NCBI RefSeq assembly: GCF_003019035.1
Contig: NZ_CP027447.1
DNA length: 64,000 nt
Reading direction: 5' to 3' (one strand)
Source: Escherichia coli
GTDB lineage: Bacteria > Pseudomonadota > Gammaproteobacteria > Enterobacterales > Enterobacteriaceae
Shown: positions 1 through 64,000 of the stretch, piece by piece
How the letters are laid out: the number at the start of each line of letters is the position of its first letter
Position numbering within the stretch: position 1 is the first letter of the stretch
Position numbers and translations under genes: made by a program
The notes under the pieces: generated by a model
What the model was told of the DNA's origin: nothing
Database searches by the model: none
Seen by the model: only the letters and a program-made list of their open reading frames with translations

Positions 1-564
1 GAACGAGCAAAGCAGGCACAAGTTCCAAAGCATGTTATTGATAAAGCAATTGATAAAGCCAAAGGCGGCGGAGATGAAACGTTCGTGCAGGGCCGTTATG
101 AAGGCTTTGGTCCTAATGGCTCAATGATTATCGCCGAGACCTTGACTTCAAATGTTAACCGTACGATTGCTAACGTTCGCACAATTTTCAATAAAAAAGG
201 CGGCAATATCGGAGCGGCAGGTTCTGTCAGCTATATGTTTGACAATACGGGTGTGATTGTATTTAAAGGAACAGACCCTGACCATATTTTTGAAATTTTA
301 CTTGAAGCTGAAGTTGATGTTCGTGATGTGACTGAAGAAGAAGGTAACATTGTTATTTATACCGAACCTACTGACCTTCATAAAGGAATCGCGGCTCTAA
401 AAGCAGCTGGAATCACTGAGTTCTCAACAACAGAATTAGAAATGATTGCTCAATCTGAAGTTGAGCTTTCCCCAGAAGATTTAGAAATCTTTGAAGGGCT
501 TGTTGATGCCCTTGAAGATGACGACGATGTACAAAAAGTTTATCATAACGTCGCAAATCTCTAA
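1..564 (+). CDS. yeeN: YebC/PmpR-family transcriptional regulator YeeN, 3' part (5' end lies before window start)
   Basis: Frame 1 is open from base 1 to the stop at 562-564; translation (…[33 protein letters not shown]…VYHNVANL) matches my memory of E. coli YeeN; conserved position upstream of asnW. Confidence 0.85.
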
Positions 565-576
565 TTATATTTTAAA

Positions 577-606
577 GAAATCTGTCTTTATGGCAGATTT
601 CTTTAA
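577..606 (+). terminator. Candidate rho-independent terminator after yeeN
   Basis: Inverted repeat gaaatctg…cagatttc followed by tttaatc just after the yeeN stop codon. Confidence 0.45.
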
Positions 607-910
607 TCTCATATGATTATTATAAAAATATAATGTTCAACTCGTCATATTGATTATAAAAAACCCCCATTCCCAGAGAAATAATATTTATTAAAATTCC
701 AGTTCTTCTTTTTCTGATTACAGAAGGAAAAGTGGCAATTACGCATAGTTTCCCGATAAAGACGCGATAGCGACATCCCGCATAAGGCATTTTTTCTTTA
801 TCTTTGTACGGTACTTCACGGAACGAAGTTTTTGACCCTGCGAATCGTGATGTCTGTTGGGGGGGCAATTTGCTCAATGAAGCATGAGACTCGATTAAGC
901 GCACGAAACA

Positions 911-953
911 CAGAAATCAAAAAACCCGGTCACTTTTTACAAGGTAACCGGGT
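911..953 (-). terminator. Candidate terminator downstream of asnW
   Basis: Stem acccggt…accgggt; on the minus strand it is followed by a T-tract (complement of aaaaa at 919-923). Confidence 0.4.
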
Positions 954-1014
954 AAAAATATTTTTTATTTTTTAACTGTCTTGAGACTCATAGAGATGTC
1001 TCAAGACTAAAATT

Positions 1015-1090
1015 TGGCTCCTCTGACTGGACTCGAACCAGTGACATACGGATTAACAGTCCGCCGTTCTACCGACTGAACTACAGAGGA
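1015..1090 (-). tRNA. asnW: tRNA-Asn (anticodon GUU)
   Basis: Reverse complement is tcctctgtagttcagtcggtagaacggcggactgttaatccgtatgtcactggttcgagtccagtcagaggagcca, identical to the two plus-strand copies; 76 nt with 3' CCA. Confidence 0.93.
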
Positions 1091-1190
1091 ATCGTGAGAA
1101 CGAGGCGAATATTAGCGACGCTCATCCACAATGTCAAAGCCTGTTTTTTAAATTTGAAATCGTTTGCTGAAATAATCTGCACTTTGTCGT

Positions 1191-2678
1191 TTATTCCGAC
1201 ACAACTGGCTTTTTTTCACACTTTTGCGGCTCAGGTCGAGGATATTTCCACAGCCAACGTCCAGTAACCATTCGCCAGTAAAACAGCACGGCCCGCACAG
1301 CCCAGTCGGCAAACATTCCCAACCAGACACCAACCACACCCCAGCCAAGCATGATTCCCAGCACATAACCGACTACAACCCGGCAACCCCACATGCTCAA
1401 CATAGAAACCCACATGGCGTAACGGGCATCACGAGCACCTTTAAATCCAGCGGGTAGCACCCATGAGGCGGACCAAATAGGCATAAATAAAGCATTTAGC
1501 CAAATCAGAATCACAACGACATGTTTAACCTGTGGATCCTGGGTGTAAAACGATGCCATAACCCCGGCAAAGGGAGCCGTTAGCCAGGCGATGGCCGTTA
1601 ATCCAAGAGTGGACAGCCAGAACACATGCCGCAACTGAATCTCTGCTTGCGCTATCTGCCCTACCCCCAACCTTCGGCCTGTAATGATCGTAGAAGCAGA
1701 GCCGAGCGCACTTCCGGGTAAGTTGATAAGAGCCGCAATTGAAAACGCGATAAAATTTCCGGCAATAACGCTGGTCCCCATCCCGGCAACGAACATTTGG
1801 GTTAATAACCGACCACTGGTAAATAACACTGATTCGACACTCGCTGGAATACCAATCCCCATGACTTCCCAGATAATGCTAAAATTCAGCGGTTTAAAAT
1901 AGCTCTTTAACGAAATCCTTAGCGCAGGATTAAAACCAATCGCCAGCACCCACAAAATTGCCACTGCGCCAATATAACGAGAAATGGTTAAACCCAACCC
2001 AGCCCCGACAAATCCCAGTCCCGGCCAGGAGAAAAGGCCGTAAATCAATATGCCGCTAATAATAATATTAAGAATATTCAGGCTACCGTTAATCAGTAGC
2101 GGTATTTTCGTATTCCCTGCACCACGAAGTGCCCCGCTACCAATCAAAGTGATGGCAGCTGCTGGATAACTGAGTACCGTCAGCTCCAGATAAGTCAACG
2201 CCAGTGCTTTAACTTCTGTCGTGGCATCACCCGCGACGAAATCAATAATTTGTTCGCCAAAATGATGAATAAGCGTTGCCAACAGTACGGCAAACAACGT
2301 CATGATCACCAATGACTGCCGCGTCGCCACCCTCGCTCGTCGTCGATCCCGCTTACCGAGACTAAATGCCACAACGACAGTAGTACCAAGATCGATAGCA
2401 GCAAAAAAAGCCATAATGACCATATTGAAGCTGTCCGCCAATCCCACGCCGGCCATCGCATCTTTTCCCAGCCAGCTGACCAGAAAAGTGCTCAGGACAC
2501 CCATCAACAGGACACAGGCGTTCTCCATGAAGATAGGAACAGCAAGCGGGGTTATCTCGCGCCAGAACAACACTTTGTAACTCTTGCGTTTGGCGTGCCA
2601 GCGAGTACCGTGAACAACCTGGCGTAAAGCAGAGGAGATATTCAAAGCCGACCTTAATTGCAGAAAGTGAAACCACAT
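1191..2678 (-). CDS. yeeO: MATE-family efflux transporter YeeO
   Basis: The 546-aa ORF (1191..2831) is multi-TM and MATE-like; the start is placed at the internal Met (MWFHFLQ…) to give the ~495-aa length I recall for K-12 YeeO. Start codon is uncertain. Confidence 0.8.
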   Translation of the reverse strand: MWFHFLQLRSALNISSALRQVVHGTRWHAKRKSYKVLFWREITPLAVPIFMENACVLLMGVLSTFLVSWLGKDAMAGVGLADSFNMVIMAFFAAIDLGTTVVVAFSLGKRDRRRARVATRQSLVIMTLFAVLLATLIHHFGEQIIDFVAGDATTEVKALALTYLELTVLSYPAAAITLIGSGALRGAGNTKIPLLINGSLNILNIIISGILIYGLFSWPGLGFVGAGLGLTISRYIGAVAILWVLAIGFNPALRISLKSYFKPLNFSIIWEVMGIGIPASVESVLFTSGRLLTQMFVAGMGTSVIAGNFIAFSIAALINLPGSALGSASTIITGRRLGVGQIAQAEIQLRHVFWLSTLGLTAIAWLTAPFAGVMASFYTQDPQVKHVVVILIWLNALFMPIWSASWVLPAGFKGARDARYAMWVSMLSMWGCRVVVGYVLGIMLGWGVVGVWLGMFADWAVRAVLFYWRMVTGRWLWKYPRPEPQKCEKKPVVSE

Positions 2679-2838
2679 TTCAAATGATGAGGGAGAATTA
2701 GCAAAGCTGCAAAGATTTTCGCCAACAAATTGTCTGCAAATGCAACAAACTGTTGATAGAAACGGCAAACAGTTGGTAAATTTAAAAATCGGGTTTGACA
2801 AAAGATTTTTCGCCGTTAAGATGTGCCTCAACAGCGAT

Positions 2839-2914
2839 TCCTCTGTAGTTCAGTCGGTAGAACGGCGGACTGTTAATCCGTATGTCACTGGTTCGAGTCC
2901 AGTCAGAGGAGCCA
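2839..2914 (+). tRNA. asnU: tRNA-Asn (GUU)
   Basis: 76-nt sequence tcctctgtagttcag…ccagtcagaggagcca read directly; K-12-like position between yeeO and cbl. Confidence 0.93.
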
Positions 2915-2922
2915 GATTTCTG

Positions 2923-2950
2923 AAAAGCCCGCTTTTATAGCGGGCTTTTT
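2923..2950. terminator. Bidirectional rho-independent terminator (asnU / cbl)
   Basis: Hairpin aaagcccgc-ttttat-agcgggcttt flanked by T-tracts on both strands. Confidence 0.6.
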
Positions 2951-2951
2951 G

Positions 2952-3902
2952 CTATATCTGATAATCAATTTCCTCTTCACTGTTCTCCATCACCTGGCGC
3001 TTGATATCCTCAACTGACAGTCCTGCATTACAAAGTTCCAGAAAGCGCCAGACATAGTTACGTTGAAGTTGCCCTCGCTTCAGTCCCATCCAGACAGTAT
3101 TAGCATCGAAAAGATGCCTCGTATCCAGACGGATTAAATTCTTTTCCTCTTGTTCACCACTGGATTGTTCGGCAACTAATCCGATCCCCAGCCCAAGAGC
3201 AACATAGGTTTTAATGACATCAGAATCCTGCGCACTTAATACAATATCTGCCAGCAAACCTTTGCGGACAAATGCGTCATCAATACGTGAGCGCCCCGTA
3301 ATCCCCTGTCGGTAAGTGATTAACGGCCACTTCGCTATTGATTCCAGCGTCAACGGTGTAATTTGCGTCAAGGGATGATCGAGTGGAACAAGCAAACTAT
3401 GGTGCCAGCGAAACCACGGGAAGGCGGCGAGCTGCGGGTCATTACTCAAACGCTCGCTGGCGATACCAATATCAGCTTCGCCATTTTGCAACAACGTCGC
3501 AATTTCCTGTGGTGTACCCTGGATTAGCTCCAGCCGAACCTCCGGGAAAAGTTCGCGAAAAGCTTTAATGACCTCAGGCAAGCTATAACGTGCCTGAGTA
3601 TGCGTCGTTGCAATAGTGAGAACGCCAGACGTATCGTTGGTAAACAGGTCTGCAAGCCGACGAACATTACTGGCTTCATTAAGAATGCGTTCTGCAATGA
3701 CCAGTAATGCTTTGCCCGGTTCAGTCATGCCCAGCAGTCGCTTACCTCGTCGAACAAATATTTCGATGCCAAGTTCATCCTCCAGTTCCCGAATATGACG
3801 GCTGACGCCTGACTGTGAGGTAAAAAGCATATTCGCAACCTCTGTCAGGTTGTAATCCTGACGTGCAGCCTCGCGGATTATCTTTAGTTGTTGGAAATTC
3901 AC
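2952..3902 (-). CDS. cbl: LysR-family regulator Cbl (sulfur-starvation / cysB-like)
   Basis: 316-aa ORF with N-terminal LysR helix-turn-helix (MNFQQLKIIREAARQDYNLTEVANMLFTSQSGVSRHIRELE…); immediately downstream of nac, as in E. coli. Confidence 0.88.
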   Translation of the reverse strand: MNFQQLKIIREAARQDYNLTEVANMLFTSQSGVSRHIRELEDELGIEIFVRRGKRLLGMTEPGKALLVIAERILNEASNVRRLADLFTNDTSGVLTIATTHTQARYSLPEVIKAFRELFPEVRLELIQGTPQEIATLLQNGEADIGIASERLSNDPQLAAFPWFRWHHSLLVPLDHPLTQITPLTLESIAKWPLITYRQGITGRSRIDDAFVRKGLLADIVLSAQDSDVIKTYVALGLGIGLVAEQSSGEQEEKNLIRLDTRHLFDANTVWMGLKRGQLQRNYVWRFLELCNAGLSVEDIKRQVMENSEEEIDYQI

Positions 3903-4003
3903 GGTAAACTCCGGGCAGTTCAGATTTCCCGTTATTGTTAAAGTCTAATGCCCGGCATAACAAATAATAAAAACCCGCATCTTATTCCATCCCGATATAA
4001 CGC

Positions 4004-4921
4004 TTAGCTCACCAATTGCCACTGCCTTTTTTCCATCACTGGAGAATTAATCACTGACATTAACAACTCTTTCACTGCCTGTGCCTGTGGCGATAAGTTC
4101 GCTCTGGCGGGTAAATTTAATGACAAAGAGAGACTCATGGAAGGAGTGGTAATGCGTGACATCCACCCATTTACTGCGCCACATAACGAACGCGCGGCCG
4201 ATTCGGGTAATACTGCAACGCCCATGCCGCTGGCAATCGCTGCGGTAAGCGTGGCAATAGACTCAATTTCACCAATGACTTTTGCCGTGAGCCGCCGTAG
4301 GGAAAAAGCCTCATCAACACGAAGTCTAACAGCACTGTAATCACTGGGGAGAAAGAGGTTCATTTGCGCAATAGCATTAACATCAACGCTTTGCCCCGGG
4401 CAATCTTGAGTTCCTACCAGGAAAAGATCTTCTTTCAGCAAAGCCTGGCTGGATACACCAGCCACAGGGGAATGCTCATAAATCACCGCCATATCGAGTT
4501 GATGATTTATCAGTTTTTCGTTAAGTACTGCACCGCTATTTTCATGAAGATAGATAACGACCTCCGGGAATTCAGCGCGAACCGCCTGTAATAAGGGCAT
4601 GGTGATGGATGACGCAGCGGTTCCTGGCGCAAAGCCAATCGAGACTTGCCCCGATAATGCCTGACCAACGTTATGCACCGCCAGTTGGGCCTGCTCACAC
4701 TGACGTAAAATGGCCCGCGCATGGGTATAGAGAATTTTTCCGGCGTCAGTTGGCGTAACACCCCGTTTTGTGCGAATCAAAAGTTGTTGATTTAACTCAC
4801 CTTCCAGTGTGGCAACCTGCTGACTGAGCGCTGGTTGTGCGATATGCAATACTTCAGCAGCCTGGGTCAGGCTACCAATATCTACAATTTTTACGAAGTA
4901 TTTCAGGCGTCTGAAGTTCAT
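4004..4921 (-). CDS. nac: Nitrogen assimilation control protein Nac (LysR family)
   Basis: ORF 4004..4951; start set at MNFRRLKYFVKIVDIGSLTQAAEVLHIAQPALSQQ… (LysR HTH); sigma-54 promoter-like element upstream. Confidence 0.88.
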   Translation of the reverse strand: MNFRRLKYFVKIVDIGSLTQAAEVLHIAQPALSQQVATLEGELNQQLLIRTKRGVTPTDAGKILYTHARAILRQCEQAQLAVHNVGQALSGQVSIGFAPGTAASSITMPLLQAVRAEFPEVVIYLHENSGAVLNEKLINHQLDMAVIYEHSPVAGVSSQALLKEDLFLVGTQDCPGQSVDVNAIAQMNLFLPSDYSAVRLRVDEAFSLRRLTAKVIGEIESIATLTAAIASGMGVAVLPESAARSLCGAVNGWMSRITTPSMSLSLSLNLPARANLSPQAQAVKELLMSVINSPVMEKRQWQLVS

Positions 4922-4976
4922 GTTGCCTCCGGTTTTTAAGAATCGGCCCAAGTGCCGCCATTACTTACAACCAGAT

Positions 4977-4992
4977 TGCAAGATGCTTGCCA
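4977..4992 (-). promoter_or_regulatory. Sigma-54 (-24/-12) promoter element for nac
   Basis: Minus-strand sequence TGGCAAGCATCTTGCA fits TGGCAC-N5-TTGCW; lies about 55 nt upstream of the nac start codon. Confidence 0.6.
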
Positions 4993-5246
4993 GTTTTATT
5001 GTGGCGTTGATGTACAAGCTAACCAACTGTCAAATAAGAGATTATGATAGATTCGTCATTGGTTCTTTTTATCAGCAGTCGCGTTCCCCTGCCCCATAAA
5101 AGGAGGGTATGCACCACGATGGTTCATTACCAATAAGATTGAAATCTCACCGCTTTGTTGAAATAGACAGCAAACAAACAAAAAAATGCATTTCACCCTT
5201 TGACATCACCATGTACTGCCATTAATATGCGCCCCGTTCACACGAT

Positions 5247-5322
5247 TCCTCTGTAGTTCAGTCGGTAGAACGGCGGACTGTTAATCCGTATGTCACTGGT
5301 TCGAGTCCAGTCAGAGGAGCCA
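5247..5322 (+). tRNA. asnV: tRNA-Asn (GUU)
   Basis: Third identical 76-nt tRNA-Asn copy read directly from the sequence. Confidence 0.93.
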
Positions 5323-5327
5323 GATTC

Positions 5328-5357
5328 AAAAAAGCCTGCTTTCTAGCAGGCTTTTTG
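5328..5357. terminator. Bidirectional terminator (asnV / ldtA)
   Basis: Hairpin aaaagcctgc-tttct-agcaggctttt with flanking T-tracts on both strands. Confidence 0.55.
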
Positions 5358-5377
5358 CTTTCTAATTACCAACGCTC

Positions 5378-6310
5378 TTAAAACATCTGTCTTGAACCAG
5401 AACTAATTTGCACAGGCATTCCCGATCGACGTTGCAACGCAGCATTTGCGCGATTCACATCAACTTCTTGCCCGTTGATAAACGCCCGCAAAGATGGGGT
5501 TACCGGCAATGGCACTTTTCGGTCAGACTCATATTCTGCACGATTGCGCGACAGCGGCTCATGAACTTCCAGCCACTTTGATCCATCCGGTTCCGTTGTG
5601 TATTTCACTGGCTGATCAATAATTTGTACACGAGTACCTACAGGAACATTATCAAACAGATATTTGATATCGTCATTGCGCAGACGAATACAGCCCTGAC
5701 TTACCCGGAGCCCAATACCAAAATTGGCATTGGTACCGTGGATGGCATATAGCCTGCCAATATAAATCGCATACAGCCCCATGGGATTATCAGGCCCCGC
5801 AGGAACAAATGCGGGCAAACTCTCCCCTCGTTTCGCATATTCGCGCCGAGTGTTCGGCGTTGGCGTCCAGGTTGGAGCTTCTTGTTTACGTTCAACGGTA
5901 GTCACCCAGTTACGCGGGGTTTCTCGCCCAGCCTGACCGATACCTATAGGAAAGACTTCCACAGTATTACTGTCTGGTGGGTAGTAATAAAGACGCATCT
6001 CAGCGACGTTAACCACAATCCCTTTACGAACAGTGGCGGGCAAAATCAGTTGCTGCGGAATGGTGAGTTGCGAACCTGACTTCGGCAAGAAAACATCAGC
6101 GCCCGGATTCGCTTCCAGCATGTTACTTAACCCTTGCCCGTATTGTGCGGCAAAAGTCTCCAGCGGCTGGGTATTGTGATCAGGAACAGTTACAGTAAGT
6201 GACTGCCCCACTAAACGGCTACCCTCTGGAGGTAATGGATAAGTTACCGCCAGGCTAGTATGGCTGGCAAAAAGCAGAGCAAATGAGCAAAGAATATTTA
6301 CACGACGCAT
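5378..6310 (-). CDS. ldtA: L,D-transpeptidase (ErfK/LdtA, YkuD domain)
   Basis: 310/311-aa ORF with signal peptide ([21 protein letters not shown]) and YkuD-type catalytic region (…HGT…GCIRLRNDD…). Confidence 0.85.
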
Positions 6311-6374
6311 CATGTCCCTTTCCTAAGTCGCGAAAGCTATCCGTTAAGTATAGCTTTTATCAGACTTTTCGTTT

Positions 6375-7454
6375 TTAACTGTTCAAATCAGAAGTCGTAT
6401 TCCCCGGTAGAACAATATTACTGGCAGCAAGTTCGCCCATGTTGTTATATATCGCACAGGCAGCTTCGATGATGGGCATCGCCAGAGCTGCGCCACTCCC
6501 CTCACCTAAACGCATCTCCATATTGAGATAAGGCTCCAGCCCCAAATGCGACAGCGCAATACGCGCCCCTTTTTCTGCCGACAGGTGAGAAGGAATGAGA
6601 TACGGTTTGATCGCAGGAGACATCTGGCAGGCTGCGAGCGCAGCAGCATAAGAAAGAAATCCATCCAGCAACACGGGTAAACCGCAGGAAGCAGCGCCTA
6701 ACATCACGCCAGCCATTCCGACCAAATCAAATCCACCCACTTTTGCCAGAACATTAACGCCATCCTGCGGATTTGGCTGATTCAACGTAATCGCCCGGCG
6801 CACAACATCAATTTTATTAGCCAGTTTATCTGTCGGCAGGTTTGCGCCAATCCCAACCACTTCTTCAGGATCCCGGCCAGTGATTGTGCTGACTATTGCT
6901 GCTGCCGGTGTCGTGTTTGCCATCCCCAGTTCACCTACACCAAACAGCGTGACACCGTTTTTTGCCAGCTCCCGCGTATAACATATGACGTCCAAAAGCA
7001 ACTTTTCAGCCTGACGGCGACTCATTGCCGGAGCTGAAGCAATATTGCCGCTACCTCGTGCGACACGCATGTTGATAAGCCCGGGGATAGGCTCAGCAGT
7101 ATCAATACCAACATCAATTACGTGGACGTTAGCGCCCGCTTGTGCTGCCAGCACACACACGCCGGTTGTTCCGCGGGTCATATTTTCAGCCTGTATGGCT
7201 GTCACTTCTTTTGGAGAAATAGCGACCCCTTCCTCCCAGACGCCGTGATCGGCACACATAACCAGTATCGCTTTTTTGCCCACATGCGGTATGCCATTCA
7301 ACCCCGGCATTCCCGCCAGTTGTACGCCAAGCGCCTCCAGCTTTCCCAGGCTACCAACAGGTTTGAGTAACCCGTCAATATGCCGTTGTGCACGCGACAT
7401 AGCGGCAGGATCGATGGCTGGGATCGTATTCAGTAAATTGGCAAGTGTTTGCAT
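6375..7454 (-). CDS. cobT: Nicotinate-nucleotide--dimethylbenzimidazole phosphoribosyltransferase
   Basis: 359-aa ORF ([40 protein letters not shown]…), canonical CobT; first gene of the cobTSU order. Confidence 0.92.
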
Positions 7455-7465
7455 GTCACGTCTCT

Positions 7466-8209
7466 TTATAGCAGTGCCAGCAGGAAGACCAGTTCACCAA
7501 GCTCTATGGCTGCTCCCAGCGTATCGCCGGTTTGCCCGCCCAGCGTACGTTTGAGAAGCTGACCGAGGATGAAAATCGCCACCATCGTCACCACCATAGC
7601 AGCCACACCATGCATACCCGGCAATAATACGGCAGCAAAAATAGCGGCTAAGCCGAGTGTGACGCAGGTTTGTCGCCCATCAATTTTGCCAATGAACACA
7701 TTGCCAAGCCCTTCTTCCCGCGCATAACGATGACGATACATCAATAATGCGGCAGTCCCGCGGCTGACCGCACATGCTGCCGCCAGCGATGCAAGGATCG
7801 GTTCGCCACGCAGAGCCAACTCGCTTAACACCAGAATCTTTGCCAGTACCACAAAAATCAATGCCAGACCGCCGTGGGTGCCTAAACGGCTATCACGCAT
7901 GATTTCCAACATGCGATCGCGGCTACGTGCAGAAAATACGCCATCACAGGTATCAGCGAGGCCATCCAGGTGGAATCCCCCGGTCATCAGCGCCAGCACA
8001 AGTACGCTAAACAGTGCCGCCAGTGGTACGCCACACCATGCCTGCAGCACCATGAAGACCAGCCCGCTAATCGCGCCAAGCAATAATCCAATCAAAGGAA
8101 AAGTAATAATACCGCGAGAATAATGCTCGAAATCCAGTCCCTGGGACCAGCGACGCGGTACAGGCAGACGCGTAATAAATGAGAGCATCGCCCAAAATAA
8201 TTTACTCAT
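7466..8209 (-). CDS. cobS: Adenosylcobinamide-GDP ribazoletransferase (cobalamin synthase)
   Basis: Multi-TM ORF; start set at [18 protein letters not shown]… giving a 4-nt overlap with the cobU stop (translational coupling). Confidence 0.9.
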
Positions 8210-8751
8210 TTGATTTTTACTCCAATACCCGAAACCACCAGCCATACTTCATTTGCCGCAGCGGCCAACTGCTGGTTTACCCGCCCGGCAATATCACGAA
8301 AATGTCGTGCCAGACGACTCTCCGGCACAATCCCCATTCCCACTTCGTTAGTCACTAATACAACCTTTGCGGGGCAACGTTGGCAGGCAGCAATCAACGA
8401 CTGAATCTCAGCATTAATCGCCTGTTCCATCGCCTGATAATCCCATTCATCAGGGTCTTTATCGCCGCCATAATCAAACAACAGATTAGTCACCATTGTG
8501 GTAACGCATTCCAGCAGCACAGCCTCATTCGGGTTAATGTCTGCATGAATTAATTCATCAAGATGTTGCCAGCGCTCCACTGTGCGCCAGTGCGCCGGGC
8601 GGCCTTGCCGATGATGTTCTATCCGTGCAGCCATCTCATCATCAAGGATTTGCGAGGTAGCGATATACAGAACCTGTGAAGAGTCCCCAATAAGCGCCTC
8701 TGCGTGGCGACTCTTCCCGCTCCGTGCGCCCCCCGTCACCAAAATCATCAT
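8206..8751 (-). CDS. cobU: Adenosylcobinamide kinase / adenosylcobinamide-phosphate guanylyltransferase
   Basis: 181-aa ORF with P-loop ([20 protein letters not shown]…). Confidence 0.92.
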
Positions 8752-8884
8752 ACCGACTCCTGATTCAAATGTATGATGGTATTCATTGAACAGAACAATG
8801 GATCCCCCACCGTTGCTGACCGCAAAACATTTACGCGATTAATACTGCGCGTAATATAATTAAAAATCCAGCATTCTCAATCCA

Positions 8885-9391
8885 TTACGAAAGAAGATGG
8901 CATTGCGGAATAGCCAGACTTCCTCGTGTTAACGTCCGACAAAATGCGTCATTGACAGCGGTTTCTCTGGCATGACAGATTTCATTAAGATAATGGATTA
9001 ATGCTACAGCCCCACCCGCCGGACCATTCAGCAAACGGGCATTGTGTTCTGTAATCAAAATTACCGTCGTTCCCTCAGAATGAGCGAGCCATTCTGGTAC
9101 GGATATCTCGCTTTCAGCTGCTATCAATAGCAGCACTGAATAATCGCTATACGCATCTGATAACGATTGCACAGGCCCACCGTCAAAAGGCTGGAAATCT
9201 TGCTGCCAGTCCTCACCAACAAAACAGGTTATTGGCAATATTTCCGCCAGATGTTTCGCCAGATCCACATCTCCAGATAAGAGGCAAAAAAGAGCTATCG
9301 ATTCGGGTTTTATCGTTTTCATGCCCCTCGCCCTCCACTTAATTTCCTGTAATGGCGGTCTGGTTGATAAGCCATGAAACAAGATTGCCAC
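8885..9391 (-). CDS. Hypothetical protein (145-168 aa) at the position of the missing cbi operon; function unknown
   Basis: Open frame between the riboswitch-like leader and cobU. GTG start at 9391, or ATG (MKTIKPESIALF…) with a GGAGG-like RBS at about 9322. I do not recognise a family; may be a remnant or fusion. Confidence 0.35.
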   Translation of the reverse strand: MAILFHGLSTRPPLQEIKWRARGMKTIKPESIALFCLLSGDVDLAKHLAEILPITCFVGEDWQQDFQPFDGGPVQSLSDAYSDYSVLLLIAAESEISVPEWLAHSEGTTVILITEHNARLLNGPAGGAVALIHYLNEICHARETAVNDAFCRTLTRGSLAIPQCHLLS

Positions 9392-9539
9392 ACCTTAAGT
9401 GCAGCCCTGGTGCCTGTCGGCACTGCGATGAAAGAACTAAATGATGCCGCCATACCCTGATCCTTTCAGGGTGGTAGGGGTATAAAGACGCGCCTGTACT
9501 CTACCGGACGCTTCCGGGCAACCCACTTCCCACCGAAGT

Positions 9540-9705
9540 TGTTGGTATTGACTGACTGGCTGGTCTTCTGGCTTAGCGTCATCCTCTCCCGACCTTCCCA
9601 ATCTCGCGATCAGTGGCATTTTCGGGTTTGTCAGCATTACAGCAGCGGGGGCTGCGAGGGATTTTCACCCTCTTCCCAGGCACAAATGTGCCACACCTGT
9701 CAGCG
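9540..9705 (-). ncRNA. Cobalamin (adenosylcobalamin) riboswitch, cob-operon leader type
   Basis: Minus-strand RNA contains GGGAAGAGGGUGAAAAUCCCUCGCAGCCCCCGCUGCUGUAA (fits the cobalamin core GGGAA…GGUG.AA..CC…GC.G.CCCGC…GU.A), then GCCACUG, then a B12-box AAGCCAGAAGACCAGCC (compare btuB AAGCCCGAAGACCUGCC). Confidence 0.7.
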
Positions 9706-9806
9706 TATGTTATGAGCTGATTTCACTTTTCCCATAACAGGGAAATAACGTTAATTATTCATTCCAGAGTTTATTTAAACCGTCCTCTTTTTTTGGGGCA
9801 TTTACT

Positions 9807-10721
9807 CTATACCGTTTCCATCGCCGCATTATCACTCACTTGCTGTCGATACACCTGCGGCGTAACCTGATAAGTCTGACGGAAAACTTTGCAAAAATAA
9901 CTTGTTTGCGAAAAACCTAAATTACGCGCAATGCTGGCGATGCTCCAGTCACTATGGCACAGTAACTCACGAGCGCTGGCCATCCGTTGTTGGTTTACCC
10001 ACGCATTAAACCCGATTCCATGGTATTTCTTAAATAACTTACTGAAATAATAAGGGCTTAGATAAACGTGCGAGGCGACATCTTCCAGACGCAAATCGTC
10101 TGATAAATGCGCATCAATATAACGTAAAGCTTTTTTCATTTTATTGTCGTGGGGACCAGGCGCACGAGTCTGGCGCAACGAATCTGACTGAGATTTGTTC
10201 TCTTTAATAACCACAAAATTGAGTTGTTTTTTTAGGCAATTTTCTACAATCAACTTCAACAAATCCGCAGAGGCCATAACTCTTGAGTAATCCATCTCAG
10301 GGACTTTGCGAAATTCATTAAGTAATTCGGGATCTGCCTGCCAGCAATCATCGACATTCAGAATATCGACCAAATCGACATCATCATTACGCAGACGAAC
10401 TTGCCCGCACAATACAAAACCAACTAAATGTCCGGCGATTACCAGTGGAATAGAGAAATCGGTTAATCCGGCATGACAGCGATAAATACAAGGCTGATCG
10501 GATTTAGAGGCTTCCAGGCCCCCACAACGATCGCTCATGCGACATCGAGTGCTTAGCTGAGGGTGTTGCCGCATCATCTGACAAAATGGAGTGAAGTTAA
10601 ACAGCTCGGAAATTTCATCGCCGTGAATATTGACCACGACAACCGCAAGGCTGGTCGCCTGCGCAAAATCCTGCGCGATTTTATTAATGAGTTCTGAATT
10701 AAGTGTCGCCGCAGAAATCAT
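9807..10721 (-). CDS. pocR: AraC-family regulator PocR (activator of pdu/cob in response to 1,2-propanediol)
   Basis: 304-aa ORF with C-terminal AraC HTH (…IASIARNLGFSQTSYFCKVFRQTYQVTPQVYRQ…); sits between the cob leader and pduF as in Salmonella. Confidence 0.88.
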   Translation of the reverse strand: MISAATLNSELINKIAQDFAQATSLAVVVVNIHGDEISELFNFTPFCQMMRQHPQLSTRCRMSDRCGGLEASKSDQPCIYRCHAGLTDFSIPLVIAGHLVGFVLCGQVRLRNDDVDLVDILNVDDCWQADPELLNEFRKVPEMDYSRVMASADLLKLIVENCLKKQLNFVVIKENKSQSDSLRQTRAPGPHDNKMKKALRYIDAHLSDDLRLEDVASHVYLSPYYFSKLFKKYHGIGFNAWVNQQRMASARELLCHSDWSIASIARNLGFSQTSYFCKVFRQTYQVTPQVYRQQVSDNAAMETV

Positions 10722-10923
10722 GATAAAACCTCCCAGTTAATTTATTGTTATAGCAAAACAATTGTTTTACATTTAATCTTCACATCATCCTTGATGATTT
10801 ACTGACGAGAAGCACAAAGGACAATAACAAAAGCCTCCGTGAAGCGGGAGACTTTTTAATAAGTTCGGAAAGCAGATCACAAACAGTAAAAAAATAAACG
10901 TTTATAACTGCCAGATTATTTCG

Positions 10924-11733
10924 TTATTCGCTGATTTCTTTAGGCGTTACACTATTGACAGGTAAATTCTTTGCAATGAGATAGCGATAAATCGCCGCAC
11001 CAACACATGCCCCAATGATCGGTGCAATAATGGGTACAATGAAATAAGGAATATTGCGTCCACCAGTCATCGCAATTTCCCCCCAACCCGCAAACCAGGT
11101 GAAAATTTTAGGTCCAAAATCACGCGCTGGATTCATGGCAAAACCGGTTAATGGTCCGGTAGAAGCACCAATAACAGCAACCAGAATACCAATGAGTAAA
11201 GGCGCAAGCGGTCCTTTGGGTACGCCATTACCGTCATCGGTCAACGCCATAATCAACCCCATTAACATGGACGTTATGACCACTTCGACCAACGCAGCTT
11301 GCCATACATTAATCGCCGCTGCTGGATAAGTACTGAAGATACTGGCGAGTTGTAAACTTTCTGCGCTACCACGCACTATATTGTGAGCCGATTCAAAATC
11401 GGTAAACAAACTGCTGTAGAGAGAATATGCCAGAACCGCACCACCAAAGGCACCCGCTAATTGCGCCACACAAAATGGCAGCACTTTACGGGCTGGGAAA
11501 GAGGCAAACAGCCACAGAGCAATGGTAACTGCCGGGTTGAGATGAGCGCCGGAAATACCTGCCGTAAGGTAAACAGCAAGCGAAATCCCTAACCCCCATA
11601 TGATACAAATTTCCCACAGTCCCAGACTTGCCCCGGCAACTTTCAGGGCGCACAAACAACCAATGCCAAAAAAGAGGAACAGTCCGGTGCCCAAAAACTC
11701 GGCAACGCATTGCGCCTTGAGTGAATCATTCAT
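10924..11733 (-). CDS. pduF: Propanediol diffusion facilitator (MIP/aquaglyceroporin family)
   Basis: MIP-family ORF with NPA motif (…GAHLNPAVT…); start set at MNDSLKAQ…; divergent from pduA. Confidence 0.88.
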   Translation of the reverse strand: MNDSLKAQCVAEFLGTGLFLFFGIGCLCALKVAGASLGLWEICIIWGLGISLAVYLTAGISGAHLNPAVTIALWLFASFPARKVLPFCVAQLAGAFGGAVLAYSLYSSLFTDFESAHNIVRGSAESLQLASIFSTYPAAAINVWQAALVEVVITSMLMGLIMALTDDGNGVPKGPLAPLLIGILVAVIGASTGPLTGFAMNPARDFGPKIFTWFAGWGEIAMTGGRNIPYFIVPIIAPIIGACVGAAIYRYLIAKNLPVNSVTPKEISE

Positions 11734-12244
11734 AGTGACACCTTCTTTACGGAGTTTTTCTTTATCAGCCAACTATGCGCTGATTGTTGTGTATACCGAG
11801 CGCAACTATAAAAAATTGCTCTGCAGAAAATATTGCCAACATGCATGACAGACTCGTGTAAAAATCGTGCTAACATAACAAATTATTGTCATTGCCGAAT
11901 CATGCAACACAGCGTTAATCAGTGTTGAAAGTAATAATTCCCACCAAACTTTTACAGTAAAAAATTGCCATCATGACATAATAAAATTGAAACAAATATC
12001 ACAGTTCCTTCCTCGAACCAAACTCAACGAAATATTACTCGCGATTAAACTCACTAGACAACGCAATTAATTCACATTGAAACATCCACAAAATAACCAA
12101 TAAATTAATAACATATAGTTCATAAAAGCAATTTTATAATATTTGTTCTCTATTAATTTTTCTCATTAGCCGATTAAGTCAGCCATTCTTTTTCCTCGCT
12201 TTTTTTTATAGTCATATCGTCAAAAAAATCCAGGCGAGGTCTTT
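11734..12244. promoter_or_regulatory. Divergent pduF / pduA control region
   Basis: About 510-bp AT-rich intergenic region between divergently oriented pduF and pduA; by analogy with Salmonella it should carry PocR-dependent promoters. Individual sites not identified. Confidence 0.5.
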
Positions 12245-12529
12245 ATGCAACAAGAAGCGTTAGGAATGGTAGAAACCAAAGGCTTAACTGCCGCCATAGA
12301 GGCCGCGGACGCCATGGTGAAGTCGGCAAATGTTTTGCTGGTCGGCTACGAAAAAATAGGTTCCGGGCTGGTGACCGTCATCGTTCGTGGTGATGTCGGG
12401 GCGGTAAAAGCGGCAACAGACGCAGGTGCCGCAGCTGCGCGTAACGTCGGCGAAGTAAAAGCCGTGCACATTATTCCCCGCCCACATACCGATGTCGAAA
12501 AAATCTTACCAAAGGGAATTAACCCATGA
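12245..12529 (+). CDS. pduA: Bacterial microcompartment shell protein PduA (BMC-H)
   Basis: 94-aa BMC-domain protein ([30 protein letters not shown]…). Confidence 0.93.
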
Positions 12530-13338
12530 GCAGCAATGAACTGGTCGAACAGATCATGGCGCAGGTCATCGCTCGCGTAGCGACGCCAGAGTATGAGGTT
12601 CTCCCGAAAACCACTCATCAAATACGAGAGACGGCTATGGCAGAAAAAAGCTGCACGTTAACAGAATTTGTTGGCACCGCTATTGGCGACACTGTAGGTC
12701 TGGTCATTGCGAACGTTGATAGCGCCCTGTTGGACGCAATGAAACTTGAAAAACGCTATCGTTCCATTGGCATTCTGGGTGCGCGTATTGGCGCAGGTCC
12801 ACACATTATGGCCGCTGATGAAGCGGTAAAAGCCACCAACACTGAAGTTATTAGCATTGAACTTCCTCGCGATACTAAAGGCGGTGCCGGACACGGCTCA
12901 TTGATCCTCTTAGGTGGCAACGATGTTTCCGACGTGAAACGCGGTATTGAAGTTGCCCTGAAAGAACTCGATCGAACCTTTGGCGATGTCTATGCCAACG
13001 AAGCCGGACATCTTGAGCTGCAATATACCGCCCGCGCCAGCTATGCACTGGAAAAAGCGTTTGGTGCACCATTGGGACGGGCTTGCGGCGTTATTGTCGG
13101 CGCTCCAGCCGCTGTGGGTGTTCTGATGGCCGACACCGCGCTGAAGTCCGCCAATGTGGATGTCGTGGCATACAGCTCCCCCGCTCAAGGCACCAGCTAC
13201 AGCAACGAAGTCATTCTGATTATCTCGGGTGACTCCGGCGCGGTCCGCCAGGCGGTCATCTCCGCACGCGAAATCGGTAAAACCGTGCTTTCGACTCTCG
13301 GCGATACACCGAAAAACGATCGCCCTTCCTACATCTGA
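12526..13338 (+). CDS. pduB: Microcompartment shell protein PduB (tandem BMC)
   Basis: 270-aa ORF overlapping the pduA stop; tandem-BMC-like sequence. Confidence 0.9.
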
Positions 13339-13356
13339 ATTCTCTGAGGCAGATTT

Positions 13357-15021
13357 ATGAGATCGAAAAGATTTGAAGCACTGGCAAAACGCCCGGTCAA
13401 CCAGGACGGTTTCGTTAAAGAGTGGATTGAAGAAGGCTTCATTGCGATGGAAAGCCCGAACGATCCTAAACCGTCAATCAAAATTGTTAACGGCGTCGTT
13501 ACCGAACTGGATGGAAAACCCGCCAGTCAGTTTGACCTGATCGACCACTTTATCGCCCGCTACGGCATCAATCTCGCGCGCGCAGAAGAAGTCATCGCGA
13601 TGGATTCGGTAAAACTTGCCAATATGTTGTGCGATCCAAATGTCAAACGTAGCGATATCGTTCCCCTTACCACAGCAATGACGCCTGCAAAAATCGTCGA
13701 AGTGGTTTCGCAGATGAACGTGGTAGAGATGATGATGGCGATGCAGAAAATGCGCGCCCGTCGAACACCATCACAACAGGCTCACGTCACCAACATCAAA
13801 GATAACCCGGTACAAATTGCCGCCGACGCAGCTGAAGGCGCATGGCGCGGGTTTGATGAACAGGAAACCACCGTTGCCGTTGCTCGCTATGCACCGTTCA
13901 ACGCCATCGCCCTGCTGGTCGGCTCACAGGTGGGACGTCCGGGCGTCTTGACCCAGTGTTCACTGGAAGAAGCCACCGAACTGAAACTCGGTATGTTAGG
14001 CCACACCTGTTACGCCGAAACAATTTCTGTCTATGGTACAGAACCTGTTTTCACCGATGGCGATGATACCCCGTGGTCAAAAGGATTTCTCGCGTCATCC
14101 TATGCGTCTCGCGGCTTAAAAATGCGCTTTACTTCCGGCTCCGGCTCTGAAGTACAGATGGGTTACGCGGAAGGCAAATCAATGCTTTATCTCGAGGCTC
14201 GATGCATTTACATCACCAAAGCCGCAGGCGTTCAGGGTCTGCAGAATGGTTCGGTAAGCTGCATCGGTGTTCCATCAGCTGTGCCATCAGGCATCCGCGC
14301 AGTATTAGCGGAAAACTTAATTTGCTCATCGCTGGATCTGGAATGCGCCTCCAGTAATGACCAGACCTTTACCCACTCGGATATGCGCCGTACCGCACGT
14401 TTCCTGATGCAATTTCTGCCAGGTACCGACTTTATCTCTTCCGGTTTTTCCGCTGTGCCGAACTACGACAACATGTTTGCTGGTTCAAACGAAGATGCTG
14501 AAGACTTCGATGATTACAACGTCATTCAGCGTGACCTGAAGGTTGATGGCGGGCTGCGACCAGTACGCGAAGAAGATGTTATCGCAATCCGCAATAAAGC
14601 CGCTCGCGCTTTACAGGCTGTCTTTGCCGGTATGGGACTACCGCCAATTACCGATGAAGAAGTCGAAGCGGCAACCTATGCCCACGGTTCGAAAGATATG
14701 CCTGAGCGCAATATTGTGGAAGACATCAAGTTCGCCCAGGAGATTATCAATAAAAACCGTAACAGCCTGGAAGTGGTGAAAGCCCTGGCGCAAGGCGGTT
14801 TTACCGATGTCGCCCAGGACATGCTCAACATGCAAAAAGCAAAACTGACCGGCGATTATCTCCATACCTCAGCCATCATCGTCGATGACGGACAAGTGCT
14901 CTCAGCGGTCAATGACATCAATGATTACGCAGGGCCAGCTACAGGTTACCGCCTGCAAGGGGAACGCTGGGAAGAGATCAAAAATATTCCCGGTGCACTT
15001 GATCCCAACGAAATTGACTAA
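13357..15021 (+). CDS. pduC: B12-dependent propanediol dehydratase, large subunit
   Basis: 554-aa ORF (MRSKRFEALAKRPVNQDGFVKEWIEEGFIAMESPNDPKPSIKIV…), canonical PduC. Confidence 0.94.
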   Translation: MRSKRFEALAKRPVNQDGFVKEWIEEGFIAMESPNDPKPSIKIVNGVVTELDGKPASQFDLIDHFIARYGINLARAEEVIAMDSVKLANMLCDPNVKRSDIVPLTTAMTPAKIVEVVSQMNVVEMMMAMQKMRARRTPSQQAHVTNIKDNPVQIAADAAEGAWRGFDEQETTVAVARYAPFNAIALLVGSQVGRPGVLTQCSLEEATELKLGMLGHTCYAETISVYGTEPVFTDGDDTPWSKGFLASSYASRGLKMRFTSGSGSEVQMGYAEGKSMLYLEARCIYITKAAGVQGLQNGSVSCIGVPSAVPSGIRAVLAENLICSSLDLECASSNDQTFTHSDMRRTARFLMQFLPGTDFISSGFSAVPNYDNMFAGSNEDAEDFDDYNVIQRDLKVDGGLRPVREEDVIAIRNKAARALQAVFAGMGLPPITDEEVEAATYAHGSKDMPERNIVEDIKFAQEIINKNRNSLEVVKALAQGGFTDVAQDMLNMQKAKLTGDYLHTSAIIVDDGQVLSAVNDINDYAGPATGYRLQGERWEEIKNIPGALDPNEID

Positions 15022-15030
15022 GGGTGAGAA

Positions 15031-15699
15031 ATGGAAATTAACGAAAAATTACTGCGTCAGATTATCGAAGGCGTGCTGGCAGAAATGCAAACCAGCGACA
15101 AGTCCGTTTCATTTCGTGCACCTGTCTCTGCAACTGTCTCTTCAGTGCCAGATACCGGAAATTTTCTGACCGAAATTGGCGAAGCCCAACAAGGCACTCA
15201 GCAAGATGAAGTCATTATTGCTGTAGGCCCGGCGTTCGGCCTGGCGCAAACCGTCAATATCATCGGTATTCCGCATAAAAACATTTTGCGCGAAGTGATT
15301 GCCGGTATCGAAGAAGAAGGCATTAAAGCCCGTGTGATTCGCTGCTTTAAATCGTCCGATGTCGCATTCGTAGCAGTCGAAGGAGATCGTCTTAGTGGTT
15401 CAGGTATTGCTATCGGTATTCAGTCGAAAGGCACAACGGTTATCCACCAGCAGGGACTTCCTCCCTTGTCTAACCTGGAACTTTTCCCACAAGCGCCTTT
15501 GTTGACGCTGGATACTTATCGTCAGATTGGCAAAAACGCCGCGCGTTATGCGAAGCGCGAGTCTCCACAACCGGTGCCGACCCTCAACGATCAAATGGCA
15601 CGACCGAAATACCAGGCCAAATCTGCCATTTTGCATATTAAAGAGACGAAGTACGTGGTCACTGGCAAAAAACCGCAAGAACTGCGCGTGACGTTTTAA
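15031..15699 (+). CDS. pduD: Propanediol dehydratase, medium subunit
   Basis: 222-aa ORF in the conserved pduCDE order. Confidence 0.92.
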
Positions 15700-15713
15700 C
15701 AAAGGAAACCTTC

Positions 15714-16232
15714 ATGAATACCGATGCAATTGAGTCGATGGTCAGGGACGTGTTGAACCGCATGAACAGTTTACAGGATGCAGCTCCTGTTTCTGCGGTC
15801 CCCAGCGCGTCAATACAGAGCGCCAAAGTGACGGATTACCCGCTGGCAAATAAACATCCGGAATGGGTTAAAACAGCAACCAATAAAACGCTCGACGATT
15901 TCACTCTGGAAAATGTGCTAAGCGATAACGTCACCGCCCAGGATATGCGCATTACCCCTGAAACATTGCGTATTCAGGCTGCGATTGCCAGAGATGCTGG
16001 TCGCGATCGCCTGGCGATGAATTTCGAACGCGCCGCTGAGCTTACCTCAGTACCGGATGATCGCATCCTCGAAATCTACAATGCGTTACGCCCTTATCGT
16101 TCGACTAAGCAAGAACTTATTGCCATTGCTGACGATCTTGAACGGCGTTATCAGGCCAAAATTTGTGCTGCATTTGTCCGTGAAGCTGCGGAACTTTATG
16201 TCGAGCGCAAAAAACTGAAAGGCGACGATTAA
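15714..16232 (+). CDS. pduE: Propanediol dehydratase, small subunit
   Basis: 172-aa ORF in the conserved pduCDE order. Confidence 0.92.
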   Translation: MNTDAIESMVRDVLNRMNSLQDAAPVSAVPSASIQSAKVTDYPLANKHPEWVKTATNKTLDDFTLENVLSDNVTAQDMRITPETLRIQAAIARDAGRDRLAMNFERAAELTSVPDDRILEIYNALRPYRSTKQELIAIADDLERRYQAKICAAFVREAAELYVERKKLKGDD

Positions 16233-16241
16233 GGACGAACT

Positions 16242-18074
16242 ATGCGATATATAGCAGGCATTGATATCGGCAACTCATCAACAGAGGTTGCGCTGGCAAC
16301 GCTCAGTGCAACTGGAGAGTTGTCGTTCGTGAGTAGCGCCCTGGCGGAAACCACCGGAATTAAAGGTACGTTGCGTAACGTCCATGGTATTCAGGAGGCG
16401 CTCGCACAGGCAACGAAAAAAGTCGGCATCAATGTTAGCGATATTTCGCTTATTCGTATCAACGAAGCAACTCCGGTCATTGGTGATGTGGCGATGGAAA
16501 CCATCACTGAAACTATCATCACCGAATCAACCATGATCGGTCACAACCCGAAAACGCCGGGCGGAGTGGGGCTGGGCGTAGGGCTCACCATCACTCCGCA
16601 AGAGTTATTAACATGCCCGGCGGACACACCCTACATTCTGGTGGTGTCATCGGCATTTGATTTTGCCGATATCGCAACAATGATAAACGCCTCCGTACGA
16701 GCCGGATATCAGCTGACTGGCGTTATTCTGCAACGCGACGATGGCGTGCTGGTCAGTAACCGACTGGAAATCCCTTTACCCATTGTTGATGAAGTCCTCT
16801 ACATCGATCGAATACCGCTCGGCATGCTGGCTGCAATTGAAGTTGCCGTTCCTGGGAAAGTTATCGAAACCCTGTCTAACCCGTATGGGATTGCCACCGT
16901 TTTCGCCCTCAATGCTGAAGAGACTAAAAATATTGTTCCTGTCGCGCGGGCGCTAATCGGCAACCGTTCAGCAGTGGTAGTGAAAACGCCTTCTGGCGAC
17001 GTTAAAGCCCGTTCGATACCCGCCGGAAATATCGAACTGCTTTCTGCCGGGCGCACAACGCGGGTTGATGTAGCTGCTGGTGCCGATGCCATTATGAAAG
17101 CGGTCGGTGAGTGCCCAAAACTGGAAAACGTGACGGGAGAACCTGGCTCCAACATCGGCGGAATGCTGGAACATGTTCGCCAGACCATGGCTGAGCTGAC
17201 CAACAAACCCAGCAACGAAATTTTTATTCAGGATTTGCTGGCGATAGATACCTCTGTCCCCGTCAACGTAACCGGTGGTCTGGCAGGTGAATTTTCACTG
17301 GAACAGGCTGTGGGTATTGCCTCTATGGTGAAATCCGACCGTCTGCAAATGGCGATGATCGCCAGTGAAATTAAGCAAAAACTACATGTTGATGTTCAGG
17401 TCGGAGGCGCAGAAGCAGAAGCCGCCATTCAGGGGGCCTTGACTACCCCTGGAACGACACGTCCACTGGCAATTCTGGACTTAGGTGCAGGCTCTACCGA
17501 TGCCTCCATCATCAATCAGAAAGGGGAAATAGTTGCCACTCACCTTGCGGGAGCGGGCGACATGGTAACGATGATTATCGCTCGTGAGCTGGGCTTAAAT
17601 GATCGTTATCTGGCAGAAGAAATCAAAAAGTACCCGTTGGCAAAAGTAGAAAGCCTGTTCCACTTACGCCATGAAGATGGCAGCGTTCAGTTCTTCCCTA
17701 CTCCCCTATCCCCTCATGTATTTGCCCGCGTTTGTGTGGTGAAACCTGACGAACTGGTGCCTATTCCCGGTGATTTGACGCTGGAAAAAGTACGCGCTGT
17801 CCGTCGTAGTGCGAAAGAGCGTGTCTTCGTAACTAATGCCCTGCGCGCGCTACGTCAGGTAAGCCCTGCAGGAAATATTCGCGACATTCCGTTCGTCGTT
17901 CTGGTGGGTGGTTCTTCGCTGGATTTCGAAGTACCGCAATTGGTCACCGACGCGCTGGCACATTATCGACTGGTCGCCGGGCGGGGGAATATCCGTGGTA
18001 GCGAAGGTCCGCGCAATGCGGTAGCTACTGGGCTCCTCATCGCCTGGCACAAGGAGTCGATTCATGGAAAGTAA
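16242..18074 (+). CDS. pduG: Diol dehydratase reactivase, large subunit
   Basis: 610-aa ORF with ATPase-like N-terminus (MRYIAGIDIGNSSTEVALA…). Confidence 0.92.
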   Translation: MRYIAGIDIGNSSTEVALATLSATGELSFVSSALAETTGIKGTLRNVHGIQEALAQATKKVGINVSDISLIRINEATPVIGDVAMETITETIITESTMIGHNPKTPGGVGLGVGLTITPQELLTCPADTPYILVVSSAFDFADIATMINASVRAGYQLTGVILQRDDGVLVSNRLEIPLPIVDEVLYIDRIPLGMLAAIEVAVPGKVIETLSNPYGIATVFALNAEETKNIVPVARALIGNRSAVVVKTPSGDVKARSIPAGNIELLSAGRTTRVDVAAGADAIMKAVGECPKLENVTGEPGSNIGGMLEHVRQTMAELTNKPSNEIFIQDLLAIDTSVPVNVTGGLAGEFSLEQAVGIASMVKSDRLQMAMIASEIKQKLHVDVQVGGAEAEAAIQGALTTPGTTRPLAILDLGAGSTDASIINQKGEIVATHLAGAGDMVTMIIARELGLNDRYLAEEIKKYPLAKVESLFHLRHEDGSVQFFPTPLSPHVFARVCVVKPDELVPIPGDLTLEKVRAVRRSAKERVFVTNALRALRQVSPAGNIRDIPFVVLVGGSSLDFEVPQLVTDALAHYRLVAGRGNIRGSEGPRNAVATGLLIAWHKESIHGK

Positions 18075-18414
18075 AGAGCGTGCACCAGCCATCGTTGTCA
18101 TGGAGATCGGTGACTGTATCACTACATGGGATGAAGTGCTTCTTGGCATTGAAGAGGAAGGTATTCCCTTTCGCATTCAACACATTCCGTCAGGTGAAGT
18201 TATCGATAGCGCCTGGCTGGCGGCTCGTCAATCTCCCCTGTTGGTTGGCATTGCCTGCGATCAGGAAAAACTGATTGTGCATTACAAAAACTTACCGGCA
18301 TCAGCGCCACTGTTTACGCTGATGTATCAACAAGATAACCATGACAGGCGCAGCATCGGCACTAACGCTGCCCGCCTGGTAAAAGGAATTCCCTTCCGGG
18401 AACTCCACTCATAA
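18064..18414 (+). CDS. pduH: Diol dehydratase reactivase, small subunit
   Basis: 116-aa ORF overlapping the pduG 3' end. Confidence 0.88.
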
Positions 18415-18433
18415 TCCACAGGAGAAACGCAGT

Positions 18434-18709
18434 ATGAACAACGCACTAGGACTGGTTGAAACAAAAGGGTTAGTTGGCGCAATTGAAGCTGCAGATGCCA
18501 TGGTTAAATCCGCCAACGTGCAGCTGGTTGGCTATGAAAAGATTGGTTCGGGTCTGATTACGGTGATGGTCCGTGGCGATGTTGGCGCAGTAAAAGCCGC
18601 CGTTGATGCAGGAAGCGCCGCCGCAAGCGCCGTTGGCGAAGTGAAATCCTGCCATGTCATCCCGCGCCCACACAGTGATGTTGAGGCTATTTTACCTAAA
18701 TCAGCATAA
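18434..18709 (+). CDS. pduJ: Microcompartment shell protein PduJ (BMC-H)
   Basis: 91-aa BMC-domain protein, paralogue of PduA ([29 protein letters not shown]…). Confidence 0.92.
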
Positions 18710-18732
18710 CCCCATTCGCTAAGGAGCACAGC

Positions 18733-19155
18733 GTGAAGCAATCACTGGGATTACTTGAAGTCAGTGGTCTGGCACTCGCCATCAGTTGCGCAGATGCTAT
18801 GGCAAAAGCCGCGTCCATCACGCTGGTTGGCCTTGAGAAGACCAATGGCTCAGGCTGGACGCTCATCAAAATCACCGGTGACGTCGCCTCGGTTAATGCG
18901 GCGATCGCGACGGGAGCCAGTTTCGCCGGACAGCGAAATGGCCTCGTCGCACACAAAGTGATTGCCCGTCCGGGAGACGGCATTCTGCCCCACACAACTG
19001 AAGCATTGACTGTGACGGTTGAAACAAGCGAAACACCAGCAACAACCGTCATCTCAGAGATTATCAGTTGTAATTTGTGTCTTAACCCGGCATGTCAGCG
19101 GCAAAAAGGTGAGCCCCGCTCACTTTGCCTGCACGCCAATAAGCGAGGGGAGTAA
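18733..19155 (+). CDS. pduK: Microcompartment shell protein PduK (BMC with C-terminal extension)
   Basis: 140-aa ORF, BMC domain plus Cys-containing tail (…CNLCLNPACQRQKG…). Confidence 0.85.
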   Translation: MKQSLGLLEVSGLALAISCADAMAKAASITLVGLEKTNGSGWTLIKITGDVASVNAAIATGASFAGQRNGLVAHKVIARPGDGILPHTTEALTVTVETSETPATTVISEIISCNLCLNPACQRQKGEPRSLCLHANKRGE

Positions 19156-19157
19156 CA

Positions 19158-19790
19158 GTGGATAAACAAACCTTGCAGGAAACAGTGAGCCAGATTCTGG
19201 ATGAGATGCGCGAGCGCCCTATCCCTCTGGGTGTTTCCAGTCGTCATATTCATCTTTCAACAGCGGATTATTTGCGTCTTTTTCCTGAACAACCGATTAG
19301 CGAGAAAACGCTGTTAATGCAACCTGGCCAATTCGCTGCTGAACAGGTTGTTACGCTGGAGGGACCAAAAGGTAAATTGCACAACGTTCGCTTGTTGGGG
19401 CCGCTACGCAATGCAAGCCAGGTGGAAATTTCCCGTACGGACGCCAGAACGTTAGGGATCACCGCTCCGCTACGCATGTCAGGCGATCTCAGCGGCACTC
19501 CAGGGATTCGTTTGATAAGCCCATTTGCGGAACTGGAGATCACATCTGGCGTCATTGTCGCGCAACGGCATATTCATATGTCTCCGCTGGATGCCCTGAT
19601 TTATGGCGTTACGCATGGCGATAAAGTGGCGGTTGCCATTAAAGGTGATGAGCGACGACTGATATTCGAAAACGTCGCTGTTCGCGTCTCTCCGGATATG
19701 CGTCTTGAAATGCATATTGATACCGATGAAGCCAACGCCGCAGGGGCTGATAGCCCTGACGTTTTTGCCACACTGGTGTCAGTGCCATGA
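19158..19790 (+). CDS. pduL: Phosphate propanoyltransferase
   Basis: 210-aa ORF at the conserved position. Confidence 0.88.
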   Translation: MDKQTLQETVSQILDEMRERPIPLGVSSRHIHLSTADYLRLFPEQPISEKTLLMQPGQFAAEQVVTLEGPKGKLHNVRLLGPLRNASQVEISRTDARTLGITAPLRMSGDLSGTPGIRLISPFAELEITSGVIVAQRHIHMSPLDALIYGVTHGDKVAVAIKGDERRLIFENVAVRVSPDMRLEMHIDTDEANAAGADSPDVFATLVSVP

Positions 19791-20278
19791 ATAACATGCT
19801 GATGCAACGTATTGTTGACGAAGTGGTTTTTCGCCTTAAACAACGTGCGGGAAAAACACTCGTGCTGACTGTTTTTCAACTGCGAGACGCCAGCGTTCAA
19901 GAGATAGTTCATCAGTATGCATCATTACAAATCCGATATGTCGATCTGCCGTTGTTACGACAACTTGCGGAGAACAAAACGTCAGATCGAGCAGCAATTC
20001 AGATACACGAAACGTTAGCCTGGGGATTGCACATTCAATTGTCGTTGCAGCGTCATTTCCTGAACGCCATTGAATTGAAGACTCTCGCCCGTCTACCGCT
20101 AAGCTGGTGCGACGAGCAAGGGCAACCGATCTACCTTCATCGTGATCGACTTTTAAATTATGCCGATATTGCACAGTTAAGCTCGGGAATACTGGTGTTA
20201 CAGCGAAAATGTTGTGTGACCGCACTGGCTCGTGAAGCGGCAATTACCCGAAATATTCAGTTAATCAGGCAGGAGTAA
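19787..20278 (+). CDS. pduM: Microcompartment structural protein PduM
   Basis: 163-aa ORF; length and position match PduM. Confidence 0.82.
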   Translation: MNNMLMQRIVDEVVFRLKQRAGKTLVLTVFQLRDASVQEIVHQYASLQIRYVDLPLLRQLAENKTSDRAAIQIHETLAWGLHIQLSLQRHFLNAIELKTLARLPLSWCDEQGQPIYLHRDRLLNYADIAQLSSGILVLQRKCCVTALAREAAITRNIQLIRQE

Positions 20279-20281
20279 CCT

Positions 20282-20557
20282 ATGCATCTGGCTCGAGTCA
20301 CTGGCGCGGTAGTATCCACGCAAAAATCACCTTCTCTGATCGGGAAAAAACTGCTGCTGGTTCGCCGGGTCAGTGCTGACGGCGAACTGCCTCTCACGCC
20401 ATTAACCGGCGACGAAGTTGCCGTTGATTCCGTCGGCGCAGGCGTTGGTGAGTTGGTACTCCTCAGCAGTGGTTCCAGCGCCAGACATGTGTTTTCCGGC
20501 CCTAACGAAGCCATCGACCTAGCAGTGGTCGGCATTGTCGATACGCTTTCGCGCTAA
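20282..20557 (+). CDS. pduN: Microcompartment vertex protein PduN (BMC-P / EutN-CcmL family)
   Basis: 91-aa ORF ([28 protein letters not shown]…) typical of pentameric vertex proteins. Confidence 0.88.
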
Positions 20558-20568
20558 GGAGCTGAAAG

Positions 20569-21576
20569 ATGGCAATTTATACCCGAACAGGTGATTCAGG
20601 AAGTACGTCTTTATTTACCGGACAGCGCGTCAGCAAAACTCATCTACGTGTCGAAACCTATGGCACGCTGGATGAACTGAACGCGACACTCAGTCTGTGT
20701 TATTGCGCCACCGCCATCGAAAGCCATCGCATCTTACTGGAAGCCATTCAACAACAGATATTTTGGTTTAGCGCCGAACTCGCCAGTGAAAGCGAACAGC
20801 CGTCAGCGCAGCAGCGTTACATCGGTACGGAAGAAATTGCCGCGCTGGAAAACGCGATCGATAGCGCAATGAACGCCGTCCCCCCGGTTCACAGCTTCAT
20901 TCTGCCTGGTCGATGTGAAGCTGCAAGCCGCATGCATTTCGCCCGCACGGTGGCTCGACGGGCTGAAAGACGTCTGGTTGAACTGACAACAGAAACCACC
21001 GTCCGGAATGTTTTGCTGCACTATATCAACCGACTTTCCGATTGCCTGTATGCCCTCGCCCGCGTGGAAGACAACGTTGCTCATCAAAACCTGATGATTC
21101 AGGAAATCACAAAACGTTATCACGAAGCCAACCACACACCAGCATTGAAGGAACGCACAATGCCGCTCACTTTTCAGGATCTTCACCAGCTCATTCGTAG
21201 TGCGGCAATGCGCGCAGATGAACTGCATATTCCCGTTGTCATCAGCATTGTTGATGCCAACGGAACAGAAAGTGTTACCTGGCGGATGCCTGATGCCCTG
21301 TTGGTCAGCAGTGAACTGGCACCGAAAAAAGCCTGGACCGCCGTGGCGATGAAAACGGCAACCCACAAACTTGCTGATACCGTGCAACCCGGCGCGCCGC
21401 TTTACGGGCTCGAAAGCCATATGCAAGGCAAAGTCGTCACTTTTGGTGGCGGCTTCCCCCTCTGGCGTGACGGAAAATTGCTTGGCGGGCTTGGCATCAG
21501 CGGCGGTAGCGTTGAACAAGACATGGATATTGCCCAAAGCGCAATGGCGGCAATTAACGTGGGAGTAAACCAATGA
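20569..21576 (+). CDS. pduO: ATP:cob(I)alamin adenosyltransferase PduO (with C-terminal DUF336-like domain)
   Basis: 335-aa ORF (MAIYTRTGDSGSTSLFTGQRVSKTHLRVETYGTLDELNA…), canonical PduO-type N-terminus. Confidence 0.92.
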   Translation: MAIYTRTGDSGSTSLFTGQRVSKTHLRVETYGTLDELNATLSLCYCATAIESHRILLEAIQQQIFWFSAELASESEQPSAQQRYIGTEEIAALENAIDSAMNAVPPVHSFILPGRCEAASRMHFARTVARRAERRLVELTTETTVRNVLLHYINRLSDCLYALARVEDNVAHQNLMIQEITKRYHEANHTPALKERTMPLTFQDLHQLIRSAAMRADELHIPVVISIVDANGTESVTWRMPDALLVSSELAPKKAWTAVAMKTATHKLADTVQPGAPLYGLESHMQGKVVTFGGGFPLWRDGKLLGGLGISGGSVEQDMDIAQSAMAAINVGVNQ

Positions 21577-22958
21577 ATAACTCTGAATTAGAAACACTGA
21601 TCCGCAATATTCTGCGTGAGCAGCTTGCCCCCGCTACGCAACGAGCGCAAAGAAACGCTATTTTCCAGACTGTTGATGAAGCGGTCTGCGCAGCACACCA
21701 GGCCTTTTTACGCTTTCAACAGTGCCCGCTTAAAACCCGTAGCGCCATTATCAGCGCCATTCGCGAAGAATTAATGCCCCGCCTTACCGAACTGGCAGAA
21801 GAAAGCGCCAGTGAAACAGGGATGGGAAATAAAGAGGATAAGTATCTAAAGAACAAAGCAGCACTCAATAATACGCCAGGAATTGAAGATTTAACCACCA
21901 CTGCACTAACCGGTGATGGTGGCATGGTTTTGTTTGAATACTCTCCGTTTGGGGTCATTGGCTCGGTCACGCCAAGCACCAACCCCACGGAAACCATCAT
22001 TAACAACAGCATCAGCATGCTGGCAGCAGGTAATAGCGTCTACTTCAGTCCACACCCGGGAGCCAAAAACGTTTCGTTAAAACTGATTACCATAATCGAA
22101 GACATCGCGTTTCGCTGTAGTGGCATTCATAACCTGATCGTTACCGTATCTGAACCGACCTTTGCTGCTACCGAACAGATGATGGCGCACCCTAAAATCA
22201 GCGTTCTGGCGATTACCGGTGGCCCGGGGATCGTCGCCATGGGAATGAAAAGTGGCAAGAAAGTGATTGGTGCCGGTGCGGGTAACCCACCCTGCATTGT
22301 CGATGAAACGGCGGATATTGTGAAAGCCGCCGAGGACATCATCAACGGCGCTTCATTTGATTACAACCTACCGTGTATCGCTGAAAAAAGCCTGATTGTC
22401 GTGGCGTCAGTGGCAGAGTATTTAATTCAACAGATGCAAAGCTTTGGCGCACTTCTTCTTAACCATGAACAAACGGAGAAATTGCGTGCAATTTGCCTGC
22501 CAGACGGTAGCGCCAACAAAAAACTGGTTGGGAAAAGCCCATCAGCCTTGCTGGAAGCGGCAGGCCTCCCTTTGCCCGCAAAAGCGCCGCGCCTACTGAT
22601 TGCTGTTGTCGACGCCAATGATAGTTGGGTTACTTGTGAACAACTGATGCCAATGCTGCCCATTGTGAAGGTCAACGATTTTGATAGCGCTCTCACCCTG
22701 GCGCTGAAAGTGGAAGACGGCTTGCACCACACGGCAATTATGCACTCGCAGAACGTCTCACGGCTCAACCTTGCCGCACGCGTTATGCAAACCTCAATCT
22801 TTGTCAAAAACGGCCCCTCCTGGGCGGGCATTGGCGTCGGCGGCGAAGGCTTTACCACCTTTACCATTGCAACACCGACCGGAGAAGGGACAACGTCAGC
22901 ACGGACTTTTGCCCGCTCACGACGCTGCGTGTTAACCAGCGGCTTTTCAATTCGCTAG
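21573..22958 (+). CDS. pduP: CoA-acylating propionaldehyde dehydrogenase
   Basis: 461-aa aldehyde-dehydrogenase-family ORF with an N-terminal encapsulation-like helix. Confidence 0.92.
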   Translation: MNNSELETLIRNILREQLAPATQRAQRNAIFQTVDEAVCAAHQAFLRFQQCPLKTRSAIISAIREELMPRLTELAEESASETGMGNKEDKYLKNKAALNNTPGIEDLTTTALTGDGGMVLFEYSPFGVIGSVTPSTNPTETIINNSISMLAAGNSVYFSPHPGAKNVSLKLITIIEDIAFRCSGIHNLIVTVSEPTFAATEQMMAHPKISVLAITGGPGIVAMGMKSGKKVIGAGAGNPPCIVDETADIVKAAEDIINGASFDYNLPCIAEKSLIVVASVAEYLIQQMQSFGALLLNHEQTEKLRAICLPDGSANKKLVGKSPSALLEAAGLPLPAKAPRLLIAVVDANDSWVTCEQLMPMLPIVKVNDFDSALTLALKVEDGLHHTAIMHSQNVSRLNLAARVMQTSIFVKNGPSWAGIGVGGEGFTTFTIATPTGEGTTSARTFARSRRCVLTSGFSIR

Positions 22959-22968
22959 AGAAACGGAA

Positions 22969-24081
22969 ATGAATACTTTTTCACTGCAGACGCGTTTATA
23001 CAGCGGACCAGGAAGTCTCAAGGTACTTAGCCGTTTCTCTCATAGACACATCTGGATTATTTGCGATGCCTTTCTGGCACACTCACCACTCATTGACACG
23101 TTGCATCAGGCGCTGCCCGACAGTAATCGTCTCAGTATTTTTAGCGAAATAACGCCCGACCCAACTATCCAGACCGTGGTGAAAGGCATTGCGCAAATGC
23201 AGACTTTACGCCCGGATGTGGTTATCGGTTTTGGCGGCGGTTCTGCCCTGGACGCCGCAAAAGCGATTGTCTGGTTTGGTCGCCAGTGTGGCATTGAAAT
23301 TGAAACCTGCGTAGCCATTCCTACCACCAGCGGTACCGGTTCCGAAGTGACCAGTGCTTGTGTCATCAGCGATTCTGAGAAAGGGATTAAATTTCCCCTT
23401 TTCGATAATGCACTTTATCCGGATATCGCGATCCTTGATCCATCTTTGGTCGTCAGCGTGCCACCGGCGATAACGGCCAATACCGGGATGGATGTTTTAA
23501 CCCATGCACTTGAAGCTTATGTTTCTCCCCGCGCCAGCGACTTCACGGATGCACTGGTCGAAAAAGCCGTGCAAATTGTTTTTCAATACCTGCCCACTGC
23601 AGTGAAGAAAGGCGATTGTCTTGCCACCCGTGGCAAAATGCATAATGCATCGACGCTTGCAGGAATAGCCTTTAGCCAGGCCGGACTCGGTTTAAACCAT
23701 GCAATTGCTCATCAACTCGGCGGACAGTTTCATCTGCCGCACGGCCTGGCGAATGCGCTCCTGCTCACGGCAGTTATCCGCTTTAATGCTGGCGATCCGC
23801 GCACAGCCAAACGCTATGCCCGGCTGGCGAAAACGTGCCATTTATGCCCGGACAACGCCAATGACACCGCCAGCCTGAATGCACTTATTCAACATATTGA
23901 GCAGCTTAAAACAACCTGTACGCTGCCGACTCTTACCAATGCGCTGAAAGAAAAAAAAGCAGAATGGTCAGTTCGCATACCAGATATGGTTCAGGCGGCA
24001 CTGGCGGATGCAACGTTGCGTACCAACCCGCGTGCGGCTGATGCTTCCGCGATTGCAGAACTGCTCGAGGAGTTGTTATGA
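22969..24081 (+). CDS. pduQ: 1-Propanol dehydrogenase (iron-containing ADH family)
   Basis: 370-aa Fe-ADH-like ORF (…GGGSALDAAKA…). Confidence 0.9.
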   Translation: MNTFSLQTRLYSGPGSLKVLSRFSHRHIWIICDAFLAHSPLIDTLHQALPDSNRLSIFSEITPDPTIQTVVKGIAQMQTLRPDVVIGFGGGSALDAAKAIVWFGRQCGIEIETCVAIPTTSGTGSEVTSACVISDSEKGIKFPLFDNALYPDIAILDPSLVVSVPPAITANTGMDVLTHALEAYVSPRASDFTDALVEKAVQIVFQYLPTAVKKGDCLATRGKMHNASTLAGIAFSQAGLGLNHAIAHQLGGQFHLPHGLANALLLTAVIRFNAGDPRTAKRYARLAKTCHLCPDNANDTASLNALIQHIEQLKTTCTLPTLTNALKEKKAEWSVRIPDMVQAALADATLRTNPRAADASAIAELLEELL

Positions 24082-25421
24082 ATGTCGGATTAACCTCCTG
24101 CGACGACCAGACCATCCGCGAGCGAGTACAAGCAGCAGGTGTCGTGGGTGCTGGCGGCGCAGGTTTTCCAACCCATATTAAGCTACAAGCGCGTGTTGAC
24201 ACGTTCCTGGTGAATGCGGCGGAATGCGAACCCATGTTGAAAGTGGATCAACAGTTAATGGCGCAGCAAGCCAGCCGCCTGCTTCGCGGTGTTCACTATG
24301 CGATGAAAGCCACCGGGGCCAGTAGCGGAATCATCGCGCTGAAAGAGAAATATCAACTGGCAATAAACGCACTCACCCCCCTATTACCACCGGATATCCG
24401 CCTGCATATTTTGCCCGACGTTTACCCCGCAGGAGACGAAGTGCTGACCATCTGGATGGCAACTGGTCGCCGCGTTCCACCCGCTGCATTACCCGTTAGC
24501 GTCGGTGTGGTGGTCAATAATGTTCAAACCGTACTTAATATTGCCAGAGCCGTCGAGCAACAGTATCCAGTGACGCGCCGCACACTCACTATTAATGGTG
24601 CAGTGGCGAAACCAATAACGGTAACCGTCCCCATCGGCATGTCTTTACGTGAAGTCCTGGCGCTGGCGGGCGGCGCAACAGTAGATGCTCCTGGTTTTAT
24701 CAATGGCGGGCCGATGATGGGAAGTTTGATCACATCGCTCGACACACCCGTCAGCAAAACCACTGGCGGCTTGCTGGTTTTACCCAACTCTCATTCACTG
24801 ATCCAACGTCGAATGCAGAATGACCGCAGCGTACTTACCGTCGCGAAAACTGTTTGTGAGCAATGCCGCTTGTGTACCGATCTCTGCCCACGTCATTTAG
24901 TCGGTCACGAACTGGCACCCCATTTATTAGTACGTGCGGTTAACTACCAACAGCTCGCTACGCCACAACTGTTACTGACGGCGCTCACCTGTTCGGAGTG
25001 CAACGTCTGCGCCAGCGTCGCCTGTCCGGTAGGAATTTCACCAATGCGCATAAACCGCCTGCTTAAGCAGGAATTACGCGCACAAAATCTCCGCTACGAA
25101 GGTGCTTTAAATCCTGCAGATCCCTTGGCAAATTATCGACTGATTCCCGTAAAACGGCTGGTAACCAGACTGGGCTTAACCCCGTGGTATCAGGATGCGC
25201 CATTGTCTGAACAGGTGCCTCAGCCCGAAAAAGTGACGTTATTGTTACGCCAGCACATCGGTGCCAGCGCAATTGCGTGTGTACAAAAAGGCGATCGCGT
25301 CGTTCATGGGCAATGTGTAGGTCAAATTCCACACGGCACATTAGGTGCCCCCATTCATGCCAGTATTGATGGCATGGTCAGCGATGTGACAGAAAACGCG
25401 ATTACGCTTGTGAGAGGTTAA
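24078..25421 (+). CDS. pduS: Cobalamin reductase PduS (Fe-S flavoprotein)
   Basis: 447-aa ORF with two Cys clusters ([12 protein letters not shown]… / [13 protein letters not shown]…). Confidence 0.9.
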
Positions 25422-25423
25422 CG

Positions 25424-25978
25424 ATGTCGAAAGCGGTAGGTATTTTAGAACTTAGCAGTATCGCGAAAGGGATGGAAACCGGCGACGCCATGCTGAAAAG
25501 CGCCAACGTTGAGTTACTGGTCAGCAAAACGCTATGCCCCGGAAAATTTCTGCTGATGCTCGGTGGCGATGTGAGCGCGGTGCAACAGGCCATCAACAGC
25601 GGTGCTTCCCTTGCTGGTGAAATGCTGGTCGACAGTCTTGTCCTGCCGAATATTCATCCCAGTCTCCTTTCTGCAATCAGCGGACTGAACCATGTTGAGC
25701 AGCACCGGGCTGTCGGCGTAGTCGAAACCTGGAGTGTCGCTGCCTGCATTGACGCTGCCGATTGTGCTGTCAAAGCTGCGAATGTCATTCTCGTTCGCGT
25801 GCATATGGCTTTTGGCATTGGCGGAAAATGCTACATGGTGGTTGCTGGCGATATTTCAGATGTTAATAACGCGGTCTCTGTCGCCAGCGAGCGTGCGGGA
25901 GAAAAAGGTTTGTTGGTCTATCGGTCGGTGATTGCCCGTCCACATGAAGCCATGTGGCGTCAGATGGTGGAGGGATAA
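25424..25978 (+). CDS. pduT: Microcompartment shell protein PduT (tandem BMC)
   Basis: 184-aa tandem-BMC ORF. Confidence 0.9.
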
Positions 25979-26328
25979 TGACAACTCAGCACACAACTGA
26001 ACGGATGATTCAGGAATATGTCCCTGGTAAGCAGGTCACGCTGGCACATGTCATCGCCAATCCTGGGAAGGATCTGTTTAAGAAATTGGGTTTACCAGAC
26101 ACCGTTTCTGCTATTGGCATTCTGACGATTACCCCCAGCGAAGCATCTATCATCGCATGCGATATCGCCACAAAATCAGGCGCTGTAGAGATCGGTTTTC
26201 TTGATCGTTTTACCGGTGCCGTAGTGCTGACTGGTGATGTTTCAGCCATTGAATATGCACTTAGCCAGGTTACCCGTACGCTGGGTGAAATGATGCGCTT
26301 TACCGCCTGCCCCATTACGCGGACCTGA
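25954..26328 (+). CDS. pduU: Microcompartment shell protein PduU (permuted BMC)
   Basis: 124-aa ORF overlapping the pduT 3' end. Confidence 0.88.
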
Positions 26329-26332
26329 CGTT

Positions 26333-26776
26333 ATGCAACGTATGATGCTTATCGGCCCCAGCCAGTGCGGAAAAACGTCACTCACGCAATGTCTGCGTGG
26401 CGAAAATATTCATTATCAGAAAACGCAGGCAATCGTCTGGTCCCCGACCACCATTGATACACCAGGCGAATACCTCGAAAACCGCAGCCTCTACAGTGCA
26501 TTGTTGGTCAGTGCCTGCGAAGCAGACATTATCGCGCTGGTACTTAATGCGGGCGCACCGTGGTCCCCTTTTTCGCCAGGCTTTACCTCGTCAATGAATC
26601 GTCCGGTCATTGGAGTAGTAACCAAAGCAGATTTAGCCAGCATGGAACAAATATCTTTGGTGAAATGTTGGTTACGGGAAGCTGGAGCGCACAACGTGTT
26701 AGTAACCAGTGCGGTTAATAACAATGGAGTTACAGAACTTTTTGCCTTGCTGCATACAGAAGATGTCTGTCGCTAA
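26333..26776 (+). CDS. pduV: Small GTPase-like protein PduV
   Basis: 147-aa ORF with P-loop ([21 protein letters not shown]…); last pdu gene present. Confidence 0.88.
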
Positions 26777-26834
26777 TTTCGATAGGTTATCAGATGGGAA
26801 TGATGACTTTGATACACAGAAAAGAATCAATGAG

Positions 26835-26863
26835 CAATGAGGGTTGCCGGGCAACCCTCATTG
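26835..26863. terminator. Strong hairpin between convergent pduV and yeeX (likely bidirectional terminator)
   Basis: Near-perfect palindrome caatgagggttgcc-g-ggcaaccctcattg; T-rich tract follows on the minus strand (yeeX side). Confidence 0.55.
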
Positions 26864-26876
26864 AATAAAACAGGAA

Positions 26877-27206
26877 TTACTTCGCTTCGCCGTTTTTCAT
26901 TTCGCCCATAGCTTTCAGCTTTTTGGAGATATCGCGGCGTTCTTTGGAGAGCTCGGCATTTTTGATGATGTAATCGTCAACGCGATCTTCATAGTCACCT
27001 TTCATGCTGGCGATGATGCCCTGGATTGCTTCAACGCTCATCCCTGGCTTGATGTAATCGCTCAGGTTGTCCAGCAACAGGACGCGCTTCTGGTTGTCAC
27101 GGATCTTTTTCTCAACGTCCTGAATTTCACGTTGCAGTTTGTTCTTACGACGGAACAGACGAACAAATTCCAGTACGTCCTGGAATGAAGGCTTGGTAGT
27201 TTCCAT
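26877..27206 (-). CDS. yeeX: DUF496-family protein YeeX
   Basis: Start set at [39 protein letters not shown]… (109 aa); matches my memory of E. coli YeeX. Confidence 0.88.
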
Positions 27207-27377
27207 TTTTATACCCCTGATAATGTGAGAGTCGGATTCGTTTAAGCAACCGCTATTCGTTAGGGCCAACATTACTCATAGCTGCCGCAGATGACAATGC
27301 TTTTATCCCTTTTCACTATCATACCCTTTATCCTTGCTGAATCGAAGCAGCAGCAAGATGATTCTGAAGTTCAGGAA

Positions 27378-28436
27378 TTATTTGCGCAAGGCCCGGCAAA
27401 TCAGACTCGATAGCAACTCAAGCTGATGTGCCGTTTCCATGTTCAGCCACACATAACCATAGATTGGTGTTTCCACAACCTTCAGGTCATGGTGGTTATT
27501 CAGCAACTGACGCAGCTCTTCCACAGCATCGTTCAATTTTTCCGTATTGGCAAAAACCGGCTGCGGATTACCTTCGTACAGCGCATGAACAAGGCTCAGC
27601 AGTATTTGCTGCATCATGTGCTGGGTATCACGAAGTTTTTGCGCGTTCAATAACACGAAATGGCTGGGGCGCGTGGCCCAGTATGCATTGATTTGCAACT
27701 CCAGCATACAAACCAGATTGCGATTAATGGTCTGGATACCTTCATATATCGATTTTGGAATACGGGTTTCTTTGCTGGCGGGCGCAATCAGCCCACGCAT
27801 TTTCACGGCATCGGTCAGCAGTTTTTGTAGATGGCTTTCCAGACGTGGGCGTTCGAGTAAGTTCGGTGAGAATGCCGATTGATAGACCCGATTATACTCG
27901 GTCAGACTTTTCGCCAGTTGAATGCGCCAGTGGATGAACGCGCGTTGTGGCCAGATACCGGTAAACAACATTGCCAGTAAAGAGCCGAGGATCACATCGC
28001 CGCTTCGCCATAACGCCGTATCAATTTCACCTGTCGGGGAACCCACAACAATTGCCAGCGTCACCCCAATCAATAATCCTTGATACGGTTTCTTGCCCAG
28101 CGCCAGCCAACCGCAAAGAAACATCGCCGCCGCGCACCAGACTAACATCAGCGGTAACGAGATTAATTCCAGTTGCAGAGCGATAAGACCTAAAATCGAA
28201 CCCAACACCGTACCGCCAATACGTTCGAAGGCACGAGGGACAACGTTACCCCAGAACGAGATTGGCCCCATAATCACCACCATGGTGACCAGCGGCCAGG
28301 TACTTTCCGGGATAGTAAACAGGCGGATAATGAGAAAAGTGAGCAGGAATGCCAGCGCGACCCGAGTACCATGCACAATGCGGTAATGGCGGTATACCCG
28401 GATTTCAAACGGGCTTAATGACTTATCGGCACGCAC
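27378..28436 (-). CDS. yeeA: Inner-membrane protein YeeA (FUSC / aromatic-acid exporter-like)
   Basis: 352-aa multi-TM ORF at the conserved position. Confidence 0.85.
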   Translation of the reverse strand: MRADKSLSPFEIRVYRHYRIVHGTRVALAFLLTFLIIRLFTIPESTWPLVTMVVIMGPISFWGNVVPRAFERIGGTVLGSILGLIALQLELISLPLMLVWCAAAMFLCGWLALGKKPYQGLLIGVTLAIVVGSPTGEIDTALWRSGDVILGSLLAMLFTGIWPQRAFIHWRIQLAKSLTEYNRVYQSAFSPNLLERPRLESHLQKLLTDAVKMRGLIAPASKETRIPKSIYEGIQTINRNLVCMLELQINAYWATRPSHFVLLNAQKLRDTQHMMQQILLSLVHALYEGNPQPVFANTEKLNDAVEELRQLLNNHHDLKVVETPIYGYVWLNMETAHQLELLSSLICRALRK

Positions 28437-28633
28437 GCAGAAACTCCGTAATGAAGATTAAAAGCGCTCATAACTCATCTGTCGGCCAGAAGGCGCGCCT
28501 CTGAATTATCCGACGGACATACCGGGAACAGTGTAATTTCCCGGCAGGAGCGAAAAATTTGAAAGGCGCATCTTACTCTTTTCGCTTCCAAAAAAAGAGT
28601 GGTCATCGCGTTAACACACCGCCCTGAGATGAA

Positions 28634-29107
28634 TTAGTGATGTTTTGGCTGCACCGCAACATACATTTCGATATCCCAGTACCCCTCTTCCGCGCCATTG
28701 TTCAAATAAACCTCAAAGCAGGGCTTTGGTAACATTTCATAAGCACTGTCCTGCAAGAGGCTATTAAAGAACTGATACCAGGGTTTAGCAAAATCATCAC
28801 CGACTACACGAGCCACCGCCACCGCATACTGACCACCTGAAATTTCTGTCAGAATGACGCCCTCACTGTTGTCGGGGAGCGTAAAGTTATTCGGCACCGT
28901 CACGACGGTGTCGCAGCGTAATTTTTCGGCGGGTGTTTCATCTGGATTGTCATAATAGACAGCAACCCACTCCTTCGGCACAATATTTTTGCTATCTACC
29001 CACATCATCAACTGCTCAAAGCCTTTCTTTACCGTCTGTTCCCACGGGCCAACGAGATGGAAACCTGCAACGGTACGTTTATCTTCCTGCTTAATCTCGT
29101 AGTTCAT
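28634..29107 (-). CDS. sbmC: DNA gyrase inhibitor SbmC (GyrI)
   Basis: 157-aa ORF ([37 protein letters not shown]…); LexA box immediately upstream. Confidence 0.9.
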
Positions 29108-29121
29108 GACGCCTCCATTAA

Positions 29122-29141
29122 TACTGTTTTTATATACAGTA
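29122..29141 (-). promoter_or_regulatory. LexA (SOS) box in the sbmC promoter
   Basis: TACTGTTTTTATATACAGTA (CTGT-N8-ACAG palindrome) overlapping the sbmC RBS region. Confidence 0.75.
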
Positions 29142-29225
29142 TAGTTGCAATATTAAAACCACAAGGAATGAGTGTTGATTATGCGAGCAGACTCGCACTC
29201 CTGCCAGTCTGCTGCAAAAGAAAGG

Positions 29226-30398
29226 TCAGGCCTTATGGTGGAAATAATCACTCAGGCGGGAAAACATGCTGCCTTCCCCGACAGATTCCAGGGTAACCAG
29301 CGGCCAGTGCGCCACCTGTTTATCACGGTCATAAAGTTCAATTTCCCCTACCCGCTGATGGGCGCTAATTGGCGCGGTGAGTTCTTTACCATCAAGGGTA
29401 TATTTGGCTTTGATATGTGGAATTTCGGCTTTCGGTAGCACCATCCAGAACTCTTGTTCCGTTCCCAGGGCGATATTTTCTTTATCGCCATACCAGATGC
29501 GTTCCGTTCCGACCTTTTTCCCACGGTGCAAAATTTGCACCGTAGTAAAGTTTTGTTGCCCCCAACGCAGTAATTTTCTTGCCTCTTCCTCACGACCTTT
29601 TGCACTGTCAGCCCCCATTACCACTGCAATGAGACGACGCTGCCCATCGACAGCCGAAGCAATGAGATTAAACCCGGCACCAGAAGTATGACCCGTTTTC
29701 AGGCCGTCAACATTCATGGTTTTATCCCACAATAACCCGTTACGGTTTTGCTGGGTGATACCGTTCCAGGTGAGGCTTTTCTCACTGTACATATGATAAA
29801 ACTCGGGCTCGCCGTGGATGATAGCGCGAGAAAGCACAGCTAAATCATAAGCCGAGCTATGCTGGCCAGGTGCATCCAGACCATGCACTGTTTCAAAATG
29901 CGTATCCTTGAGATGCAGCTTCTCGGCATAGTTGTTCATCATTTCAACAAACTGCCGTTGCCCACCGGCAATATAGTCAGCCAGTGCAACACAAGCGTCA
30001 TTTCCGGAATCCACAATTAAACCACGGCTTAAATCACGTACCGATACGCGATCGCCCTCTTTCAAAAACATCAGTGAAGAACCGACAAACACCGGATTAT
30101 CTTTCGCCCACGCATCACGCCCCACGGTGACAATATCGTCTGGCGTAATGCGATGACTATCGATAGCGCGATCCACAACATAGCCCGTCATCAGCTTTGT
30201 CAGGCTGGCGGGATTGCGCTGTTGATGCTCATTACCCGCGGTGAGAATCTGACCGGTGGTGTAATCCATCAATACCCAGGACCCGGCATGAATCTCTGGA
30301 GGCTGAGGTGAAAAAGGAATGTTTTCCGCCGCAAAACCAGACGATAAATTAAAAACGAACAAAGAAGCAGCAATAATAAGACGGCGTTTCAACAGCAA
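29226..30398 (-). CDS. dacD: D-alanyl-D-alanine carboxypeptidase DacD (PBP6b)
   Basis: 390-aa ORF with signal peptide and SxxK motif (…PASLTKLMT…). Confidence 0.9.
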   Translation of the reverse strand: MLLKRRLIIAASLFVFNLSSGFAAENIPFSPQPPEIHAGSWVLMDYTTGQILTAGNEHQQRNPASLTKLMTGYVVDRAIDSHRITPDDIVTVGRDAWAKDNPVFVGSSLMFLKEGDRVSVRDLSRGLIVDSGNDACVALADYIAGGQRQFVEMMNNYAEKLHLKDTHFETVHGLDAPGQHSSAYDLAVLSRAIIHGEPEFYHMYSEKSLTWNGITQQNRNGLLWDKTMNVDGLKTGHTSGAGFNLIASAVDGQRRLIAVVMGADSAKGREEEARKLLRWGQQNFTTVQILHRGKKVGTERIWYGDKENIALGTEQEFWMVLPKAEIPHIKAKYTLDGKELTAPISAHQRVGEIELYDRDKQVAHWPLVTLESVGEGSMFSRLSDYFHHKA

Positions 30399-30600
30399 AC
30401 CCTCAGGTGTTTCAAATAGCTGTTCTTTTTACGGAAATACTTATGAACTGGCTGGAATAAAGTGCAAGAAAATGTGACTACTACCTCATTTTTATCTGAC
30501 ATGATCTGTTGCCACTCGCTGCCAAATTGTCGCGCTAAAGCTGATTAGCACGGTGATATTTGATACTCTGGCAGACAGCAGAAATAACGGATTTAACCTA

Positions 30601-32028
30601 ATGATGAATGACGGTAAGCAACAATCTACCTTTTTGTTTCACGATTACGAAACCTTTGGAACGCACCCCGCGTTAGATCGCCCTGCACAGTTCGCAGCCA
30701 TTCGCACTGATAACGAATTCAATGTCATCGGCGAACCCGAAGTCTTTTACTGCAAGCCCGCGGATGACTATTTACCCCAGCCTGGAGCAGTATTAATTAC
30801 CGGTATTACCCCGCAGGAAGCACGGGCGAAAGGAGAAAACGAAGCCGCGTTTGCCGCCCGTATTCACTCGCTTTTTACCGTACCGAAGACCTGTATTCTG
30901 GGCTACAACAATGTGCGTTTCGACGATGAAGTCACACGCAACGTTTTTTATCGTAATTTCTACGATCCTTACGCCTGGAGCTGGCAGCATGATAACTCGC
31001 GCTGGGATTTACTGGATGTTATGCGTGCCTGTTATGCCCTGCGCCCGGAAGGAATAAACTGGCCTGAAAATGATGACGGTCTACCGAGCTTTCGCCTTGA
31101 GCATTTAACCAAAGCGAATGGTATTGAACATAGCAACGCCCACGATGCGATGGCTGATGTGTACGCCACTATTGCGATGGCGAAACTGGTAAAAACGCGT
31201 CAGCCACGCCTGTTTGATTATCTCTTTACCCATCGTAATAAACACAAACTGATGGCGTTGATTGATGTTCCGCAGATGAAACCCCTGGTTCACGTTTCCG
31301 GAATGTTTGGGGCATGGCGTGGCAATACCAGCTGGGTGGCACCGCTGGCGTGGCATCCTGAAAATCGCAATGCCGTAATTATGGTGGATTTGGCAGGAGA
31401 CATTTCGCCATTACTGGAACTGGATAGCGACACATTGCGCGAGCGTTTATATACCGCAAAAGCCGATCTTGGCGATAACGCCGCCGTTCCGGTTAAGCTG
31501 GTGCATATCAATAAATGTCCGGTACTGGCCCAGGCGAATACGCTACGCCCGGAAGATGCCGACCGACTGGGAATTAATCGTCAGCATTGCCTCGATAACC
31601 TAAAAATTCTGCGTGAAAATCCGCAAGTGCGTGAAAAAGTGGTGGCGATATTCGCGGAAGCCGAACCGTTTACGCCTTCAGATAACGTGGATGCACAGCT
31701 TTATAATGGCTTTTTCAGTGACGCCGATCGTGCAGCAATGAAAATTGTGCTGGAAACCGAGCCGCGTAATTTACCGGCACTGGATATCACTTTTGTTGAT
31801 AAACGAATTGAAAAACTGTTGTTCAATTATCGAGCGCGCAACTTCCCGGGGACGCTGGATTATGCCGAGCAGCAACGCTGGCTTGAGCACCGCCGCCAGG
31901 TCTTCACGCCAGAGTTTTTGCAGGGCTACGCTGATGAATTGCAGATGCTGGCACAACAGTATGCCGATGACAAAGAGAAAGTGGCGCTGTTAAAAGCGCT
32001 TTGGCAGTACGCGGAAGAGATCGTCTAA
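30601..32028 (+). CDS. sbcB: Exodeoxyribonuclease I
   Basis: ORF 30553..32028; start set at MMNDGKQQSTFLFHDYETFGTHPALDRPAQFAAIRTD… (475 aa). Confidence 0.92.
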   Translation: MMNDGKQQSTFLFHDYETFGTHPALDRPAQFAAIRTDNEFNVIGEPEVFYCKPADDYLPQPGAVLITGITPQEARAKGENEAAFAARIHSLFTVPKTCILGYNNVRFDDEVTRNVFYRNFYDPYAWSWQHDNSRWDLLDVMRACYALRPEGINWPENDDGLPSFRLEHLTKANGIEHSNAHDAMADVYATIAMAKLVKTRQPRLFDYLFTHRNKHKLMALIDVPQMKPLVHVSGMFGAWRGNTSWVAPLAWHPENRNAVIMVDLAGDISPLLELDSDTLRERLYTAKADLGDNAAVPVKLVHINKCPVLAQANTLRPEDADRLGINRQHCLDNLKILRENPQVREKVVAIFAEAEPFTPSDNVDAQLYNGFFSDADRAAMKIVLETEPRNLPALDITFVDKRIEKLLFNYRARNFPGTLDYAEQQRWLEHRRQVFTPEFLQGYADELQMLAQQYADDKEKVALLKALWQYAEEIV

Positions 32029-32070
32029 TTTGAAGCCTCCGCCGCTGGTACGGCGGAGGACAATGTTGAG

Positions 32071-32298
32071 TCAGGCTTTTTGAACGGTGATGCTCCACGC
32101 TGCATCGCCAATCTGCTGATAATCGGTGATGGCATGTCCTTCTTCTGCCGCCCACTGTGGGATTGCTTCAGTTGCCTGGGTGCAATCAAACTCAATTACC
32201 AACTCATCGCCGCTGGCCATTTCTGCCAGTGCTGCTTTTGCTTCTATGAGTGGAAACGGACAGACCTGCGTCACCACATCCAGCTTTTTAATCGCCAT
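32071..32298 (-). CDS. yeeD: TusA-like sulfurtransferase YeeD
   Basis: 75-aa ORF with CPxP motif (…VTQVCPFPLIEAK…). Confidence 0.88.
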   Translation of the reverse strand: MAIKKLDVVTQVCPFPLIEAKAALAEMASGDELVIEFDCTQATEAIPQWAAEEGHAITDYQQIGDAAWSITVQKA

Positions 32299-32311
32299 CT
32301 TTACACCTTAC

Positions 32312-33370
32312 TTAATTTGCCGCAGCAGTTGCCAGTCGCGCCTTACGCTGCGGTCGAACATACACAAGCCAGGACGCAGTCCAGACTCCGAGAATCATAA
32401 ATACAAGGCCAATCCAGCCCTGCCAGGTCATCATTGCAGTCATGACCAGTCCATTACCGATAGAGCAACCACCTGCAATGCTGGCACCGAAGCCCATCAG
32501 TACACCACCTAACCCGCTACGTAATGTTGTTTGTGCATCAGCAGCACGAACGCGGAACTCACGGCTCGCTTTGGCGGCAATAAATGACCCCACGAAGATC
32601 CCTAACACCAGGAAAACGCCCCAGTTAATGTATTTCACGTCACCCGCGACCAGAAATTGCAGAATATTGGCCGTTGGGGAAGTGATGCCTAACCCAAACA
32701 TACGTCCGGTTGCTTCACTCAGGGGCCAGGCTAAAAGCGCAATCAAACCGATGAGTACAGCTGTGACAAAGGGATGCCAGCGTTTTTCAAACAGAATATG
32801 AGCGATCCCGGTTCGGCGCGGCGGTAAGGTCGCGACTTTGAGTTTTGGCTTCTTCAACTCTTTCATCACCACCCAGAGCGTTATCACCAGCAAAACGGCA
32901 ACCAACGGCCACACAGACAAATTAAAAGTATCAGCAATAGAGTTATGTTCAGTAGTGTAGTGCTGCAAGGTTTGATTTAAACCACTGGCGTGTGGAGAAC
33001 GCATCACCGCACTCATCACCATATAAGTGAAAAGCGCGATCCAACTGCCGATCAATCCCTCACCCGCGCGATACCAGGTCCCGGTGGCACATCCACCCGC
33101 CAGAACAATTCCCAGCCCGAAAAGATACCCACCTATAACAGTACCAAGCCACGGGAACGCCCCGGCTTCGTAAGTCAGTAGGCCCGCCTGAATTAACGCA
33201 AAAACCCCCACGCTTTGTACCGAAATTGCAATCAGCAAGGCGTAAAACATGCGATTATTTTTCGCGATATACATATCGCGAAAACCACCTGTCAGGCAAA
33301 AACGCCCACGCTGCATGACAAATCCCAGCAGAGCACCACAAATTAGCCCGCTTAATATCATTGAAAACAT
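32312..33370 (-). CDS. yeeE: Thiosulfate transporter YeeE (TsuA family)
   Basis: 352-aa multi-TM ORF upstream of and adjacent to yeeD. Confidence 0.88.
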   Translation of the reverse strand: MFSMILSGLICGALLGFVMQRGRFCLTGGFRDMYIAKNNRMFYALLIAISVQSVGVFALIQAGLLTYEAGAFPWLGTVIGGYLFGLGIVLAGGCATGTWYRAGEGLIGSWIALFTYMVMSAVMRSPHASGLNQTLQHYTTEHNSIADTFNLSVWPLVAVLLVITLWVVMKELKKPKLKVATLPPRRTGIAHILFEKRWHPFVTAVLIGLIALLAWPLSEATGRMFGLGITSPTANILQFLVAGDVKYINWGVFLVLGIFVGSFIAAKASREFRVRAADAQTTLRSGLGGVLMGFGASIAGGCSIGNGLVMTAMMTWQGWIGLVFMILGVWTASWLVYVRPQRKARLATAAAN

Positions 33371-33499
33371 AAATTAATTAACCAGATGAATGTTAATAAG
33401 GAAATTATTCATGACTGGTGGAATGCAGACCAATAACCAAATTCTCTAAATTAGAACAAATGGTTATTAATGAGGATTTCGATAAAAAAGAATAAAAAA

Positions 33500-33535
33500 A
33501 CCGGAGCCAAATATTCATTCGACTCCGGTTGATTA
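33500..33535 (-). terminator. Candidate terminator after plaP
   Basis: Hairpin ccggag…ctccgg; T-tract on the minus strand (complement of aaaaaaa at 33503-33509). Confidence 0.45.
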
Positions 33536-33548
33536 TTAGAAAAGATGA

Positions 33549-34907
33549 TTATGCTACGTCTTCGTACTGCGGAACCGGGTTACGGAAGCTCTTGGTTACG
33601 CATGCCAGGTAAATCAGACCGATAGCAGCCCAGATCAGACCCAGAACCATTGAGCTTTCTTCCAGGTTAACCCACAGCGCACCAACGGTCAGCGCACCAC
33701 ACATCGGCAGGAACAGATACTGGAAGTGATCTTTCAGCGTCTTGTTACGCTTCTCACGGATCCAGAACTGCGAGATGACCGACAGGTTAACGAAGGTGAA
33801 CGCCACCAACGCACCAAAGTTAATCAGCGCCGTAGCCATTACCAGGTCGAAGTTGATTGCCAGCAGGGCAATCGCGCCAACCAGGATGATGTTCATCGCC
33901 GGAGTACGCCATTTCGGGTGTACATAACCGAAGAAGCTTTTCGGGAACACGCCGTCACGACCCATTACGTACATCAGACGCGCTACGCCTGCGTGCGCCG
34001 CCATACCGGACGCCAGTACGGTAATGGTGGAGAAGATCAGCGCGCCAACCTGGAACGCTTTACCCGCAACGTACAGCATGATTTCAGGCTGTGACGCATC
34101 CGGATCTTTAAAGCGAGAGATATCCGGGAAGTACAGCTGCAGGAAGTAAGTTGCAAAGATGAAGATCATGCCGCCAATCAGCGCGGTCAGGAAAATCGCA
34201 CGCGGGATCACGCGCTCTGCATCTTTGGTTTCTTCCGACAGATTGCTGATGCCGTCAAAGCCGGTAAAGGAGAAGCACAGGATTGTCGCCCCGGTAATCA
34301 TCGGGATAACATGCGCATCGCCAGACCAGAACGGACGAGTGCTCGCCAGCGTACCCGCGCCTTCACCTTCAAATACGCCATAAACAACCATGCCCAGAAT
34401 CACCGCGATCAGCACTACCTGCAACACGACGATTACAGTGTTGAAGTTCGCTACGGATTTCAGACTACGCAGGTTAAAGGCGGTCATAAAGGCCACCAGC
34501 GCCACCACAAACATCCACGATGGGATGGAAGGCACCAGAGCTTCAAAATAGATTTTCGCCAGCAGAATGTTGATCATCGGCGCGAACAGATAGTCGAGCA
34601 GAGAAGACCAACCCACCATAAAGCCGACAGTCGGGCTAATGGATTTCTGGGCGTAAGTGTATGCAGAGCCAGCAGAAGGATAGCGGCGAACCAGCTTCCC
34701 GTAGCTCAGAGCCGTAAACAGGATCGCAATCAATGCGAACGCATAGGCTGTCGGCACATGACCATCCGTGAGGCCTGAAACGATACCAAAAGTATCAAAC
34801 AGCGTCATCGGCTGCATATAGGCTAGACCCATCATTACAACCGGAACTAACGTAAGCGTTTTACGCAATTCCACGCGAGAGGTGTTTGGAGTAACGTTAT
34901 GCGACAT
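33549..34907 (-). CDS. plaP: Low-affinity putrescine importer PlaP (APC family)
   Basis: 452/454-aa 12-TM amino-acid/polyamine permease ORF ([23 protein letters not shown]…). Confidence 0.9.
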
Positions 34908-35059
34908 GGTCATTCTCCTTTACGATGATAACCGTCGCGTAAGCAAAAAATTGCCCCATTTTTTTGGATTCCTCAGCGACAACAACTGTCGATTTTTAGT
35001 AAATATCTATCCGGTACGAAGCCCGGCCTCTTGGTATGAATGATTGGTTTGAAGCAAAA

Positions 35060-35095
35060 AATAACCGACGCTGATGAAACGTCGGTTTTTAGTCA
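35060..35095 (-). terminator. Candidate terminator after yeeY
   Basis: Hairpin aaccgacg-ctgatgaaa-cgtcggtt; T-tract on the minus strand. Confidence 0.45.
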
Positions 35096-35173
35096 TTTTT
35101 TGACAGCGGCGCATTGTGCCTAAATGGGGGAGAAATGACAAGAGAATGAGAGGCTTGTCATAATAATTTTTCT

Positions 35174-36103
35174 TTAAATGGCTGATTTTCCGTCATCAGA
35201 TTTTGCATAAACACCGGCGATCGCACTATTTGCTAAAATTTCATCTCGCCACCAGCCGCTGGCAAGTCCTGCGGTCTGTTCATTCCAGCCAATCCAGACG
35301 GGTTCAAAGAGAGTTTGGGCGACCACTTTCTTCTCGATTAACGCGCCACTATCGAGAAAACGTTGCGCCAGATAACGGGGTAAATAGCCGCAGCCGAGGC
35401 CGCTAATTTGCAGCTCCAGCTTGGTTTTAAAATCGAAAACGGTAATGGCTTCTTGTTCGTCGAGAAGTTGCGAGGCCGTAGAAGCGCCGGCCTGCGCAGT
35501 ATCCCCTACCACAATCGCCCTATATTGCTTAATGATACGACGGTTTAACGGTTCTTCTTCCTGGGCTAACGGATGATGGGGCGCGACCGCAAAGACTTGT
35601 TCAAGATCGCCCAACCGCGAGAAACCAAACTCACTGGAAGATGGTGGCTCATGCATCGCGCCAACAATAATATCCGCTCGCCCCTGAGTCAGGGCATCCC
35701 AGGAACCACCGAGTACGCCATTGATAAACTTCAGGCGCGTCACGCTATGATGTTGATAAAAAGCTTCAATGAGTGGCGCGAGAAGAGAAAAAGGGAAGGT
35801 ATCGTCCACGCCAATCACCAGCTCGTTTTCCCAGCCTTCATGCAGTTTGATCGCCTGCTTTTCCAGTTCTCGCACGGTATGCAGAACTTCCCTCCCTTTC
35901 TCTAATAACATTTTTCCGGTGCGGGTGAATTTAGCGCGGTGTCCGCTACGATCAAGCAATTGAATATTAAGGTCGCTTTCCAGCTTGTGAACGGTGTAAC
36001 TCAGAGCGGACGGCGTCTTGTAGAGTTTGGCCGACGCCGCCGCAAAACTGCCCTCTTTTTCTAAGGCATCGAGGATCATCAACACATCCAGCAGTGGTTT
36101 CAT
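35174..36103 (-). CDS. yeeY: LysR-family transcriptional regulator YeeY
   Basis: ORF 35174..36124; start set at MKPLLDVLMILDALEKEGSFAAASAKLYKTPSALSYTVHKLE (LysR HTH). Confidence 0.85.
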   Translation of the reverse strand: MKPLLDVLMILDALEKEGSFAAASAKLYKTPSALSYTVHKLESDLNIQLLDRSGHRAKFTRTGKMLLEKGREVLHTVRELEKQAIKLHEGWENELVIGVDDTFPFSLLAPLIEAFYQHHSVTRLKFINGVLGGSWDALTQGRADIIVGAMHEPPSSSEFGFSRLGDLEQVFAVAPHHPLAQEEEPLNRRIIKQYRAIVVGDTAQAGASTASQLLDEQEAITVFDFKTKLELQISGLGCGYLPRYLAQRFLDSGALIEKKVVAQTLFEPVWIGWNEQTAGLASGWWRDEILANSAIAGVYAKSDDGKSAI

Positions 36104-36148
36104 ACACGCCCCCTTGCAGTGCATGCGGCGTCCTGCTGGCGTGATCGT

Positions 36149-36973
36149 TTACTCCAGCGGCATTACCAGCGGATCGGGATACTGGTATTCAAATCCCAGT
36201 TCATTACAAATCCGACTGCCATCAATAATCTTACCTTTTCCGCTGTCCAGACTATTTCTGAACTGCGGAGGTTCCAGTCCCAGTAAACGGGCCATCTGCG
36301 GATAGAAAACATTACGCGCAGGGTGAGCTGGCGCACATATATTATAGATGTGTCCGCCTTTAGGTGCCTGTAACAACAGAGTGATAGCGCCAATAACATC
36401 TTCTAAATGGACTAAATTAACACCATGTTCACCATCAGGGGCGGTTTTTCCGGCAAAGAAACGTCCGGGATGACGTCCCGGTCCGACCAGGCCCGCAAGA
36501 CGTAGAATATCGACCGAAGTTCCGGGTAAATTGTGCAGCCAGTCTTCGAGTTCTTCTAATACTCGTCCACTGTTGGTTACCGGATTACGCGGGGTGGTTT
36601 CTTTCACCGTGCCTTGCGCGTCGCCATAGACAGATGTTGAGCTGGTAAAAATAATGCGGGGAATACGATGGGCCAGCGCGCTATCTACTAACTCTTGTAC
36701 CGCTTGTAAATAAAACTCATCGCCGGGGCCGCTACGACGTGCCGGAAGCGTAATGACCAGCGCATCGGCATCCATCAGGGCATCCAGATCGTCAGAATCG
36801 CAAACTAACTCAGGCTCCATGCGAAGCAGATAGCTATCAATGCCACTCATTCGGGCCGCTTCGACACCATCTTGTGTGGTTTTACTCCCGGTAACTTGCC
36901 AGCCTCGCGCTGAAAGTGACATCGCCAGCGGCATGCCTAACCACCCTAACCCGACAATTGCGACCTTTTTCAT
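36149..36973 (-). CDS. yeeZ: NAD-dependent epimerase/dehydratase-family protein YeeZ
   Basis: 274-aa ORF with Rossmann motif (MKKVAIVGLGWLGMPLA…). Confidence 0.85.
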   Translation of the reverse strand: MKKVAIVGLGWLGMPLAMSLSARGWQVTGSKTTQDGVEAARMSGIDSYLLRMEPELVCDSDDLDALMDADALVITLPARRSGPGDEFYLQAVQELVDSALAHRIPRIIFTSSTSVYGDAQGTVKETTPRNPVTNSGRVLEELEDWLHNLPGTSVDILRLAGLVGPGRHPGRFFAGKTAPDGEHGVNLVHLEDVIGAITLLLQAPKGGHIYNICAPAHPARNVFYPQMARLLGLEPPQFRNSLDSGKGKIIDGSRICNELGFEYQYPDPLVMPLE

Positions 36974-37077
36974 CCGTTATCTCCTGATACACCTTAGATC
37001 TATAAGGCTACGCTAGCGTATCAAAACTGACAATTCATTCTATGAATGAAATCGAAACTGTTAGCAAATATACAATT

Positions 37078-37174
37078 GCCTGATGCGCTCCGCTTATCAG
37101 TCCTACAAAAACATCAATATATTGAATTTAGGCAACATTTGTAGACCAGATAAGGCATTCACGCCGCATCCGGC
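37078..37174. repeat. REP / BIME-type extragenic palindromes
   Basis: gcctgatgcgctccgcttatcagtcctac (37078-37106) and gtagaccagataaggcattcacgccgcatccggc (37141-37174) both resemble the E. coli REP consensus, in inverted orientation. Confidence 0.6.
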
Positions 37175-37399
37175 AGGAACAAAGCCCACTTTAGTTACAG
37201 AACACAATGTTCTTGAGGGTTTTAAAGACATATTTTCACGATTACTTTTTTAACGTAGCCACTCCTGGCCCCCTCCTTTCCCCGCTCATTCATTAAACAA
37301 ATCCATCGCCATAAAATATATAAAAAACCCCTTGCTTTCTAACGTGAAAGTGGTTTAGGTTAAAAGACATCAGTTGAATAAACATTCACAGAGACTTTT

Positions 37400-37450
37400 A
37401 TGACACGCGTTCAATTTAAACACCACCATCATCACCATCATCCTGACTAG
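37400..37450 (+). CDS. hisL: his operon leader peptide (7 consecutive His codons)
   Basis: atgacacgcgttcaatttaaacaccaccatcatcaccatcatcctgactag translates to MTRVQFKHHHHHHHPD*. Confidence 0.93.
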   Translation: MTRVQFKHHHHHHHPD

Positions 37451-37513
37451 TCTTTCAGGCGATGTGTGCTGGAAGACATTCAGATCTTCCAGTGGTGCAT
37501 GAACGCATGAGAA

Positions 37514-37549
37514 AGCCCCCGGAAGATCATCTTCCGGGGGCTTTTTTAT
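37514..37549 (+). terminator. his attenuator terminator
   Basis: agcccccggaaga-tcat-cttccgggggct followed by tttttatt, between hisL and hisG. Confidence 0.9.
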
Positions 37550-37595
37550 TGCGCGGTTGATAACGGTTCAGACAGGTTTAAAGAGGAATAAGAAA

Positions 37596-38495
37596 ATGAC
37601 AGACAACTCTCGTTTACGCATAGCTATGCAGAAATCAGGCCGTTTAAGTGATGACTCACGCGAATTACTGGCGCGCTGTGGCATTAAAATCAATCTTCAC
37701 ACCCAGCGCCTGATTGCGATGGCAGAAAACATGCCGATTGATATTCTGCGCGTGCGTGACGATGACATTCCCGGTCTGGTAATGGACGGCGTGGTAGACC
37801 TTGGGATTATCGGCGAAAACGTGCTGGAAGAAGAGCTGCTTAACCGCCGCGCCCAGGGTGAAGATCCGCGCTACTTTACCCTGCGTCGTCTGGATTTCGG
37901 CGGCTGCCGCCTTTCGCTGGCAACGCCGGTTGATGAAGCCTGGGACGGTCCGCTCTCCTTAAACGGTAAACGTATCGCCACCTCTTATCCTCACCTGCTC
38001 AAGCGTTATCTCGACCAGAAAGGTATCTCTTTTAAATCCTGCTTACTGAACGGTTCTGTCGAAGTTGCGCCGCGTGCCGGACTGGCGGATGCGATTTGCG
38101 ATCTGGTTTCCACCGGTGCCACGCTGGAAGCTAACGGCCTGCGCGAAGTCGAAGTTATCTACCGCTCGAAAGCCTGCCTAATCCAGCGCGATGGCGAAAT
38201 GGAAGAATCCAAACAGCAACTGATCGACAAACTGCTGACCCGTATTCAGGGTGTTATCCAGGCGCGCGAATCAAAATACATCATGATGCACGCACCGACC
38301 GAACGCCTGGATGAAGTCATCGCCCTGCTGCCAGGTGCCGAACGCCCAACTATTCTGCCGCTGGCAGGTGACCAACAGCGCGTAGCGATGCACATGGTCA
38401 GCAGCGAAACCCTGTTCTGGGAAACGATGGAAAAACTGAAAGCGCTGGGTGCCAGTTCAATTCTGGTCCTGCCGATTGAGAAGATGATGGAGTGA
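37596..38495 (+). CDS. hisG: ATP phosphoribosyltransferase
   Basis: Start at [18 protein letters not shown]… (299 aa); ORF track begins at an upstream TTG. Confidence 0.93.
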
Positions 38496-38500
38496 TCGCC

Positions 38501-40871
<2,371 letters not shown>

Positions 40872-40872
<1 letters not shown>

Positions 40873-41938
40873 TGAGTCAGAAGTATCTTTTTATCGATCG
40901 CGATGGAACCCTGATTAGCGAACCGCCGAGTGATTTTCAGGTGGACCGTTTTGACAAACTCGCCTTTGAACCTGGCGTGATCCCGGAGCTGCTGAGGCTG
41001 CAAAAAGCGGGCTACAAGCTGGTGATGATCACTAATCAGGATGGTCTTGGAACACAAAGTTTCCCGCAGGCGGATTTTGATGGCCCGCACAACCTGATGA
41101 TGCAGATCTTCACCTCGCAAGGCGTACAGTTTGATGAAGTGCTGATTTGTCCGCACCTGCCCGCCGATGAGTGCGACTGCCGTAAGCCGAAAGTAAAACT
41201 TGTGGAGCGTTATCTGGCTGAGCAAGCGATGGATCGTGCCAACAGTTATGTCATTGGCGATCGCACGACCGACATTCAACTGGCGGAAAACATGGGCATT
41301 AATGGTTTACGCTACGACCGCGAAACACTGAACTGGCCGATGATTGGCGAGCAACTCACTAAACGAGACCGTTACGCCCATGTAGTGCGTAACACCAAAG
41401 AGACGCAAATTGACGTCCAGGTGTGGCTGGATCGCGAAGGTGGCAGCAAGATTAACACCGGCGTGGGATTCTTTGATCACATGCTGGATCAGATCGCCAC
41501 CCACGGCGGTTTCCGCATGGAAATCAATGTCAAAGGCGACCTCTATATCGACGATCACCACACCGTCGAAGATACCGGCCTGGCGCTGGGGGAAGCGTTA
41601 AAAATTGCCCTCGGCGACAAACGCGGTATTTGCCGCTTTGGTTTTGTGCTGCCGATGGACGAATGCCTTGCCCGCTGCGCACTGGATATCTCTGGTCGCC
41701 CGCACCTGGAATATAAAGCCGAATTTACCTACCAGCGCGTGGGCGATCTCAGCACTGAAATGATCGAGCACTTCTTCCGTTCGCTCTCTTACACTATGGG
41801 CGTGACGCTACACCTGAAAACCAAAGGTAAAAACGATCATCACCGTGTAGAGAGCCTGTTCAAAGCTTTTGGTCGCACCCTGCGCCAGGCCATCCGCGTG
41901 GAAGGCGATACCCTGCCCTCGTCGAAAGGAGTGCTGTA

Positions 41939-41939
<1 letters not shown>
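40872..41939 (+). CDS. hisB: Bifunctional histidinol-phosphatase / imidazoleglycerol-phosphate dehydratase
   Basis: [25 protein letters not shown]… (355 aa). Confidence 0.93.
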
Positions 41940-44017
<2,078 letters not shown>

Positions 44018-44024
<7 letters not shown>

Positions 44025-44629
44025 CAGAACAACAACGTCGCGAACTGGACTGGGAAAAAACCGACGGACTGCTGCCGGTGATTGTGCAACATGCGGTATC
44101 CGGCGAAGTGTTAATGCTGGGCTATATGAATCCAGAAGCCTTAGACAAAACCCTAGAAAGCGGCAAAGTCACCTTCTTCTCGCGCACTAAACAGCGACTG
44201 TGGACCAAAGGCGAAACGTCGGGCAATTTCCTCAACGTAGTGAGTATTGCGCCGGACTGCGACAACGACACGTTACTGGTGCTGGCGAATCCCATCGGGC
44301 CAACCTGCCACAAAGGCACCAGTAGCTGCTTCGGCAACACCGCTCACCAGTGGCTGTTCCTGTATCAACTGGAACAACTGCTCGCCGAACGTAAATCTGC
44401 CGACCCGAAAACCTCTTACACAGCCAAACTGTATGCCAGCGGCACCAAGCGCATTGCGCAAAAAGTGGGCGAAGAAGGCGTAGAAACCGCACTGGCAGCA
44501 ACGGTACATGACCGCTTTGAGCTGACCAACGAGGCATCTGACTTGATGTATCACCTGCTGGTATTGTTGCAGGATCAGGATCTGGATTTAACGACGGTAA
44601 TTGAGAACCTGCGTAAACGGCATCAGTGA
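44018..44629 (+). CDS. hisI: Bifunctional phosphoribosyl-AMP cyclohydrolase / phosphoribosyl-ATP pyrophosphatase
   Basis: 203-aa ORF, last gene of the his operon. Confidence 0.93.
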
Positions 44630-44681
44630 GTTGCGGGGTAAGCGGATGCGATGTTGTTGTCGCATCCGGCAAAATAAATAT

Positions 44682-44706
44682 CCTCCGGCATAGCCGGAGG
44701 TTTTTC
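44682..44706 (+). terminator. his operon rho-independent terminator
   Basis: cctccggc-ata-gccggagg followed by ttttt. Confidence 0.8.
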
Positions 44707-44709
44707 AAA

Positions 44710-45383
44710 TGCGCCTATAAGGCTCTCTTACCAGCCGCGCCCTAACAGGCGCACACGATCTGACATTTGCATCCAACTTCGTTACTTACGGCCCGTAAAC
44801 GGGCTGCCCGGATAGGGAATCGATAACTGCTCTCCCATTTTATCCTCTTCAAGCTGGTGCTTTATGTAATCCTGTATCTTCGCCGTGTTCTTACCCACCG
44901 TATCGACGTAATACCCTCTGCACCAGAACTCCCTGTTCCTGTATTTGAATTTCAAATCAACAAACTGCTCGTAAAGCATTAGACTGCTTTTCCCTTTCAG
45001 ATATCCCATAAAGCCGGATACGCTCATTTTGGGCGGGATCTCCACAAGCATATGGATATGATCTGCACAGCATTCAGCTTCCAGAATCCGTACACTTTTC
45101 CACTCACACAGCTTTCTCAAAATACAGCCTATTGCTCTACGCTTCTCTCTGTAGAACACCTGTCTTCGGTATTTTGGCGCAAATACTATGTGATATTTAC
45201 AGTTCCATCGGGTGTGCGCTAAGCTCTTTTCGTTCCCCATTGGGACCCCCTTTTGATTTCTTGTTTGACACTTGCAGTTGCCAGACCGCAAGGTGTTTTA
45301 ACAAATCAAAAGGGGTTTTAATAACTGGCTCAAAGCTGAAAGCTTTCCGGAACCCCCAGCCTAGCTGGGGGTTTTCTGTGCAC
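44710..45383 (-). mobile_element. IS200-type insertion sequence (IS200/IS605 family); boundaries approximate (about +/-40 bp)
   Basis: Contains a tnpA almost identical to my memory of Salmonella IS200 TnpA, plus the characteristic upstream stem-loops (cccccagctaggctggggg; RBS-occluding hairpin). No terminal inverted repeats are expected for this family. Confidence 0.8.
44782..45237 (-). CDS. tnpA: IS200 transposase TnpA (HUH / Y1 family)
   Basis: MGNEKSLAHTRWNCKYHIVFAPKYRRQVFY…CCADHIHMLVEIPPKMSVSGFMGYLKGKSS…; HxH motif present; ORF track begins at an upstream in-frame Met. Confidence 0.9.
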   Translation of the reverse strand, partial: GNEKSLAHTRWNCKYHIVFAPKYRRQVFYREKRRAIGCILRKLCEWKSVRILEAECCADHIHMLVEIPPKMSVSGFMGYLKGKSSLMLYEQFVDLKFKYRNREFWCRGYYVDTVGKNTAKIQDYIKHQLEEDKMGEQLSIPYPGSPFTGRK

Positions 45384-45415
45384 AAAAAAACGGGCAAGGT
45401 GTCACCACCCTGCCC
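45383..45415 (-). terminator. Candidate wzzB terminator
   Basis: Minus-strand hairpin gggcagggtggtgacaccttgccc followed by gttttttt, just after the wzzB stop. Confidence 0.5.
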
Positions 45416-45437
45416 ATTTTCTTTAAAACCGAAAAGA

Positions 45438-46421
45438 TTACTTCACGTTGTAATTACGCAGAGCGTTACGCCCCAACACAATCCCCGCGCCCACCATACC
45501 GCCCAGCAGCACTGCCAGAATCAAGGTGATTGCTTTCTTCGGGCTATCGCGACGAATTGGCAGTGTGGGTTTCATAACGTAACGGTAGGCATGAATATCA
45601 AGATCATCAACCTTCAGACTTTCGATATCCAGCAGGTTTTGACGAGTCTGATAATAGTTTGGCGAGAACACAAGCGGACGAGTCGCTTCGTGCTTAATCA
45701 TCGACCCCAGTGCTTCGCTACCTAACAAAAGCAACGTGTCCTGAGTAATATTTTCACCAGTCTGCTGAATCTGCGGCTTTGTTACCTGCGCCTGATTCGC
45801 ATACTGCAACGCTTCCTGAATCTGGCGGATACGCAGCGTTTTTTGCTCCTGAGCCACCACTTCCTGAGTTTTCAGGGAATCCTGCAATGTTTTCATGCCC
45901 AACGCAATATTATCCTTCAGGTCCTTTTCCAGCTCTTCATTCACTCGGTCATCAACTTGTTGAATGTATTCAGCCAGCTTTTTCTGTGCATCCGCCGCCG
46001 TTTTCCCAACATAAGAAACAGCTAACGGTAACGGCTGGTTTTTAACAGCGGGCTCGATGGTCAGTTTTTCGCGTTCTTCCTGATTATCCAGCGTTTCCGC
46101 TAATGCAGAGAAAGCGGAACTGAAGCGACCAATCAACGCCTCCTGTAAATCAGCTACTTTTGGCGCAGCCTGGCCATAAATTACATTCATGGCGTTGTTA
46201 TAGCCGGCAATTTGCCCCACATCAGGTTGAGTGACAATGGCTGTTGATGTCCATTGCTCTTTCGCTACTGCCAGGTATCCAATAGCCAACACGATAGCCA
46301 CAATGACTGTGGCGATAATGGTCATCTTACCGCGCCACAGTTGTACCAGTAAATCAATTAAATCAATCTGTTCCGGGTCATTGTTGTGCCCAGAAATATT
46401 ATTATTTTCAACTTTCATCAT
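45438..46421 (-). CDS. wzzB: O-antigen chain-length determinant (polysaccharide co-polymerase)
   Basis: 327-aa ORF with two TM segments flanking a periplasmic coiled-coil region; very similar to my memory of E. coli WzzB (Cld). Confidence 0.9.
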   Translation of the reverse strand: MMKVENNNISGHNNDPEQIDLIDLLVQLWRGKMTIIATVIVAIVLAIGYLAVAKEQWTSTAIVTQPDVGQIAGYNNAMNVIYGQAAPKVADLQEALIGRFSSAFSALAETLDNQEEREKLTIEPAVKNQPLPLAVSYVGKTAADAQKKLAEYIQQVDDRVNEELEKDLKDNIALGMKTLQDSLKTQEVVAQEQKTLRIRQIQEALQYANQAQVTKPQIQQTGENITQDTLLLLGSEALGSMIKHEATRPLVFSPNYYQTRQNLLDIESLKVDDLDIHAYRYVMKPTLPIRRDSPKKAITLILAVLLGGMVGAGIVLGRNALRNYNVK

Positions 46422-46562
46422 TACCCTAACAGACGGAAAATTTCAGGTCGCCATAGTTTAGCGATAATCTGTATGAATGCCATAGGATAAACAATAAATA
46501 TAATGAATTGTTACATGAACATAGATACCAACTACCGCCAAAAATCATCTGATTACAGATAG

Positions 46563-47729
46563 TTAGTCGCTACCGAAAAGATCGCGGGTGTAGACCTTGT
46601 CTGCTGCATCTTTAAGCTCTTCTGACATTCGATTAGAGATAATGACATCAGCCTGTTGCTTAAAAGTCGCGAGATCACGTTCCAGACGTGAATTGAAAAA
46701 CATTTCTTCCTTCATTACCGGTTCATAGATAATCACTTCTACCCCCTTAGCTTTGATACGCTTCATGATCCCCTGAATGGAAGACGCACGAAAGTTATCT
46801 GAACCGCTCTTCATAATTAGGCGATATATCCCTACGACTTTTGGTTTACGCGACAAGATAGCATCGGCAATAAAGTCTTTGCGGGTACGGTTAGCTTCAA
46901 CGATGGCAGAAATGATGTTATTTGGCACAGACTGGTAATTTGCCAGAAGCTGCTTGGTATCTTTCGGCAAACAGTAACCACCGTAACCAAATGATGGATT
47001 GTTGTAATGGTTGCCGATACGAGGATCAAGACAAACACCTTCAATGATTTGACGGGTGTTCAATCCTAGGCTTTCTGCATAACTGTCCAGCTCGTTAAAG
47101 TACGCCACGCGCATTGCAAGGTAAGTATTGGCAAACAGTTTAATGGCCTCTGCTTCTGTTGAATCAGTAAACAGAGTCGGGATATTTTGCTTAATCGCCC
47201 CTTCCTGTAATAACGCGGCAAAACGCTGTGCACGTTCAGAACGTTCGCCGATCACAATACGGGAAGGATGAAGGTTATCGTAAAGGGCTTTGCCTTCTCG
47301 GAGGAATTCAGGGGAGAAAATGATGTTCTCAGTCTTGAATTTTTTTTGCATTGCGGCCGTAAAACCTACCGGAACCGTGGACTTAATAATCATTACGGCA
47401 CAAGGATTTATTTCTGTAACATCTTTAATTACTGATTCTACGCTAGATGTATTGAAATAATTGGTTTTCGGATCATAGTCGGTCGGGGTTGCGATGATTA
47501 CATAATCAGCATTCCGGTAGGCTTCTTTTTTATCTAATGTGGCCTTAAAACGTATTTTGTCTGATTGCAAAAATTGCTGAATTTCTTTATCAACAATAGG
47601 AGATATCCGATCATTTAGCATTGCAACGCGAGATGGCAAAATATCTAATGCTACAACGTTATGATTTTGTGCGATTAATAGCCCATTAGACAGGCCAACA
47701 TAACCGGTTCCGGAAATGGTGATTTTCAT
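46563..47729 (-). CDS. ugd: UDP-glucose 6-dehydrogenase
   Basis: 388-aa ORF with N-terminal Rossmann fold ([16 protein letters not shown]…). Confidence 0.92.
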
Positions 47730-47914
47730 TTCATGCTCTCAGAATTAACTTAACTATGAATCATGATGTTTTAGCACCCTGATAAGAGTTAAAAGTTTTA
47801 ACGCCACGATGATGTCTAGTCAACGAAACGAAAAACATTTCAGATTTTCTTTATAAGAATAGCTGCTATTTATTAAGTTAGTATTAAGCAATGAAATTAA
47901 ATCAATAAGATTGA

Positions 47915-47949
47915 TAGCAAAAAAAAGCCCGGCGATAAATGCCGGGCCT
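47915..47949 (-). terminator. Candidate gnd terminator
   Basis: Minus-strand hairpin gcccggcatttatcgccgggc followed by ttttttt. Confidence 0.55.
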
Positions 47950-47973
47950 TAGTTTATTACTGATTAAATCAGA

Positions 47974-49380
47974 TTAATCCAGCCATTCGGTGTGGAATAC
48001 ACCTTCTTTATCAATGCGCTTATAGGTATGTGCACCGAAATAGTCACGCTGCGCCTGGATCAAGTTTGCTGGCAGTACTGCGGCACGATAGCTGTCATAA
48101 TAAGCAACCGCTGCAGAGAAGGTAGGTACTGGAATGCCGTTCTGCACCGCATAAGCAAGAACATCACGCAGAGCTTGCTGGTAATCGTCGGCAATTTTCT
48201 TAAAGTACGGGGCTAACAGCAGGTTAGCGATCTTCGGATTTTCAGCGTAAGCATCAGTGATTTTCTGCAGGAACTGAGCGCGGATGATACAGCCAGCACG
48301 GAAGATCTTCGCGATTTCACCATAGTTCAGATCCCAGTTGTACTCTTCAGACGCGGCACGTAGCTGTGAGAAGCCCTGAGCGTAAGAAACAATCTTACCC
48401 AGATAAAGCGCACGACGAACTTTCTCAATGAACTCAGCTTTATCGCCTGCTGGTTGTGCTTGCGGACCGGACAGTACTTTAGACGCTGCAACACGCTGCT
48501 CTTTGAGAGAAGAGATGTAACGTGCAAACACTGATTCAGTGATCAGTGACAGAGGCTCACCGAGATCCAGTGCGCTCTGGCTAGTCCACTTACCAGTACC
48601 TTTGTTAGCTGCCTCATCCAGAATCACATCGACCAGGTAGTTACCGTCTTCATCTTTTTTGGTGAAGATATCTTTAGTGATGTCGATCAGGTAGCTGCTC
48701 AGTTCACCGTTGTTCCACTCGGTAAAGGTTTGTGCCAGTTCTTCGTTAGAGAGATTCAGACCACCTTTCAGCAGAGAATAGGCTTCAGCAATCAGTTGCA
48801 TATCACCGTATTCAATACCGTTGTGAACCATCTTCACATAGTGACCTGCGCCATCGGCACCAATATAGGTAACGCACGGTTCGCCATCTTCAGCCACGGC
48901 GGCGATTTTGGTCAGGATAGGTGCAACCAGTTCATAGGCTTCTTTCTGCCCACCAGGCATGATAGAAGGTCCTTTCAGCGCGCCCTCTTCACCACCGGAA
49001 ACACCCGTACCGATGAAGTTAAAGCCTTCTGCAGAAAGCTCCCGGTTACGACGAATAGTATCCTGGAAGAAGGTATTACCACCATCAATGATGATATCTC
49101 CTTTATCGAGATATGGTTTAAGGGAATCAATAGCAGCATCCGTGCCTGCACCTGCTTTCACCATTAACAGGATGCGACGAGGCGTTTCCAGAGATTCAAC
49201 GAACTCTTTCACCGTATAGTAAGGAACCAGTTTCTTGCCTGGATTTTCAGCAATCACTTCTTCCGTCTTTTCACGGGAACGGTTGAAAATAGAGACGGTA
49301 TAACCACGGCTTTCGATGTTGAGCGCGAGGTTGCGTCCCATCACTGCCATACCGACGACGCCGATCTGTTGCTTTGACAT
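47974..49380 (-). CDS. gnd: 6-phosphogluconate dehydrogenase (decarboxylating)
   Basis: 468-aa ORF ([42 protein letters not shown]…). Confidence 0.94.
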
Positions 49381-49573
49381 TGTTTACTCCTGTCAGGGGT
49401 GGTCACCGCGGGGTTGCGCGGCTTGAATATGAAACAGATGTTAACTCAAGTTACATGAATGTGTGTAGTGCTGAATTTCATTAATGCAACAAATACCGTT
49501 CATCTTCCTTTATACAGACATCCACTTGTAACCAAACCTACGCGCACATATAAGCGAAGATAAATCTATAACA

Positions 49574-50998
49574 TCAAGAAATTAAAGATATAATATTCCC
49601 AAGCACATTCGTAACATATTGCTTAGCCTGATTTTCATCACTGCCTTCAGCGTAACAACGGAGTTCAGGGGCATTTCCGGAAGGACGGAGATGTATAATA
49701 TCACCATTAGTTAAAATAAATCTTGCACCATCCGTTTCATCAATAGTGGAACAGGATAATGATTCATACCCTAATTTATTAAAGAAATTATTGGGTGATG
49801 AAATGGCATTTTTTATAATTTTCTGACTTGACTCTGAAGGAAAGTTTTTCACTCTATCTGACCAAGTGAATCGCTGTGGAAGATTATTAACCAGTTGAGA
49901 GATAGTACTATTGCGAGAAGCTATTAAGAGCATTAACGCTGGTAATACTGCATCTCGAGTAGGTAACGCATTTAATTCTTTGCCATTAATTTGTAAATCG
50001 GAGGCAAGCAGAAAACCGCCATTAGCTTCAAAACCAGCGACTGAATCAAATTGTTTAGCAAGTTCTGAAAACGCTGCAATCACATAAGGAGAGCCAATTT
50101 TAGTCCGTTGTATATTTGCAAATTTATGAGATTGTTCAATTGCTGTATTACAACTCACTGGAATAGCCAACGCCTTGATATTAAGTTCAATAGCCGTAAG
50201 TAATCCCAGAATATCGCCTCTTAGCCATTCACCATTTTCATCGGCAACTAAAGGGCGATCACCATCACCATCTGTTGAGAAAATTGCATCGAGATTGTAT
50301 TTTTTAGACCACTCTCTTGCAAGTAGACGATCTTCTTCGCTAACTGCTTCCGTATCAATAGGAACGAACTCATCACTTCTACCGAGGGAGATGACCTCAG
50401 CACCCAATTGATTAAAAAGTGGAGCATATAAATCTCGTCCTGCACTAGAATGTTCATAGATCCCAATTCTCTTCCCCTTTAAAATATCGGAATTAAAAAG
50501 AGAAACATAACGTTCCAGGTAGCAATCCGCACCTTGAGTACTTGTTTCAAGATGAGGTAATACATCTACAGGAGAAAAAACATATTCACTATTTACTATT
50601 GCTAACTCATCCTCTTTTGTGATTTCACCATCTGGACGGTAAAATTTCAAACCATTACGGTCAAAAGGTATGTGACTACCGGTAACCATTATGCAGGGGA
50701 TGTTTTTCTGTATGGAATAATGAGCTAATGCAGGGGTCGGAATTACACCATGATATTCAACAGCGAACCCATGTTGTTTGATAGCGAACGCGCATGCCTG
50801 AGCAATTTCATAACTACTCGGGCGGTTGTCAATGGCTAAAGCAACTTTATTAAAATTGTATTTGTCATCAATAACAGAAAGAAACGCATGACTGAAGGCT
50901 GCACAAACATCATGGGTAAAATCGATGACTAAACCACGAGCACCACTAGTGCCGAAAGCAATATTGCTATCGGTAATGATTTTGTTAGCATTTAACAT
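49574..50998 (-). CDS. manB: Phosphomannomutase
   Basis: 474-aa phosphohexomutase-family ORF (…CIMVTGSHIPFDRNGLKF…); first gene on the gnd side of the AT-rich O-antigen cluster. Confidence 0.85.
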   Translation of the reverse strand: MLNANKIITDSNIAFGTSGARGLVIDFTHDVCAAFSHAFLSVIDDKYNFNKVALAIDNRPSSYEIAQACAFAIKQHGFAVEYHGVIPTPALAHYSIQKNIPCIMVTGSHIPFDRNGLKFYRPDGEITKEDELAIVNSEYVFSPVDVLPHLETSTQGADCYLERYVSLFNSDILKGKRIGIYEHSSAGRDLYAPLFNQLGAEVISLGRSDEFVPIDTEAVSEEDRLLAREWSKKYNLDAIFSTDGDGDRPLVADENGEWLRGDILGLLTAIELNIKALAIPVSCNTAIEQSHKFANIQRTKIGSPYVIAAFSELAKQFDSVAGFEANGGFLLASDLQINGKELNALPTRDAVLPALMLLIASRNSTISQLVNNLPQRFTWSDRVKNFPSESSQKIIKNAISSPNNFFNKLGYESLSCSTIDETDGARFILTNGDIIHLRPSGNAPELRCYAEGSDENQAKQYVTNVLGNIISLIS

Positions 50999-51003
50999 GA
51001 TGA

Positions 51004-51750
51004 TTACTTCTTAATAAATTGAGGAAGTTTGGATAGATTTTTATACGCTAAAGCTATTGGCCAGATAATACCATTCTGTTTCATAGCGCGAATATCTTCC
51101 ATTGATTTATTGATCATGGAAGATACTGAGCGATTGCTAATTCCACCAACACGCATTTTCACTAATACTTTTGGTAAGTACGCTATTGAAATACGCTGTT
51201 TTAAAATATAACGTAATAATGAGTCATAATCAGCAGATATTCGGTAATCTAATGAAAAACAACCAAACTGACTATAACAATCGCGTTTCATATAAAATGA
51301 TGGGTGTGGCGGCATCCAACCTAGTTTCATCTTCAAACGGCTAAATGAGCCACTCTTCCATAATCTAATACGTTTAGTTGTATCATTTTTGGCAACATAC
51401 TCCAAATCACCATAAACAGCATCACACCCTGAACTTTCAAATGTTTTTACTATATCTGCAATAGCATCGTCATAAGCAAGTAAGTCATCAGAGTGCAAAA
51501 ATCCAATTATATCACCAGAAGCTGCTTGAATACCTTTATTCAGTGCATCATAAATGCCATTGTCGGGTTCGCAAATGATTGTTGAAACTCTTGTACATTT
51601 ACTCTTGATTAGCTCTATTGTATTATCTTTCGATGCCCCATCTACAACTATATATTCAATATCTGAATGTGTTTGTTTTTCCAGAGAGAGTAATGTATCA
51701 AGAAGCGTTTTTTCACTATTATAAGTTGCTGTGATAATTGAAATCCGCAT
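51004..51750 (-). CDS. Family-2 glycosyltransferase (GT-A fold)
   Basis: 248-aa ORF with MRISIITATYNSEKTL…VVDGASKDNT…DNGIYDALNKG…, a typical GT2 signature. Confidence 0.75.
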   Translation of the reverse strand: MRISIITATYNSEKTLLDTLLSLEKQTHSDIEYIVVDGASKDNTIELIKSKCTRVSTIICEPDNGIYDALNKGIQAASGDIIGFLHSDDLLAYDDAIADIVKTFESSGCDAVYGDLEYVAKNDTTKRIRLWKSGSFSRLKMKLGWMPPHPSFYMKRDCYSQFGCFSLDYRISADYDSLLRYILKQRISIAYLPKVLVKMRVGGISNRSVSSMINKSMEDIRAMKQNGIIWPIALAYKNLSKLPQFIKK

Positions 51751-53156
51751 TAGTATCCAACTCCAGAAGAAGAAACTCTTATAACATCATCCTCTTCCAA
51801 GTAGACTCCTGATCTAACCTCAATTATTTCAAGTGGGATCTTGCCAGGATTTTCAATGGCATGTGGAACACCAACAGGTATATATGTTGATTCATTTTCT
51901 GAAACAAGATAAGTTTTCTCCTCAAGATGAACTTTAGCTGTCCCCGAGACAACAATCCAATGTTCAGTACGATGGTAATGGATCTGCTTAGCGGTAATGT
52001 GACCCGGTAATACAATCACATGTTTAACCTGAAAGCGTTGCCCTTCAGCTATAGTGTCATGACTGCCCCAAGGACGAAAAATTTCCCGATGTTGTAAATA
52101 TTCTGTTCGATTATTCTTTTTAAGCTGAGCTACGATGTTTTTAACTTGCTGAACTTTATCTTTATGAGCAACTAATACTGCATCTTTCGTTTCAACGACA
52201 ACCAAATCCTTTACGCCCACGGCCCCAATAAGTCTATGCTGCGAATAAAGATAACTATCTGTAGCATCCTCAACCAAAACATCACCACGAATGGCATTGC
52301 CGCTTTGGTCTTTTGAACTTATTTCCCACAGCGCAGACCATGACCCAACATCACTCCATTGCGCATCCAATGGTACGACCACAGCTTCAGCTGTTTTTTC
52401 CATAACGGCATAGTCGATTGACTCTTCAGGGCAGCAAGAAAAAGAAGAGTTATCCAAGCGGATAAAATCTAAATCTTGAGTCGAGGAAGCTAAGGATTGC
52501 TGACAACTCTCTAGAATATCTGGACGGAATTTTTTTAGTTCATCGATGAATACAGATGCTCTGAACATAAACATTCCACTATTCCAAAGATAACCGCCAT
52601 CTGACAAATACCGCTGAGCTAATTCTAGCTCTGGCTTTTCAACAAAAGCTGCAACTTTATAACCTTGCCCACTAAGTGGATCACCTGACTTAATATAGCC
52701 ATACCCTGTCTCTGGAGCTGTTGGAACGATGCCAAATGTGACCAACTTACCTTGCTGCGCAAAGTCCTTCGCGGCCAAAACTGCTGTAATGAAACTATTC
52801 TCATCCTGAATTTCATGGTCAGCCGCAAGAACCAAAAGTATAGGATCCTCTCCACTTGCCGTTGCCTGAAGCGCTGCAAGGGCTACAGCAGGTGCCGTAT
52901 TGCGCCCAACAGGCTCAAGCAAAATCCCACTATGCTTTAAACCAACTTTACGTAATTGTTCAGCAACAATGAAACGATGTGATTCATTACAAATGATCAA
53001 AGCAGGATTGTGTTCAATCTTTTCTAGCCGTCGCAAAGTCTCTTGCAACATAGTTAAGCGGCTATTTAAAGACAGAAATTGTTTCGGATAAAGTGTACGT
53101 GAAAGAGGCCATAATCTGGTACCAGATCCACCGGCCATGACAACGGGAAGTAGCAT
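51750..53156 (-). CDS. manC: Mannose-1-phosphate guanylyltransferase (with C-terminal cupin domain)
   Basis: 468-aa ORF ([28 protein letters not shown]…). Confidence 0.88.
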   Translation of the reverse strand: MLLPVVMAGGSGTRLWPLSRTLYPKQFLSLNSRLTMLQETLRRLEKIEHNPALIICNESHRFIVAEQLRKVGLKHSGILLEPVGRNTAPAVALAALQATASGEDPILLVLAADHEIQDENSFITAVLAAKDFAQQGKLVTFGIVPTAPETGYGYIKSGDPLSGQGYKVAAFVEKPELELAQRYLSDGGYLWNSGMFMFRASVFIDELKKFRPDILESCQQSLASSTQDLDFIRLDNSSFSCCPEESIDYAVMEKTAEAVVVPLDAQWSDVGSWSALWEISSKDQSGNAIRGDVLVEDATDSYLYSQHRLIGAVGVKDLVVVETKDAVLVAHKDKVQQVKNIVAQLKKNNRTEYLQHREIFRPWGSHDTIAEGQRFQVKHVIVLPGHITAKQIHYHRTEHWIVVSGTAKVHLEEKTYLVSENESTYIPVGVPHAIENPGKIPLEIIEVRSGVYLEEDDVIRVSSSGVGY

Positions 53157-53161
53157 ATCTA

Positions 53162-53623
53162 TTACCTTGATATAAAATAATTTTTGGTATATTGATGAAC
53201 TGTAGTGCTATTAAGCAACGTTACTACATCAAACCACTTGTAGGAATTATGCTGAATCGTTGGTAGGCGAAGTTGCTGCGGATTAATTTGAATTTCATAT
53301 CCATGCACTACGTAGTGTGTAGAAAAATCTACTTCAGAAAAATTGTCATTGTAAAAGTGTTCATACACACCAAGAAATATGGCCTCACCAAGACTAGTTT
53401 GAACGCCTAACTCTTCAAATGTGATCCTTTTAAAAGCATCCTCGAATGACTCGTCCTTAAAAATTCGCCCTCCAGGCACAAACCAATAATTTTTTGCGGG
53501 GCGATTCAGGCGCTGCCCAAGCAGCGCCTCTCCTTTATCGTTTCTAATTACGAGGTCAATCGAGATTAGAGGAGTATGCTTGACTATTGTTTTAAATAAC
53601 TCATATTCTAATCTCTTTTTCAT
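53162..53623 (-). CDS. gmm: GDP-mannose mannosyl hydrolase (NUDIX)
   Basis: 153-aa NUDIX-family ORF adjacent to fcl and gmd. Confidence 0.75.
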   Translation of the reverse strand: MKKRLEYELFKTIVKHTPLISIDLVIRNDKGEALLGQRLNRPAKNYWFVPGGRIFKDESFEDAFKRITFEELGVQTSLGEAIFLGVYEHFYNDNFSEVDFSTHYVVHGYEIQINPQQLRLPTIQHNSYKWFDVVTLLNSTTVHQYTKNYFISR

Positions 53624-53625
53624 AA

Positions 53626-54591
53626 CTATCCCCGAAAAGAATCAATATTCTCAAGAAACCATTTATATGTTAATGATAGACCTTCATGTAAATTATAGCG
53701 ATGTTGCCAGCCCAAGTTTTTGAGTCGGGTAACGTCCATAAGTTTTCGCGGGGTGCCATCTGGTTTGGTCGCGTCAAAAACAATTTTTCCTTGATAACCC
53801 ACTACAGAAGCCATTGTTTCAGCCATTTCACGTATAGAACAATCCACCCCCGTACCTACATTAATATGAGATAACATTGGTTGTGTATTTTGTTGATAAA
53901 TTGCGTCCTCTAACTCCATCACATGAACCGAGGCAGCAGCCATATCATCAACATATAAAAACTCACGCATCGGCATTCCCGTGCCCCAGACAATAACTTC
54001 TTGTGCACCACTTTCTTTTGCCTCATGGAATCTACGCATAAGCGCCGGAATAACATGGGAGTTTTCAGGATGGAAGTTATCATTCGAACCATAAAGATTA
54101 GTAGGCATTACACTTCTATAATCGCGACCATATTGACGATTATAAGACTCACATAATTTTATGCCCGCAATCTTAGCAATTGCGTATGGCTCATTAGTTG
54201 GCTCAAGTATGCCCGTCAAAAGTGCAGACTCTTTCATCGGCTGCTCAGCAAATTTTGGATAAATACAGCTAGAGCCTAAAAAAAGTAATTTTTGAATTCC
54301 AACCTTGTGAGCTGAATGTATAATATTACTCTCAATCATGAGATTCTGATAAATGAATTCTGCTGGAAATGTATTATTGGCATAAATACCACCTACTTTT
54401 GCCGCAGCAAGATAAACCTGATCAACCCTCTCTCTCTCAAAAAATGCCTCAACATCCTTCTGCACGGTCAGATCGAGTTCTTTGTGTGTTTTAACCACTA
54501 ACTCGATATCATCACGCAGCGATAATTGTCGGCAAATAGCAGAGCCAACCATGCCCTGGTGCCCAGCAACATATACTCTTTTCTTTATCAT
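53626..54591 (-). CDS. fcl: GDP-L-fucose synthase (GDP-4-keto-6-deoxy-D-mannose 3,5-epimerase / 4-reductase)
   Basis: 321-aa SDR ORF ([23 protein letters not shown]…) directly downstream of gmd. Confidence 0.85.
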
Positions 54592-54594
54592 GTA

Positions 54595-55728
54595 TTAACG
54601 CTCCAGAGAAACCGAAACATCATAACCATGGCTTTTAAGAAGTGCATGTTGTTTCGCTTTTAACAAATCGCTAGCAACCATTTCTGCACACATCTCTTCA
54701 ACTGTAATCTCTGGTTCCCAGCCTAATAGATTTTTTGCTTTTGCAGGGTCACCTAAGAGTGTTTCAACTTCAGCAGGACGGAAATAACGAGGATCAACCC
54801 GAACTATAACGTCTCCAACATTTACACCAATAGCACAATCGGAAATTTTATTAACTACTGTGGCTATCTCATCTACACCCTCACCAGAGAATTCAAGTTC
54901 AAGTCCGACTTCTTTAGCAGCCATACGGACAAATTCACGCACAGATATCTGTTTACCTGTGGCAATGACAAAATCCTCTGGATGATCTTGCTGAAGCATC
55001 ATCCATTGCATGCGAACATAATCTTTAGCGTGTCCCCAGTCACGCAACGAATCCAGATTACCCAAATATAAGCATTGTTCGATCCCCTGAGAAATATTAG
55101 CTATTGCACGAGTAATTTTACGGGTAACAAAAGTTTCTCCACGGCGTGGCGATTCATGGTTAAAAAGAATACCATTACAAGCATATATACCATAAGATTC
55201 ACGGTAGTTAACTGTTATCCAGTAAGCATACATCTTAGCTACAGCATAAGGCGAACGCGGGTAGAATGGAGTTGTTTCACGCTGAGGAATCTCTTGCACT
55301 AAACCAAAAAGTTCTGAAGTAGATGCTTGATAGAAACGTGTTTTTTTCTCCAGCCCACAGATTCGTATTGCTTCTAATAAACGTAATGTCCCTATTGCAT
55401 CTACATCTGCTGTATATTCTGGTGACTCGAATGACACTGCGACATGGGATTGTGCACCAAGGTTATAAATTTCATCCGGTTGAATTTCTTGGATTAAACG
55501 GATCAGATTCGATGTATCTGTTAAATCCCCATAGTGTAAAATAAAATTAGGCTCATCAACGAATCGTGATTGATATATATGATCAATTCTATCAGTGTTA
55601 AATGACGATGCTCGGCGTTTTATACCATGTACTTCATAACCTTTTTCAATAAGAAATTCTGCAAGATATGAACCATCTTGTCCAGTTACGCCTGTGATAA
55701 ATGCAACTTTTTTATTCATTTTAATCAT
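54595..55728 (-). CDS. gmd: GDP-mannose 4,6-dehydratase
   Basis: 372-377 aa ORF (…[20 protein letters not shown]…[18 protein letters not shown]…); start is either MIKMNKK or MNKK. Confidence 0.9.
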
Positions 55729-55737
55729 GTTATGTTC

Positions 55738-56769
55738 CTAAATATTCAACTCATTATAAACTTTAATCGTTTCATTAACACATTTTGACCATGAAAATTT
55801 TTGCGCCTGCAGTAAACCTCTTTCGATCATAACATTTCTTTTTAAATTAACTAATTCTAAAGCTTCTTTTAACGTAAACTCATTAATATCATCAATATAA
55901 ATAGGCGCATTCCCCCCTACTTCCGGCAACGAGGATGTGTTTGCACAAATAACTGGACATCCGGCCTGCATAGCTTCTAGGACAGGTATTCCAAACCCCT
56001 CATAACTGGAAGGGTAAACAAGTGCATATGCAGTATTATACTGTATATTTAAATCTTCATTACTCAAAAATGTAAAATGTTCATATCTATTTTTTAAATA
56101 TTTTTCAAGGAGTTCTCTTTCATATTTTTTAAGCGAGCCTCCGCCTACAATTGTAAGCTTTAAGCCATGTAATTTCCCTACAGCTTTGACTGCAAGAACG
56201 AAATTTTTATAACCTTCTCTGGCACCGACAAACAAAACTGAATTATTTACTCTCATATCAGACATGTTAGAAATATGTTTATATGATGGGGATACACCAT
56301 TATAAATCACTCTAATTTTATCTTCGCTAATTGGACAGTACTTAAGTAAATCTCTAGCAGTGTTGTTTGAAATACAAATTACGATATCACTATTCTTGAT
56401 AGCATGATATTTTTGAAGAGAATGAATAAATTTTGACATTCCTCCCCTGTATTTTTCATAGGTGAAATCATGAACAGTTGTAACATTTTTCACATTCAAA
56501 TTAGGACTTTTATGAACTCGATAATAACTTGAGTGTAAAACCCTAGTTTTAATATCACTTACATTTCTATATCTTTCTAAAATTCTTGGCTTACGATATT
56601 GCAACTTTAAGTCGCTTGTATCAAACTCAAATTCTTTATTTTTATACAATAGAATTTCAGCTTGGTAATTTGATTTCACCATTCCTTGGATCAACTCATT
56701 AAAGTATACACTTATTCCACCAAATGATTGGAGATTATAAATAATCCCATCGATAGTTACCATTATCAT
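55738..56769 (-). CDS. Family-4 (GT-B, retaining) glycosyltransferase
   Basis: 343-aa ORF with C-terminal EX7E-type motif (…YPSSYEGFGIPVLEAMQAGCPVI…). Confidence 0.8.
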   Translation of the reverse strand: MIMVTIDGIIYNLQSFGGISVYFNELIQGMVKSNYQAEILLYKNKEFEFDTSDLKLQYRKPRILERYRNVSDIKTRVLHSSYYRVHKSPNLNVKNVTTVHDFTYEKYRGGMSKFIHSLQKYHAIKNSDIVICISNNTARDLLKYCPISEDKIRVIYNGVSPSYKHISNMSDMRVNNSVLFVGAREGYKNFVLAVKAVGKLHGLKLTIVGGGSLKKYERELLEKYLKNRYEHFTFLSNEDLNIQYNTAYALVYPSSYEGFGIPVLEAMQAGCPVICANTSSLPEVGGNAPIYIDDINEFTLKEALELVNLKRNVMIERGLLQAQKFSWSKCVNETIKVYNELNI

Positions 56770-58022
56770 CGCCCTCGCAAGGTAATACGTTCGATTAGAA
56801 CGAACAATATCAAAAAGAAGATCAGTAACAATACATATGCCGGCCCAGCAAAATAAGTTCCAAATGAAGGTGAAATGAGAATTATAGAAAGCAAAAAAAA
56901 GGATGCAGAGTTCGTAATTACTTTTGCATTAAACATTTTAAGCTTAGCAAAAATATAGCCATAAAAGATATTCATAGGTGAAAGAAAAGTTAAAATGATC
57001 AGTCCAACATATCCATAATCAACAAAATTATCCATCCCTTTTGAAAAAGCAGGTGTATGCCCCGACTCTGCAGCTCCTGGATAATAGATTTCATTTACAT
57101 GCAGAAATCCATATACAAAAGGTTTATCAGGAAACAAACCTCTCGGTATATAAGACCAAAATTGGCTGAAATAGACTGTGCCATTGAAAAACTTAACCAC
57201 ACCTTTATCAATATCTTGTAGCAAATAAATACTGTTTTGATACTGGTCAAAATAAGACAATACTACATCGACATTCATATTTCCAATAGCTAAAAATAAA
57301 TTATAGAGAATGGCACACGCTGCCAGGGGTGTAACTAAAATCAGGCCAAATTTTAGAAATCTAGATTTATTAAGACTTAACACTGCAAGATAAAAAATCG
57401 CAAATGAAAGAATAAAGGTTTTCGATCCAAGAAAAAAAACCAAGGTACAATAGAATATCGCGCATAAAAATAATTTTATTTCCGAGCGTAAAGCCAACGC
57501 CCTGGAAAAATAAGATACCGAAAGCATACTTAAAGAAAAGGCATATAAAACACCATTACCTTCTCGATAGTTTTGATAACCATCCCTGGGATTCGTCAAC
57601 CATCCAGAAATACCTATTTCTGACTTTGAAGAAAGAAGAACAAATAATGTAATAAACAGAACCAATGTAATATTTGATATTCTTTTTAATTTTGTATGCG
57701 AAATTAAGCAAGTTAAATAGATCTCTCTATTTTTGAATGCTATATTAAAAATAAAATAAAAGAAAATTATAGATAAAACACCCACAAAAGAGTATATGTT
57801 ATATATAAATAAAGCCTCATTATAATATTGATTTAAAGCAAAGTCTGAACCGTAGAAAAGAGGAGCCAAAATATTTTCCAATAGAAAAACCGGAAATAAA
57901 ATAATGGCGTAAATGGTAAAGGGATTGATAATTGTAAGTCTTAGCGTTTTCGTCGCTAATAAAGAAAAAGAATAATATAGTACTATAGCTAGTGTAACAT
58001 TTAAACAATATATTATTACCAC
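56766..58022 (-). CDS. wzy: O-antigen polymerase
   Basis: 418-aa, highly hydrophobic multi-TM ORF with a large loop, AT-rich, no recognisable enzyme motif; typical of Wzy inside an O-antigen cluster. Confidence 0.65.
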   Translation of the reverse strand: MVIIYCLNVTLAIVLYYSFSLLATKTLRLTIINPFTIYAIILFPVFLLENILAPLFYGSDFALNQYYNEALFIYNIYSFVGVLSIIFFYFIFNIAFKNREIYLTCLISHTKLKRISNITLVLFITLFVLLSSKSEIGISGWLTNPRDGYQNYREGNGVLYAFSLSMLSVSYFSRALALRSEIKLFLCAIFYCTLVFFLGSKTFILSFAIFYLAVLSLNKSRFLKFGLILVTPLAACAILYNLFLAIGNMNVDVVLSYFDQYQNSIYLLQDIDKGVVKFFNGTVYFSQFWSYIPRGLFPDKPFVYGFLHVNEIYYPGAAESGHTPAFSKGMDNFVDYGYVGLIILTFLSPMNIFYGYIFAKLKMFNAKVITNSASFFLLSIILISPSFGTYFAGPAYVLLLIFFLILFVLIERITLRGR

Positions 58023-58032
58023 ATCCTCCCCC

Positions 58033-58842
58033 CTATCTTAAACCGAATAATTTGCGCTTAATTGATTTTGTTTTTTGATATAATGCTTGAGGAACAATCA
58101 CTTTAAATAAAACTTGCAATGAATTATAGACAGCAAATTTTATTTTATATGATAAGGGCATATGAATATTATTTTTAGCTAGAATATAAGCAATTTCTTT
58201 CTTGACTAATTTTTTATTAGATTCATTTGAACTTACACCCGAAGCATCCATTATGGATACAGGAAAATTCACATAATGCATCGTAGATGGATCTATTGTT
58301 CTTATCATAAAATCACTATCAGCAGCAATTTTTAGTGTTGTATCAAAGCGATTAGCATTATCTTTAAAAAAGCTAGAATGCTGGAAAGTACCCTGATGAG
58401 GAGGAAGTGAAGGCCGACCACATTCCCACTTTTTCTTTATTTTTCCGTAAACTCCAACTATATTATCTTCATCACTAAAATATACATCACCATATATAGT
58501 TGTTGCACTCATATTTTCGTGAATGGCATTTGCTATTTTTGAAAGAGTATTATTTTCATAGAATGTATCGCCAGCTCCCATAAAAATAACCCAATCGCCA
58601 TTTATGTGAGGAAGAGCTTTATTCCAAGCGTCGTATATTCCTTGATCAGATTCGCATAAAAAATAATCTATAATATCAATATATCTATAAATATATTCTA
58701 GTGTTGATTTGTTAGAGTTGCCGTCTATAACAATCCATTGAATATTACAATAATTTTGATTTTTAATAGATTCCGCAGTCTTGCAGAAATCTTCCTCACA
58801 ATTATACGTCGATGTTATTATAGTAATCTGTAAGCCATTCAT
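58033..58842 (-). CDS. Family-2 glycosyltransferase (GT-A fold)
   Basis: 269-aa ORF with ITIITSTYNCEEDF…VIDGNSNKST…DQGIYDAWNKA…; paralogous to the 51004..51750 ORF. Confidence 0.75.
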   Translation of the reverse strand: MNGLQITIITSTYNCEEDFCKTAESIKNQNYCNIQWIVIDGNSNKSTLEYIYRYIDIIDYFLCESDQGIYDAWNKALPHINGDWVIFMGAGDTFYENNTLSKIANAIHENMSATTIYGDVYFSDEDNIVGVYGKIKKKWECGRPSLPPHQGTFQHSSFFKDNANRFDTTLKIAADSDFMIRTIDPSTMHYVNFPVSIMDASGVSSNESNKKLVKKEIAYILAKNNIHMPLSYKIKFAVYNSLQVLFKVIVPQALYQKTKSIKRKLFGLR

Positions 58843-58848
58843 CTTAAC

Positions 58849-59559
58849 TCACTTATTTTTCATGGCAATATATTTTAATCTTAATTCTTTAATTAAGGTC
58901 TTTACTTTACTATCAGTGGAATACTCAATATTAAACGTGCCAGAGACTCCTCTTATTTTGGGAATAGTTGTTCCAATAACTCCTTTTAATTTATTATTTT
59001 TAATTTGCTCAAAAAAAATGTGTTCTAAATAAACACCATCAAGGTCACGCACAGATTTATAAGAATTAGCAAAAAAGTCCCAATATATTTTTTTATTTAC
59101 AACATAAAACCTTGTATCAATCATATTTTCATTCAGAAAAGGAACTGGTATAAAAAAAGCTTTACCATTGAATGCTTTTATACATTGCTTATAATTATCG
59201 ACGTATAGTTTTGATGTTATTTTTGCGAAACTTTCAGCATTAGACAAATAGCGACTATTCATTAATGCATACTCAATTATTTCACCCTCTCCGTAACCTT
59301 TACCATAAGATTTAACACTTTCTGTATCATTTTTGAAATGTATTATCTCGATCGAATCTTTATTAAGTATTTGTTTATCATTATGAATATCTTTCGTCAA
59401 ATCATAATCACTACCATCACATATTACTATAGAATCAGCATTCTTAGACAATTCTCTTATCGCTTTCAATGTATGTAATAATCTTGAATTTTCATCAGAA
59501 AGATTTGTAAGAGGAGCATTAGGTGAGATACAAGAAGTCACTAATACTGGGATTTTCAT
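58849..59559 (-). CDS. Hypothetical protein within the O-antigen cluster (possible novel glycosyltransferase or modifying enzyme)
   Basis: About 236 aa from MKIPVLVTSCISPNAPLT… (ORF track starts at an upstream Met that would overlap wzx); no motif I can assign; soluble-looking. Confidence 0.5.
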   Translation of the reverse strand: MKIPVLVTSCISPNAPLTNLSDENSRLLHTLKAIRELSKNADSIVICDGSDYDLTKDIHNDKQILNKDSIEIIHFKNDTESVKSYGKGYGEGEIIEYALMNSRYLSNAESFAKITSKLYVDNYKQCIKAFNGKAFFIPVPFLNENMIDTRFYVVNKKIYWDFFANSYKSVRDLDGVYLEHIFFEQIKNNKLKGVIGTTIPKIRGVSGTFNIEYSTDSKVKTLIKELRLKYIAMKNK

Positions 59560-60800
59560 TTTTTCTTTTCCAGCCTCAACGAAATTAACATTAGTATAAA
59601 ATAATCGGCGGTGACTCTTGCGCTCCAGGCATAAGCCACACCTGCTACAGAAAAATACATAATTGAAAAATATAAAACTAGCAGATATGGAATACATTCA
59701 ACAAGATGAATGAGACCCGTAATTTTTGCATAACCTTTCGATTGGATTTGAGCAAATGGAACTTGAGCAAGAGAGTTGAATACAAAACCTACTAATAATA
59801 TTTGAAATATATAAGGACTCTCAGCGCTATATTGTTTTCCAAGCCATAAAGTTATAATATCACTAGCCTTCAAAGAAAACATAATAGATATAACTATACT
59901 AGTTACACTTATTAATAACGTAGCCTCTTTTATTATTTTTTTTCGCTCATTTTTTGTATTATTCTTGCATAGAGCAGGAAAAATTGTCCTTGCTATAGTT
60001 GTCGGTAATATAAGTAACTTTGAAATTGCATCCGCAGGAGCAATATATAACGAAGCTTTAGCAGGGCCAACTGCATTTGATAAGATAAATCGGTCAATAT
60101 TTGTAAGCAATGGGTTAATTATACTACTAATACTCGCCCATCCTCCAAAACTTAATAGTGCTTTTGTTTTACTTAGACTAAAATCCATTGTAAGCCTATT
60201 ATTTCTAAAAACAAAGAACACGCTTAAAAGAGCACCAGTTATTCTCGCAATCACCAATCCCAAAGTAGCATTAAGCAAACCAACATTTCCATGAATGAAA
60301 ATAACTGGTAGTAGCGCAGTTAACACACCTGTAATTGTTTTTTGTACATTTAATAATTTGAATTTTTCATATCCTTCTAATATCCCCCAACAAACCATAT
60401 TAAGAAGATAAAATGGCAGACAGTAGGATAAAACACTTATAGCATATGCAACACTTTCAGTTTGTTCCGGACCACTAATTAAGGATGCAATCTTATGGTT
60501 GCAGTAATAAAAAATTACGGATACAACAACACCAATAGATAATGTTAATAAAAATGATGTTGTAATTATTTGACTGATTGCCTTTTTGTCGTTTTTATTT
60601 AATGATATTTCACGTACAACGGCTCGCGAAAGTCCGAGATCAAATATACTTGCGTATCCAACTATTGTAAAAAACATTAAAAAAAAGCCAAAGTTAGTTA
60701 TTCCTAACTCCCTTGCCAAATACCCCATCGCAGGTATTGACAATAAAGTTGGGATTGCATACCCAGCCAAATTTATTAAACTATTTATTTTAATACTCAT
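59556..60800 (-). CDS. wzx: O-antigen flippase (MOP / polysaccharide-biosynthesis family)
   Basis: 414-aa ORF with about 12 predicted TM segments; position next to the rml genes is typical. Confidence 0.75.
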   Translation of the reverse strand: MSIKINSLINLAGYAIPTLLSIPAMGYLARELGITNFGFFLMFFTIVGYASIFDLGLSRAVVREISLNKNDKKAISQIITTSFLLTLSIGVVVSVIFYYCNHKIASLISGPEQTESVAYAISVLSYCLPFYLLNMVCWGILEGYEKFKLLNVQKTITGVLTALLPVIFIHGNVGLLNATLGLVIARITGALLSVFFVFRNNRLTMDFSLSKTKALLSFGGWASISSIINPLLTNIDRFILSNAVGPAKASLYIAPADAISKLLILPTTIARTIFPALCKNNTKNERKKIIKEATLLISVTSIVISIMFSLKASDIITLWLGKQYSAESPYIFQILLVGFVFNSLAQVPFAQIQSKGYAKITGLIHLVECIPYLLVLYFSIMYFSVAGVAYAWSARVTADYFILMLISLRLEKKK

Positions 60801-60816
60801 TTTTAATTATCTTTTG

Positions 60817-61359
60817 TCAATAATTATTTTGTATAAATGGAGTACCCAAACAATCTTTTTGTGATATAAGAGGTTCTTTGTATAATTGCCAATCTATGTT
60901 AAGTAAAGCATCATTCCAAATAATACATTTCTCATGTTCTTTTGAGTAAAAATTATTGGTCTTATACAATATTTCTGAACCTTCTTCTTTTACATAAAAA
61001 CCATGCGCAAACCCTTCCGGGATCCACAACTGGCGCTTATTCTCAGCAGACAAATTCACTCCAACCCATTTCCCAAATGTAGGTGACGATTTACGAATAT
61101 CAACCGCAACATCAAAAACTTCACCAACAACACAGCGCACCAGTTTTCCTTGAGCATAAGGTTCTAACTGATAATGCAACCCTCGTAAAACACCTTTTCT
61201 GGACTTAGAATGATTGTCCTGAACAAACTCAACCTTACGCCCTACAACCTCTTCGAAAACTTTCTGATTAAAGCTTTCCATAAAGAAGCCACGTTCATCC
61301 CCAAAAACTTTTGGTTCAAAAATCAGCACATCAGGAATTTCAGTTTTAATTACGTTCAT
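60817..61359 (-). CDS. rmlC: dTDP-4-dehydrorhamnose 3,5-epimerase
   Basis: 180-aa ORF (MNVIKTEIPDVLIFEPKVFGDERGFFMESFNQKVFEE…). Confidence 0.9.
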   Translation of the reverse strand: MNVIKTEIPDVLIFEPKVFGDERGFFMESFNQKVFEEVVGRKVEFVQDNHSKSRKGVLRGLHYQLEPYAQGKLVRCVVGEVFDVAVDIRKSSPTFGKWVGVNLSAENKRQLWIPEGFAHGFYVKEEGSEILYKTNNFYSKEHEKCIIWNDALLNIDWQLYKEPLISQKDCLGTPFIQNNY

Positions 61360-61363
61360 CTTA

Positions 61364-62242
61364 TTAATAACCTTTAATCATTTTGAGCAGATACTGACCA
61401 TAAGCATTTTTCTTCAACGGTTCGGCTAATACTTTTACCTGCTCAGCATCAATAAACCCTTTACGATAAGCAATTTCTTCCGGACAGGAAACCTTTAGTC
61501 CCTGGCGCTCTTCAATGGTGGCAATGAAGTTGCTTGCTTCAATAAGACTTTGATGCGTCCCTGTATCCAGCCATGCATAGCCACGCCCCATCATAGCGAC
61601 AGACAAACGTCCTTGTTCCATATAAATACGGTTAATATCGGTAATTTCCAGTTCACCTCGGGCAGAAGGCTTAAGGTTTTTCGCCATTTCCACAACGTCA
61701 TTGTCATAGAAATAAAGCCCAGTAACCGCATAGTTACTTTTTGGTTCCAGCGGTTTTTCTTCCAGGCTAATTGCAGTACCGTTATTATCAAACTCCACGA
61801 CACCATAGCGTTCAGGATCATTAACGTGATAAGCAAATACCGTTGCACCGATTTCTTTGTTAACAGCAGCTTCCATTAATTTTGGCAAGTCGTGTCCATA
61901 GAAGATATTATCACCAAGCACAAGTGCACAATCATCACCTCCAATAAAGTCTTCACCAATGATAAACGCTTGCGCCAGGCCATCCGGACTCGGTTGTACT
62001 TTATACTGTAGATTAAGCCCCCATTGGCTCCCGTCCCCCAACAAATGTTGGAAACGCGGTGTATCCTGTGGAGTACTGATAATAAGAATATCGCGAATAC
62101 CCGCTAACATAAGCGTTGAAAGCGGATAATAAATCATAGGTTTATCATAAATCGGCAACAGTTGTTTACTCACGGCCATAGTCACAGGATAAAGACGAGT
62201 GCCGGAACCACCAGCTAAAATAATACCTTTACGCGTTTTCAT
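61364..62242 (-). CDS. rmlA: Glucose-1-phosphate thymidylyltransferase
   Basis: 292-aa ORF ([60 protein letters not shown]…). Confidence 0.93.
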
Positions 62243-62300
62243 TTCACCATTCCTTTTAATTCATCCCGCTCTGGCATCATAAGCGAGATGCAAAAATTTG

Positions 62301-63200
62301 TTAAATTGCCGTAGTCGTAAATAATTCGTTGAGCATTCGTTTCACACCCACCTGCCAGTCAGGCAAGACAAGCGCAAAGTTCTGCTGAAACTTTTCTGTA
62401 TTGAGGCGAGAGTTATGGGGTCGACGGGCTGGTGTGGGATAGGCCGTTGTTGGCACGGCGTTAAGTTTGTTAAGAGCAAGGTTAATCCCTGCTTTGCGCG
62501 CTTCTTCAAATACCAGAGCGGCATAATCGTGCCAGGTTGTTGTACCGCCAGCAACCAGATGGTACAAACCAGCAACTTCTGGTTTGTCTACTGCTACGCG
62601 AATGGCATGAGCGGTGCAATCAGCCAGCAATTCGGCACCTGTTGGTGCGCCAAACTGATCGTTTATCACAGCCAGTTCTTCGCGCTCTTTTGCCAGACGC
62701 AACATTGTTTTGGCGAAGTTATTTCCTTTACCTGCATATACCCAGCTGGTACGGAAAATAATATGCTTCGCGCAATGTTTCTGTAACGCTTTTTCTCCGG
62801 CTAGTTTAGTTTCACCATAAACATTCAAAGGTGCTGTAGCATCCGTCTCCTGCCACGGTATTTCACCGGTTCCCGGAAATACGTAGTCAGTAGAGTAGTG
62901 AATAACCCAAGCGCCGACTTCATTAGCTGCTTTTGCAATCGCTTCGACACTTGTCGCGTTAAGTAATTGTGCAAATTCCGGTTCTGATTCCGCTTTGTCT
63001 ACTGCAGTGTGAGCAGCCGCATTAACAATAACATCAGGGCGAATTTTTTTGACAGTTTCAGCTACACCTTCGGGATTACTAAAATCACCACAATAATCAG
63101 TGGAGTGAACATCAAGAGCAATCAGATTACCCAGCGGTGCCAGAGCACGCTGCAGTTCCCAACCTACCTGCCCTGTTTTGCCGAATAGGAGGATATTCAT
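62301..63200 (-). CDS. rmlD: dTDP-4-dehydrorhamnose reductase
   Basis: 299-aa ORF ([33 protein letters not shown]…). Confidence 0.92.
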   Translation of the reverse strand: MNILLFGKTGQVGWELQRALAPLGNLIALDVHSTDYCGDFSNPEGVAETVKKIRPDVIVNAAAHTAVDKAESEPEFAQLLNATSVEAIAKAANEVGAWVIHYSTDYVFPGTGEIPWQETDATAPLNVYGETKLAGEKALQKHCAKHIIFRTSWVYAGKGNNFAKTMLRLAKEREELAVINDQFGAPTGAELLADCTAHAIRVAVDKPEVAGLYHLVAGGTTTWHDYAALVFEEARKAGINLALNKLNAVPTTAYPTPARRPHNSRLNTEKFQQNFALVLPDWQVGVKRMLNELFTTTAI

Positions 63201-64000
63201 TACTGGCGGCCCTCATAGTTCTGTTCAATCCACGACTGATAAGCACCGCTTTTCACATTCTCAACCCAATTTGTATTAGCCAGATACCATTCCACCGTTT
63301 TACGAATACCGCTCTCAAACGTTTCTTGCGGTTTCCAGCCCAATTCGCGGCTAATTTTATCGGCATCAATTGCATAACGGCGATCATGCCCTGGGCGATC
63401 AGCAACATAGGTAATTTGCTCACGATAAGATTTCTCTTTCGGGACTATCTCATCCAACAAATCACAAATAGTGAACACTACGTCGATGTTTTTCTTTTCG
63501 TTGTGTCCACCAATGTTATAAGTTTCGCCTGCTTTACCTTCGGTTACGACGGTATATAACGCTCGAGCATGATCCTCTACATACAACCAGTCGCGGATCT
63601 GATCTCCTTTGCCATAAATAGGTAATGCCTTACCTTCCAGTGCATTAAGAATAACCAGTGGAATAAGCTTTTCCGGGAAATGATAAGGACCATAGTTGTT
63701 CGAGCAATTAGTCACAATGGTCGGTAAACCATAAGTACGTTTCCATGCGCGAACCAAATGATCGCTGGAAGCTTTAGAAGCAGAATATGGACTACTTGGC
63801 GCGTATGCTGTCGTTTCCGTAAATAGCGGCAACGTTTCATTGCTATTTACTTCATCCGGATGGGGTAAGTCACCATACACCTCATCAGTAGAAATATGAT
63901 GAAAACGGAAGTTTTTTTTCTTTTCATCATCCAGACCAGACCAATAATTGCGCGCCGCTTCTAAAAGAACATAAGTACCCACAATATTGGTTTCAATAAA
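63200..64000 (-). CDS. rmlB: dTDP-glucose 4,6-dehydratase, C-terminal part (5' end beyond window)
   Basis: Reverse frame is open to the window edge; translation (…[28 protein letters not shown]…[33 protein letters not shown]…) is RmlB/RfbB-like; stop overlaps the rmlD start. Confidence 0.9.

Follow-up and report, generated by a model that had tools for sequence, protein, structure and literature searches.

The three identical tRNA-Asn genes asnW, asnU and asnV in a 64-kb stretch of the Escherichia coli chromosome (the window) are, with good confidence, both shared attachment sites for genomic islands and substrates for general homologous recombination. Because the copies are identical, they acquire these two side effects beyond their normal job. 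This reading draws on direct observations of the identity and anatomy of the genes, of the existence and frequency of rearranged junctions, and of islands in other genomes. The three copies are real but ordinary, a long-known island landing site and a documented substrate for small inversions, and the main value of the locus is as context for the nearby region. Inversion of the whole block, flipping within cultures and use by islands have already been published (PMC8209727, PMC8461471 and PMC6458436).

The window is 100% identical to E. coli strain SCU-301, and its gene content was taken from RefSeq record NZ_CP051751.1, which is annotated and has 100% identity to it. The annotated gene order is yeeN-asnW(-)-yeeO-asnU(+)-cbl-nac-asnV(+)-ldtA, in agreement with the gene names, orientations and flanked genes (yeeO; cbl-nac) of the original prediction, and the asnW-asnV block contains no annotated recombinase gene. 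E. coli K-12 has the same genes in the same order and orientation in its asnT/asnW/asnU/asnV region near 44 min, and the first 8 kb of the window align over their full length with K-12 derivatives at 97.6% (about 2.4% divergence). The window has this common K-12-type order, with all three island sites empty. The fourth tRNA-Asn gene, asnT, is outside the window, 24 kb upstream, and, unlike in K-12, bears a 12-kb RHS/integrase island in this strain; after cobU the strain carries the pdu operon, where 23CRST009 and AR145.2 have an IS/CP4-44-type region. asnW, asnU and asnV are three of the four chromosomal genes for tRNA-Asn(GUU); no other tRNA-Asn species is known to be recorded for E. coli K-12. 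PMC8209727 handles all four genes as a single family.

In the whole window ARAGORN detects three tRNA genes and no more, all of them tRNA-Asn with the anticodon gtt at position 34, and the RF00005 cloverleaf score of each copy (Table 1) compares with an Rfam gathering score of 29. Together with the alignment, these results confirm three genes that are identical at 76/76 positions within 4.3 kb, one of them inverted. The 3′ CCA is encoded in every copy, giving a tRNA of mature length. Homology extends beyond the genes to 84 nt at 100% identity between asnU and asnV (2835-2918/5243-5326), 85 nt at 99% between asnW and asnU (1010-1094/2835-2919) and 104 nt at 96% between asnW and asnV (1011-1114/5223-5326), the longest of the three. 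Thus asnW forms inverted repeats of homologous-exchange length with both asnU (85 nt) and asnV (104 nt). Promoter-like sites matching the sigma-70 consensus at 10 of 12 positions lie 17-19 nt upstream of each copy; their hexamers are conserved in an alignment of all four asn genes, and the -10 hexamer and leader of asnV are identical to those of asnT. The predicted asnU terminator is 77% identical to that of asnV. Promoters and terminators are assigned here by consensus match or by folding energy, and on that basis each copy looks like a self-contained transcription unit, with a promoter-like site, a mature-length tRNA and a terminator hairpin.

Table 1. Coordinates in the window of the tRNA-Asn genes, the genes between them and predicted flanking elements
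Feature	Position	Strand	Location or evidence
asnW, tRNA-Asn(GUU)	1015..1090	-	ARAGORN; Rfam RF00005 72.6 bits; 76/76 identical to other copies
asnU, tRNA-Asn(GUU)	2839..2914	+	ARAGORN; Rfam RF00005 72.6 bits; 76/76 identical to other copies
asnV, tRNA-Asn(GUU)	5247..5322	+	ARAGORN; Rfam RF00005 72.6 bits; 76/76 identical to other copies
yeeO, MATE efflux transporter	1191..2678	-	Between inverted pair asnW/asnU; RefSeq annotation and ORF list
cbl, LysR-type regulator	2952..3902	-	Between direct pair asnU/asnV; RefSeq annotation
nac, nitrogen assimilation control regulator (gltC in some papers)	4004..4921	-	Between asnU/asnV; RefSeq annotation
Predicted sigma-70-like promoter of asnW (TTGACA, 17-nt spacer, TAATAT)	1109..1137	-	Consensus scan, 10/12
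Predicted sigma-70-like promoter of asnU (TTGACA, 16-nt spacer, TAAGAT)	2795..2822	+	Consensus scan, 10/12; alignment
Predicted sigma-70-like promoter of asnV (TTGACA, 17-nt spacer, TAATAT)	5200..5228	+	Consensus scan, 10/12
asnW 3′ trailer, terminator-like: two strong hairpins with a T run after the second	925..1014	-	RNA fold -33.6 kcal/mol, z = -7.4
Predicted terminator hairpin of asnU; overlaps the stop codon of cbl	2923..2953	+	RNA fold -20.1 kcal/mol, z = -6.2
Predicted asnV terminator hairpin	5329..5356	+	Terminator scan; RNA fold -18.9 kcal/mol, z = -4.7
Possible island relic, 157 nt directly 3′ of asnW	858..1014		Homologous to tRNA-to-integrase leader of asn-tRNA islands

Junction queries of 1,076 nt (500 nt, the tRNA gene and 500 nt), both native and synthetic recombinant, were used to survey the arrangement across 5,426 complete E. 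coli genomes. Positions 1-8000 are collinear in 4,481 genomes, so that conservation of the arrangement in E. coli holds for about 83% of complete genomes and fails for the remainder; an intact native junction is present in 4,974 genomes for asnW, 5,176 for asnU and 4,664 for asnV. The predicted inversion of yeeO exists in nature: the junction of an asnW × asnU exchange (yeeN-tRNA-yeeO(5′)) is present in 34 genomes (0.6%), and the reciprocal junction in 32, namely 31 that have both and KL53, which carries a double rearrangement (double flip). The matches are single and full length. Islands and integrases are absent from both tRNAs in the yeeO-flipped genomes examined. The flipped genomes are not each other's nearest local relatives, the flank of TC24 differing at 17 sites from a native genome versus 58-73 sites from other flipped genomes. 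This local non-relatedness points to at least three separate events.

The commonest rearrangement is inversion of the entire 4.3-kb block, the left junction of an asnW × asnV exchange being present in 265 genomes (4.9%), a count of genomes rather than of events that could stem from one or a few ancestral B2 events. The original prediction named the inverted pair asnW/asnU correctly and overlooked asnW/asnV, the pair with the 104-nt homology and the 265 genomes. In all four block-inverted genomes opened for their flanks, the colibactin (pks) island adjoins the block. The inversion corresponds to the published asnW-asnU-asnV block inversion (CFT073/IHE3034 versus the UTI89/K-12 type), with the same repeats and the same 4.3-kb segment, of which the window has the non-inverted orientation. 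According to PMC8209727 and PMC8461471, a 4,309-bp block is inverted in pks-positive B2 strains, and PMC6458436 describes an asnW/asnV inversion that arises in UTI89 cultures, was validated by PCR and is independent of the Fim recombinases. The gene order in the window agrees with the 4,309-bp region of PMC8209727.

The direct pair asnU/asnV was expected to permit deletion of cbl-nac. The corresponding asnU-upstream/ldtA junction is present in 35 of the 5,426 genomes, all with the same junction identity (98.4%), which look like one clone. However, in the one examined, STEFF_1, cbl-nac has been relocated by about 45 kb to a position beside asnT, together with a T6SS island, and the genes are retained in 5,418 of the 5,426 genomes. 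Simple deletion of cbl-nac by asnU × asnV exchange was therefore rejected, although the junction itself exists. Eight genomes do not have cbl-nac; the two opened, WS4202 and FHI_NMBU_03, have much larger deletions in which asnU and asnV are both gone. In WS4202, an IS1203 cuts yeeJ. These counts (83% collinear, 4.9% block-inverted, 0.6% yeeO-flipped, cbl-nac almost never lost) are small additions to published work. Neither the yeeO-only flip, the double flip of KL53 nor the cbl-nac relocation of the STEFF_1 type was encountered in the literature searched.

These arrangements, seen as end products, can be rationalized by general homologous recombination, which would exchange copies over their 76-104 nt of identity. 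An asnW × asnU exchange would flip yeeO, an asnW × asnV exchange would flip the entire 4.3-kb block, and exchanges among direct copies could move cbl-nac. In enterobacterial chromosomes, homologous exchange between inverted identical repeats also produces the inversions that are bounded by rRNA operons or by IS copies; by comparison, the asn homology is much shorter (76-104 nt versus kilobases) and the segments are much smaller (1.7 and 4.3 kb). The predicted asnW and asnU promoters lie inside the invertible segment. With promoters inside and terminators outside the invertible segments, each inversion would rebuild full promoter-tRNA-terminator units, and the flips should therefore be close to neutral, as far as this anatomy indicates.

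It is improbable that the rearrangements are made by island tyrosine integrases acting on an att core in the tRNA 3′ ends rather than by homologous recombination between whole genes. The block inversion almost never occurs without an integrase-bearing island at its right junction, which leaves room for an integrase-assisted route: against the 265 genomes with the left junction, the matching right junction (asnW-upstream/ldtA) is island-free in SE15 alone, and the pks integrase is at the right junction in all four block-inverted genomes opened. SE15 itself was rejected as a clean island-free block inversion, since it has an additional partial copy of yeeO and a more complex structure. The T6SS island that accompanies the relocated cbl-nac in STEFF_1 also bears an integrase and has a tRNA 3′-end repeat at its boundary, and PMC8209727 suggests that the inversion went along with pks insertion. 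However, the yeeO-only inversions examined are free of islands and integrases at both junctions, and such island integrases depend on arm sites in attP and would not normally act on a pair of attB-type sites. A simpler path to the same structure is an asnW × asnV exchange in a strain that, like UTI89, already has pks at asnV (PMC8461471), and this exchange has been observed to arise in UTI89 cultures (PMC6458436). We infer that homologous recombination, and not an integrase, makes the inversions.

Two further readings attribute consequences to the rearrangements. That the four asn tRNA genes form a recurrent, reversible shuffling hub of a 30-kb region (yeeO flips, double flips, relocation of cbl-nac with the T6SS island), some states of which have selectable consequences, is doubtful; such consequences might concern how mobile the islands are, whether the middle tRNA gene is transcribed head-on or co-directionally, or how yeeO, cbl or nac is expressed. 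Still less probable is that the inversions are a selected switch that alters yeeO, cbl or nac expression or locks pks in place. Flips do recur, and published reports describe them as detectable within cultures (PMC6458436) and speculate that inversion stabilises pks (PMC8209727, PMC8461471). However, the genes move with their own upstream regions and, with tRNA promoters inside and terminators outside, promoter-gene junctions would be unchanged; the block has no recombinase gene of its own; the frequencies of 0.6% and 4.9% fit rare neutral events followed by clonal inheritance; and pks at the right-hand tRNA would keep attL and attR direct after the flip, so that excision is not blocked. Finally, some assemblies do break here, and an unplaced 5,969-bp linear contig carries cobU-ldtA-tRNA-nac-cbl-tRNA-yeeO, but assembly artefacts from the repeated tRNA sequence are a very improbable source of the variant arrangements, given that an ordinary sequencing read is longer than the repeats (76-104 nt), that both reciprocal junctions occur as single full-length matches in 31 genomes from many laboratories, that the flipped state is found on several distinct local sequence backgrounds, and that the asnW/asnV inversion was validated by PCR (PMC6458436).

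In terms of island attachment, the 3′ end of every copy constitutes the same attachment site for P4-type tyrosine-integrase islands, so that islands such as the HPI (high-pathogenicity island, yersiniabactin), pks or T6SS/RHS islands reside at any copy, depending on the strain. In the other genomes examined, integrase-bearing islands lie directly 3′ of each of asnW, asnU and asnV, and also of asnT: pks occurs next to asnW, the HPI next to asnV and next to asnT, and further integrase islands adjoin asnU and asnW. In STEFF_1, direct repeats of the 16-nt tRNA 3′ end (0-1 mismatch) mark the far ends of three islands. The HPI has been located at asnT or asnV (PMC7545054). The view of the repeats as recombination substrates and integration hot spots is thus borne out by junctions and islands in other genomes. 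In the window, the ORF list and the RefSeq annotation contain no integrase gene next to asnW, asnU or asnV, and all three sites are unoccupied, unlike the asn-tRNA sites of the HPI, pks and ICEEc1, for which the same tRNA-Asn 3′ end is the integration target. The 23-nt and 16-nt tRNA 3′ ends have no copies in the 64 kb beyond the three genes (at up to 3 and 2 mismatches, respectively), as had been noted from the sequence at the outset. Shuffled sequence gives about zero matches, so the matches at three places are not due to chance. With no extra 3′-end repeat, no part of the window, the pdu region included, can be regarded as having an asn att repeat at its boundary.

The presence of three empty attachment sites of identical sequence explains why neighbouring strains differ here by tens of kilobases of islands (such as pks, HPI, T6SS/RHS). 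Synteny breaks exactly at the asn tRNAs are an expected polymorphism in comparisons of E. coli genomes and not new biology, and the name given to the insertion site of an island (asnW versus asnV) depends on the orientation of the 4.3-kb block. One genome with the order RHS...integrase-asnW, Br_112_kylling, was considered as an asnT × asnW inversion. The synthetic mtfA-asnT-inverted-yeeN junction is present in ET5 alone of the 5,426 genomes, and Br_112_kylling is thus read simply as having an island at asnW. No evidence was found for plasmid-borne tRNA-Asn genes; among the 13-14 "plasmid" matches is the unplaced 5,969-bp contig, a mislabelled linear piece of chromosome.

Among the three sites, only the 157-nt stretch 3′ of asnW resembles an island end, and it is possibly an island relic. 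Neither an integrase nor a direct repeat is found at this flank (858..1014), and a 94-amino-acid ORF in the asnW flank (623-904) was rejected as an integrase remnant as it has no Pfam match. In blastn searches with the flank alone, the region aligns to island ends in A22 and STEFF_1 at 71-74% identity over 162-163 nt (E = 2e-15 and 2e-21).

The first 8 kb of the window are 100% identical to E. coli SCU-301 (NZ_CP051751.1), whose RefSeq order is yeeN, tRNA-Asn(-), yeeO(-), tRNA-Asn(+), cbl(-), nac(-), tRNA-Asn(+), ldtA, cobT, cobS, cobU. This is the asnW-asnU-asnV region of E. coli, given as 4,309 bp in PMC8209727. The fourth chromosomal copy, asnT, follows mtfA at a point 24 kb upstream of the window and has a 12-kb integrase/RHS island attached to it. 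In the window ARAGORN calls three tRNA genes and no more; all are tRNA-Asn with anticodon GTT. Each scores 72.6 bits against the Rfam tRNA model (threshold 29), and the three align with 76/76 identity, which confirms the predicted trio of identical genes at the coordinates given for it.

Features of the window
Feature	Coordinates	Strand	Source
tRNA-Asn asnW	1015-1090	-	ARAGORN
tRNA-Asn asnU	2839-2914	+	ARAGORN
tRNA-Asn asnV	5247-5322	+	ARAGORN
Flank directly 3' of asnW (157 nt)	858-1014		
pdu region directly after cobU	8885-26776		
Cobalamin riboswitch, pdu region	9541-9715		
Further matches: STnc230, STnc240, histidine operon leader, STnc490	10782-10865, 35054-35128, 37426-37549, 45250-45373		Rfam
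Low-G+C segment	48001-64000		

The identity extends slightly past the gene ends, over 84 nt at 100% for asnU/asnV, 85 nt at 99% for asnW/asnU, and 104 nt at 96% for asnW/asnV, the longest pair because the -10 hexamer and 5' leader are common to both. A consensus scan places a 10-of-12 sigma-70 match 17-19 nt upstream of each copy, RNA folding places a strong hairpin after each (z-scores -4.7 to -7.4), and the hairpins of asnU and asnV are related. The promoter-like hexamers are kept in all four asn genes, each of which, with a promoter-like site and a hairpin of its own, appears to be a separate single-gene transcription unit. The putative asnW and asnU promoters both fall within the asnW-asnU segment, and that of asnV likewise within the larger asnW-asnV segment, with the predicted terminators outside.

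We surveyed 5,426 complete E. coli genomes with 1,076-nt queries (500 nt + tRNA + 500 nt) for native and predicted recombinant junctions, counting a genome if a single match covered at least 80% of the query. The native asnW, asnU, and asnV junctions are intact in 4,974, 5,176, and 4,664 genomes, respectively. The arrangement had been described as conserved in E. coli, which is overstated: window positions 1-8000 are collinear in 4,481 of the 5,426 genomes but not in the rest. Identity to this interval reaches 99% in only two complete genomes and is at most 98.8% in all others, so the strain's lineage is sparsely sampled at this locus.

The proposed inversion of yeeO between asnW and asnU is observed, with its left junction (yeeN-tRNA-yeeO 5' end) in 34 genomes and the reciprocal junction in 32 (31 of the same genomes plus KL53). 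In 23CRST009, TC24, LD27-1, and Santai, yeeO is simply reversed between its two tRNAs, and neither an island nor an integrase lies close by. In local sequence these four are not one another's nearest kin: TC24 and the native-order genome C8 have 17 differing sites in the amn-yeeN flank, against 58-73 between TC24 and LD27-1 or Santai, and the closest relative of the LD27-1 yeeO is a native-order genome. This local unrelatedness points to a flip that arose, or reverted, at least three times. KL53 has the whole asnW-asnV block inverted and yeeO turned back; a type III restriction-modification island occupies its right-hand tRNA.

The set of recombining pairs originally predicted is incomplete, as it lacks asnW/asnV, the left inversion junction of which (yeeN-tRNA-nac) is present in 265 genomes. 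All four opened for their flanks (401656, DLL7555, Z0117EC0117, and Seattle 1946) read yeeN-tRNA(-)-nac-cbl-tRNA(-)-yeeO-tRNA(+)-integrase-clbS...clbA, and the island of 401656, whose far end was also fetched, ends at ldtA. This is the published configuration of typical B2 strains positive for pks, the colibactin island. According to PMC8461471, pks integrated at asnV and the yeeO-tRNA-cbl-gltC set (gltC being nac) then inverted. PMC6458436 describes asnW/asnV inversion arising in UTI89 cultures, confirmed by PCR.

Of the explanations for these rearrangements, ordinary homologous exchange over identical stretches of 76-104 nt has the best support; it accounts for the yeeO flips that lack an island, for the reciprocal junctions, and for flipping within cultures. 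An integrase-assisted route to the block inversion, which almost always lies beside an integrase-bearing island, seems improbable to us. Assembly error is unlikely, since sequencing reads are longer than the tRNA repeats and many independent assemblies contain both junctions. Each flip rebuilds complete predicted promoter-tRNA-terminator units and carries whole genes along with their upstream regions, so that flips are expected to be close to neutral.

Two further structures were noted at the block. In SE15 (NC_013654.1), nac-cbl-asnU-yeeO is inverted without any island and a second, partial yeeO copy adjoins the left-hand tRNA; one tRNA-gene exchange does not account for this structure. NZ_CP196293.1 (5,969 bp), labelled a plasmid, is a linear unplaced contig reading cobU-cobS-cobT-ldtA-tRNA-nac-cbl-tRNA-yeeO; such leftover contigs may reflect mixed block orientations in the sequenced culture.

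The predicted deletion of cbl-nac by direct-repeat exchange is overstated. The corresponding asnU-upstream/ldtA junction occurs in 35 genomes, all at 98.4% identity, which look like one lineage. In STEFF_1, ldtA directly follows asnU, and cbl-nac is retained ~45 kb away, between a type VI secretion (T6SS) island starting at asnT and a second integrase island, with every boundary marked either by tRNA-Asn itself or by a 16-nt copy of the gene's 3' end. In this region (NZ_CP048609.1, 2,915,000-3,007,500), cbl-nac and a tRNA-Asn gene lie between the ~45-kb T6SS island and an integrase/RHS island; the first genes of both islands encode a similar integrase and a RelE/ParE toxin, and copies of IS3 are nearby. 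The structure suggests that an island was excised and re-inserted together with flanking chromosomal genes. A tRNA-free cbl-nac query gives some match in 5,418 genomes (5,409 at ≥80% cover), leaving only 8 that lack it wholly. The two of these opened, WS4202 and FHI_NMBU_03, carry far larger deletions with asnT as the sole remaining tRNA-Asn gene, so that one copy appears to be enough for viability; in WS4202, IS1203 cuts yeeJ. On this evidence, no surviving genotype shows simple asnU x asnV loss. An mtfA-asnT-inverted-yeeN junction and an asnW-upstream/ldtA junction without an island occur in one genome each.

That these tRNA genes are integration hot spots is borne out. After subtraction of rearrangements, the native junction is broken in at most ~150 (asnW), ~180 (asnU), and ~460 (asnV) genomes. 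These figures are upper bounds, as coverage can also fall below 80% through flank divergence or IS insertions. Every such genome opened has an island that begins, immediately 3' of the tRNA, with a tyrosine integrase, including an RHS island at asnW and islands at asnU in AR145.2 and A22. C8 (NZ_CP010125.1) carries the yersiniabactin high-pathogenicity island (HPI) with an integrase at asnV, not the usual asnT. These islands agree with the literature (PMC8209727 and PMC7545054), where asnT or asnV is given as the HPI site and asnU, asnV, or asnW as that of pks. All three sites in the window are empty, and the suggested search for att-like repeats of the tRNA 3' end elsewhere in it returned none with 2-3 mismatches allowed (shuffles gave approximately zero matches). 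The flank directly 3' of asnW has 71-74% identity (E = 2e-15 and 2e-21) to the stretch from tRNA-Asn to the integrase start codon in the A22 and STEFF_1 islands; it contains no integrase or direct repeat and may represent the decayed end of an island, one that most E. coli have fixed.

The locus is a member of a family already described in full, namely the asn tRNA genes of E. coli with their attachment-site role and asnW-asnV inversion. The finding is genuine and was correctly read in outline; beyond giving context for neighboring islands, its interest is low. Our literature search, as far as it reached, turned up no mention of how frequent or recurrent the yeeO-only flip is, of the double flip in KL53, or of the cbl-nac plus T6SS relocation; these points are minor.

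Elsewhere in the window, pocR, pduF, and the full pdu (propanediol microcompartment) operon are kept directly after cobU, where 23CRST009 and AR145.2 have IS elements and 23CRST009 also CP4-44-type genes; the 3'-end search of the window found no asn att repeat bounding this region. Across positions 1-64000, none of the eight 8-kb bins has a + strand GC skew above zero (0.000 to -0.122). Should the + strand be the lagging one, transcription of asnU and asnV would be head-on to replication and only asnW co-directional, unusual for tRNA genes, and the middle copy would turn co-directional in block-inverted strains. G+C drops to 35-41% over the final 16 kb, which may be the nearby island mentioned in the original prediction.

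Follow-up and report, generated by a model that had tools for sequence, protein, structure and literature searches.

A cut-down cob/pdu block as the probable resident propanediol-utilisation locus of Escherichia coli

Introduction

The cob/pdu supra-operon of Salmonella enterica (cbiA-P cobUST / pocR pduF / pduA-X) occupies the chromosomal slot between ldtA and yeeX, reading pduF-pocR-cbiA..P-cobUST-ldtA at its left end and pduV-pduW-pduX-yeeX-yeeA-sbmC at its right, and allows anaerobic de novo synthesis of B12. Citrobacter holds a complete block in the same slot, with the same pduV-pduW-pduX-yeeX 3' end. A pdu locus is also already known from E. coli, for which the AIEC strain LF82 serves as the published reference; its "22 CDSs" correspond to 21 genes plus the remnant that we call cbiG' (PMC2941450). 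Horizontal transfer is the common reading of its origin in the literature (PMC5517970, PMC9997745).

We analysed a 64,000-nucleotide stretch of an E. coli chromosome (the window), in which positions 8752-26876 hold pocR, pduF and 19 intact pdu genes (pduA-V) flanked by cobU and yeeX/tmaR. With a probability of about 0.9, we regard this as the resident chromosomal pdu locus of the species. It appears to be a cut-down remnant of an ancestral B12-synthesis/propanediol block, with its genes intact and predicted to work.

Gene content and predicted function

The ORF listing, the RefSeq annotation of NZ_CP051751.1 (a 100% identical record) and NCBIfam scans agreed on all gene calls (Table 1), and bear out the gene set that an earlier note had read between cobU and yeeX. 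E. coli SCU-301 matches the window at 100% identity. Measured against the NCBIfam family models, each of the 21 genes is full length, and the pdu genes follow the order pduA, B, C, D, E, G, H, J, K, L, M, N, O, P, Q, S, T, U, V (12245-26776, plus strand). Across Escherichia species, dN/dS was 0.01-0.02 for pduC, 0.03-0.04 for pocR and 0.03-0.08 for pduF, indicating strong purifying selection.

Table 1. Coordinates of the features in and beside the pdu locus.
Feature	Position	Strand	Basis
cobT, cobS, cobU	6375-7454, 7466-8209, 8206-8751	-	NCBIfam equivalogs above cut-off; RefSeq
Promoter-like site TTGAGA-16-TATATT	8853-8880	-	10/12 matches; consensus scan only
cbiG', 145-codon ORF	8885-9322	-	First ~119 residues: N-terminal third of cobalt-precorrin-5A hydrolase CbiG
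44-codon ORF from original cbiA start codon	9319-9453	-	TGA overlaps cbiG' ATG (ATGA)
7-bp hairpin enclosing AAGGA Shine-Dalgarno, directly 5' of cbiA AUG	9454-9472	-	MFE and centroid folds
Cobalamin riboswitch aptamer	9541-9715	-	Rfam RF00174, 109.4 bits (gathering 31.5), model 1-189/189; RefSeq
pocR, AraC-family activator of cob/pdu regulon	9807-10721	-	NF047788 PocR equivalog, 553 bits (cut-off 500)
pduF, MIP-family propanediol diffusion facilitator	10924-11733	-	TIGR00861 MIP, 224.6 bits; RefSeq name
pduA, hexameric BMC shell protein	12245-12529	+	BMC-family match
pduB, trimeric BMC shell protein	12526-13338	+	NF011944 PduB equivalog, 473 bits
pduC, pduD, pduE, B12-dependent diol dehydratase large, medium, small subunits (signature enzyme)	13357-16232	+	Full length; NF011979 1072 bits, NF011616 389 bits, NF011971 PduE 358 bits
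pduG, pduH, diol dehydratase reactivase alpha, beta	16242-18414	+	TIGR04491, 960 bits; RefSeq names
pduJ, pduK (shell), pduL (phosphate propanoyltransferase), pduM, pduN (pentameric vertex protein)	18434-20557	+	NCBIfam: BMC family, NF011652 PTAC 252 bits, NF011957 PduM 240 bits, EutN/CcmL family
pduO (adenosyltransferase), pduP (CoA-acylating propionaldehyde dehydrogenase), pduQ (1-propanol dehydrogenase), pduS (Fe-S cobalamin reductase)	20569-25421	+	TIGR00636, NF011927 (719 bits), Fe-ADH family, RnfC-like; RefSeq names
pduT, pduU (shell), pduV (EutP/PduV GTPase-like; last operon gene)	25424-26776	+	TIGR02526, EutS-like NF012012, TIGR02528 185 bits
Spacer between pduV and yeeX stops, 100 bp	26777-26876		pduV stop 26776, yeeX stop 26877
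tmaR (yeeX), conserved right backbone flank	26877-27206	-	NF040881 TmaR, 188 bits

Judged from its genes, the locus would encode a complete propanediol-utilisation bacterial microcompartment. PocR would switch on transcription upon 1,2-propanediol and PduF would admit the diol, while a shell of PduA, B, J, K, N, T and U, together with PduM, would enclose a pathway in which PduCDE forms propionaldehyde. PduP would convert this to propionyl-CoA and PduQ to 1-propanol, PduL would yield propionyl-phosphate, and PduGH, PduO and PduS would maintain the active adenosylcobalamin cofactor. Because PduW is missing, the last ATP-yielding step is expected to run through AckA or TdcD, or else propionyl-CoA would enter the methylcitrate cycle. 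Likewise, since the cbi genes are missing, pdu+ E. coli would have to import the corrin ring, and cobUST, whose roles are nucleotide-loop assembly and cobinamide salvage, could complete cobinamide into cobalamin. These roles of AckA/TdcD and of corrinoid import are proposed from general knowledge of E. coli and Salmonella rather than from the window. PduX, required solely for de novo synthesis, would be dispensable here. B12-dependent use of 1,2-propanediol on imported corrinoids, as the earlier note had predicted, fits a gene set of PduCDE, PduGH, PduO, PduS and cobUST with no intact cbi gene, and agrees with the failure of AIEC strain CUMT8 lacking pduC to grow on 1,2-propanediol (PMC9220930).

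Scars of the ancestral block at the left and right ends

At the left end, cobUST are what survives of the ancestral cob operon at its 3' end; their products are 79-83% identical in amino acid sequence to those of Salmonella, and they stand in the same order, adjoining ldtA. The earlier note had taken cbiA-cbiP to be wholly absent. No intact cbi gene is present, but the cob leader with its riboswitch, the cbiA start and a 5' fragment of cbiG remain. When Salmonella CbiA-P, PduW and PduX were used as tblastn queries, the sole match was the N-terminal fragment of CbiG (residues 1-119; 44% identity, E~1e-20). The same ORF, cbiG', aligned with profile positions 1-126 of 351 in NCBIfam NF004463 (E=1.4e-20, far under the 546-bit cut-off) and had no match in Pfam. 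Its dN/dS was 0.40-0.56, compared to 0.01-0.17 for its neighbours; cbiG' is thus a decaying remnant from the interior of the cbi operon, under relaxed constraint. The cbiG' and 44-codon ORFs and the full-length riboswitch had escaped the first reading of this DNA.

The 44-codon ORF is the scar of a cbiA-cbiF deletion. Recognisable cbiA is limited to its first 3 codons (possibly ~14), and at window position 9445, 3 codons into the gene, homology at the DNA level to Salmonella, Citrobacter and Klebsiella runs out. E. whittamii has a cbiA-start ORF of equal length. Similarity of the spacer in the cbiA'-cbiG' scar to the cbiF tail was not significant.

The riboswitch is the former cbi/cob operon leader and now precedes cbiA'-cbiG'-cobUST. 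It is 82.8% identical to the Salmonella cob leader, a conservation above that of neighbouring coding DNA, and we infer that it regulates cobUST. The hairpin at the cbiA start is presumably its expression platform; the folding z-score of the segment was not significant (-0.71), and the sequence is kept in four Escherichia lineages, E. albertii and E. fergusonii. The promoter-like site, which lies in the 133-bp spacer upstream of cobU in a region also kept in K-12, is a candidate riboswitch-independent cobUST promoter.

At the right end, exactly 100 bp separate the pduV stop from the yeeX stop, as previously noted, and this spacer is the scar of a pduW-pduX deletion; tblastn found no remnants of PduW or PduX at E<0.05. 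Homologues of this spacer occur in K-12 and E. albertii. Within it, a hairpin with a 13-bp stem (26836-26862) serves as the tmaR/yeeX terminator; Salmonella and Citrobacter have an equivalent hairpin in the corresponding position. The neighbour is likewise tmaR in Salmonella, Citrobacter, E. fergusonii and E. albertii.

Three proposed deletions older than E. coli

The Salmonella and E. coli loci share the ldtA-yeeX slot, gene order, orientation, regulator, riboswitch leader and microcompartment pathway, with protein identities of 97% for PduC, 89% for PocR and 82% for CobU and nucleotide identity of 73-83%. What E. coli lacks in contrast to Salmonella is cbiA-F, the stretch running from the 3' two-thirds of cbiG to cbiP, pduW and pduX, and with them the capacity for de novo B12 synthesis. 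We propose that an ancestral enterobacterial block, ldtA-cobTSU-cbiP...A-pocR-pduF-pduA...X-yeeX, was turned into the E. coli form by three deletions totalling ~16 kb. These took out cbiA from codon ~4 through cbiF, cbiG from codon ~120 through cbiP, and pduW with pduX, in keeping with the truncation relative to Salmonella claimed earlier.

All three deletions are shared by E. albertii, E. whittamii and two divergent clades, and are therefore older than E. coli. In E. albertii cobU is broken, and gene calls for pduQ and pduT are missing from one strain. In E. fergusonii the locus lies in the same slot at 73-82% nucleotide identity to that of E. coli, with cbiG' after the leader at the same spacing and neither cbi genes nor pduX. 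Unlike E. coli, it keeps pduW (404 aa) and additionally lacks cobUST, so that cbiG' abuts ldtA. The cbiA-cbiF deletion is thus probably also older than the E. fergusonii split; a single shared event is suggested by the identical start point, spacing and cbiG' start rather than by recognisable spacer sequence. The E. fergusonii-E. coli distance over the whole region, flanks included, equals that between Salmonella and E. coli.

The identities of pdu and flanks matched in every comparison, and divergence was in step across lineages. Nucleotide identity to Salmonella, Citrobacter and Klebsiella (71-83%) is the same as for backbone yeeA and sbmC, and the GC and GC3 of pdu equal those of the backbone, with GC3 tracking the flanks in each genus. 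The locus showed no boundary repeats, no integrase or other mobility genes, no IS and no adjacent tRNA, and the published description of the LF82 genome names no tRNA, IS or integrase in this region (PMC2941450). Among other genera, cbi genes directly follow pocR in all 12 enterobacterial loci that were mapped in full, out of 80 returned by a PocR scan. Eleven of these run from cbiA onward, while Hafnia paralvei starts with a cbiF fragment followed by intact cbiG; no truncated donor form was seen among the 12. The earlier note had set a truncation against an ordinary form inherited from a donor lineage. The form is ordinary in E. coli, E. albertii, E. whittamii and the two clades, yet it is still a truncation, and it has no donor lineage.

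Distribution in E. coli and scars in K-12

Of 5,426 complete E. coli genomes, 636 (11.7%, ~1 in 9) carry the pdu locus. Among them is LF82, in which it (NC_011993.1, 2083448-2101340) is gene-for-gene identical in architecture from cobUST through tmaR: the 145-aa hypothetical ORF (cbiG'), cobalamin riboswitch, pocR, pduF and pduA-V are all shared. Segments are 98-99.8% identical to the window, with strain-level sequence differences only; beyond ldtA, on the left flank, LF82 has an extra sugar-PTS block that is absent from the window. Some E. coli carry an internal ~1.5-kb deletion in the locus.

The K-12 cobU-CP4-44-yoeF-tmaR region has the same flanks as the window. The earlier note had described K-12 DNA in this slot as unrelated, and the 12.7-kb CP4-44 cryptic prophage with IS5 and IS2 does stand there, but K-12 also retains about 300 bp at the 3' end of cbiG' (window 8752-~9056, with a 9-bp deletion), together with the 183-bp pduV tail (the 3' part of yoeF) and an identical 100-bp spacer (window ~26594-26876). 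The ~17.5 kb that was replaced comprises the riboswitch, pocR, pduF and pduA through most of pduV, leaving cobUST without a riboswitch leader in K-12. Such scars are widespread: the last 183 bp of pduV are retained in 5,410 of the 5,426 genomes (99.7%), K-12 included, and the cbiG' tail in 4,642 (at least 86%). Since pdu-negative E. coli bear these scars and the same slot and truncation are found elsewhere, the pdu-negative state is derived: K-12-type strains arose by deletion and do not preserve the original state. In most E. coli, the DNA from cbiG' to the final 183 bp of pduV was later almost entirely lost, with CP4-44-like DNA standing in place of the lost segment in the K-12 type.

Alternative explanations

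The most serious alternative, which we consider possible though not favoured, is that in this strain's lineage the ancestral locus was lost and then restored by homologous recombination of a large cobT-his/O-antigen segment from another pdu+ E. coli. The locus is unevenly distributed and sits poorly on the E. coli tree (27 of 327 strains, retention index 0.26; PMC7577506). In ST372, O-antigen switches accompany its gains and losses, and multiple gains have been proposed (PMC9997745). Moreover, the highly recombinogenic his/O-antigen region lies ~20 kb from the pdu locus in the window, and over the 20 kb that was searched the window's nearest relatives reach no more than 99.1% identity. The similar divergence of flank and pdu locus fits co-transfer of the flank and its absence alike. 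This explanation is compatible with a resident locus; individual strains, possibly this one, may have regained a pdu+ allele from another E. coli by homologous recombination.

It is very improbable that, without pduW, pduX and cbi, the operon is a relic nearing pseudogenisation that no longer supports propanediol catabolism. Deletion of the locus from most E. coli, the decay seen in relatives (E. albertii cobU, the strain without pduQ/pduT, the ~1.5-kb deletion) and relaxed constraint on cbiG' would suit such a relic, but every gene in the window is intact, pdu dN/dS is 0.01-0.08 across Escherichia species, and AIEC strains with this locus require pduC for growth on 1,2-propanediol (PMC9220930).

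Least credible of all is a horizontal island, in which an already-truncated block from Salmonella, Citrobacter or Klebsiella replaced cobU-yeeX DNA: although it draws on the low frequency of the locus, the prevailing literature view and the classical loss-and-reacquisition model for cob/pdu (cited in PMC3158058), this reading, akin to the earlier note's island in an E. coli-type backbone, is contradicted by the ancestral position without mobility genes or boundary repeats, the backbone-like identity and GC3, the same truncation at the same site and at species-level divergence in other Escherichia, and the near-universal pduV scar.

Gene content and predicted function of the pdu locus

The window matches the chromosome of E. 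coli SCU-301, isolated from a human rectal swab, with 100% identity. We compared it with NCBIfam and RefSeq, and both bore out what the earlier note had read between cobU and yeeX, namely pocR, pduF and pduA to pduV at the coordinates listed below, with 21 of 21 genes full length.

Features of the locus and of the remaining window (window coordinates)
Feature	Position	Strand	Remark
tRNA-Asn genes (three)	1015-1090, 2839-2914, 5247-5322		left of the locus, among yeeO, cbl and nac; none adjoins pdu
cobU	8206-8751	-	left border of locus
Segment retained in K-12	8752 to ~9056		spacer and cbiG' 3' end, with a 9-bp deletion
Promoter-like site	8853-8880		just upstream of cobU
cbiG'	8885-9322	-	145-codon ORF, annotated hypothetical
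cbiA-start ORF	9319-9453	-	44 codons, opened by the cbiA ATG at 9453
cob leader	9719-9445		homology spans aptamer, ends three codons into cbiA
Cobalamin riboswitch aptamer	9541-9715	-	RF00174; Rfam and RefSeq
pocR	9807-10721	-	full length vs NCBIfam model; RefSeq name agrees
STnc230	10782-10865	+	pocR-pduF intergenic
pduF	10924-11733	-	full length vs NCBIfam model; RefSeq name agrees
pduA, B, C, D, E, G, H, J, K, L, M, N, O, P, Q, S, T, U, V (n = 19)	12245-26776	+	each full length vs NCBIfam; RefSeq names agree; pduV stop at 26776
Segment retained in K-12	26594-26876		last 183 bp of pduV and identical 100-bp spacer
Hairpin closing the spacer	26836-26862		tmaR terminator
tmaR/yeeX	26877-27206	-	right border of locus; stop at 26877
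O36-family O-antigen cluster	56766-58019, 44782-45240		wzy annotated with a frameshift and an internal stop; IS200C transposase between wzzB and hisIE

The signature enzyme, the B12-dependent diol dehydratase PduCDE, is full length in all three subunits (NF011979, 1072 bits; NF011616, 389 bits; NF011971 PduE equivalog, 358 bits). BMC-family, PduB equivalog, PduT-type and EutN/CcmL-family matches place all three shell classes in the locus, namely BMC-H (PduA/J/K/U), BMC-T (PduB/T) and BMC-P (PduN). The aldehyde-processing core is present as PduP (acylating aldehyde dehydrogenase; NF011927, 719 bits), PduQ (Fe-ADH family) and PduL (NF011652 PTAC, 252 bits), and cofactor maintenance as the reactivase PduGH (TIGR04491, 960 bits), the adenosyltransferase PduO (TIGR00636 N-terminal domain) and the cobalamin reductase PduS (RnfC-like Fe-S flavoprotein). 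PduW (propionate kinase) and PduX (L-threonine kinase), which close the operon in Salmonella LT2, are accessory and are not needed for the compartment. The pdu genes are under strong purifying selection (dN/dS 0.01-0.08).

By homology to the Salmonella system, PocR would switch on the regulon and PduF would let in 1,2-propanediol, which PduCDE would convert to propionaldehyde inside the shell. PduP and PduQ would then yield propionyl-CoA and 1-propanol, PduL would form propionyl-phosphate, and PduGH, PduO and PduS would regenerate adenosylcobalamin. Since PduW is absent, the ATP-yielding step would fall to AckA or TdcD, or propionyl-CoA would enter the methylcitrate cycle; likewise, with cbi absent, the corrin ring would be imported and cobinamide completed by cobUST. 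Microcompartment formation and 1,2-propanediol catabolism are predicted from this gene content, with indirect evidence from an adherent-invasive E. coli (AIEC) mutant, delta-pduC in the same type of locus, that does not grow on 1,2-propanediol (PMC9220930). The locus is already known biology; it marks E. coli, many Crohn's-associated adherent-invasive isolates included, that in the gut can use 1,2-propanediol derived from fucose and rhamnose. The pocR-pduF intergenic region also matches STnc230, an enterobacterial sRNA in Rfam that was first found in Salmonella, with 76 bits (gathering 50); the match is antisense to pocR and pduF and overlaps terminator-like hairpins.

The pdu locus is very probably ancestral

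The earlier note had taken the locus for an island in an E. coli backbone, and this did not hold. In Salmonella the complete block sits between ldtA and yeeX, the same slot that the reduced E. coli block occupies. No integrase, IS or transposase is annotated from cobU to tmaR, no direct repeats pairing both borders were found, and the nearest tRNA-Asn is 3.4 kb off, past ldtA-cobTSU. The genome paper for the AIEC reference strain LF82, which has the same locus, gives no tRNA, IS or integrase for the pdu region (PMC2941450). The GC content of pdu is 0.517, compared to 0.47-0.53 in the neighbouring backbone. In all five taxa compared, the GC3 of pdu follows that of its neighbours yeeA and sbmC; the extremes are E. 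fergusonii (0.47/0.49) and C. farmeri (0.63/0.60). Nucleotide identity of the locus is likewise that of its flanks in every comparison: 96-99.8% with three other E. coli (B2 strain LF82 included), ~91-94% with E. whittamii and two divergent clades, ~88-95% with E. albertii, and 73-82% with E. fergusonii, Salmonella and Citrobacter, for which yeeA and sbmC give 71-74%. Taken together, these findings indicate that the pdu locus is not an inserted island.

Scars of the locus in pdu-negative E. coli

K-12 does carry the CP4-44 prophage between cobU and yeeX, as the earlier note had it, but the site is not otherwise empty of the locus: CP4-44 separates a retained piece of cbiG' (a CbiG remnant upstream of cobU) from a retained pduV tail, and K-12 YoeF matches the EutP/PduV family over its last 55 residues. 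Among 5,426 complete genomes, the whole locus is present in 636 (11.7%), the pduV tail in 5,410 (99.7%) and the cbiG' tail, often as a RefSeq "cobalamin biosynthesis protein", in at least 4,642 (85.6%). Strain N96 (L093, 2829-6048) bears a second deletion allele, in which cbiG' (119 aa) runs straight into a 3' fragment of pduV, with IS66 after it; small cbiG'/pduV' matches of this kind occur in ~200 complete genomes. Since the scars are found in K-12 and in 99.7% of genomes, pdu-negative E. coli represent the derived state, and together with the other deletion alleles the scars place a pdu-positive, cbi-less and pduWX-less state in the ancestor of the species.

Published surveys describe pdu in 27 of 327 strains with a retention index of 0.26 (PMC7577506), as well as gains and losses of pdu within ST372 (PMC9997745). 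This patchy distribution is best read as loss combined with exchange of two alleles by homologous recombination. For pangenome and association studies, presence of pdu would therefore mean that an ancestral allele was retained or restored by recombination, not that a foreign island was gained. The same history explains two oddities of K-12, the pduV tail within yoeF and the "cobalamin biosynthesis protein" pseudo-ORF by cobU, which is a cbiG fragment. In the papers searched, yoeF was not mentioned, and CP4-44 occurred together with propanediol in only one, which by its title concerns an unrelated topic. We regard as only moderately new the ancestral status of the locus, its scars in almost every E. 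coli genome, and a possible leader role of the riboswitch for cobUST.

In three pdu-positive strains (EC8, S1-ESP-02-A and EC67), just 91% of the locus is matched, as two segments, and no reactivase alpha subunit stands among the top feature names; they probably have an internal ~1.5-kb deletion around pduG. LF82 (L094, 600-7800) has an extra block of galactitol-like PTS sugar-transport and regulator genes just past ldtA that is not in the window, in agreement with a report that pdu co-occurs with a second galactitol locus (PMC5517970).

Truncation at the pdu 3' end

The earlier note was right that the operon is truncated and lacks pduW and pduX, and the 100 bp that it had counted between the pduV and yeeX stops is exact. 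The junctions of the truncation could be mapped. Both Salmonella enterica and Citrobacter farmeri read pduV-pduW-pduX-yeeX-yeeA-sbmC, E. fergusonii reads pduV-pduW-yeeX without pduX, and E. albertii and the window read pduV-yeeX, with ~2.2 kb lost. Searches with the Salmonella proteins (tblastn, window 1-30000, the 100-bp spacer included) found no PduW or PduX remnant at E<0.05, and spacer alignments were uninformative for pduW and pduX, apart from an ATG-TCT that may mark where pduW started. Since the spacer following pduV is homologous among the window, K-12 and E. albertii, it points to a single deletion event. Its closing hairpin has a counterpart at the equal position in Salmonella and Citrobacter. 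PduX serves only the aminopropanol linker of de novo cobalamin synthesis, and its loss wherever cbi was lost in Escherichia fits this role.

Remnants of the cbi block behind a cobalamin riboswitch

As the earlier note had claimed, the window has no intact cbi gene; the cbiA-cbiP block is not wholly absent, however, since the leader, the cbiA start and CbiG residues 1-119 remain. The aptamer scores 109.4 bits (gathering 31.5) over all 189 positions of the riboswitch model. By sensitive blastn with intact operons of Salmonella, Citrobacter and Klebsiella, the leader is homologous as far as cbiA codon 3, up to which it is 82.8% identical to that of Salmonella. The TGA of the cbiA-start ORF overlaps the ATG of cbiG' (ATGA), the first ~119 residues of which are the N-terminal third of CbiG: they match NF004463 at profile positions 1-126 of 351 (E = 1.4e-20) and Salmonella CbiG with 44% identity (tblastn, E ~1e-20). 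There was no Pfam match to cbiG', and PADLOC found nothing. These residues are all that is detectable of the cbiA-cbiP set, 17 genes for the corrin ring and for cobalt transport. The nucleotide-loop assembly genes cobU, cobS and cobT are present (NF004469, TIGR00317 and NF000996, above cut-offs).

Since no cbiP remnant precedes cobU (tblastn at E<0.05, window 1-30000) and the cbiG N-terminus is kept, the cbi block was lost by at least two deletions. Compared with the complete Salmonella operon, the first runs from cbiA codon ~4 through cbiF, where 6.0 kb are represented here by 122 unassignable bases, and the second from cbiG codon ~120 through cbiP, where 7.7 kb are replaced by at most 235 bases. 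A single clean deletion would have left the 145-aa ORF as a cbiA'-'cbiP fusion; this was ruled out by family and tblastn searches, which identify it as the cbiG N-terminus and thus indicate two deletions. The 122 nt that separate the cbiA start from cbiG' resemble a cbiF tail no more than shuffled sequence does (258 of 300 shuffles scored equal or better), and they are only weakly similar to the 5' end of cbiA (35 of 300 shuffles equal or better).

The dN/dS of cbiG' is 0.40-0.56, compared to 0.11-0.17 for cobU and 0.03-0.05 for cobS, and cbiG' is only ~43% identical to intact CbiG proteins; the intact proteins of Citrobacter, Klebsiella and Intestinirhabdus share 81-87% identity with that of Salmonella. 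In four lineages at dS ~0.3 apart, cbiG' and the 44-codon ORF have both stayed open, with in-frame indels only. No other non-coding DNA of the region is as well conserved as the leader, which has 89-93% identity to E. fergusonii and E. albertii compared to 76-80% for cbiG'. The Shine-Dalgarno sequence just 5' of the cbiA AUG lies within a 7-bp hairpin. Since folding energy of the leader segment gave no significant signal (z = -0.71), the case for an expression platform is one of conservation only.

The open remnant ORFs and the conserved leader are compatible with selected translation through to cobUST under riboswitch control. Tentatively, and at odds that we would place well below even, the cbiA-start ORF, cbiG' and cobUST behind the riboswitch may form an operon cut down to a B12-sensing leader and salvage genes, with the remnants kept open because their translation, set by the riboswitch at the ribosome-binding site of cbiA, would extend expression to cobUST via coupling or protection from Rho polarity. 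If so, pdu-positive Escherichia would adjust their cobinamide salvage to the supply of B12, as the K-12 type no longer can, and the cob/pdu block would be vertical in Escherichia, Salmonella and Citrobacter and not lost and reacquired. The B12 riboswitch before cobUST is kept by pdu-positive strains and absent from K-12, in which the promoter-like site just upstream of cobU could be a source of cobUST expression.

Other genera and Escherichia species

The earlier note had allowed that canonical loci might themselves end at pduV and lack cbi. The reduced pdu/cob form is indeed the ordinary one in Escherichia, whereas the mapped loci of other genera keep cbi genes, and Salmonella and Citrobacter keep pduWX. 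Among 80 loci returned by the PocR scan, 12 from other genera were mapped in full; cbi genes directly follow pocR in all 12, and in 11 of them from cbiA onward. The remaining locus, of Hafnia paralvei (L054, 11669-12974), has pocR, then a cbiF fragment and full-length cbiG without cbiA-E, a partial cbi layout unlike that of Escherichia. Neither megablast with a Klebsiella-type operon nor distant blastn with Salmonella cbiF-H found intact cbi genes in any complete E. coli genome. "Escherichia sp. MOD1-EC7003" (L041, NZ_PTRE01000057.1), a candidate Escherichia with intact cbi, was rejected, since across pdu and cbi it shares 95% identity with Klebsiella spallanzanii; either the record is mislabelled or contaminated, or the strain carries Klebsiella-type DNA.

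The layout pocR-riboswitch-cbiG'-cobUST-ldtA is found in E. whittamii, in two divergent species representatives labelled E. coli, and in E. albertii, there with cobU broken. In E. albertii (L088 and L089, ~310-700), cobU lies in two pieces in different frames (54-70% identity) without a gene call, and L089 has no pduQ or pduT gene calls; decay of both the salvage and the pdu genes seems to be under way in this species. E. fergusonii has a like leader, cbiA start and spacing, with the cbiG' ATG at the same aligned position; in its loci (L092, L091, L005) cobUST is lost, cbiG' adjoins ldtA and pduW is kept. Its cbiA-F deletion may be that of E. coli, but the spacer is too diverged to prove it. 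Over the whole region, flanks yeeA and sbmC included, E. fergusonii (73-82%) and Salmonella stand equally far from E. coli, which for E. fergusonii exceeds the divergence generally expected.

Among complete E. coli genomes, only NZ_CP166879.1 (E. coli 48, deer) has a distant Salmonella cbiG match (66%) off the cobU site, at 5239888-5240244; a second pdu-type locus of foreign origin is probable in this genome. A divergent PduV (P0031; 146 aa, 72% identity) was also observed. Lastly, a 383-bp contig of a Streptomyces cahuitamycinicus assembly (NZ_POUC01001014.1, L068) encodes a PocR that is 98% E. coli-type and is almost certainly contamination.

Follow-up and report, generated by a model that had tools for sequence, protein, structure and literature searches.

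What is the short reading frame that lies between a cobalamin riboswitch and cobU in some strains of Escherichia coli, and for what reason is it still open? The question is posed by a window of 64,000 nucleotides of E. coli DNA, i.e., the whole stretch which was analysed (RefSeq assembly GCF_003019035.1, contig NZ_CP027447.1). It is of the pdu+ type, which comprises about 12% of the complete E. coli genomes, and 1.1 kb around the locus (window positions 8700–9800) match strain CFSAN061771 and others with 100% identity. Along the minus strand pduF is followed by pocR, a riboswitch aptamer, the ORF in question, cobU, cobS, cobT, and ldtA; the pdu operon is on the opposite strand and starts at 12245. 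Literature searches returned no paper on this ORF, which we designate cbiG'.

The Reading Frame and Its Start

The ORF is located on the minus strand at 8885–9391, exactly as described in the original prediction; it encodes 168 aa if translation starts at GTG 9391, and 145 aa if it starts at ATG 9322. Of these two candidate starts only the second stands up to comparison. The 145-aa form is conserved, and the GTG start is not conserved in other lineages: in seven other Escherichia lineages an in-frame stop is situated 7–13 codons before the ATG, and the 168-aa version was rejected for this reason. Its 5' extension (9323–9391, minus strand) is not part of the gene and overlaps, in another frame, with a mini-ORF described below. 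ATG 9322 aligns with Met1 of CbiG, and the cbiG' AUG is preceded by a GGAGG of its own. In RefSeq the 145-aa form is a hypothetical protein (WP_001524956.1). The gene proper (8885–9322, minus strand) is the equivalent of CbiG residues 1 to about 150; it starts 219 nt downstream of the riboswitch aptamer and ends 133 nt upstream of cobU. As it has a homology to CbiG at an E-value of 2e-20 and is conserved in eight lineages, it is beyond a chance ORF.

Other RNA elements are present in the window. An Rfam match between pocR and pduF (10782–10865, plus strand) is the sRNA STnc230, which E. fergusonii, E. albertii, and E. marmotae have as well. Further Rfam matches are STnc490 (45250–45373, minus strand), STnc240 (35054–35128, minus strand), and a his operon leader (37426–37549, plus strand). 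Three tRNA genes are positioned at 1018–1090, 2839–2911, and 5247–5319, two of them within the annotated locus (L001), where they are tRNA-Asn genes, and the third outside of it.

Homology to CbiG and Loss of Enzyme Features

The original prediction could not assign the ORF to a cbi or cob family. An assignment is now available. The NCBIfam model NF004463 for full-length CbiG matches residues 24–142 of the 168-aa form with positions 1–126 of 351 of the profile (E 2.3e-20); the score is 73 bits versus a family cut-off of 546. The contention that the N-terminus lacks the CbiA P-loop was correct: neither Pfam nor NCBIfam yielded a CbiA match for the ORF, i.e., no P-loop ATPase and no GATase_3 domain. 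We collected cobU loci from 80 Enterobacteriaceae and searched them with the 145-aa protein using tblastn. In about 50 of the 80 the first 112–125 codons of cbiG were matched, always from residue 1, with identities of 36–47% and Shimwellia as an outlier at 30%. Among the species matched, those outside of Escherichia have cbiG 8.1 kb upstream of cobU, whereas the Escherichia match is directly upstream of cobU. The alignment to CbiG runs from residue 1 to about residue 150. Fragment homology to the Salmonella cbi genes, possibly frame-disrupted, had been envisaged; the start of cbiG is indeed matched, yet the frame is not disrupted.

Salmonella CbiG contains the Pfam domains CbiG_N (residues 54–134), CbiG_mid (140–218), and CbiG_C (231–347). 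No CbiG domain was detected by Pfam in four Escherichia ORFs, the E-value limit being 1 for the window ORF and 10 for the other three homologs. The sole Pfam match when the ORF and three orthologs were scanned was Nup96 at E 0.014, which was taken as chance. A sequence search of the PDB with the family profile returned gp41 noise only. An AF2 model reached a moderately confident pLDDT of 74, with an input alignment of mostly genuine CbiG sequences.

The motifs of the enzyme are damaged. The FIGATGIAVRVLAPLV motif, almost invariant in enterobacterial CbiG, reads LIAAESEISV in the alignment of the ORF, with a deletion of seven residues which lies inside GATGIAVRVLAPLV. LLSGHxGGAN of CbiG is LLNGPAGGAV in the ORF, with the His lost, and PVITTATDVN is replaced by RETAVNDAF. 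The operon holds no gene between cbiA and cbiP, solely the riboswitch, the mini-ORF, the ORF, and cobUST. Judged by sequence, the ORF is the N-terminal 40%, approximately, of CbiG without the parts and motifs which define the enzyme. On the same grounds it cannot be expected to be a cobalt-precorrin-5A hydrolase.

The Leader, the Mini-ORF, and the Deletion Scars

Upstream on the same strand, the cob leader has a full-length aptamer of the cobalamin riboswitch (9541–9715, minus; Rfam RF00174, 109.4 bits, full model 1–189). The aptamer is nearly invariant in seven Escherichia lineages, with RF00174 scoring 106–113 bits in E. fergusonii, E. albertii, and E. marmotae. The cbiA AUG is immediately preceded by the hairpin ACCCUGA-AAGGA-UCAGGGU (9454–9472, minus strand), the presumed expression platform, which carries a Shine-Dalgarno sequence in its loop. 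The hairpin is the centroid structure; its energy is unremarkable versus shuffles (z 0.08). The sequence is kept in all Escherichia lineages, and Salmonella has one loop change. We presume that it operates as a B12-dependent trap for the ribosome binding site as in the Salmonella cob leader. With a complete aptamer upstream, a conserved hairpin ahead of an AUG, and, as the only terminator-like element in between, a weak hairpin described below, cbiG' has the features of a putative cobalamin-riboswitch gene.

The earlier view that the ORF is the first one after the leader and occupies the former cbiA position does not hold. The ancestral cbiA ATG (9453) opens a separate mini-ORF of 44 codons instead (9319–9453, minus strand), which precedes the 145-aa ORF and is a scar; its TGA overlaps the cbiG' ATG (ATGA). 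As Salmonella references we used L084 (pduF through cbiP) and L023 (cbiE through cobT). Only three blocks of the window match Salmonella: 9719–9445, which comprises the cob leader, the riboswitch, and the cbiA ATG with two more codons at 82% identity; 9334–9197, which is the cbiG start; and 8787–8701, which consists of the last 37 nt or so of cbiP and the start of cobU. The surviving cbiA codons are at 9453–9445, and the homology to Salmonella stops after ATGGCGGCA. The mini-ORF peptide (MAASFSSFIAVPTGT...) was considered as an N-terminus of CbiA, and its end as a C-terminus of CbiF; this was abandoned because beyond ATGGCGGCA the DNA alignment is no better than shuffles, and we retain only the start codon and, in E. 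fergusonii, the position of the cbiF stop. The interior of the mini-ORF has no detectable homology to Salmonella cbiA or cbiF, and the ORF tail together with the 133-nt spacer, compared with Salmonella cbiG–cbiP by tblastx and blastn, matched only the cbiP end.

By coordinates the mini-ORF is intact in six lineages, with 44 codons and the ATGA overlap. In E. albertii it appears intact by hand translation of the alignment, blastn giving no match. E. fergusonii has 49 codons and uses the ancestral cbiF stop, 20 nt into cbiG'. At the amino acid level, the mini-ORFs of E. coli and E. fergusonii show no conservation. Its stop overlaps the start of the ORF in every lineage, in E. fergusonii with a different stop codon.

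Because remnants of cbiA, cbiG, and cbiP and the E. fergusonii cbiF stop follow the Salmonella order behind a leader of 82% identity, the locus shows that the Escherichia ancestor had a complete Salmonella-type cbi operon at this site which was lost by internal deletions. The ancestor would have carried a pdu–pocR–cob cluster of the Salmonella type that was later reduced. At least two internal deletions are implied, from cbiA codon 4 to the end of cbiF and from mid-cbiG to the end of cbiP; in the simplest history they would total about 13.5 kb.

Within the mini-ORF a weak terminator-like hairpin was observed (9405–9387, minus strand; GCTGCAC..GTGTGGC, then a T-rich run). Within the group of E. 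coli, E. marmotae, and E. whittamii both the T-run and 5 bp of the stem are kept. The changes are one-sided without compensatory pairs, and the hairpin is broken in E. albertii and absent in E. fergusonii; no conclusion is based on it. It could be a translation-sensitive attenuator or nothing.

Upstream, pocR (9807–10721) is on the same strand, with its stop only about 90 nt from the riboswitch, compared with about 320 nt in Salmonella (in L084 pocR ends at 2697 and homology to the window starts from 3020). In Salmonella the region between pocR and the aptamer holds the cob promoter and the 5' leader. As the minus strand at 9716–9806 of the window has no sigma-70-like site, transcripts of the riboswitch unit may originate from read-through of pocR.

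The Spacer and cobUST

Downstream of cbiG' is the 133-nt spacer (8752–8884, minus strand), well conserved across the genus and with the 3' end of cbiP as its final 37 nt or so, and then the retained 3' end of the cob operon, cobU, cobS, and cobT (6375–8751, minus strand), which is responsible for nucleotide-loop assembly and cobinamide salvage. cobU (8206–8751; Pfam CobU, E 2e-64) has its own Shine-Dalgarno sequence. Immediately after the ORF stop there is a sigma-70-like site, TTGAGA-16-TATATT (8880–8853, minus strand), with 10 of 12 matches. The count of such promoter-like sites is not above shuffle expectation. The spacer is 99% conserved within E. coli, and the −10 element is poorly conserved in other species. 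The site is a candidate for a riboswitch-independent cobU promoter; if real, it would explain the expression of cobUST in strains without pdu. A convincing terminator between the ORF and cobU was not found. A 25-codon cbiP' ORF across the cobU start (8748–8825) was rejected: upstream it is not conserved, as 11 nt are deleted there in strain E69.

Distribution Across Escherichia

Among 5,426 complete E. coli genomes, 644 carry the ORF in full. In most other E. coli only the last 170 nt, approximately, are left, annotated as a pseudogene beside an IS4 remnant as in CFT073; in some a deletion joins the ORF to pduV. In total, about 88% of E. coli lineages have lost pdu and, together with it, part of the ORF, with cobUST retained. 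Since cobUST persists where the ORF is truncated, the latter is dispensable in most E. coli. Truncation has been repeated in E. coli and Shigella.

The tail of the E. coli ORF (8885–9056) occurs as at least two allele types. The CFT073 remnant (L002, 4001–4163) corresponds to an allele with a stop at codon 140 plus a 9-nt in-frame deletion, and is cut at about codon 91 near the IS4 fragment. Its 87% identity was at one point taken for a deep haplotype; actually, it is due to the 9-nt deletion and a few substitutions.

A HMMER search with the family profile against 1.84 billion representative proteins produced 35 matches only, which comprise the versions from Escherichia, fragments, and a small number of true CbiG proteins. 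The riboswitch, the mini-ORF, and cbiG' are common to E. coli, strain E69, E. whittamii, E. albertii, E. marmotae, Escherichia sp. E4736, the P0020 clade, and E. fergusonii. The full layout including cobUST is also found in E69, E. whittamii, E. marmotae, E4736, and the P0020 clade. We take the layout to be ancestral to the genus Escherichia. A second B12 riboswitch besides btuB exists in about 12% of complete E. coli and in all seven other locus-retaining lineages which were examined.

Two species depart from the full layout. In E. albertii (L086, 4436–4961 and 5701–5877) cobU is a pseudogene with at least four deletions and about ten stops, and cobT is absent; a 144-codon ORF is intact by coordinates. 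The species probably is without cobinamide salvage, as judged from these lesions. Its cobS and pdu genes look intact. In E. fergusonii cobUST is cleanly deleted, and an ORF of 156 aa, the mini-ORF, and the riboswitch (113 bits) persist species-wide. Here cbiG' is followed by ldtA (L090, 6471–6700), and between riboswitch and ldtA only these two small ORFs are found. At the cbiG'–ldtA junction TGTCGGATAAAGCATTTACGCTGTATCCGGCA, read by eye, is presumably a REP-like repeat. Just past ldtA a glycyl-radical-enzyme microcompartment cluster is located. As both ORFs persist with a dead cobU in E. albertii and with cobUST deleted in E. fergusonii, the retention of the ORF appears to be independent of cobUST.

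Selection on the Reading Frame

The truncation of cbiG is common to all lineages, therefore the divergence between lineages post-dates it. The Nei-Gojobori (NG86) dN/dS of the ORF has a mean of 0.38 with a range of 0.27–0.61. The respective values for pduF, pocR, cobU, cobS, cobT, and ldtA are 0.04–0.13. Control frames of the same alignment yield 0.75–1.02. The antisense frame which shares the wobble positions has 0.39, and no antisense ORF is open there. Variable sites at codon positions 1, 2, and 3 are 0.36, 0.30, and 0.54.

The constraint is unevenly distributed. By region, dN/dS is 0.23 for codons 1–67, 0.30 for codons 91–116, and 0.53–0.66 elsewhere. In a permutation test the observed substitutions were re-placed while the mutation types were kept; the effective ratio was 0.23–0.57 for codons 1–67 (P 0.0003–0.02) and 0.6–1.0 from codon 68 to the end. 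Against E. fergusonii, where dS exceeds 1.2 and synonymous sites are saturated, the N-terminal part is identical at 45 of its 67 residues, compared with 25 of 77 for the remainder.

The ORF comparison of eight lineages has neither stops nor frameshifts, and all indels observed are multiples of three. With randomly placed substitutions in four phylogenetically disjoint contrasts the chance of a stop-free frame is about 7e-6. Within the species the picture is different. Among four E. coli alleles the ORF has 5 synonymous and 14 non-synonymous segregating sites, compared with 13 and 4 in cobU. A premature TAA is present at codon 140 in CFT073 and the 2015C-4136CT1 allele type, and another E. coli allele is without three codons. 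Codon usage, proposed as a check, shows a drift (GC3 0.38 in the ORF versus 0.59 in whole Salmonella cbiG and 0.61 in its first 450 nt).

The frame as a whole has neither the disruptions nor the dN/dS of about 1 of a neutral pseudogene; only the part from codon 68 to the end resembles one. In our reading the whole frame, above all its N-terminal beta-alpha-beta part, appears to be maintained by selection, with the C-terminal half only kept open. The original alternatives had been a scar fusion, a pseudogene, or a small gene under B12 control. They are supported in part: a deletion relic behind a riboswitch it is; a neutral pseudogene it probably is not, given the open frame and a dN/dS of 0.38.

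Why Is the Reading Frame Kept?

We propose that the ORF, as the 5' 40% or so of cbiG, is a deletion relic which probably is still translated under B12 control and selectively kept. Binding of B12 would block initiation at the cbiA AUG. At low B12 the scar ORF would be translated first, and its ribosomes would then start anew at the cbiG' AUG which overlaps its stop. When B12 is scarce, the cell would thus make a small N-domain of CbiG, still folded yet without catalytic activity.

What the selection acts upon is answered with less assurance. At somewhat below even confidence we consider it possible that selection acts on the protein as such, which would be a binding or partner module linked to pdu and corrinoid handling. 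More tentative is its specific version, an exapted CbiG N-domain, i.e., a B12-repressed protein with a new, non-catalytic job in propanediol use or corrinoid handling. Its own riboswitch and the scar uORF would then serve as a translational gate, independent of cobUST as in E. fergusonii. After the pathway had been deleted, the domain would have gained Escherichia-specific sequences such as ITCFxGE[DE]WQQxF and ARxLxGxxGxAxxLIxYLN.

Ribosome transit may aid read-through into cobUST where these genes are present, and we regard it as rather unlikely that this is the main reason for retention. In its pure form, a relay acting in cis, the peptide would be irrelevant: at low B12 ribosomes would cover about 570 nt of RNA next to the leader and block Rho-dependent termination or decay ahead of cobUST. 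The conserved aptamer and cbiA ribosome binding site hairpin would fit, as would the missing terminator ahead of cobU, the stop/start overlap which is conserved with different codons in different lineages, and the fact that the mini-ORF throughout, like the last 55% of the ORF, varies almost freely and never gains stops. However, amino acid constraint in codons 1–67 and 91–116 is not explained by a relay, while synonymous sites are free (dS 0.33–0.39). Moreover, the ORFs are intact where there is nothing to relay to, with cobU long dead in E. albertii and cobUST missing in E. fergusonii; cobU has its own Shine-Dalgarno sequence and possibly its own promoter in the spacer; and strains without pdu keep cobUST without the riboswitch-ORF unit. 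On balance we consider a relay in cis alone to be unlikely. Since it leaves the N-terminal conservation and the survival in E. albertii and E. fergusonii unexplained, a role of the protein is favoured.

Still less probable, in fact improbable, is a dead relic, an untranslated or functionless fragment which decays slowly and is open by accident. The catalytic domains and motifs are gone, dN/dS is 3 to 10 times that of the neighbouring genes, polymorphism within E. coli is near-neutral and includes the premature-stop allele of CFT073 and 2015C-4136CT1, GC3 drifts towards AT, and truncation has been repeated in E. coli and Shigella. Yet eight lineages are without stops or frameshifts despite near-saturation versus E. 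fergusonii (P of about 7e-6), codon periodicity is present with control frames at 0.75–1.0, and codons 1–67 have a significant synonymous excess. Over the same period E. albertii cobU displays what real decay looks like. A working short CbiG or another enzyme of cobalamin biosynthesis, as implied by the database names 'cobalamin biosynthesis protein' and 'Cobalt-precorrin 5A hydrolase' and by the N-terminal homology, has a practically negligible probability because 73 bits compare with a cut-off of 546, CbiG_mid and CbiG_C are missing and CbiG_N escapes detection, the GATGIAVRVLAPLV, SGHxGGAN, and TTATDVN motifs are destroyed, and all other cbi genes are missing, so that no gene between cbiA and cbiP is left at the operon to make or consume the substrate.

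As it departs from the CbiG family in architecture, curated score, motifs, and operon context, the ORF should not be filed as CbiG or as 'cobalamin biosynthesis protein'. Counting it as CbiG overstates the B12 capacity of pdu+ E. coli, including propanediol-using gut pathobionts. The loss of an ancestral cbi operon bears on the 'loss and reacquisition' account of B12 synthesis in enterics, which Lawrence and Roth reportedly put forward in 1996. The E. fergusonii locus is a simple natural system in which to ask for what reason a riboswitch and part of a gene persist after the rest of their operon is gone. The interest of the ORF would increase only with the demonstration of a new function for the protein.

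Comparison With Known Systems

The closest relative is CbiG of the anaerobic pathway in Salmonella, Citrobacter, and Klebsiella, a protein of 351 aa. The ORF shares its N-terminal homology and retains 145 of the 351 residues, but the middle and the CobE-like C-terminal domains of CbiG are missing. The neighbouring cbi genes are absent around the ORF, so it has neither substrate nor pathway. A precedent for a single CbiG domain as a separate small protein exists in CobE, which stands alone in the aerobic pathway. However, CobE is the C-terminal domain (Pfam CbiG_C), whereas cbiG' represents the opposite end.

The leader has its counterpart in the Salmonella cob leader, a B12 riboswitch which controls cbiA translation via a hairpin at the ribosome binding site. 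Here the aptamer and the hairpin as well as the start codon of cbiA have been kept, with 82% identity and the same spacing. In Salmonella the leader regulates cbiA, whereas its Escherichia counterpart precedes a scar ORF which is coupled by ATGA to cbiG'. The Salmonella leader of about 190 nt upstream of the aptamer and the gap of about 320 nt after pocR are reduced to about 90 nt.

Finally, the 48-codon 'cobalamin biosynthesis protein' pseudogene of the CFT073 type has the same locus and origin; it is the 3' third of the ORF, left by an IS4-associated deletion. In contrast to this remnant, the full ORF keeps its start, its riboswitch, and its frame in eight lineages, with purifying selection on the N-terminal part.

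Follow-up and report, generated by a model that had tools for sequence, protein, structure and literature searches.

The sequestration of the ribosome-binding site (RBS) by cobalamin riboswitches is an established mode of control, S. typhimurium's cob operon included (PMC5282855). The cob (cbiA) leader of Salmonella enterica is also among the known systems most like the element analyzed here, which lies in a 64,000-nt stretch of Escherichia coli DNA (hereafter, the window). Both elements belong to Rfam family RF00174, lie downstream of pocR and are approx. 82% identical in nucleotide sequence over the aptamer and onward up to codon 3 of cbiA; the RBS hairpin, the start context ATGGCGGCA and an invariant block of 26 nt are shared as well. 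The loci differ in that, in the window, (i) the genes cbiA-cbiP are deleted, the start codon opening a cbiA'::'cbiF fusion that is followed by a truncated cbiG, and (ii) the approx. 250 nt in which Salmonella has its Pcob and 5' leader are missing.

The btuB riboswitch of E. coli shares with this element the host species, an AdoCbl-class aptamer and RBS sequestration (PMC5282855), but it occupies another locus and has another sequence. It is present in all E. coli, whereas the pocR-linked switch is found in approx. 12% of complete genomes, and its target is a transporter and not, as is probable here, a mini-ORF together with a truncated biosynthetic protein.

At the ppe2 locus of Mycobacterium tuberculosis, a B12 riboswitch gates a translated upstream ORF (uORF), to which the next gene is linked by termination-reinitiation (PMC11260477). 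The gene overlaps described below (ATGA, or 20 nt) suggest a similar uORF logic, in which coupling would play the same part, although the riboswitch class and the phylum are different and the uORF is here a fossil fusion of two biosynthetic genes. A further B12-riboswitch-controlled regulatory RNA is AspocR. Rli55 and EutX (Listeria, Enterococcus) are also regulatory RNAs under the control of B12 riboswitches, located at B12-dependent catabolic microcompartment loci (for Rli55, PMC5282855). These systems resemble ours in the presence of a cobalamin riboswitch at a B12-dependent catabolic microcompartment locus where the supply of B12 matters; however, they act through non-coding or antisense RNA, while the element of the window lies in sense orientation behind pocR, with a translational platform and coding ORFs.

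The riboswitch itself is already annotated: the RefSeq annotation (PGAP) of E. coli CFSAN061771, 100% identical to the window, labels a "cobalamin riboswitch" on exactly these bases. In the full-text literature searched we found no description of the E. coli arrangement, nor of the conservation of the leader after cbi loss, the fossil cbiA'::'cbiF uORF or the conserved truncated CbiG. In the annotation, the truncated CbiG appears as a "hypothetical protein", and the 44-codon ORF that precedes it is unannotated.

The layout of the locus is given in Table 1. A sequence-only reading had placed a cobalamin riboswitch with a B12 box at 9540-9705, behind pocR and ahead of a short ORF and cobUST, and had noted that the biosynthetic genes of the Salmonella type were missing; each of these assignments was confirmed. 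The locus contains none of the genes cbiA-cbiP, and thus no cob operon of the Salmonella type: the only cbi remnants are approx. three codons of cbiA, 35 degenerate codons of cbiF and 135 codons of cbiG. The products of cobU, cobS and cobT function in nucleotide-loop assembly and cobinamide salvage.

Table 1. Features of the pduF-ldtA region (positions within the window)
Feature	Position	Strand	Basis
pduF	10924-11772	minus	gene call
pocR, propanediol-responsive AraC-type activator	9807-10721	minus	NF047788, 553 bits; PGAP
pocR-aptamer spacer, 91 nt	9716-9806	minus	
Cobalamin riboswitch aptamer (RF00174)	9541-9715	minus	109.4 bits, full model
Conserved core GCCACUG of the aptamer	9611-9617	minus	sequence reading
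B12 box AAGCCAGAAGACCAGCC, inside the aptamer	9558-9574	minus	sequence reading
26-nt platform block CAACAACTTCGGTGGGAAGTGGGTTG	9519-9544	minus	leader alignment, n=15
RBS hairpin ACCCUGA-AAGGA-UCAGGGU	9454-9472	minus	MFE fold and leader alignment
Mini-ORF cbiA'::'cbiF, 44 codons, unannotated	9319-9453	minus	homology and openness across lineages
cbiG', 145 aa, "hypothetical protein" WP_001524956.1	8885-9322	minus	NF004463, partial match
Candidate cobU-proximal sigma-70 promoter TTGAGA-16-TATATT	8853-8880	minus	10/12 consensus matches
cobU	8206-8751	minus	NCBIfam equivalog above cut-off; PGAP
cobS	7466-8209	minus	NCBIfam equivalog above cut-off; PGAP
cobT	6375-7454	minus	NCBIfam equivalog above cut-off; PGAP
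ldtA	next after cobT		

Several further RNA elements were found in the window. The enterobacterial sRNA STnc230 (RF02075, 76 bits) maps to 10782-10865 on the plus strand, between pduF and pocR and opposite to both, a position conserved in Salmonella, in all Escherichia lineages examined and in the more distant relative L089 (65-82 bits). The histidine operon leader is located at 37426-37549 (plus strand, 132.6 bits), STnc490 at 45250-45373 (minus strand, 146 bits) and STnc240 at 35054-35128 (minus strand, 68 bits). Three tRNAs with identical scores are present at 1018-1090, 2839-2911 and 5247-5319; two of these positions are tRNA-Asn in RefSeq, flanking ldtA and nac-cbl.

An Rfam scan of positions 8000-12000 revealed RF00174 as the sole strong cis-regulatory match (E value 1e-27, model positions 1-189 of 189, 109.4 bits against a gathering score of 31.5 bits), and a scan of the whole window repeated it. 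In nine related loci the aptamer scores 103-113 bits (112.9 bits in L089 and 103.4 bits in L059, another relative); the Salmonella aptamer scores 106.9 bits. In an alignment of nine sequences the B12 box is almost invariant and the GCCACUG core is conserved.

The structure of the aptamer is maintained as well. In the same alignment, 85% of the structure cells are paired, compared with 32-48% in slid controls, a result somewhat favored by the transfer of the structure from the Rfam alignment of the window's own sequence. Five pairs have changed on both sides, one of them (U-A to A-U, columns 38/155) among lineages with the deleted operon, and the covariation score was reached by none of 500 shuffles. 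On its score, its B12 box and core and its maintained structure, the element is a member of RF00174, and it would be predicted to respond to AdoCbl.

The expression platform was examined in an alignment of 15 leaders, five from deleted loci and ten from loci with an intact cbiA. The block CAACAACTTCGGTGGGAAGTGGGTTG is invariant in all 15. The RBS hairpin, which is seen in the minimum free energy fold, has the Shine-Dalgarno sequence as part of its loop, and its 3' arm is immediately followed by the AUG. Across the 15 leaders, 94% of the hairpin is paired (18-47% in slid controls); it is too conserved for covariation to show, and is shared as a motif with the cbiA leaders of Salmonella and Citrobacter. 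The first 20 nt downstream of the AUG are invariant in the four Escherichia lineages that were compared first. The translational expression platform of the Salmonella cbiA type is therefore intact at this locus, and its sequence suggests no loss of the capacity to sequester the RBS.

The deleted architecture is not confined to E. coli. It was also observed in six further Escherichia lineages – E. whittamii (L005), two GTDB Escherichia species (L006, L007), E. albertii (L084), E. marmotae (L086) and Escherichia sp. E4736 (L087) – and in L089 and L059. Among the Escherichia lineages, identity to the window is 0.93-0.95 for the aptamer and 0.91-0.95 for the platform, compared with 0.74-0.85 for the mini-ORF and 0.79-0.84 for cbiG'; the values for pocR and for intact copies of cobU are 0.89-0.92 and 0.88-0.91, respectively.

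Between these lineages, aptamer and platform together are 92-95% identical, while the adjacent remnant shows about 79-84% identity (Fisher p 1e-6 to 1e-7), and dS in pocR, cobU and cobT amounts to 0.3-0.6. Across all seven lineages, 14% of the aptamer columns are variable, as opposed to 42% in cbiG' and 50% in the body of the mini-ORF. The contrast extends to L089, which is approx. 80% identical to the window in pocR and ldtA: its aptamer and platform are 87% and 93% identical, while dS is 1.3-3.1, i.e. synonymous sites are saturated. Among the carriers of the deleted locus, neutral divergence ranges from 0.3 to more than 1.3 per site, and the leader evolves 5-20 times more slowly. It is under strong purifying selection and is evolutionarily maintained, and the term "orphaned", which the sequence-only reading had applied to the riboswitch, is not appropriate for a leader that has kept its complete cbiA-type platform.

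A separate, partial operon loss was observed in Hafnia paralvei (L051, 11266-17504). The cobalamin aptamer of this locus scores 110 bits and has a platform of the intrinsic-terminator type (CCCGC...GCGGG, then T7). It is followed by a C-terminal fragment of cbiF, a full-length cbiG (62% identical to that of Salmonella) and two large genes on the opposite strand, which look like a helicase and ATPase defence pair; cbiA-E/T and cbiH/J were not found within 9 kb.

In a mapping onto intact pocR-cbi loci taken from 80 genomes, the leader homology with Salmonella was found to run from 9719 to 9445, over aptamer, platform and the initial three codons of cbiA. A 44-codon ORF, which had been missed when the short ORF and cobUST were correctly placed behind the riboswitch, is formed by the 131 nt that separate the cbiA start (ATG 9453) from the start of cbiG' (ATG 9322). 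A blastx search with 9444-9323 gave no significant match, and the origin of this segment was resolved only by alignment of the peptide with CbiF C-termini, which extends through the motifs TG.R.AL and F..D.HY.KL. The mini-ORF is therefore an in-frame cbiA'::'cbiF fusion, composed of the first cbiA codons and the last approx. 35 codons of cbiF.

In intact operons, cbiF ends 20 nt into cbiG (ATG...AAAGCCTGA). This native overlap is preserved in L089; in Escherichia the stop codon of the mini-ORF overlaps the start of cbiG' as ATGA, and in L059 the two reading frames are directly fused in frame. In all three arrangements, ribosomes entering at the riboswitch-gated AUG would be delivered to cbiG'. 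The lengths and junctions of the mini-ORF and of cbiG' are identical in all seven Escherichia lineages, and both frames are open. In simulations on the observed substitutions, the openness of the mini-ORF was not significant by itself (P=0.075), and its dN/dS is 0.58 (CI 0.32-0.99); a hairpin within it (9405-9387), considered as a terminator, was rejected, since it folds no better than shuffled sequences (z -0.2 to +0.8 in four lineages) and is not conserved. For cbiG', 9.1 stops were expected, and openness in seven lineages has P<5e-5.

The 168-aa ORF of the sequence-only reading does exist (8885-9391, GTG start), but homology and PGAP favor the start at ATG 9322, which gives 145 aa, and the nature of the product, a conserved truncated CbiG, had not been recognized. 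CbiG is cobalt-precorrin-5A hydrolase. The cbiG' product comprises the N-terminal third of this protein and a short tail: it is 43% identical to residues 3-125 of Salmonella CbiG and matches only profile positions 1-126 of 351 of NF004463 (73 bits, cut-off 546). Neither a full-length match to NF004463 nor any genuine Pfam match (CbiG_N, CbiG_mid and CbiG_C) was obtained, and a Pfam Nup96 match on the ORF was spurious.

Two family motifs of CbiG have been lost in cbiG', GATGIAVR being replaced by AAESEISV with a deletion of 4 aa, and SGHxGGAN by NGPAGGAV. Across the Escherichia lineages dN/dS is 0.40 (bootstrap CI 0.30-0.53), unevenly distributed: omega is 0.28 in codons 1-68 and 0.23 in codons 89-116, blocks with normal dS, and approx. 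1.2 in codons 69-88, where the lost GATGIAVR loop also falls. The comparison with L089 gives an omega of 0.31 at 50% amino-acid identity. The loss of the motifs and the regional omega values indicate that cbiG' is not a working CbiG, yet is partly constrained at the amino-acid level.

Among 1.84 billion representative proteins (phmmer), true short relatives of cbiG' occur only in Escherichia and L089; two other short matches to the CbiG N-terminus (P0050, P0052) proved to be artefacts, produced by frameshifts in full-length cbiG genes of low-coverage assemblies. The AlphaFold model of the cbiG' product is of moderate confidence (mean pLDDT 63.8) and has a disordered tail; a Foldseek search of the PDB with this model yielded only generic alpha/beta matches (E>0.01), and a profile search of PDB sequences gave no match.

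The spacer between pocR and the aptamer is 48 nt long in L059, approx. 120 nt in L089 and approx. 330 nt in Salmonella. In Salmonella, Pcob and the beginning of a 468-nt leader reportedly lie in this spacer, as described by Richter-Dahlfors and Andersson in 1992. Of the Salmonella pre-aptamer leader, only the last approx. 60 nt were matched in the window by blastn and local alignment; the spacer showed no similarity to the region 10912-11187 of the Salmonella locus L015, and hence no long leader with Pcob of the Salmonella type. A promoter scan of the spacer, in which a 5-nt indel distinguishes lineages in the seven-lineage alignment, found no sigma-70-like site, and no terminator-like site is present on the minus strand from the pocR stop codon to the aptamer. 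Because the Pcob region is absent, read-through from pocR is the probable source of transcription into the riboswitch, in which case the leader would be propanediol-induced.

Taken together, these observations are best explained, in our view and with moderate confidence, by a cobalamin riboswitch of the AdoCbl type, akin to that of the Salmonella cbiA leader, that still works although the cbi genes are gone and that gates the unit formed by the mini-ORF and cbiG'. One old deletion would have joined the first cbiA codons to the end of cbiF, so that the mini-ORF terminates on the native cbiF/cbiG coupling junction, and another would have truncated cbiG after about 135 codons. On binding of AdoCbl, the conserved hairpin would sequester the Shine-Dalgarno sequence and AUG that serve the mini-ORF, which would no longer be translated; translation of cbiG' would stop with it, if the two are linked by termination-reinitiation or coupling. 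The cbiG' gene has an SD-like GGAGG of its own and could thus be translated independently of the mini-ORF. Expression of cobUST, which would have its own promoter, may also drop, through less read-through or a less stable mRNA.

A more specific proposal concerns the role of cbiG'. It might encode a small protein, repressed by B12 and probably induced by propanediol, that has a new role in the handling of corrinoids or in the physiology of Pdu in enterobacteria that do not make B12, the riboswitch having been kept over more than genus-level time specifically for this protein by way of the fossil uORF with its old cbiF-cbiG junction. We put this forward tentatively and regard it as rather doubtful; given the fast evolution and the lost motifs, the function of the protein could be marginal.

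The alternative implied by the sequence-only reading is that the riboswitch has been kept mainly for AdoCbl feedback on cobUST, the mini-ORF and cbiG' being translated spacers that shield the transcript; with the RBS closed, approx. 700 nt would be untranslated and subject to Rho termination or decay before cobU. Each of the seven Escherichia lineages has at least cobS on the same strand no more than 1.2 kb downstream, the openness of the ORFs beyond chance fits a need for translation, and in Salmonella this leader stands at the head of an operon with cobUST at its end (PMC5282855). Tight control would also be favored by the lethality of excess CobS to E. coli (PMC8749415).

Other observations make this explanation unlikely. 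In L089 (pocR-riboswitch-mini-ORF-cbiG'-ldtA) and in L059/RIT691 (pocR-riboswitch-fused ORF-nac-cbl) the aptamer, the platform, the mini-ORF and cbiG' are retained with no cobUST at the locus. In the window, cbiG' and cobU are separated by an untranslated gap of 133 nt, and cobU has a separate SD. The promoter-like site TTGAGA-16-TATATT lies within this gap; its -35 hexamer and neighboring blocks are invariant across Escherichia, and it is kept in K-12 despite the loss of the sequences upstream of the truncated cbiG' remnant. No C-rich, G-poor, rut-like stretch was detected between 9453 and 8752 (C/G ≤1.18 in every 78-nt window), so nothing in this interval speaks for the Rho step, and the sole terminator-like hairpin is the one rejected above. 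Finally, the amino-acid constraint on the two conserved blocks of cbiG' goes beyond what a need for translation alone explains.

The spacer between cbiG' and cobU (8752-8884, minus strand) contains the blocks TTCGTAATGGATTGAGAA, TACGCGCAGTATTAAT and TCAATGAATACCATCATACA, which are invariant or nearly so across Escherichia and more conserved than cbiG'; they probably represent the promoter or operator region of cobU.

E. albertii bears on the same question. In its locus (L084/L085, 3435-4877) cobT is absent and cobU has become a pseudogene, with CTG in place of the ATG, four deletions and stops in all frames. We had considered this species as a case of leader constraint without cob genes, an argument that was withdrawn, since cobS is functional and merely anciently divergent (omega 0.02, dS 1.36 relative to E. 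coli; dS approx. 0.5 in the adjacent pocR, leader and cbiG'). The locus is a mosaic in which different histories are combined and the lone cobS is being maintained, and its strong constraint behind the switch is a point in favor of feedback on cobUST.

The promoter-like site of cobU and the two units with no cobUST at the locus nevertheless suggest that the conserved direct target of the riboswitch is most likely the mini-ORF/cbiG' unit, ranked above cobUST, and that AdoCbl feedback on cobUST is plausible as a secondary effect.

We also considered whether the riboswitch acts on the message upstream of it, as the 3' part of a pduF-pocR transcript, modulating the fate of pocR mRNA, and hence the induction of pdu, in response to the supply of B12. 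The gene pocR is the one neighbor present at every riboswitch locus, the spacer is very short (48-120 nt) and has no terminator or recognizable promoter, and B12-dependent tuning of pdu would be physiologically sensible in a non-producer. To our knowledge, there is no precedent for a sense-strand 3' riboswitch that controls an upstream ORF. A functional analogue would be the B12-riboswitch control of pocR in Listeria. One cobalamin riboswitch of Listeria that acts via a regulatory RNA is mentioned in PMC5282855. However, conservation of the RBS hairpin, of the start codon and of the first approx. seven codons points to downstream translational control, and in species with an intact cbiA the leader also sits behind pocR, where its role is the control of cbiA. 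We consider such an action on pocR quite improbable.

The view of the riboswitch as a non-functional relic, left by a deletion too recent for decay to have set in, agrees with the absence of the classically controlled genes but is scarcely credible, being already contradicted by the conservation analysis, i.e. by the sharing of the deleted architecture among E. coli, six further Escherichia lineages, L089 and L059, by the slow evolution of the leader and by Rfam scores about equal to or above that of Salmonella.

In order to determine how widespread the locus is within E. coli, we searched 5426 complete genomes for the segment 8700-9850 (3' end of pocR to 5' end of cobU), counting it as present when at least 80% was carried. 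It was found in 643 genomes, all of which are pocR/pdu-positive; 644 genomes are positive for pocR and 644 for the leader. In the remaining genomes cobU is kept and the riboswitch is missing, with at least six truncation classes (query starts 626, 795, 840, 912, 913 and 1113). In strain ECZP248 a pduV fragment is fused to the cbiG remnant. K-12 lacks the riboswitch, and IS5 cuts within its cbiG remnant, which bears out the earlier remark that the arrangement is not that of K-12.

Each class of deletion or insertion endpoints removes pdu, pocR and the riboswitch and leaves cobU, the candidate cobU promoter being retained in most of them as well; in one class an ISL3 transposase directly abuts cobU. 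In K-12, the pseudogene beside IS5 that is labeled "cobalamin biosynthesis protein" (L002, 5002-5145) is the 3' end of the cbiG' remnant; compared with the pdu-positive allele, it has a further deletion of 9 nt. Two loci from other assemblies, L004 (a contig of a "Citrobacter sp." MAG) and L065 (a 383-nt contig of a Streptomyces cahuitamycinicus assembly), have a pocR 98-100% identical to that of E. coli and most likely represent E. coli DNA that was mis-binned or is a contaminant.

The pdu-positive genomes, about one in eight among complete E. coli, thus carry a second AdoCbl riboswitch besides that of btuB, which is not discussed in the K-12-centered literature searched. The pdu-positive E. 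coli include lineages studied for gut inflammation. The locus represents a natural case in which a riboswitch has persisted although its operon was lost: the in-frame deletion kept both the gated start codon and the coupling junction, so that the switch would have been re-aimed at the remaining genes. It bears on how bacteria that do not produce B12 tune corrinoid salvage and propanediol use to the supply of B12, and on whether the N-domain of CbiG functions outside de novo synthesis.

Follow-up and report, generated by a model that had tools for sequence, protein, structure and literature searches.

The pduF and pduA genes diverge from a common spacer, which in Salmonella forms part of the pdu/cob regulon. 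The original prediction for the corresponding DNA of Escherichia coli proposed a large AT-rich divergent control region for pduF-pocR and the pdu operon. It left open whether the Salmonella architecture is retained in this host, where the cob partner was thought to be gone. We addressed this question in a 64,000-nt stretch of contig NZ_CP027447.1 (assembly GCF_003019035.1), hereafter the window. The spacer is very probably the E. coli orthologue of the Salmonella pdu/cob control region, with two back-to-back activator-dependent sigma-70 promoters, of which the pduF-side one is predicted. This reading draws on gene context, full-length homology, the invariance and spacing of sequence elements, reduced polymorphism and the conserved DNA-binding domain of PocR; the flanking genes, the homology, the Ppdu core and the box spacing bear out the divergent control region as first proposed. 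Its Salmonella counterpart has been under study since the 1990s, and an orthologue of this kind was to be expected.

Genomic context and distribution of the spacer

Open reading frames, Pfam matches and RefSeq annotation agree on the flanking genes. The start of pduF (269 aa, MIP family, minus strand) is at 11733 and that of pduA (a BMC protein, plus strand) at 12245, which leaves a spacer of 511 bp, within which RefSeq annotates no features. From RefSeq, ORF and Pfam data, the gene order is cobT, cobS, cobU, a hypothetical ORF, a cobalamin riboswitch, pocR, pduF, the spacer, pduA and the rest of the pdu operon. The following features frame the analysis:

11734–12244, no strand assigned: pduF-pduA divergent intergenic control region, 511 bp, 32.9% GC
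10924–11733, minus strand: pduF, propanediol diffusion facilitator (Pfam MIP, RefSeq)
9807–10721, minus strand: pocR, AraC-family activator reading the spacer (Pfam PocR and HTH_AraC)

The GC content of 32.9% compares with 46.8% for the whole window, and eight runs of at least five A or T bases occur in the spacer, in agreement with the predicted AT-rich gap of about 510 bp with A/T tracts. Equal AT-richness is reached by 7% of 511-bp windows, the majority of them in the 47–61 kb region, which contains very AT-rich stretches.

The spacer is carried by 640 of 5426 complete E. coli genomes, chromosomally in every case, with at least 95% identity to the window spacer in 637 of the 640 carriers; that of strain SCU-301 is 100% identical. 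The pdu operon is an accessory trait, present in about 12% of complete E. coli genomes. In E. coli it has been associated with gut strains, adherent-invasive ones among them. In pdu-positive adherent-invasive E. coli (AIEC), pduC is induced on fucose and required for growth on propanediol (PMC9220930).

At this locus (L022), the operon runs from pduA to pduV (about 12245–26776) with tmaR directly after it, and pduW and pduX, found at the 3′ end of the Salmonella operon, are absent. A further locus, L023 from E. coli WB61, retains the last 107 bp of the spacer (equivalent to 12138–12244 of the window) beside IS1/IS3 debris; given this remnant and a truncated pduB, it represents a decayed pdu locus. 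Elsewhere in the window, Rfam models identified STnc240 (35054–35128, minus), the histidine operon leader (37426–37549, plus) and STnc490 (45250–45373, minus).

Homology with Salmonella and constraint across genera

Loci for comparison were retrieved through the exact Salmonella PduA sequence, and a scan of a genome collection with PduF added E. coli-type loci as well as other genera (Escherichia sp., Intestinirhabdus, Pseudocitrobacter, an enterobacterium, Yersinia and Tolumonas). Locus L019 matched base for base four promoter strings from SL1344 dRNA-seq (pduA, pduF, pocR and cbiA; PMC3293720 supplement) and was for this reason used as the Salmonella Typhimurium reference.

Aligned by blastn, the window spacer and the Salmonella spacer gave a single full-length alignment of 539 columns, 61.8% identical (112 bits, E 3e-29), against a best score of 31 bits in 100 shuffles; the two regions are homologous from end to end. 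The flanking genes share 76–85% DNA identity with Salmonella, and the spacer, at 62%, has therefore diverged more than the genes, in a patchy manner. Conservation with the Salmonella region thus holds for the full-length homology, but not evenly, the centre being poorly conserved. An alignment of 11 sequences placed the conserved islands as follows, in window coordinates:

11735–11746: pduF ribosome-binding block
11805–11811: ACTATAA
11827–11839: AAAATATTGCCAA
11875–11888: ATAACAAATTATTG
11959–11968: AAAAAATTGC
11998–12003: ATCACA
12070–12077: ATTCACAT
12129–12134: CAATTT
12176–12213: 38-bp AAGTCAGCCATTCTTTTTCCTCGC(T8)ATAGTC
12230–12244: pduA ribosome-binding block

Of the 244 columns conserved in the seven sequences from outside the E. 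coli type, 193 have the same base in the window. Polymorphism among E. coli-type sequences affected 34 of these 244 conserved columns against 101 of the 267 others (Fisher p = 6e-10), and the difference persisted when the central part (11765–12170) was taken alone (27/166 against 95/240, p = 3e-7). This lower polymorphism points to continuing constraint on the same positions in the E. coli host. At the level of sequence, the architecture of the control region is retained in E. coli despite the loss of Pcob.

The E. coli spacer has the same flanking genes, orientation and chromosomal neighbourhood as its Salmonella counterpart. The Ppdu core and −10 are identical, the distances from box to −10 are the same and PocR is 90% identical, whereas identity over the whole spacer is only 62%. 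E. coli differs further in extra AAAAWWTTGC copies over the pduF promoter, and in having neither a perfect IHF consensus nor the overlapping −35/−10 of a weak distal pduF start. A broader likeness exists to the divergent regions of the AraC/XylS family such as araC-araBAD, where the regulator-side and operon promoters likewise share one AT-rich spacer, with activator-dependent promoters, poor −35 hexamers, multiple activator sites and a possible role for DNA bending. In contrast to that type, in which activator sites directly abut the −35, the main PocR boxes are centred near −86, and PocR has a PocR-type sensory domain where AraC has an arabinose-binding domain. PocR is also not known to act by looping or repression, a further difference from araC-araBAD.

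The pduA-side promoter

The 38-bp block conserved across genera belongs to the promoter next to pduA (Ppdu), where the following elements lie:

12176–12213, plus strand: Ppdu core promoter block AAGTCAGCCATTCTTTTTCCTCGC(T8)ATAGTC, 34 of 38 positions conserved across genera
12180–12188, plus strand: CAGCCATTC, over the poor −35 within the core
12207–12212, plus strand: Ppdu −10 hexamer TATAGT, matching the SL1344 dRNA-seq promoter string
12219–12222, plus strand: putative pduA transcription start by homology to the Salmonella start (homologous position 12220), leader of about 25 nt
12234–12239, plus strand: pduA ribosome-binding region GCGAGG, in the invariant block CCAGGCGAGGTCTTT; ATG at 12245

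In SL1344, dRNA-seq placed the pduA start 26 nt upstream of the ATG, with a promoter string ending in ...AAGTCAGCCATTCTTTTTCCTCGCATCTTCTTATAGTCCCAACTA; the end of this string is also given as ...TATAGTCCCAACTA, with a 26-nt 5′ UTR (PMC3293720 supplement). The mapped start and the promoter string identify TATAGT as the −10. The core in the window matches this mapped Salmonella promoter, from which the E. coli start position is inferred by homology. The −35, CCATTC/CATTCT, is a poor one, which is what one expects where a promoter depends on an activator. Yersinia and Tolumonas still keep CAGCCATTCTTTTT and the 18-bp spacing to TATAGT or TATATT. A generic promoter and terminator scan of the spacer returned one plus-strand consensus promoter match (12077–12106), fewer than in shuffled sequences, and no terminators; with their poor −35 hexamers, both TATAGT promoters escape such a scan.

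We also considered an anti-Shine-Dalgarno hairpin between CCTCGC (12194–12199) and GCGAGG (12234–12239), extended by T8/A7. This candidate was rejected because the 26-nt UTR of Salmonella leaves CCTCGC untranscribed and the pairing is broken in 2 of 11 species. As a separate observation, the CsrA-bound pduA leader RNA of Salmonella has a GGA (in CGGAAC; L019 4968–5000), where the E. coli leader (12213–12244) has GTCAAAAAAATCC and no GGA ahead of its start codon; pduA may thus be controlled differently by CsrA in the two hosts.

The predicted pduF-side promoter and its leader

According to PMC10433801, PocR has target promoters upstream of pduF as well as of pduA, with which a promoter on the pduF side of the E. 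coli spacer would agree. On the pduF side, the following elements were delineated:

11739–11744, minus strand: pduF Shine-Dalgarno AAGGTG, inside the invariant block GTGACACCTT
11764–11784, minus strand: possible stem-loop of the predicted pduF leader, its 6-bp stem AUCAGC ... GCUGAU enclosing a loop that varies in sequence and length
11805–11810, minus strand: predicted pduF-proximal −10 TATAGT of a PocR-type promoter, predicted start about 11797, leader of about 64 nt
11810–11836, plus strand: two AAAAWWTTGC copies (11810–11819 and 11827–11836), over the spacer/−35 zone of the predicted pduF promoter

The ACTATA block, TATAGT when read on the minus strand, is kept in Yersinia as well as throughout the 11-sequence alignment, and its box geometry is that of Ppdu and Pcob; we predict that this hexamer belongs to a PocR-dependent promoter for pduF-pocR. 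The AAAAWWTTGC pair over it is specific to E. coli-type loci, while other genera have AAATTGTTGGCAAC at that place. The only pduF start in the SL1344 dRNA-seq data, taken from cells without propanediol, is weak and distal, with a 353-nt UTR and 7 and 1 reads (PMC3293720 supplement). Neither E. coli nor the Citrobacter-like sequences keep its −10. We discarded this start as an E. coli promoter, as it is weak in Salmonella and its −10 is not kept outside that genus.

RNAalifold predicted the stem in the pduF leader in the 11 sequences, with one fully compensatory pair (C-G to U-A) that represents a single evolutionary event. The fold had a z-score of −0.27, no more stable than shuffled sequences; together these data constitute weak evidence for a stem-loop. 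We also rejected the notion that the two promoter halves are inverted duplicates, as their ungapped identity, anchored on the −10, was at shuffle level (z about 0).

PocR, its candidate boxes and their spacing

The PocR protein encoded here is 90% identical to that of Salmonella, and both helix-turn-helix segments are identical. The original work on boxes I and II of Pcob is reportedly that of Rondon and Escalante-Semerena in 1996. As described in the text of PMC11264322, Salmonella Pcob has two footprinted PocR boxes of 20 and 48 bp that lie 52 bp apart, box II ending 9 bp from the −35. For Salmonella Ppdu, two candidate boxes with 80% and about 56% similarity have been proposed, separated by a 215-bp gap, and each of them, placed downstream of a constitutive promoter, gave PocR-dependent repression in a roadblock assay (PMC11264322). 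An MBP-PocR fusion binds a Salmonella pduA promoter fragment (PMC10433801).

We rebuilt the positions of the Pcob and Ppdu boxes from the text description and the published primers, not from the published sequence figure. On the Salmonella spacer, one register satisfied 16 of 20 positions of box I and 26 of 48 of box II, with exactly 215 bp between them. Both Pcob boxes and box I of the spacer have a common 12-mer core, RCAAWWWWTTGY. Across the 8–10 kb loci of cob-positive genomes, this word occurs at exactly three sites, one in each Pcob box and one in the spacer; in the corresponding E. coli-type loci only the spacer match is present. The candidate boxes in the window are:

11877–11896, minus strand: equivalent of Salmonella 'Ppdu box I', candidate PocR box, palindrome ACAAATTATTGT at 11878–11889
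11957–11968, plus strand: distal box-like GTAAAAAATTGC, about 165 bp upstream of the predicted pduF start, its AAAAWWTTGC conserved in nearly all genera
12063–12074, plus strand: putative box-like GCAATTAATTCA, about 151 bp upstream of the Ppdu start and overlapping ATTCACAT
12100–12147, plus strand: equivalent of the Salmonella 'Ppdu box II' 48-mer, candidate PocR box, core GCAATTTTATAA at 12128–12139

The box I palindrome, ACAA..TTGT in E. coli and GCAA..TTGC in Salmonella, has its centre at about −86 relative to the predicted pduF start. On the other side, GCAATTTTATAA begins 79 bp upstream of the Ppdu −10, with its centre likewise at about −86, and is only a half match to the palindrome. 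The spacer holds three copies of the AAAAWWTTGC word, and the remaining 63.5 kb of the window a single one; about 0.02 would be expected per shuffled spacer.

In the whole window, RCAAWWWWTTGY occurs four times against 1.04 expected, a number reached in 1 of 100 shuffles; the three matches outside the pdu region (34943–34954, 40611–40622 and 62290–62301) probably represent AT-rich palindromes that arose by chance. Locus L005 (Escherichia sp. MOD1-EC7003) combines a 523-bp spacer of the Salmonella/Citrobacter type with an intact Pcob that has both boxes, and there Pcob box I and the spacer box both read ACAA..TTGT rather than GCAA..TTGC, a coordinated change at two sites.

The distances between these elements are regular. 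The 12-mer, or its half match GCAATTT..., starts 77–79 nt upstream of the −10 at five promoters: E. coli Ppdu, the predicted E. coli pduF promoter, Salmonella Ppdu, the TATAGT on the pduF side of Salmonella and, with box II, Salmonella Pcob. In the last of these, the same core RCAAWWWWTTGY lies 77 bp upstream of a TAcAGT-type −10 with a weak −35, and a second copy about 76 bp further upstream; Pcob, which is absent from this E. coli locus, serves cob, whereas the spacer studied here serves pduA and pduF. Pcob box I, at −159.5, is comparable to the spacer elements at about −165 (pduF side) and −151 (pduA side). The distance from ACTATA to the palindrome is 72–73 bp in 9 of 11 aligned sequences and in Yersinia, wherever the scan finds both, and that from CAATTT to TATAGT is 76–78 bp in all 11, with a full palindrome at this place in Yersinia. 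The distal GTAAAAAATTGC is 80–81 bp from the palindrome where both elements are recognizable. Between the two −10 hexamers, 395–397 bp were found in E. coli-type loci against 405–407 bp in all others, a net change of 10 ± 1 bp, or one helical turn.

These data suggest a symmetric arrangement in which one spacer would serve two PocR-dependent promoters, with a distal element and, near −86, a proximal box for either of them. From sequence comparison we infer the E. coli transcription starts and the occupancy of the boxes by PocR. The pduA-side promoter (−10 at 12207–12212, start at about 12220) would drive pduA through pduV, and the pduF-side promoter (−10 at 11805–11810, minus strand, start at about 11797) is predicted to drive pduF-pocR, both having a weak −35 and presumably depending on an activator. 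PocR with bound 1,2-propanediol would occupy AT-rich boxes with the core RCAAWWWWTTGY, of which the proximal one lies about 86 bp upstream of each start, with further box-like elements at about −150 to −165. Transcription of the microcompartment operon, along with that of the transporter and the regulator, may then increase in concert, as a positive feedback loop. Such a correspondence means that regulatory knowledge from Salmonella, and PocR-based biosensor parts, should be transferable to E. coli with some confidence.

Global regulators

Chen et al. reportedly mapped five promoters of the Salmonella pdu/cob region in 1995, and a requirement for IHF is said to have been described by Rondon and Escalante-Semerena in 1997. 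Our statements on the promoters P1, P2 and Ppoc rest on secondary citations (PMC10433801, PMC4245221). The original prediction held that the region integrates PocR with Crp and ArcA/IHF inputs. Of this, candidate PocR boxes are retained, but Crp input acts mainly on pocR expression at Ppoc, outside the spacer (PMC4245221), and scans of the spacer were not significant. Direct action of Crp, ArcA and IHF inside the spacer, such that global control would be integrated here and not only via pocR expression, is possible but rather doubtful. The candidate sites are:

11988–12003, no strand assigned: Crp-like TGAAACAAATATCACA, two mismatches, right half ATCACA alone conserved
12095–12110: weak IHF-like matches AACCAATAAATTA (plus strand) and TATTAATTTATTG (minus strand), one mismatch each

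The pattern TGTGA-N6-TCACA, with up to two mismatches, has this one site in the spacer, and in the window 23 sites were found against 28 expected. While the ATCACA half is conserved in all genera, the left half matches poorly and varies between sequences. About 200 bp separate the site from either start, a non-canonical distance from both promoters. The exact IHF consensus WATCARNNNNTTR was not found in the window spacer, and matches with one mismatch are at chance frequency, with 2.2 expected per spacer. A perfect WATCARNNNNTTR does occur in Salmonella and two relatives (L005 and L017), at an aligned position 142 bp upstream of the pduA ATG; the S. Typhimurium copy shares bases with the −35 that belongs to the weak distal start of pduF. 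The Crp and IHF sites looked for in the spacer therefore amount to one Crp site with two mismatches and no exact IHF site, at chance level.

ArcA-like repeats near 12098–12113 are a candidate for direct control, but ArcA-like matches (two mismatches) have no positional conservation across genera, and Fnr-like matches in the spacer were likewise at chance level and not positionally conserved. Another ArcA-like sequence, GTTAATCAGTGTTGA (11914–11928), was rejected, its repeat spacing being 10 rather than 11 and its sequence not conserved. Crp and Arc control have been reported in the literature, which favours some global input. Catabolite repression has been attributed mainly to lower pocR expression, because PocR overexpression bypasses glucose repression (PMC4245221), and the dependence on ArcA has been suggested to act through pocR (PMC3075218).

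Less likely readings: drift in the centre or a hidden gene

A different reading, which we consider quite unlikely, is that only the core promoters and the ribosome-binding sites are functional, and that the 300-bp centre is drifting AT-rich DNA, perhaps horizontally acquired and bound by H-NS, with box-like words as by-products of AT-richness and shared ancestry. The poor conservation of the centre and the lower identity of the spacer relative to the genes would agree with this, as would the chance-level scans for Crp, IHF, ArcA and Fnr. Moreover, a Salmonella reporter with 373 bp upstream of pduA is still responsive to propanediol and PocR, and the upstream end of this fragment maps inside the box I palindrome. 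Drift does not account for the lower polymorphism in E. coli of conserved columns within 11765–12170, nor for distances from the elements to the −10 that stay constant within 1–2 bp across genera. The specificity of the 12-mer for the Pcob boxes and the spacer in the 8–10 kb loci, and a net length change of one helical turn (10 ± 1 bp), also argue against it.

An unannotated gene for a small protein or small RNA, hidden in the spacer besides the promoters, is extremely improbable: the 6-bp stem with its compensatory pair and several ORFs of 21–48 aa might hint at one, but the leader fold is no more stable than shuffles, there is no terminator-like site in the spacer, and the ORFs, mostly with TTG or GTG starts and in poorly conserved sequence, were unconvincing and set aside. 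An Rfam search of the spacer found no family at the gathering threshold, nor at E ≤ 1.

Loss of Pcob and retention of the riboswitch

The orthologous control region, with its two proposed PocR-dependent promoters, stands in E. coli beside a locus from which cob has been lost in part. The premise that the cob partner is gone is correct as regards the cbi genes and Pcob with its PocR boxes, which are deleted, but the cobalamin riboswitch and cobUST remain. The riboswitch is intact (109 bits, 9541–9715, minus strand), with the cbiA start codon next to it. Compared with Salmonella, about 230 bp are missing, which held the Pcob promoter together with its two PocR boxes and the first part of the leader. 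From the pocR stop to the riboswitch there are 91 bp here and 83–91 bp in all E. coli-type loci, against 226–325 bp in five of the six cob-type loci compared and 48 bp in the sixth, RIT691. This riboswitch-scar arrangement is present in 643 E. coli genomes. Beyond the riboswitch, the region 8885–9322 holds a hypothetical ORF, a scar of the cbi operon with no Pfam match, followed by cobUST.

On the minus strand, the interval from pocR to the riboswitch has no terminator-like site, so that read-through from pocR into riboswitch-cobUST is possible. On the spacer side, the loss of one helical turn and the gained box-like words would fit a phased nucleoprotein complex that spans both promoters, with PocR boxes near −86. 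That the E. coli-type locus has been rewired in both respects, by read-through of pduF-pocR into riboswitch-cobUST and by a phased nucleoprotein complex over the spacer, is speculative, and we regard it as unlikely. If true, propanediol and B12 would jointly control cobinamide salvage, which would need no promoter of its own. Modest leads for experiment lie in the box geometry and in a riboswitch arrangement that lacks Pcob.

The pduF-pocR spacer contains an Rfam match to the small RNA STnc230 (76 bits, 10782–10865, plus strand), antisense to the pduF-pocR transcript. It is found at the same place in Salmonella and other loci, and overlaps a terminator-like hairpin after pduF, near the Salmonella pocR start. 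The window also holds three tRNA genes with identical Rfam scores, at 1018–1090 (minus strand), 2839–2911 (plus strand) and 5247–5319 (plus strand).
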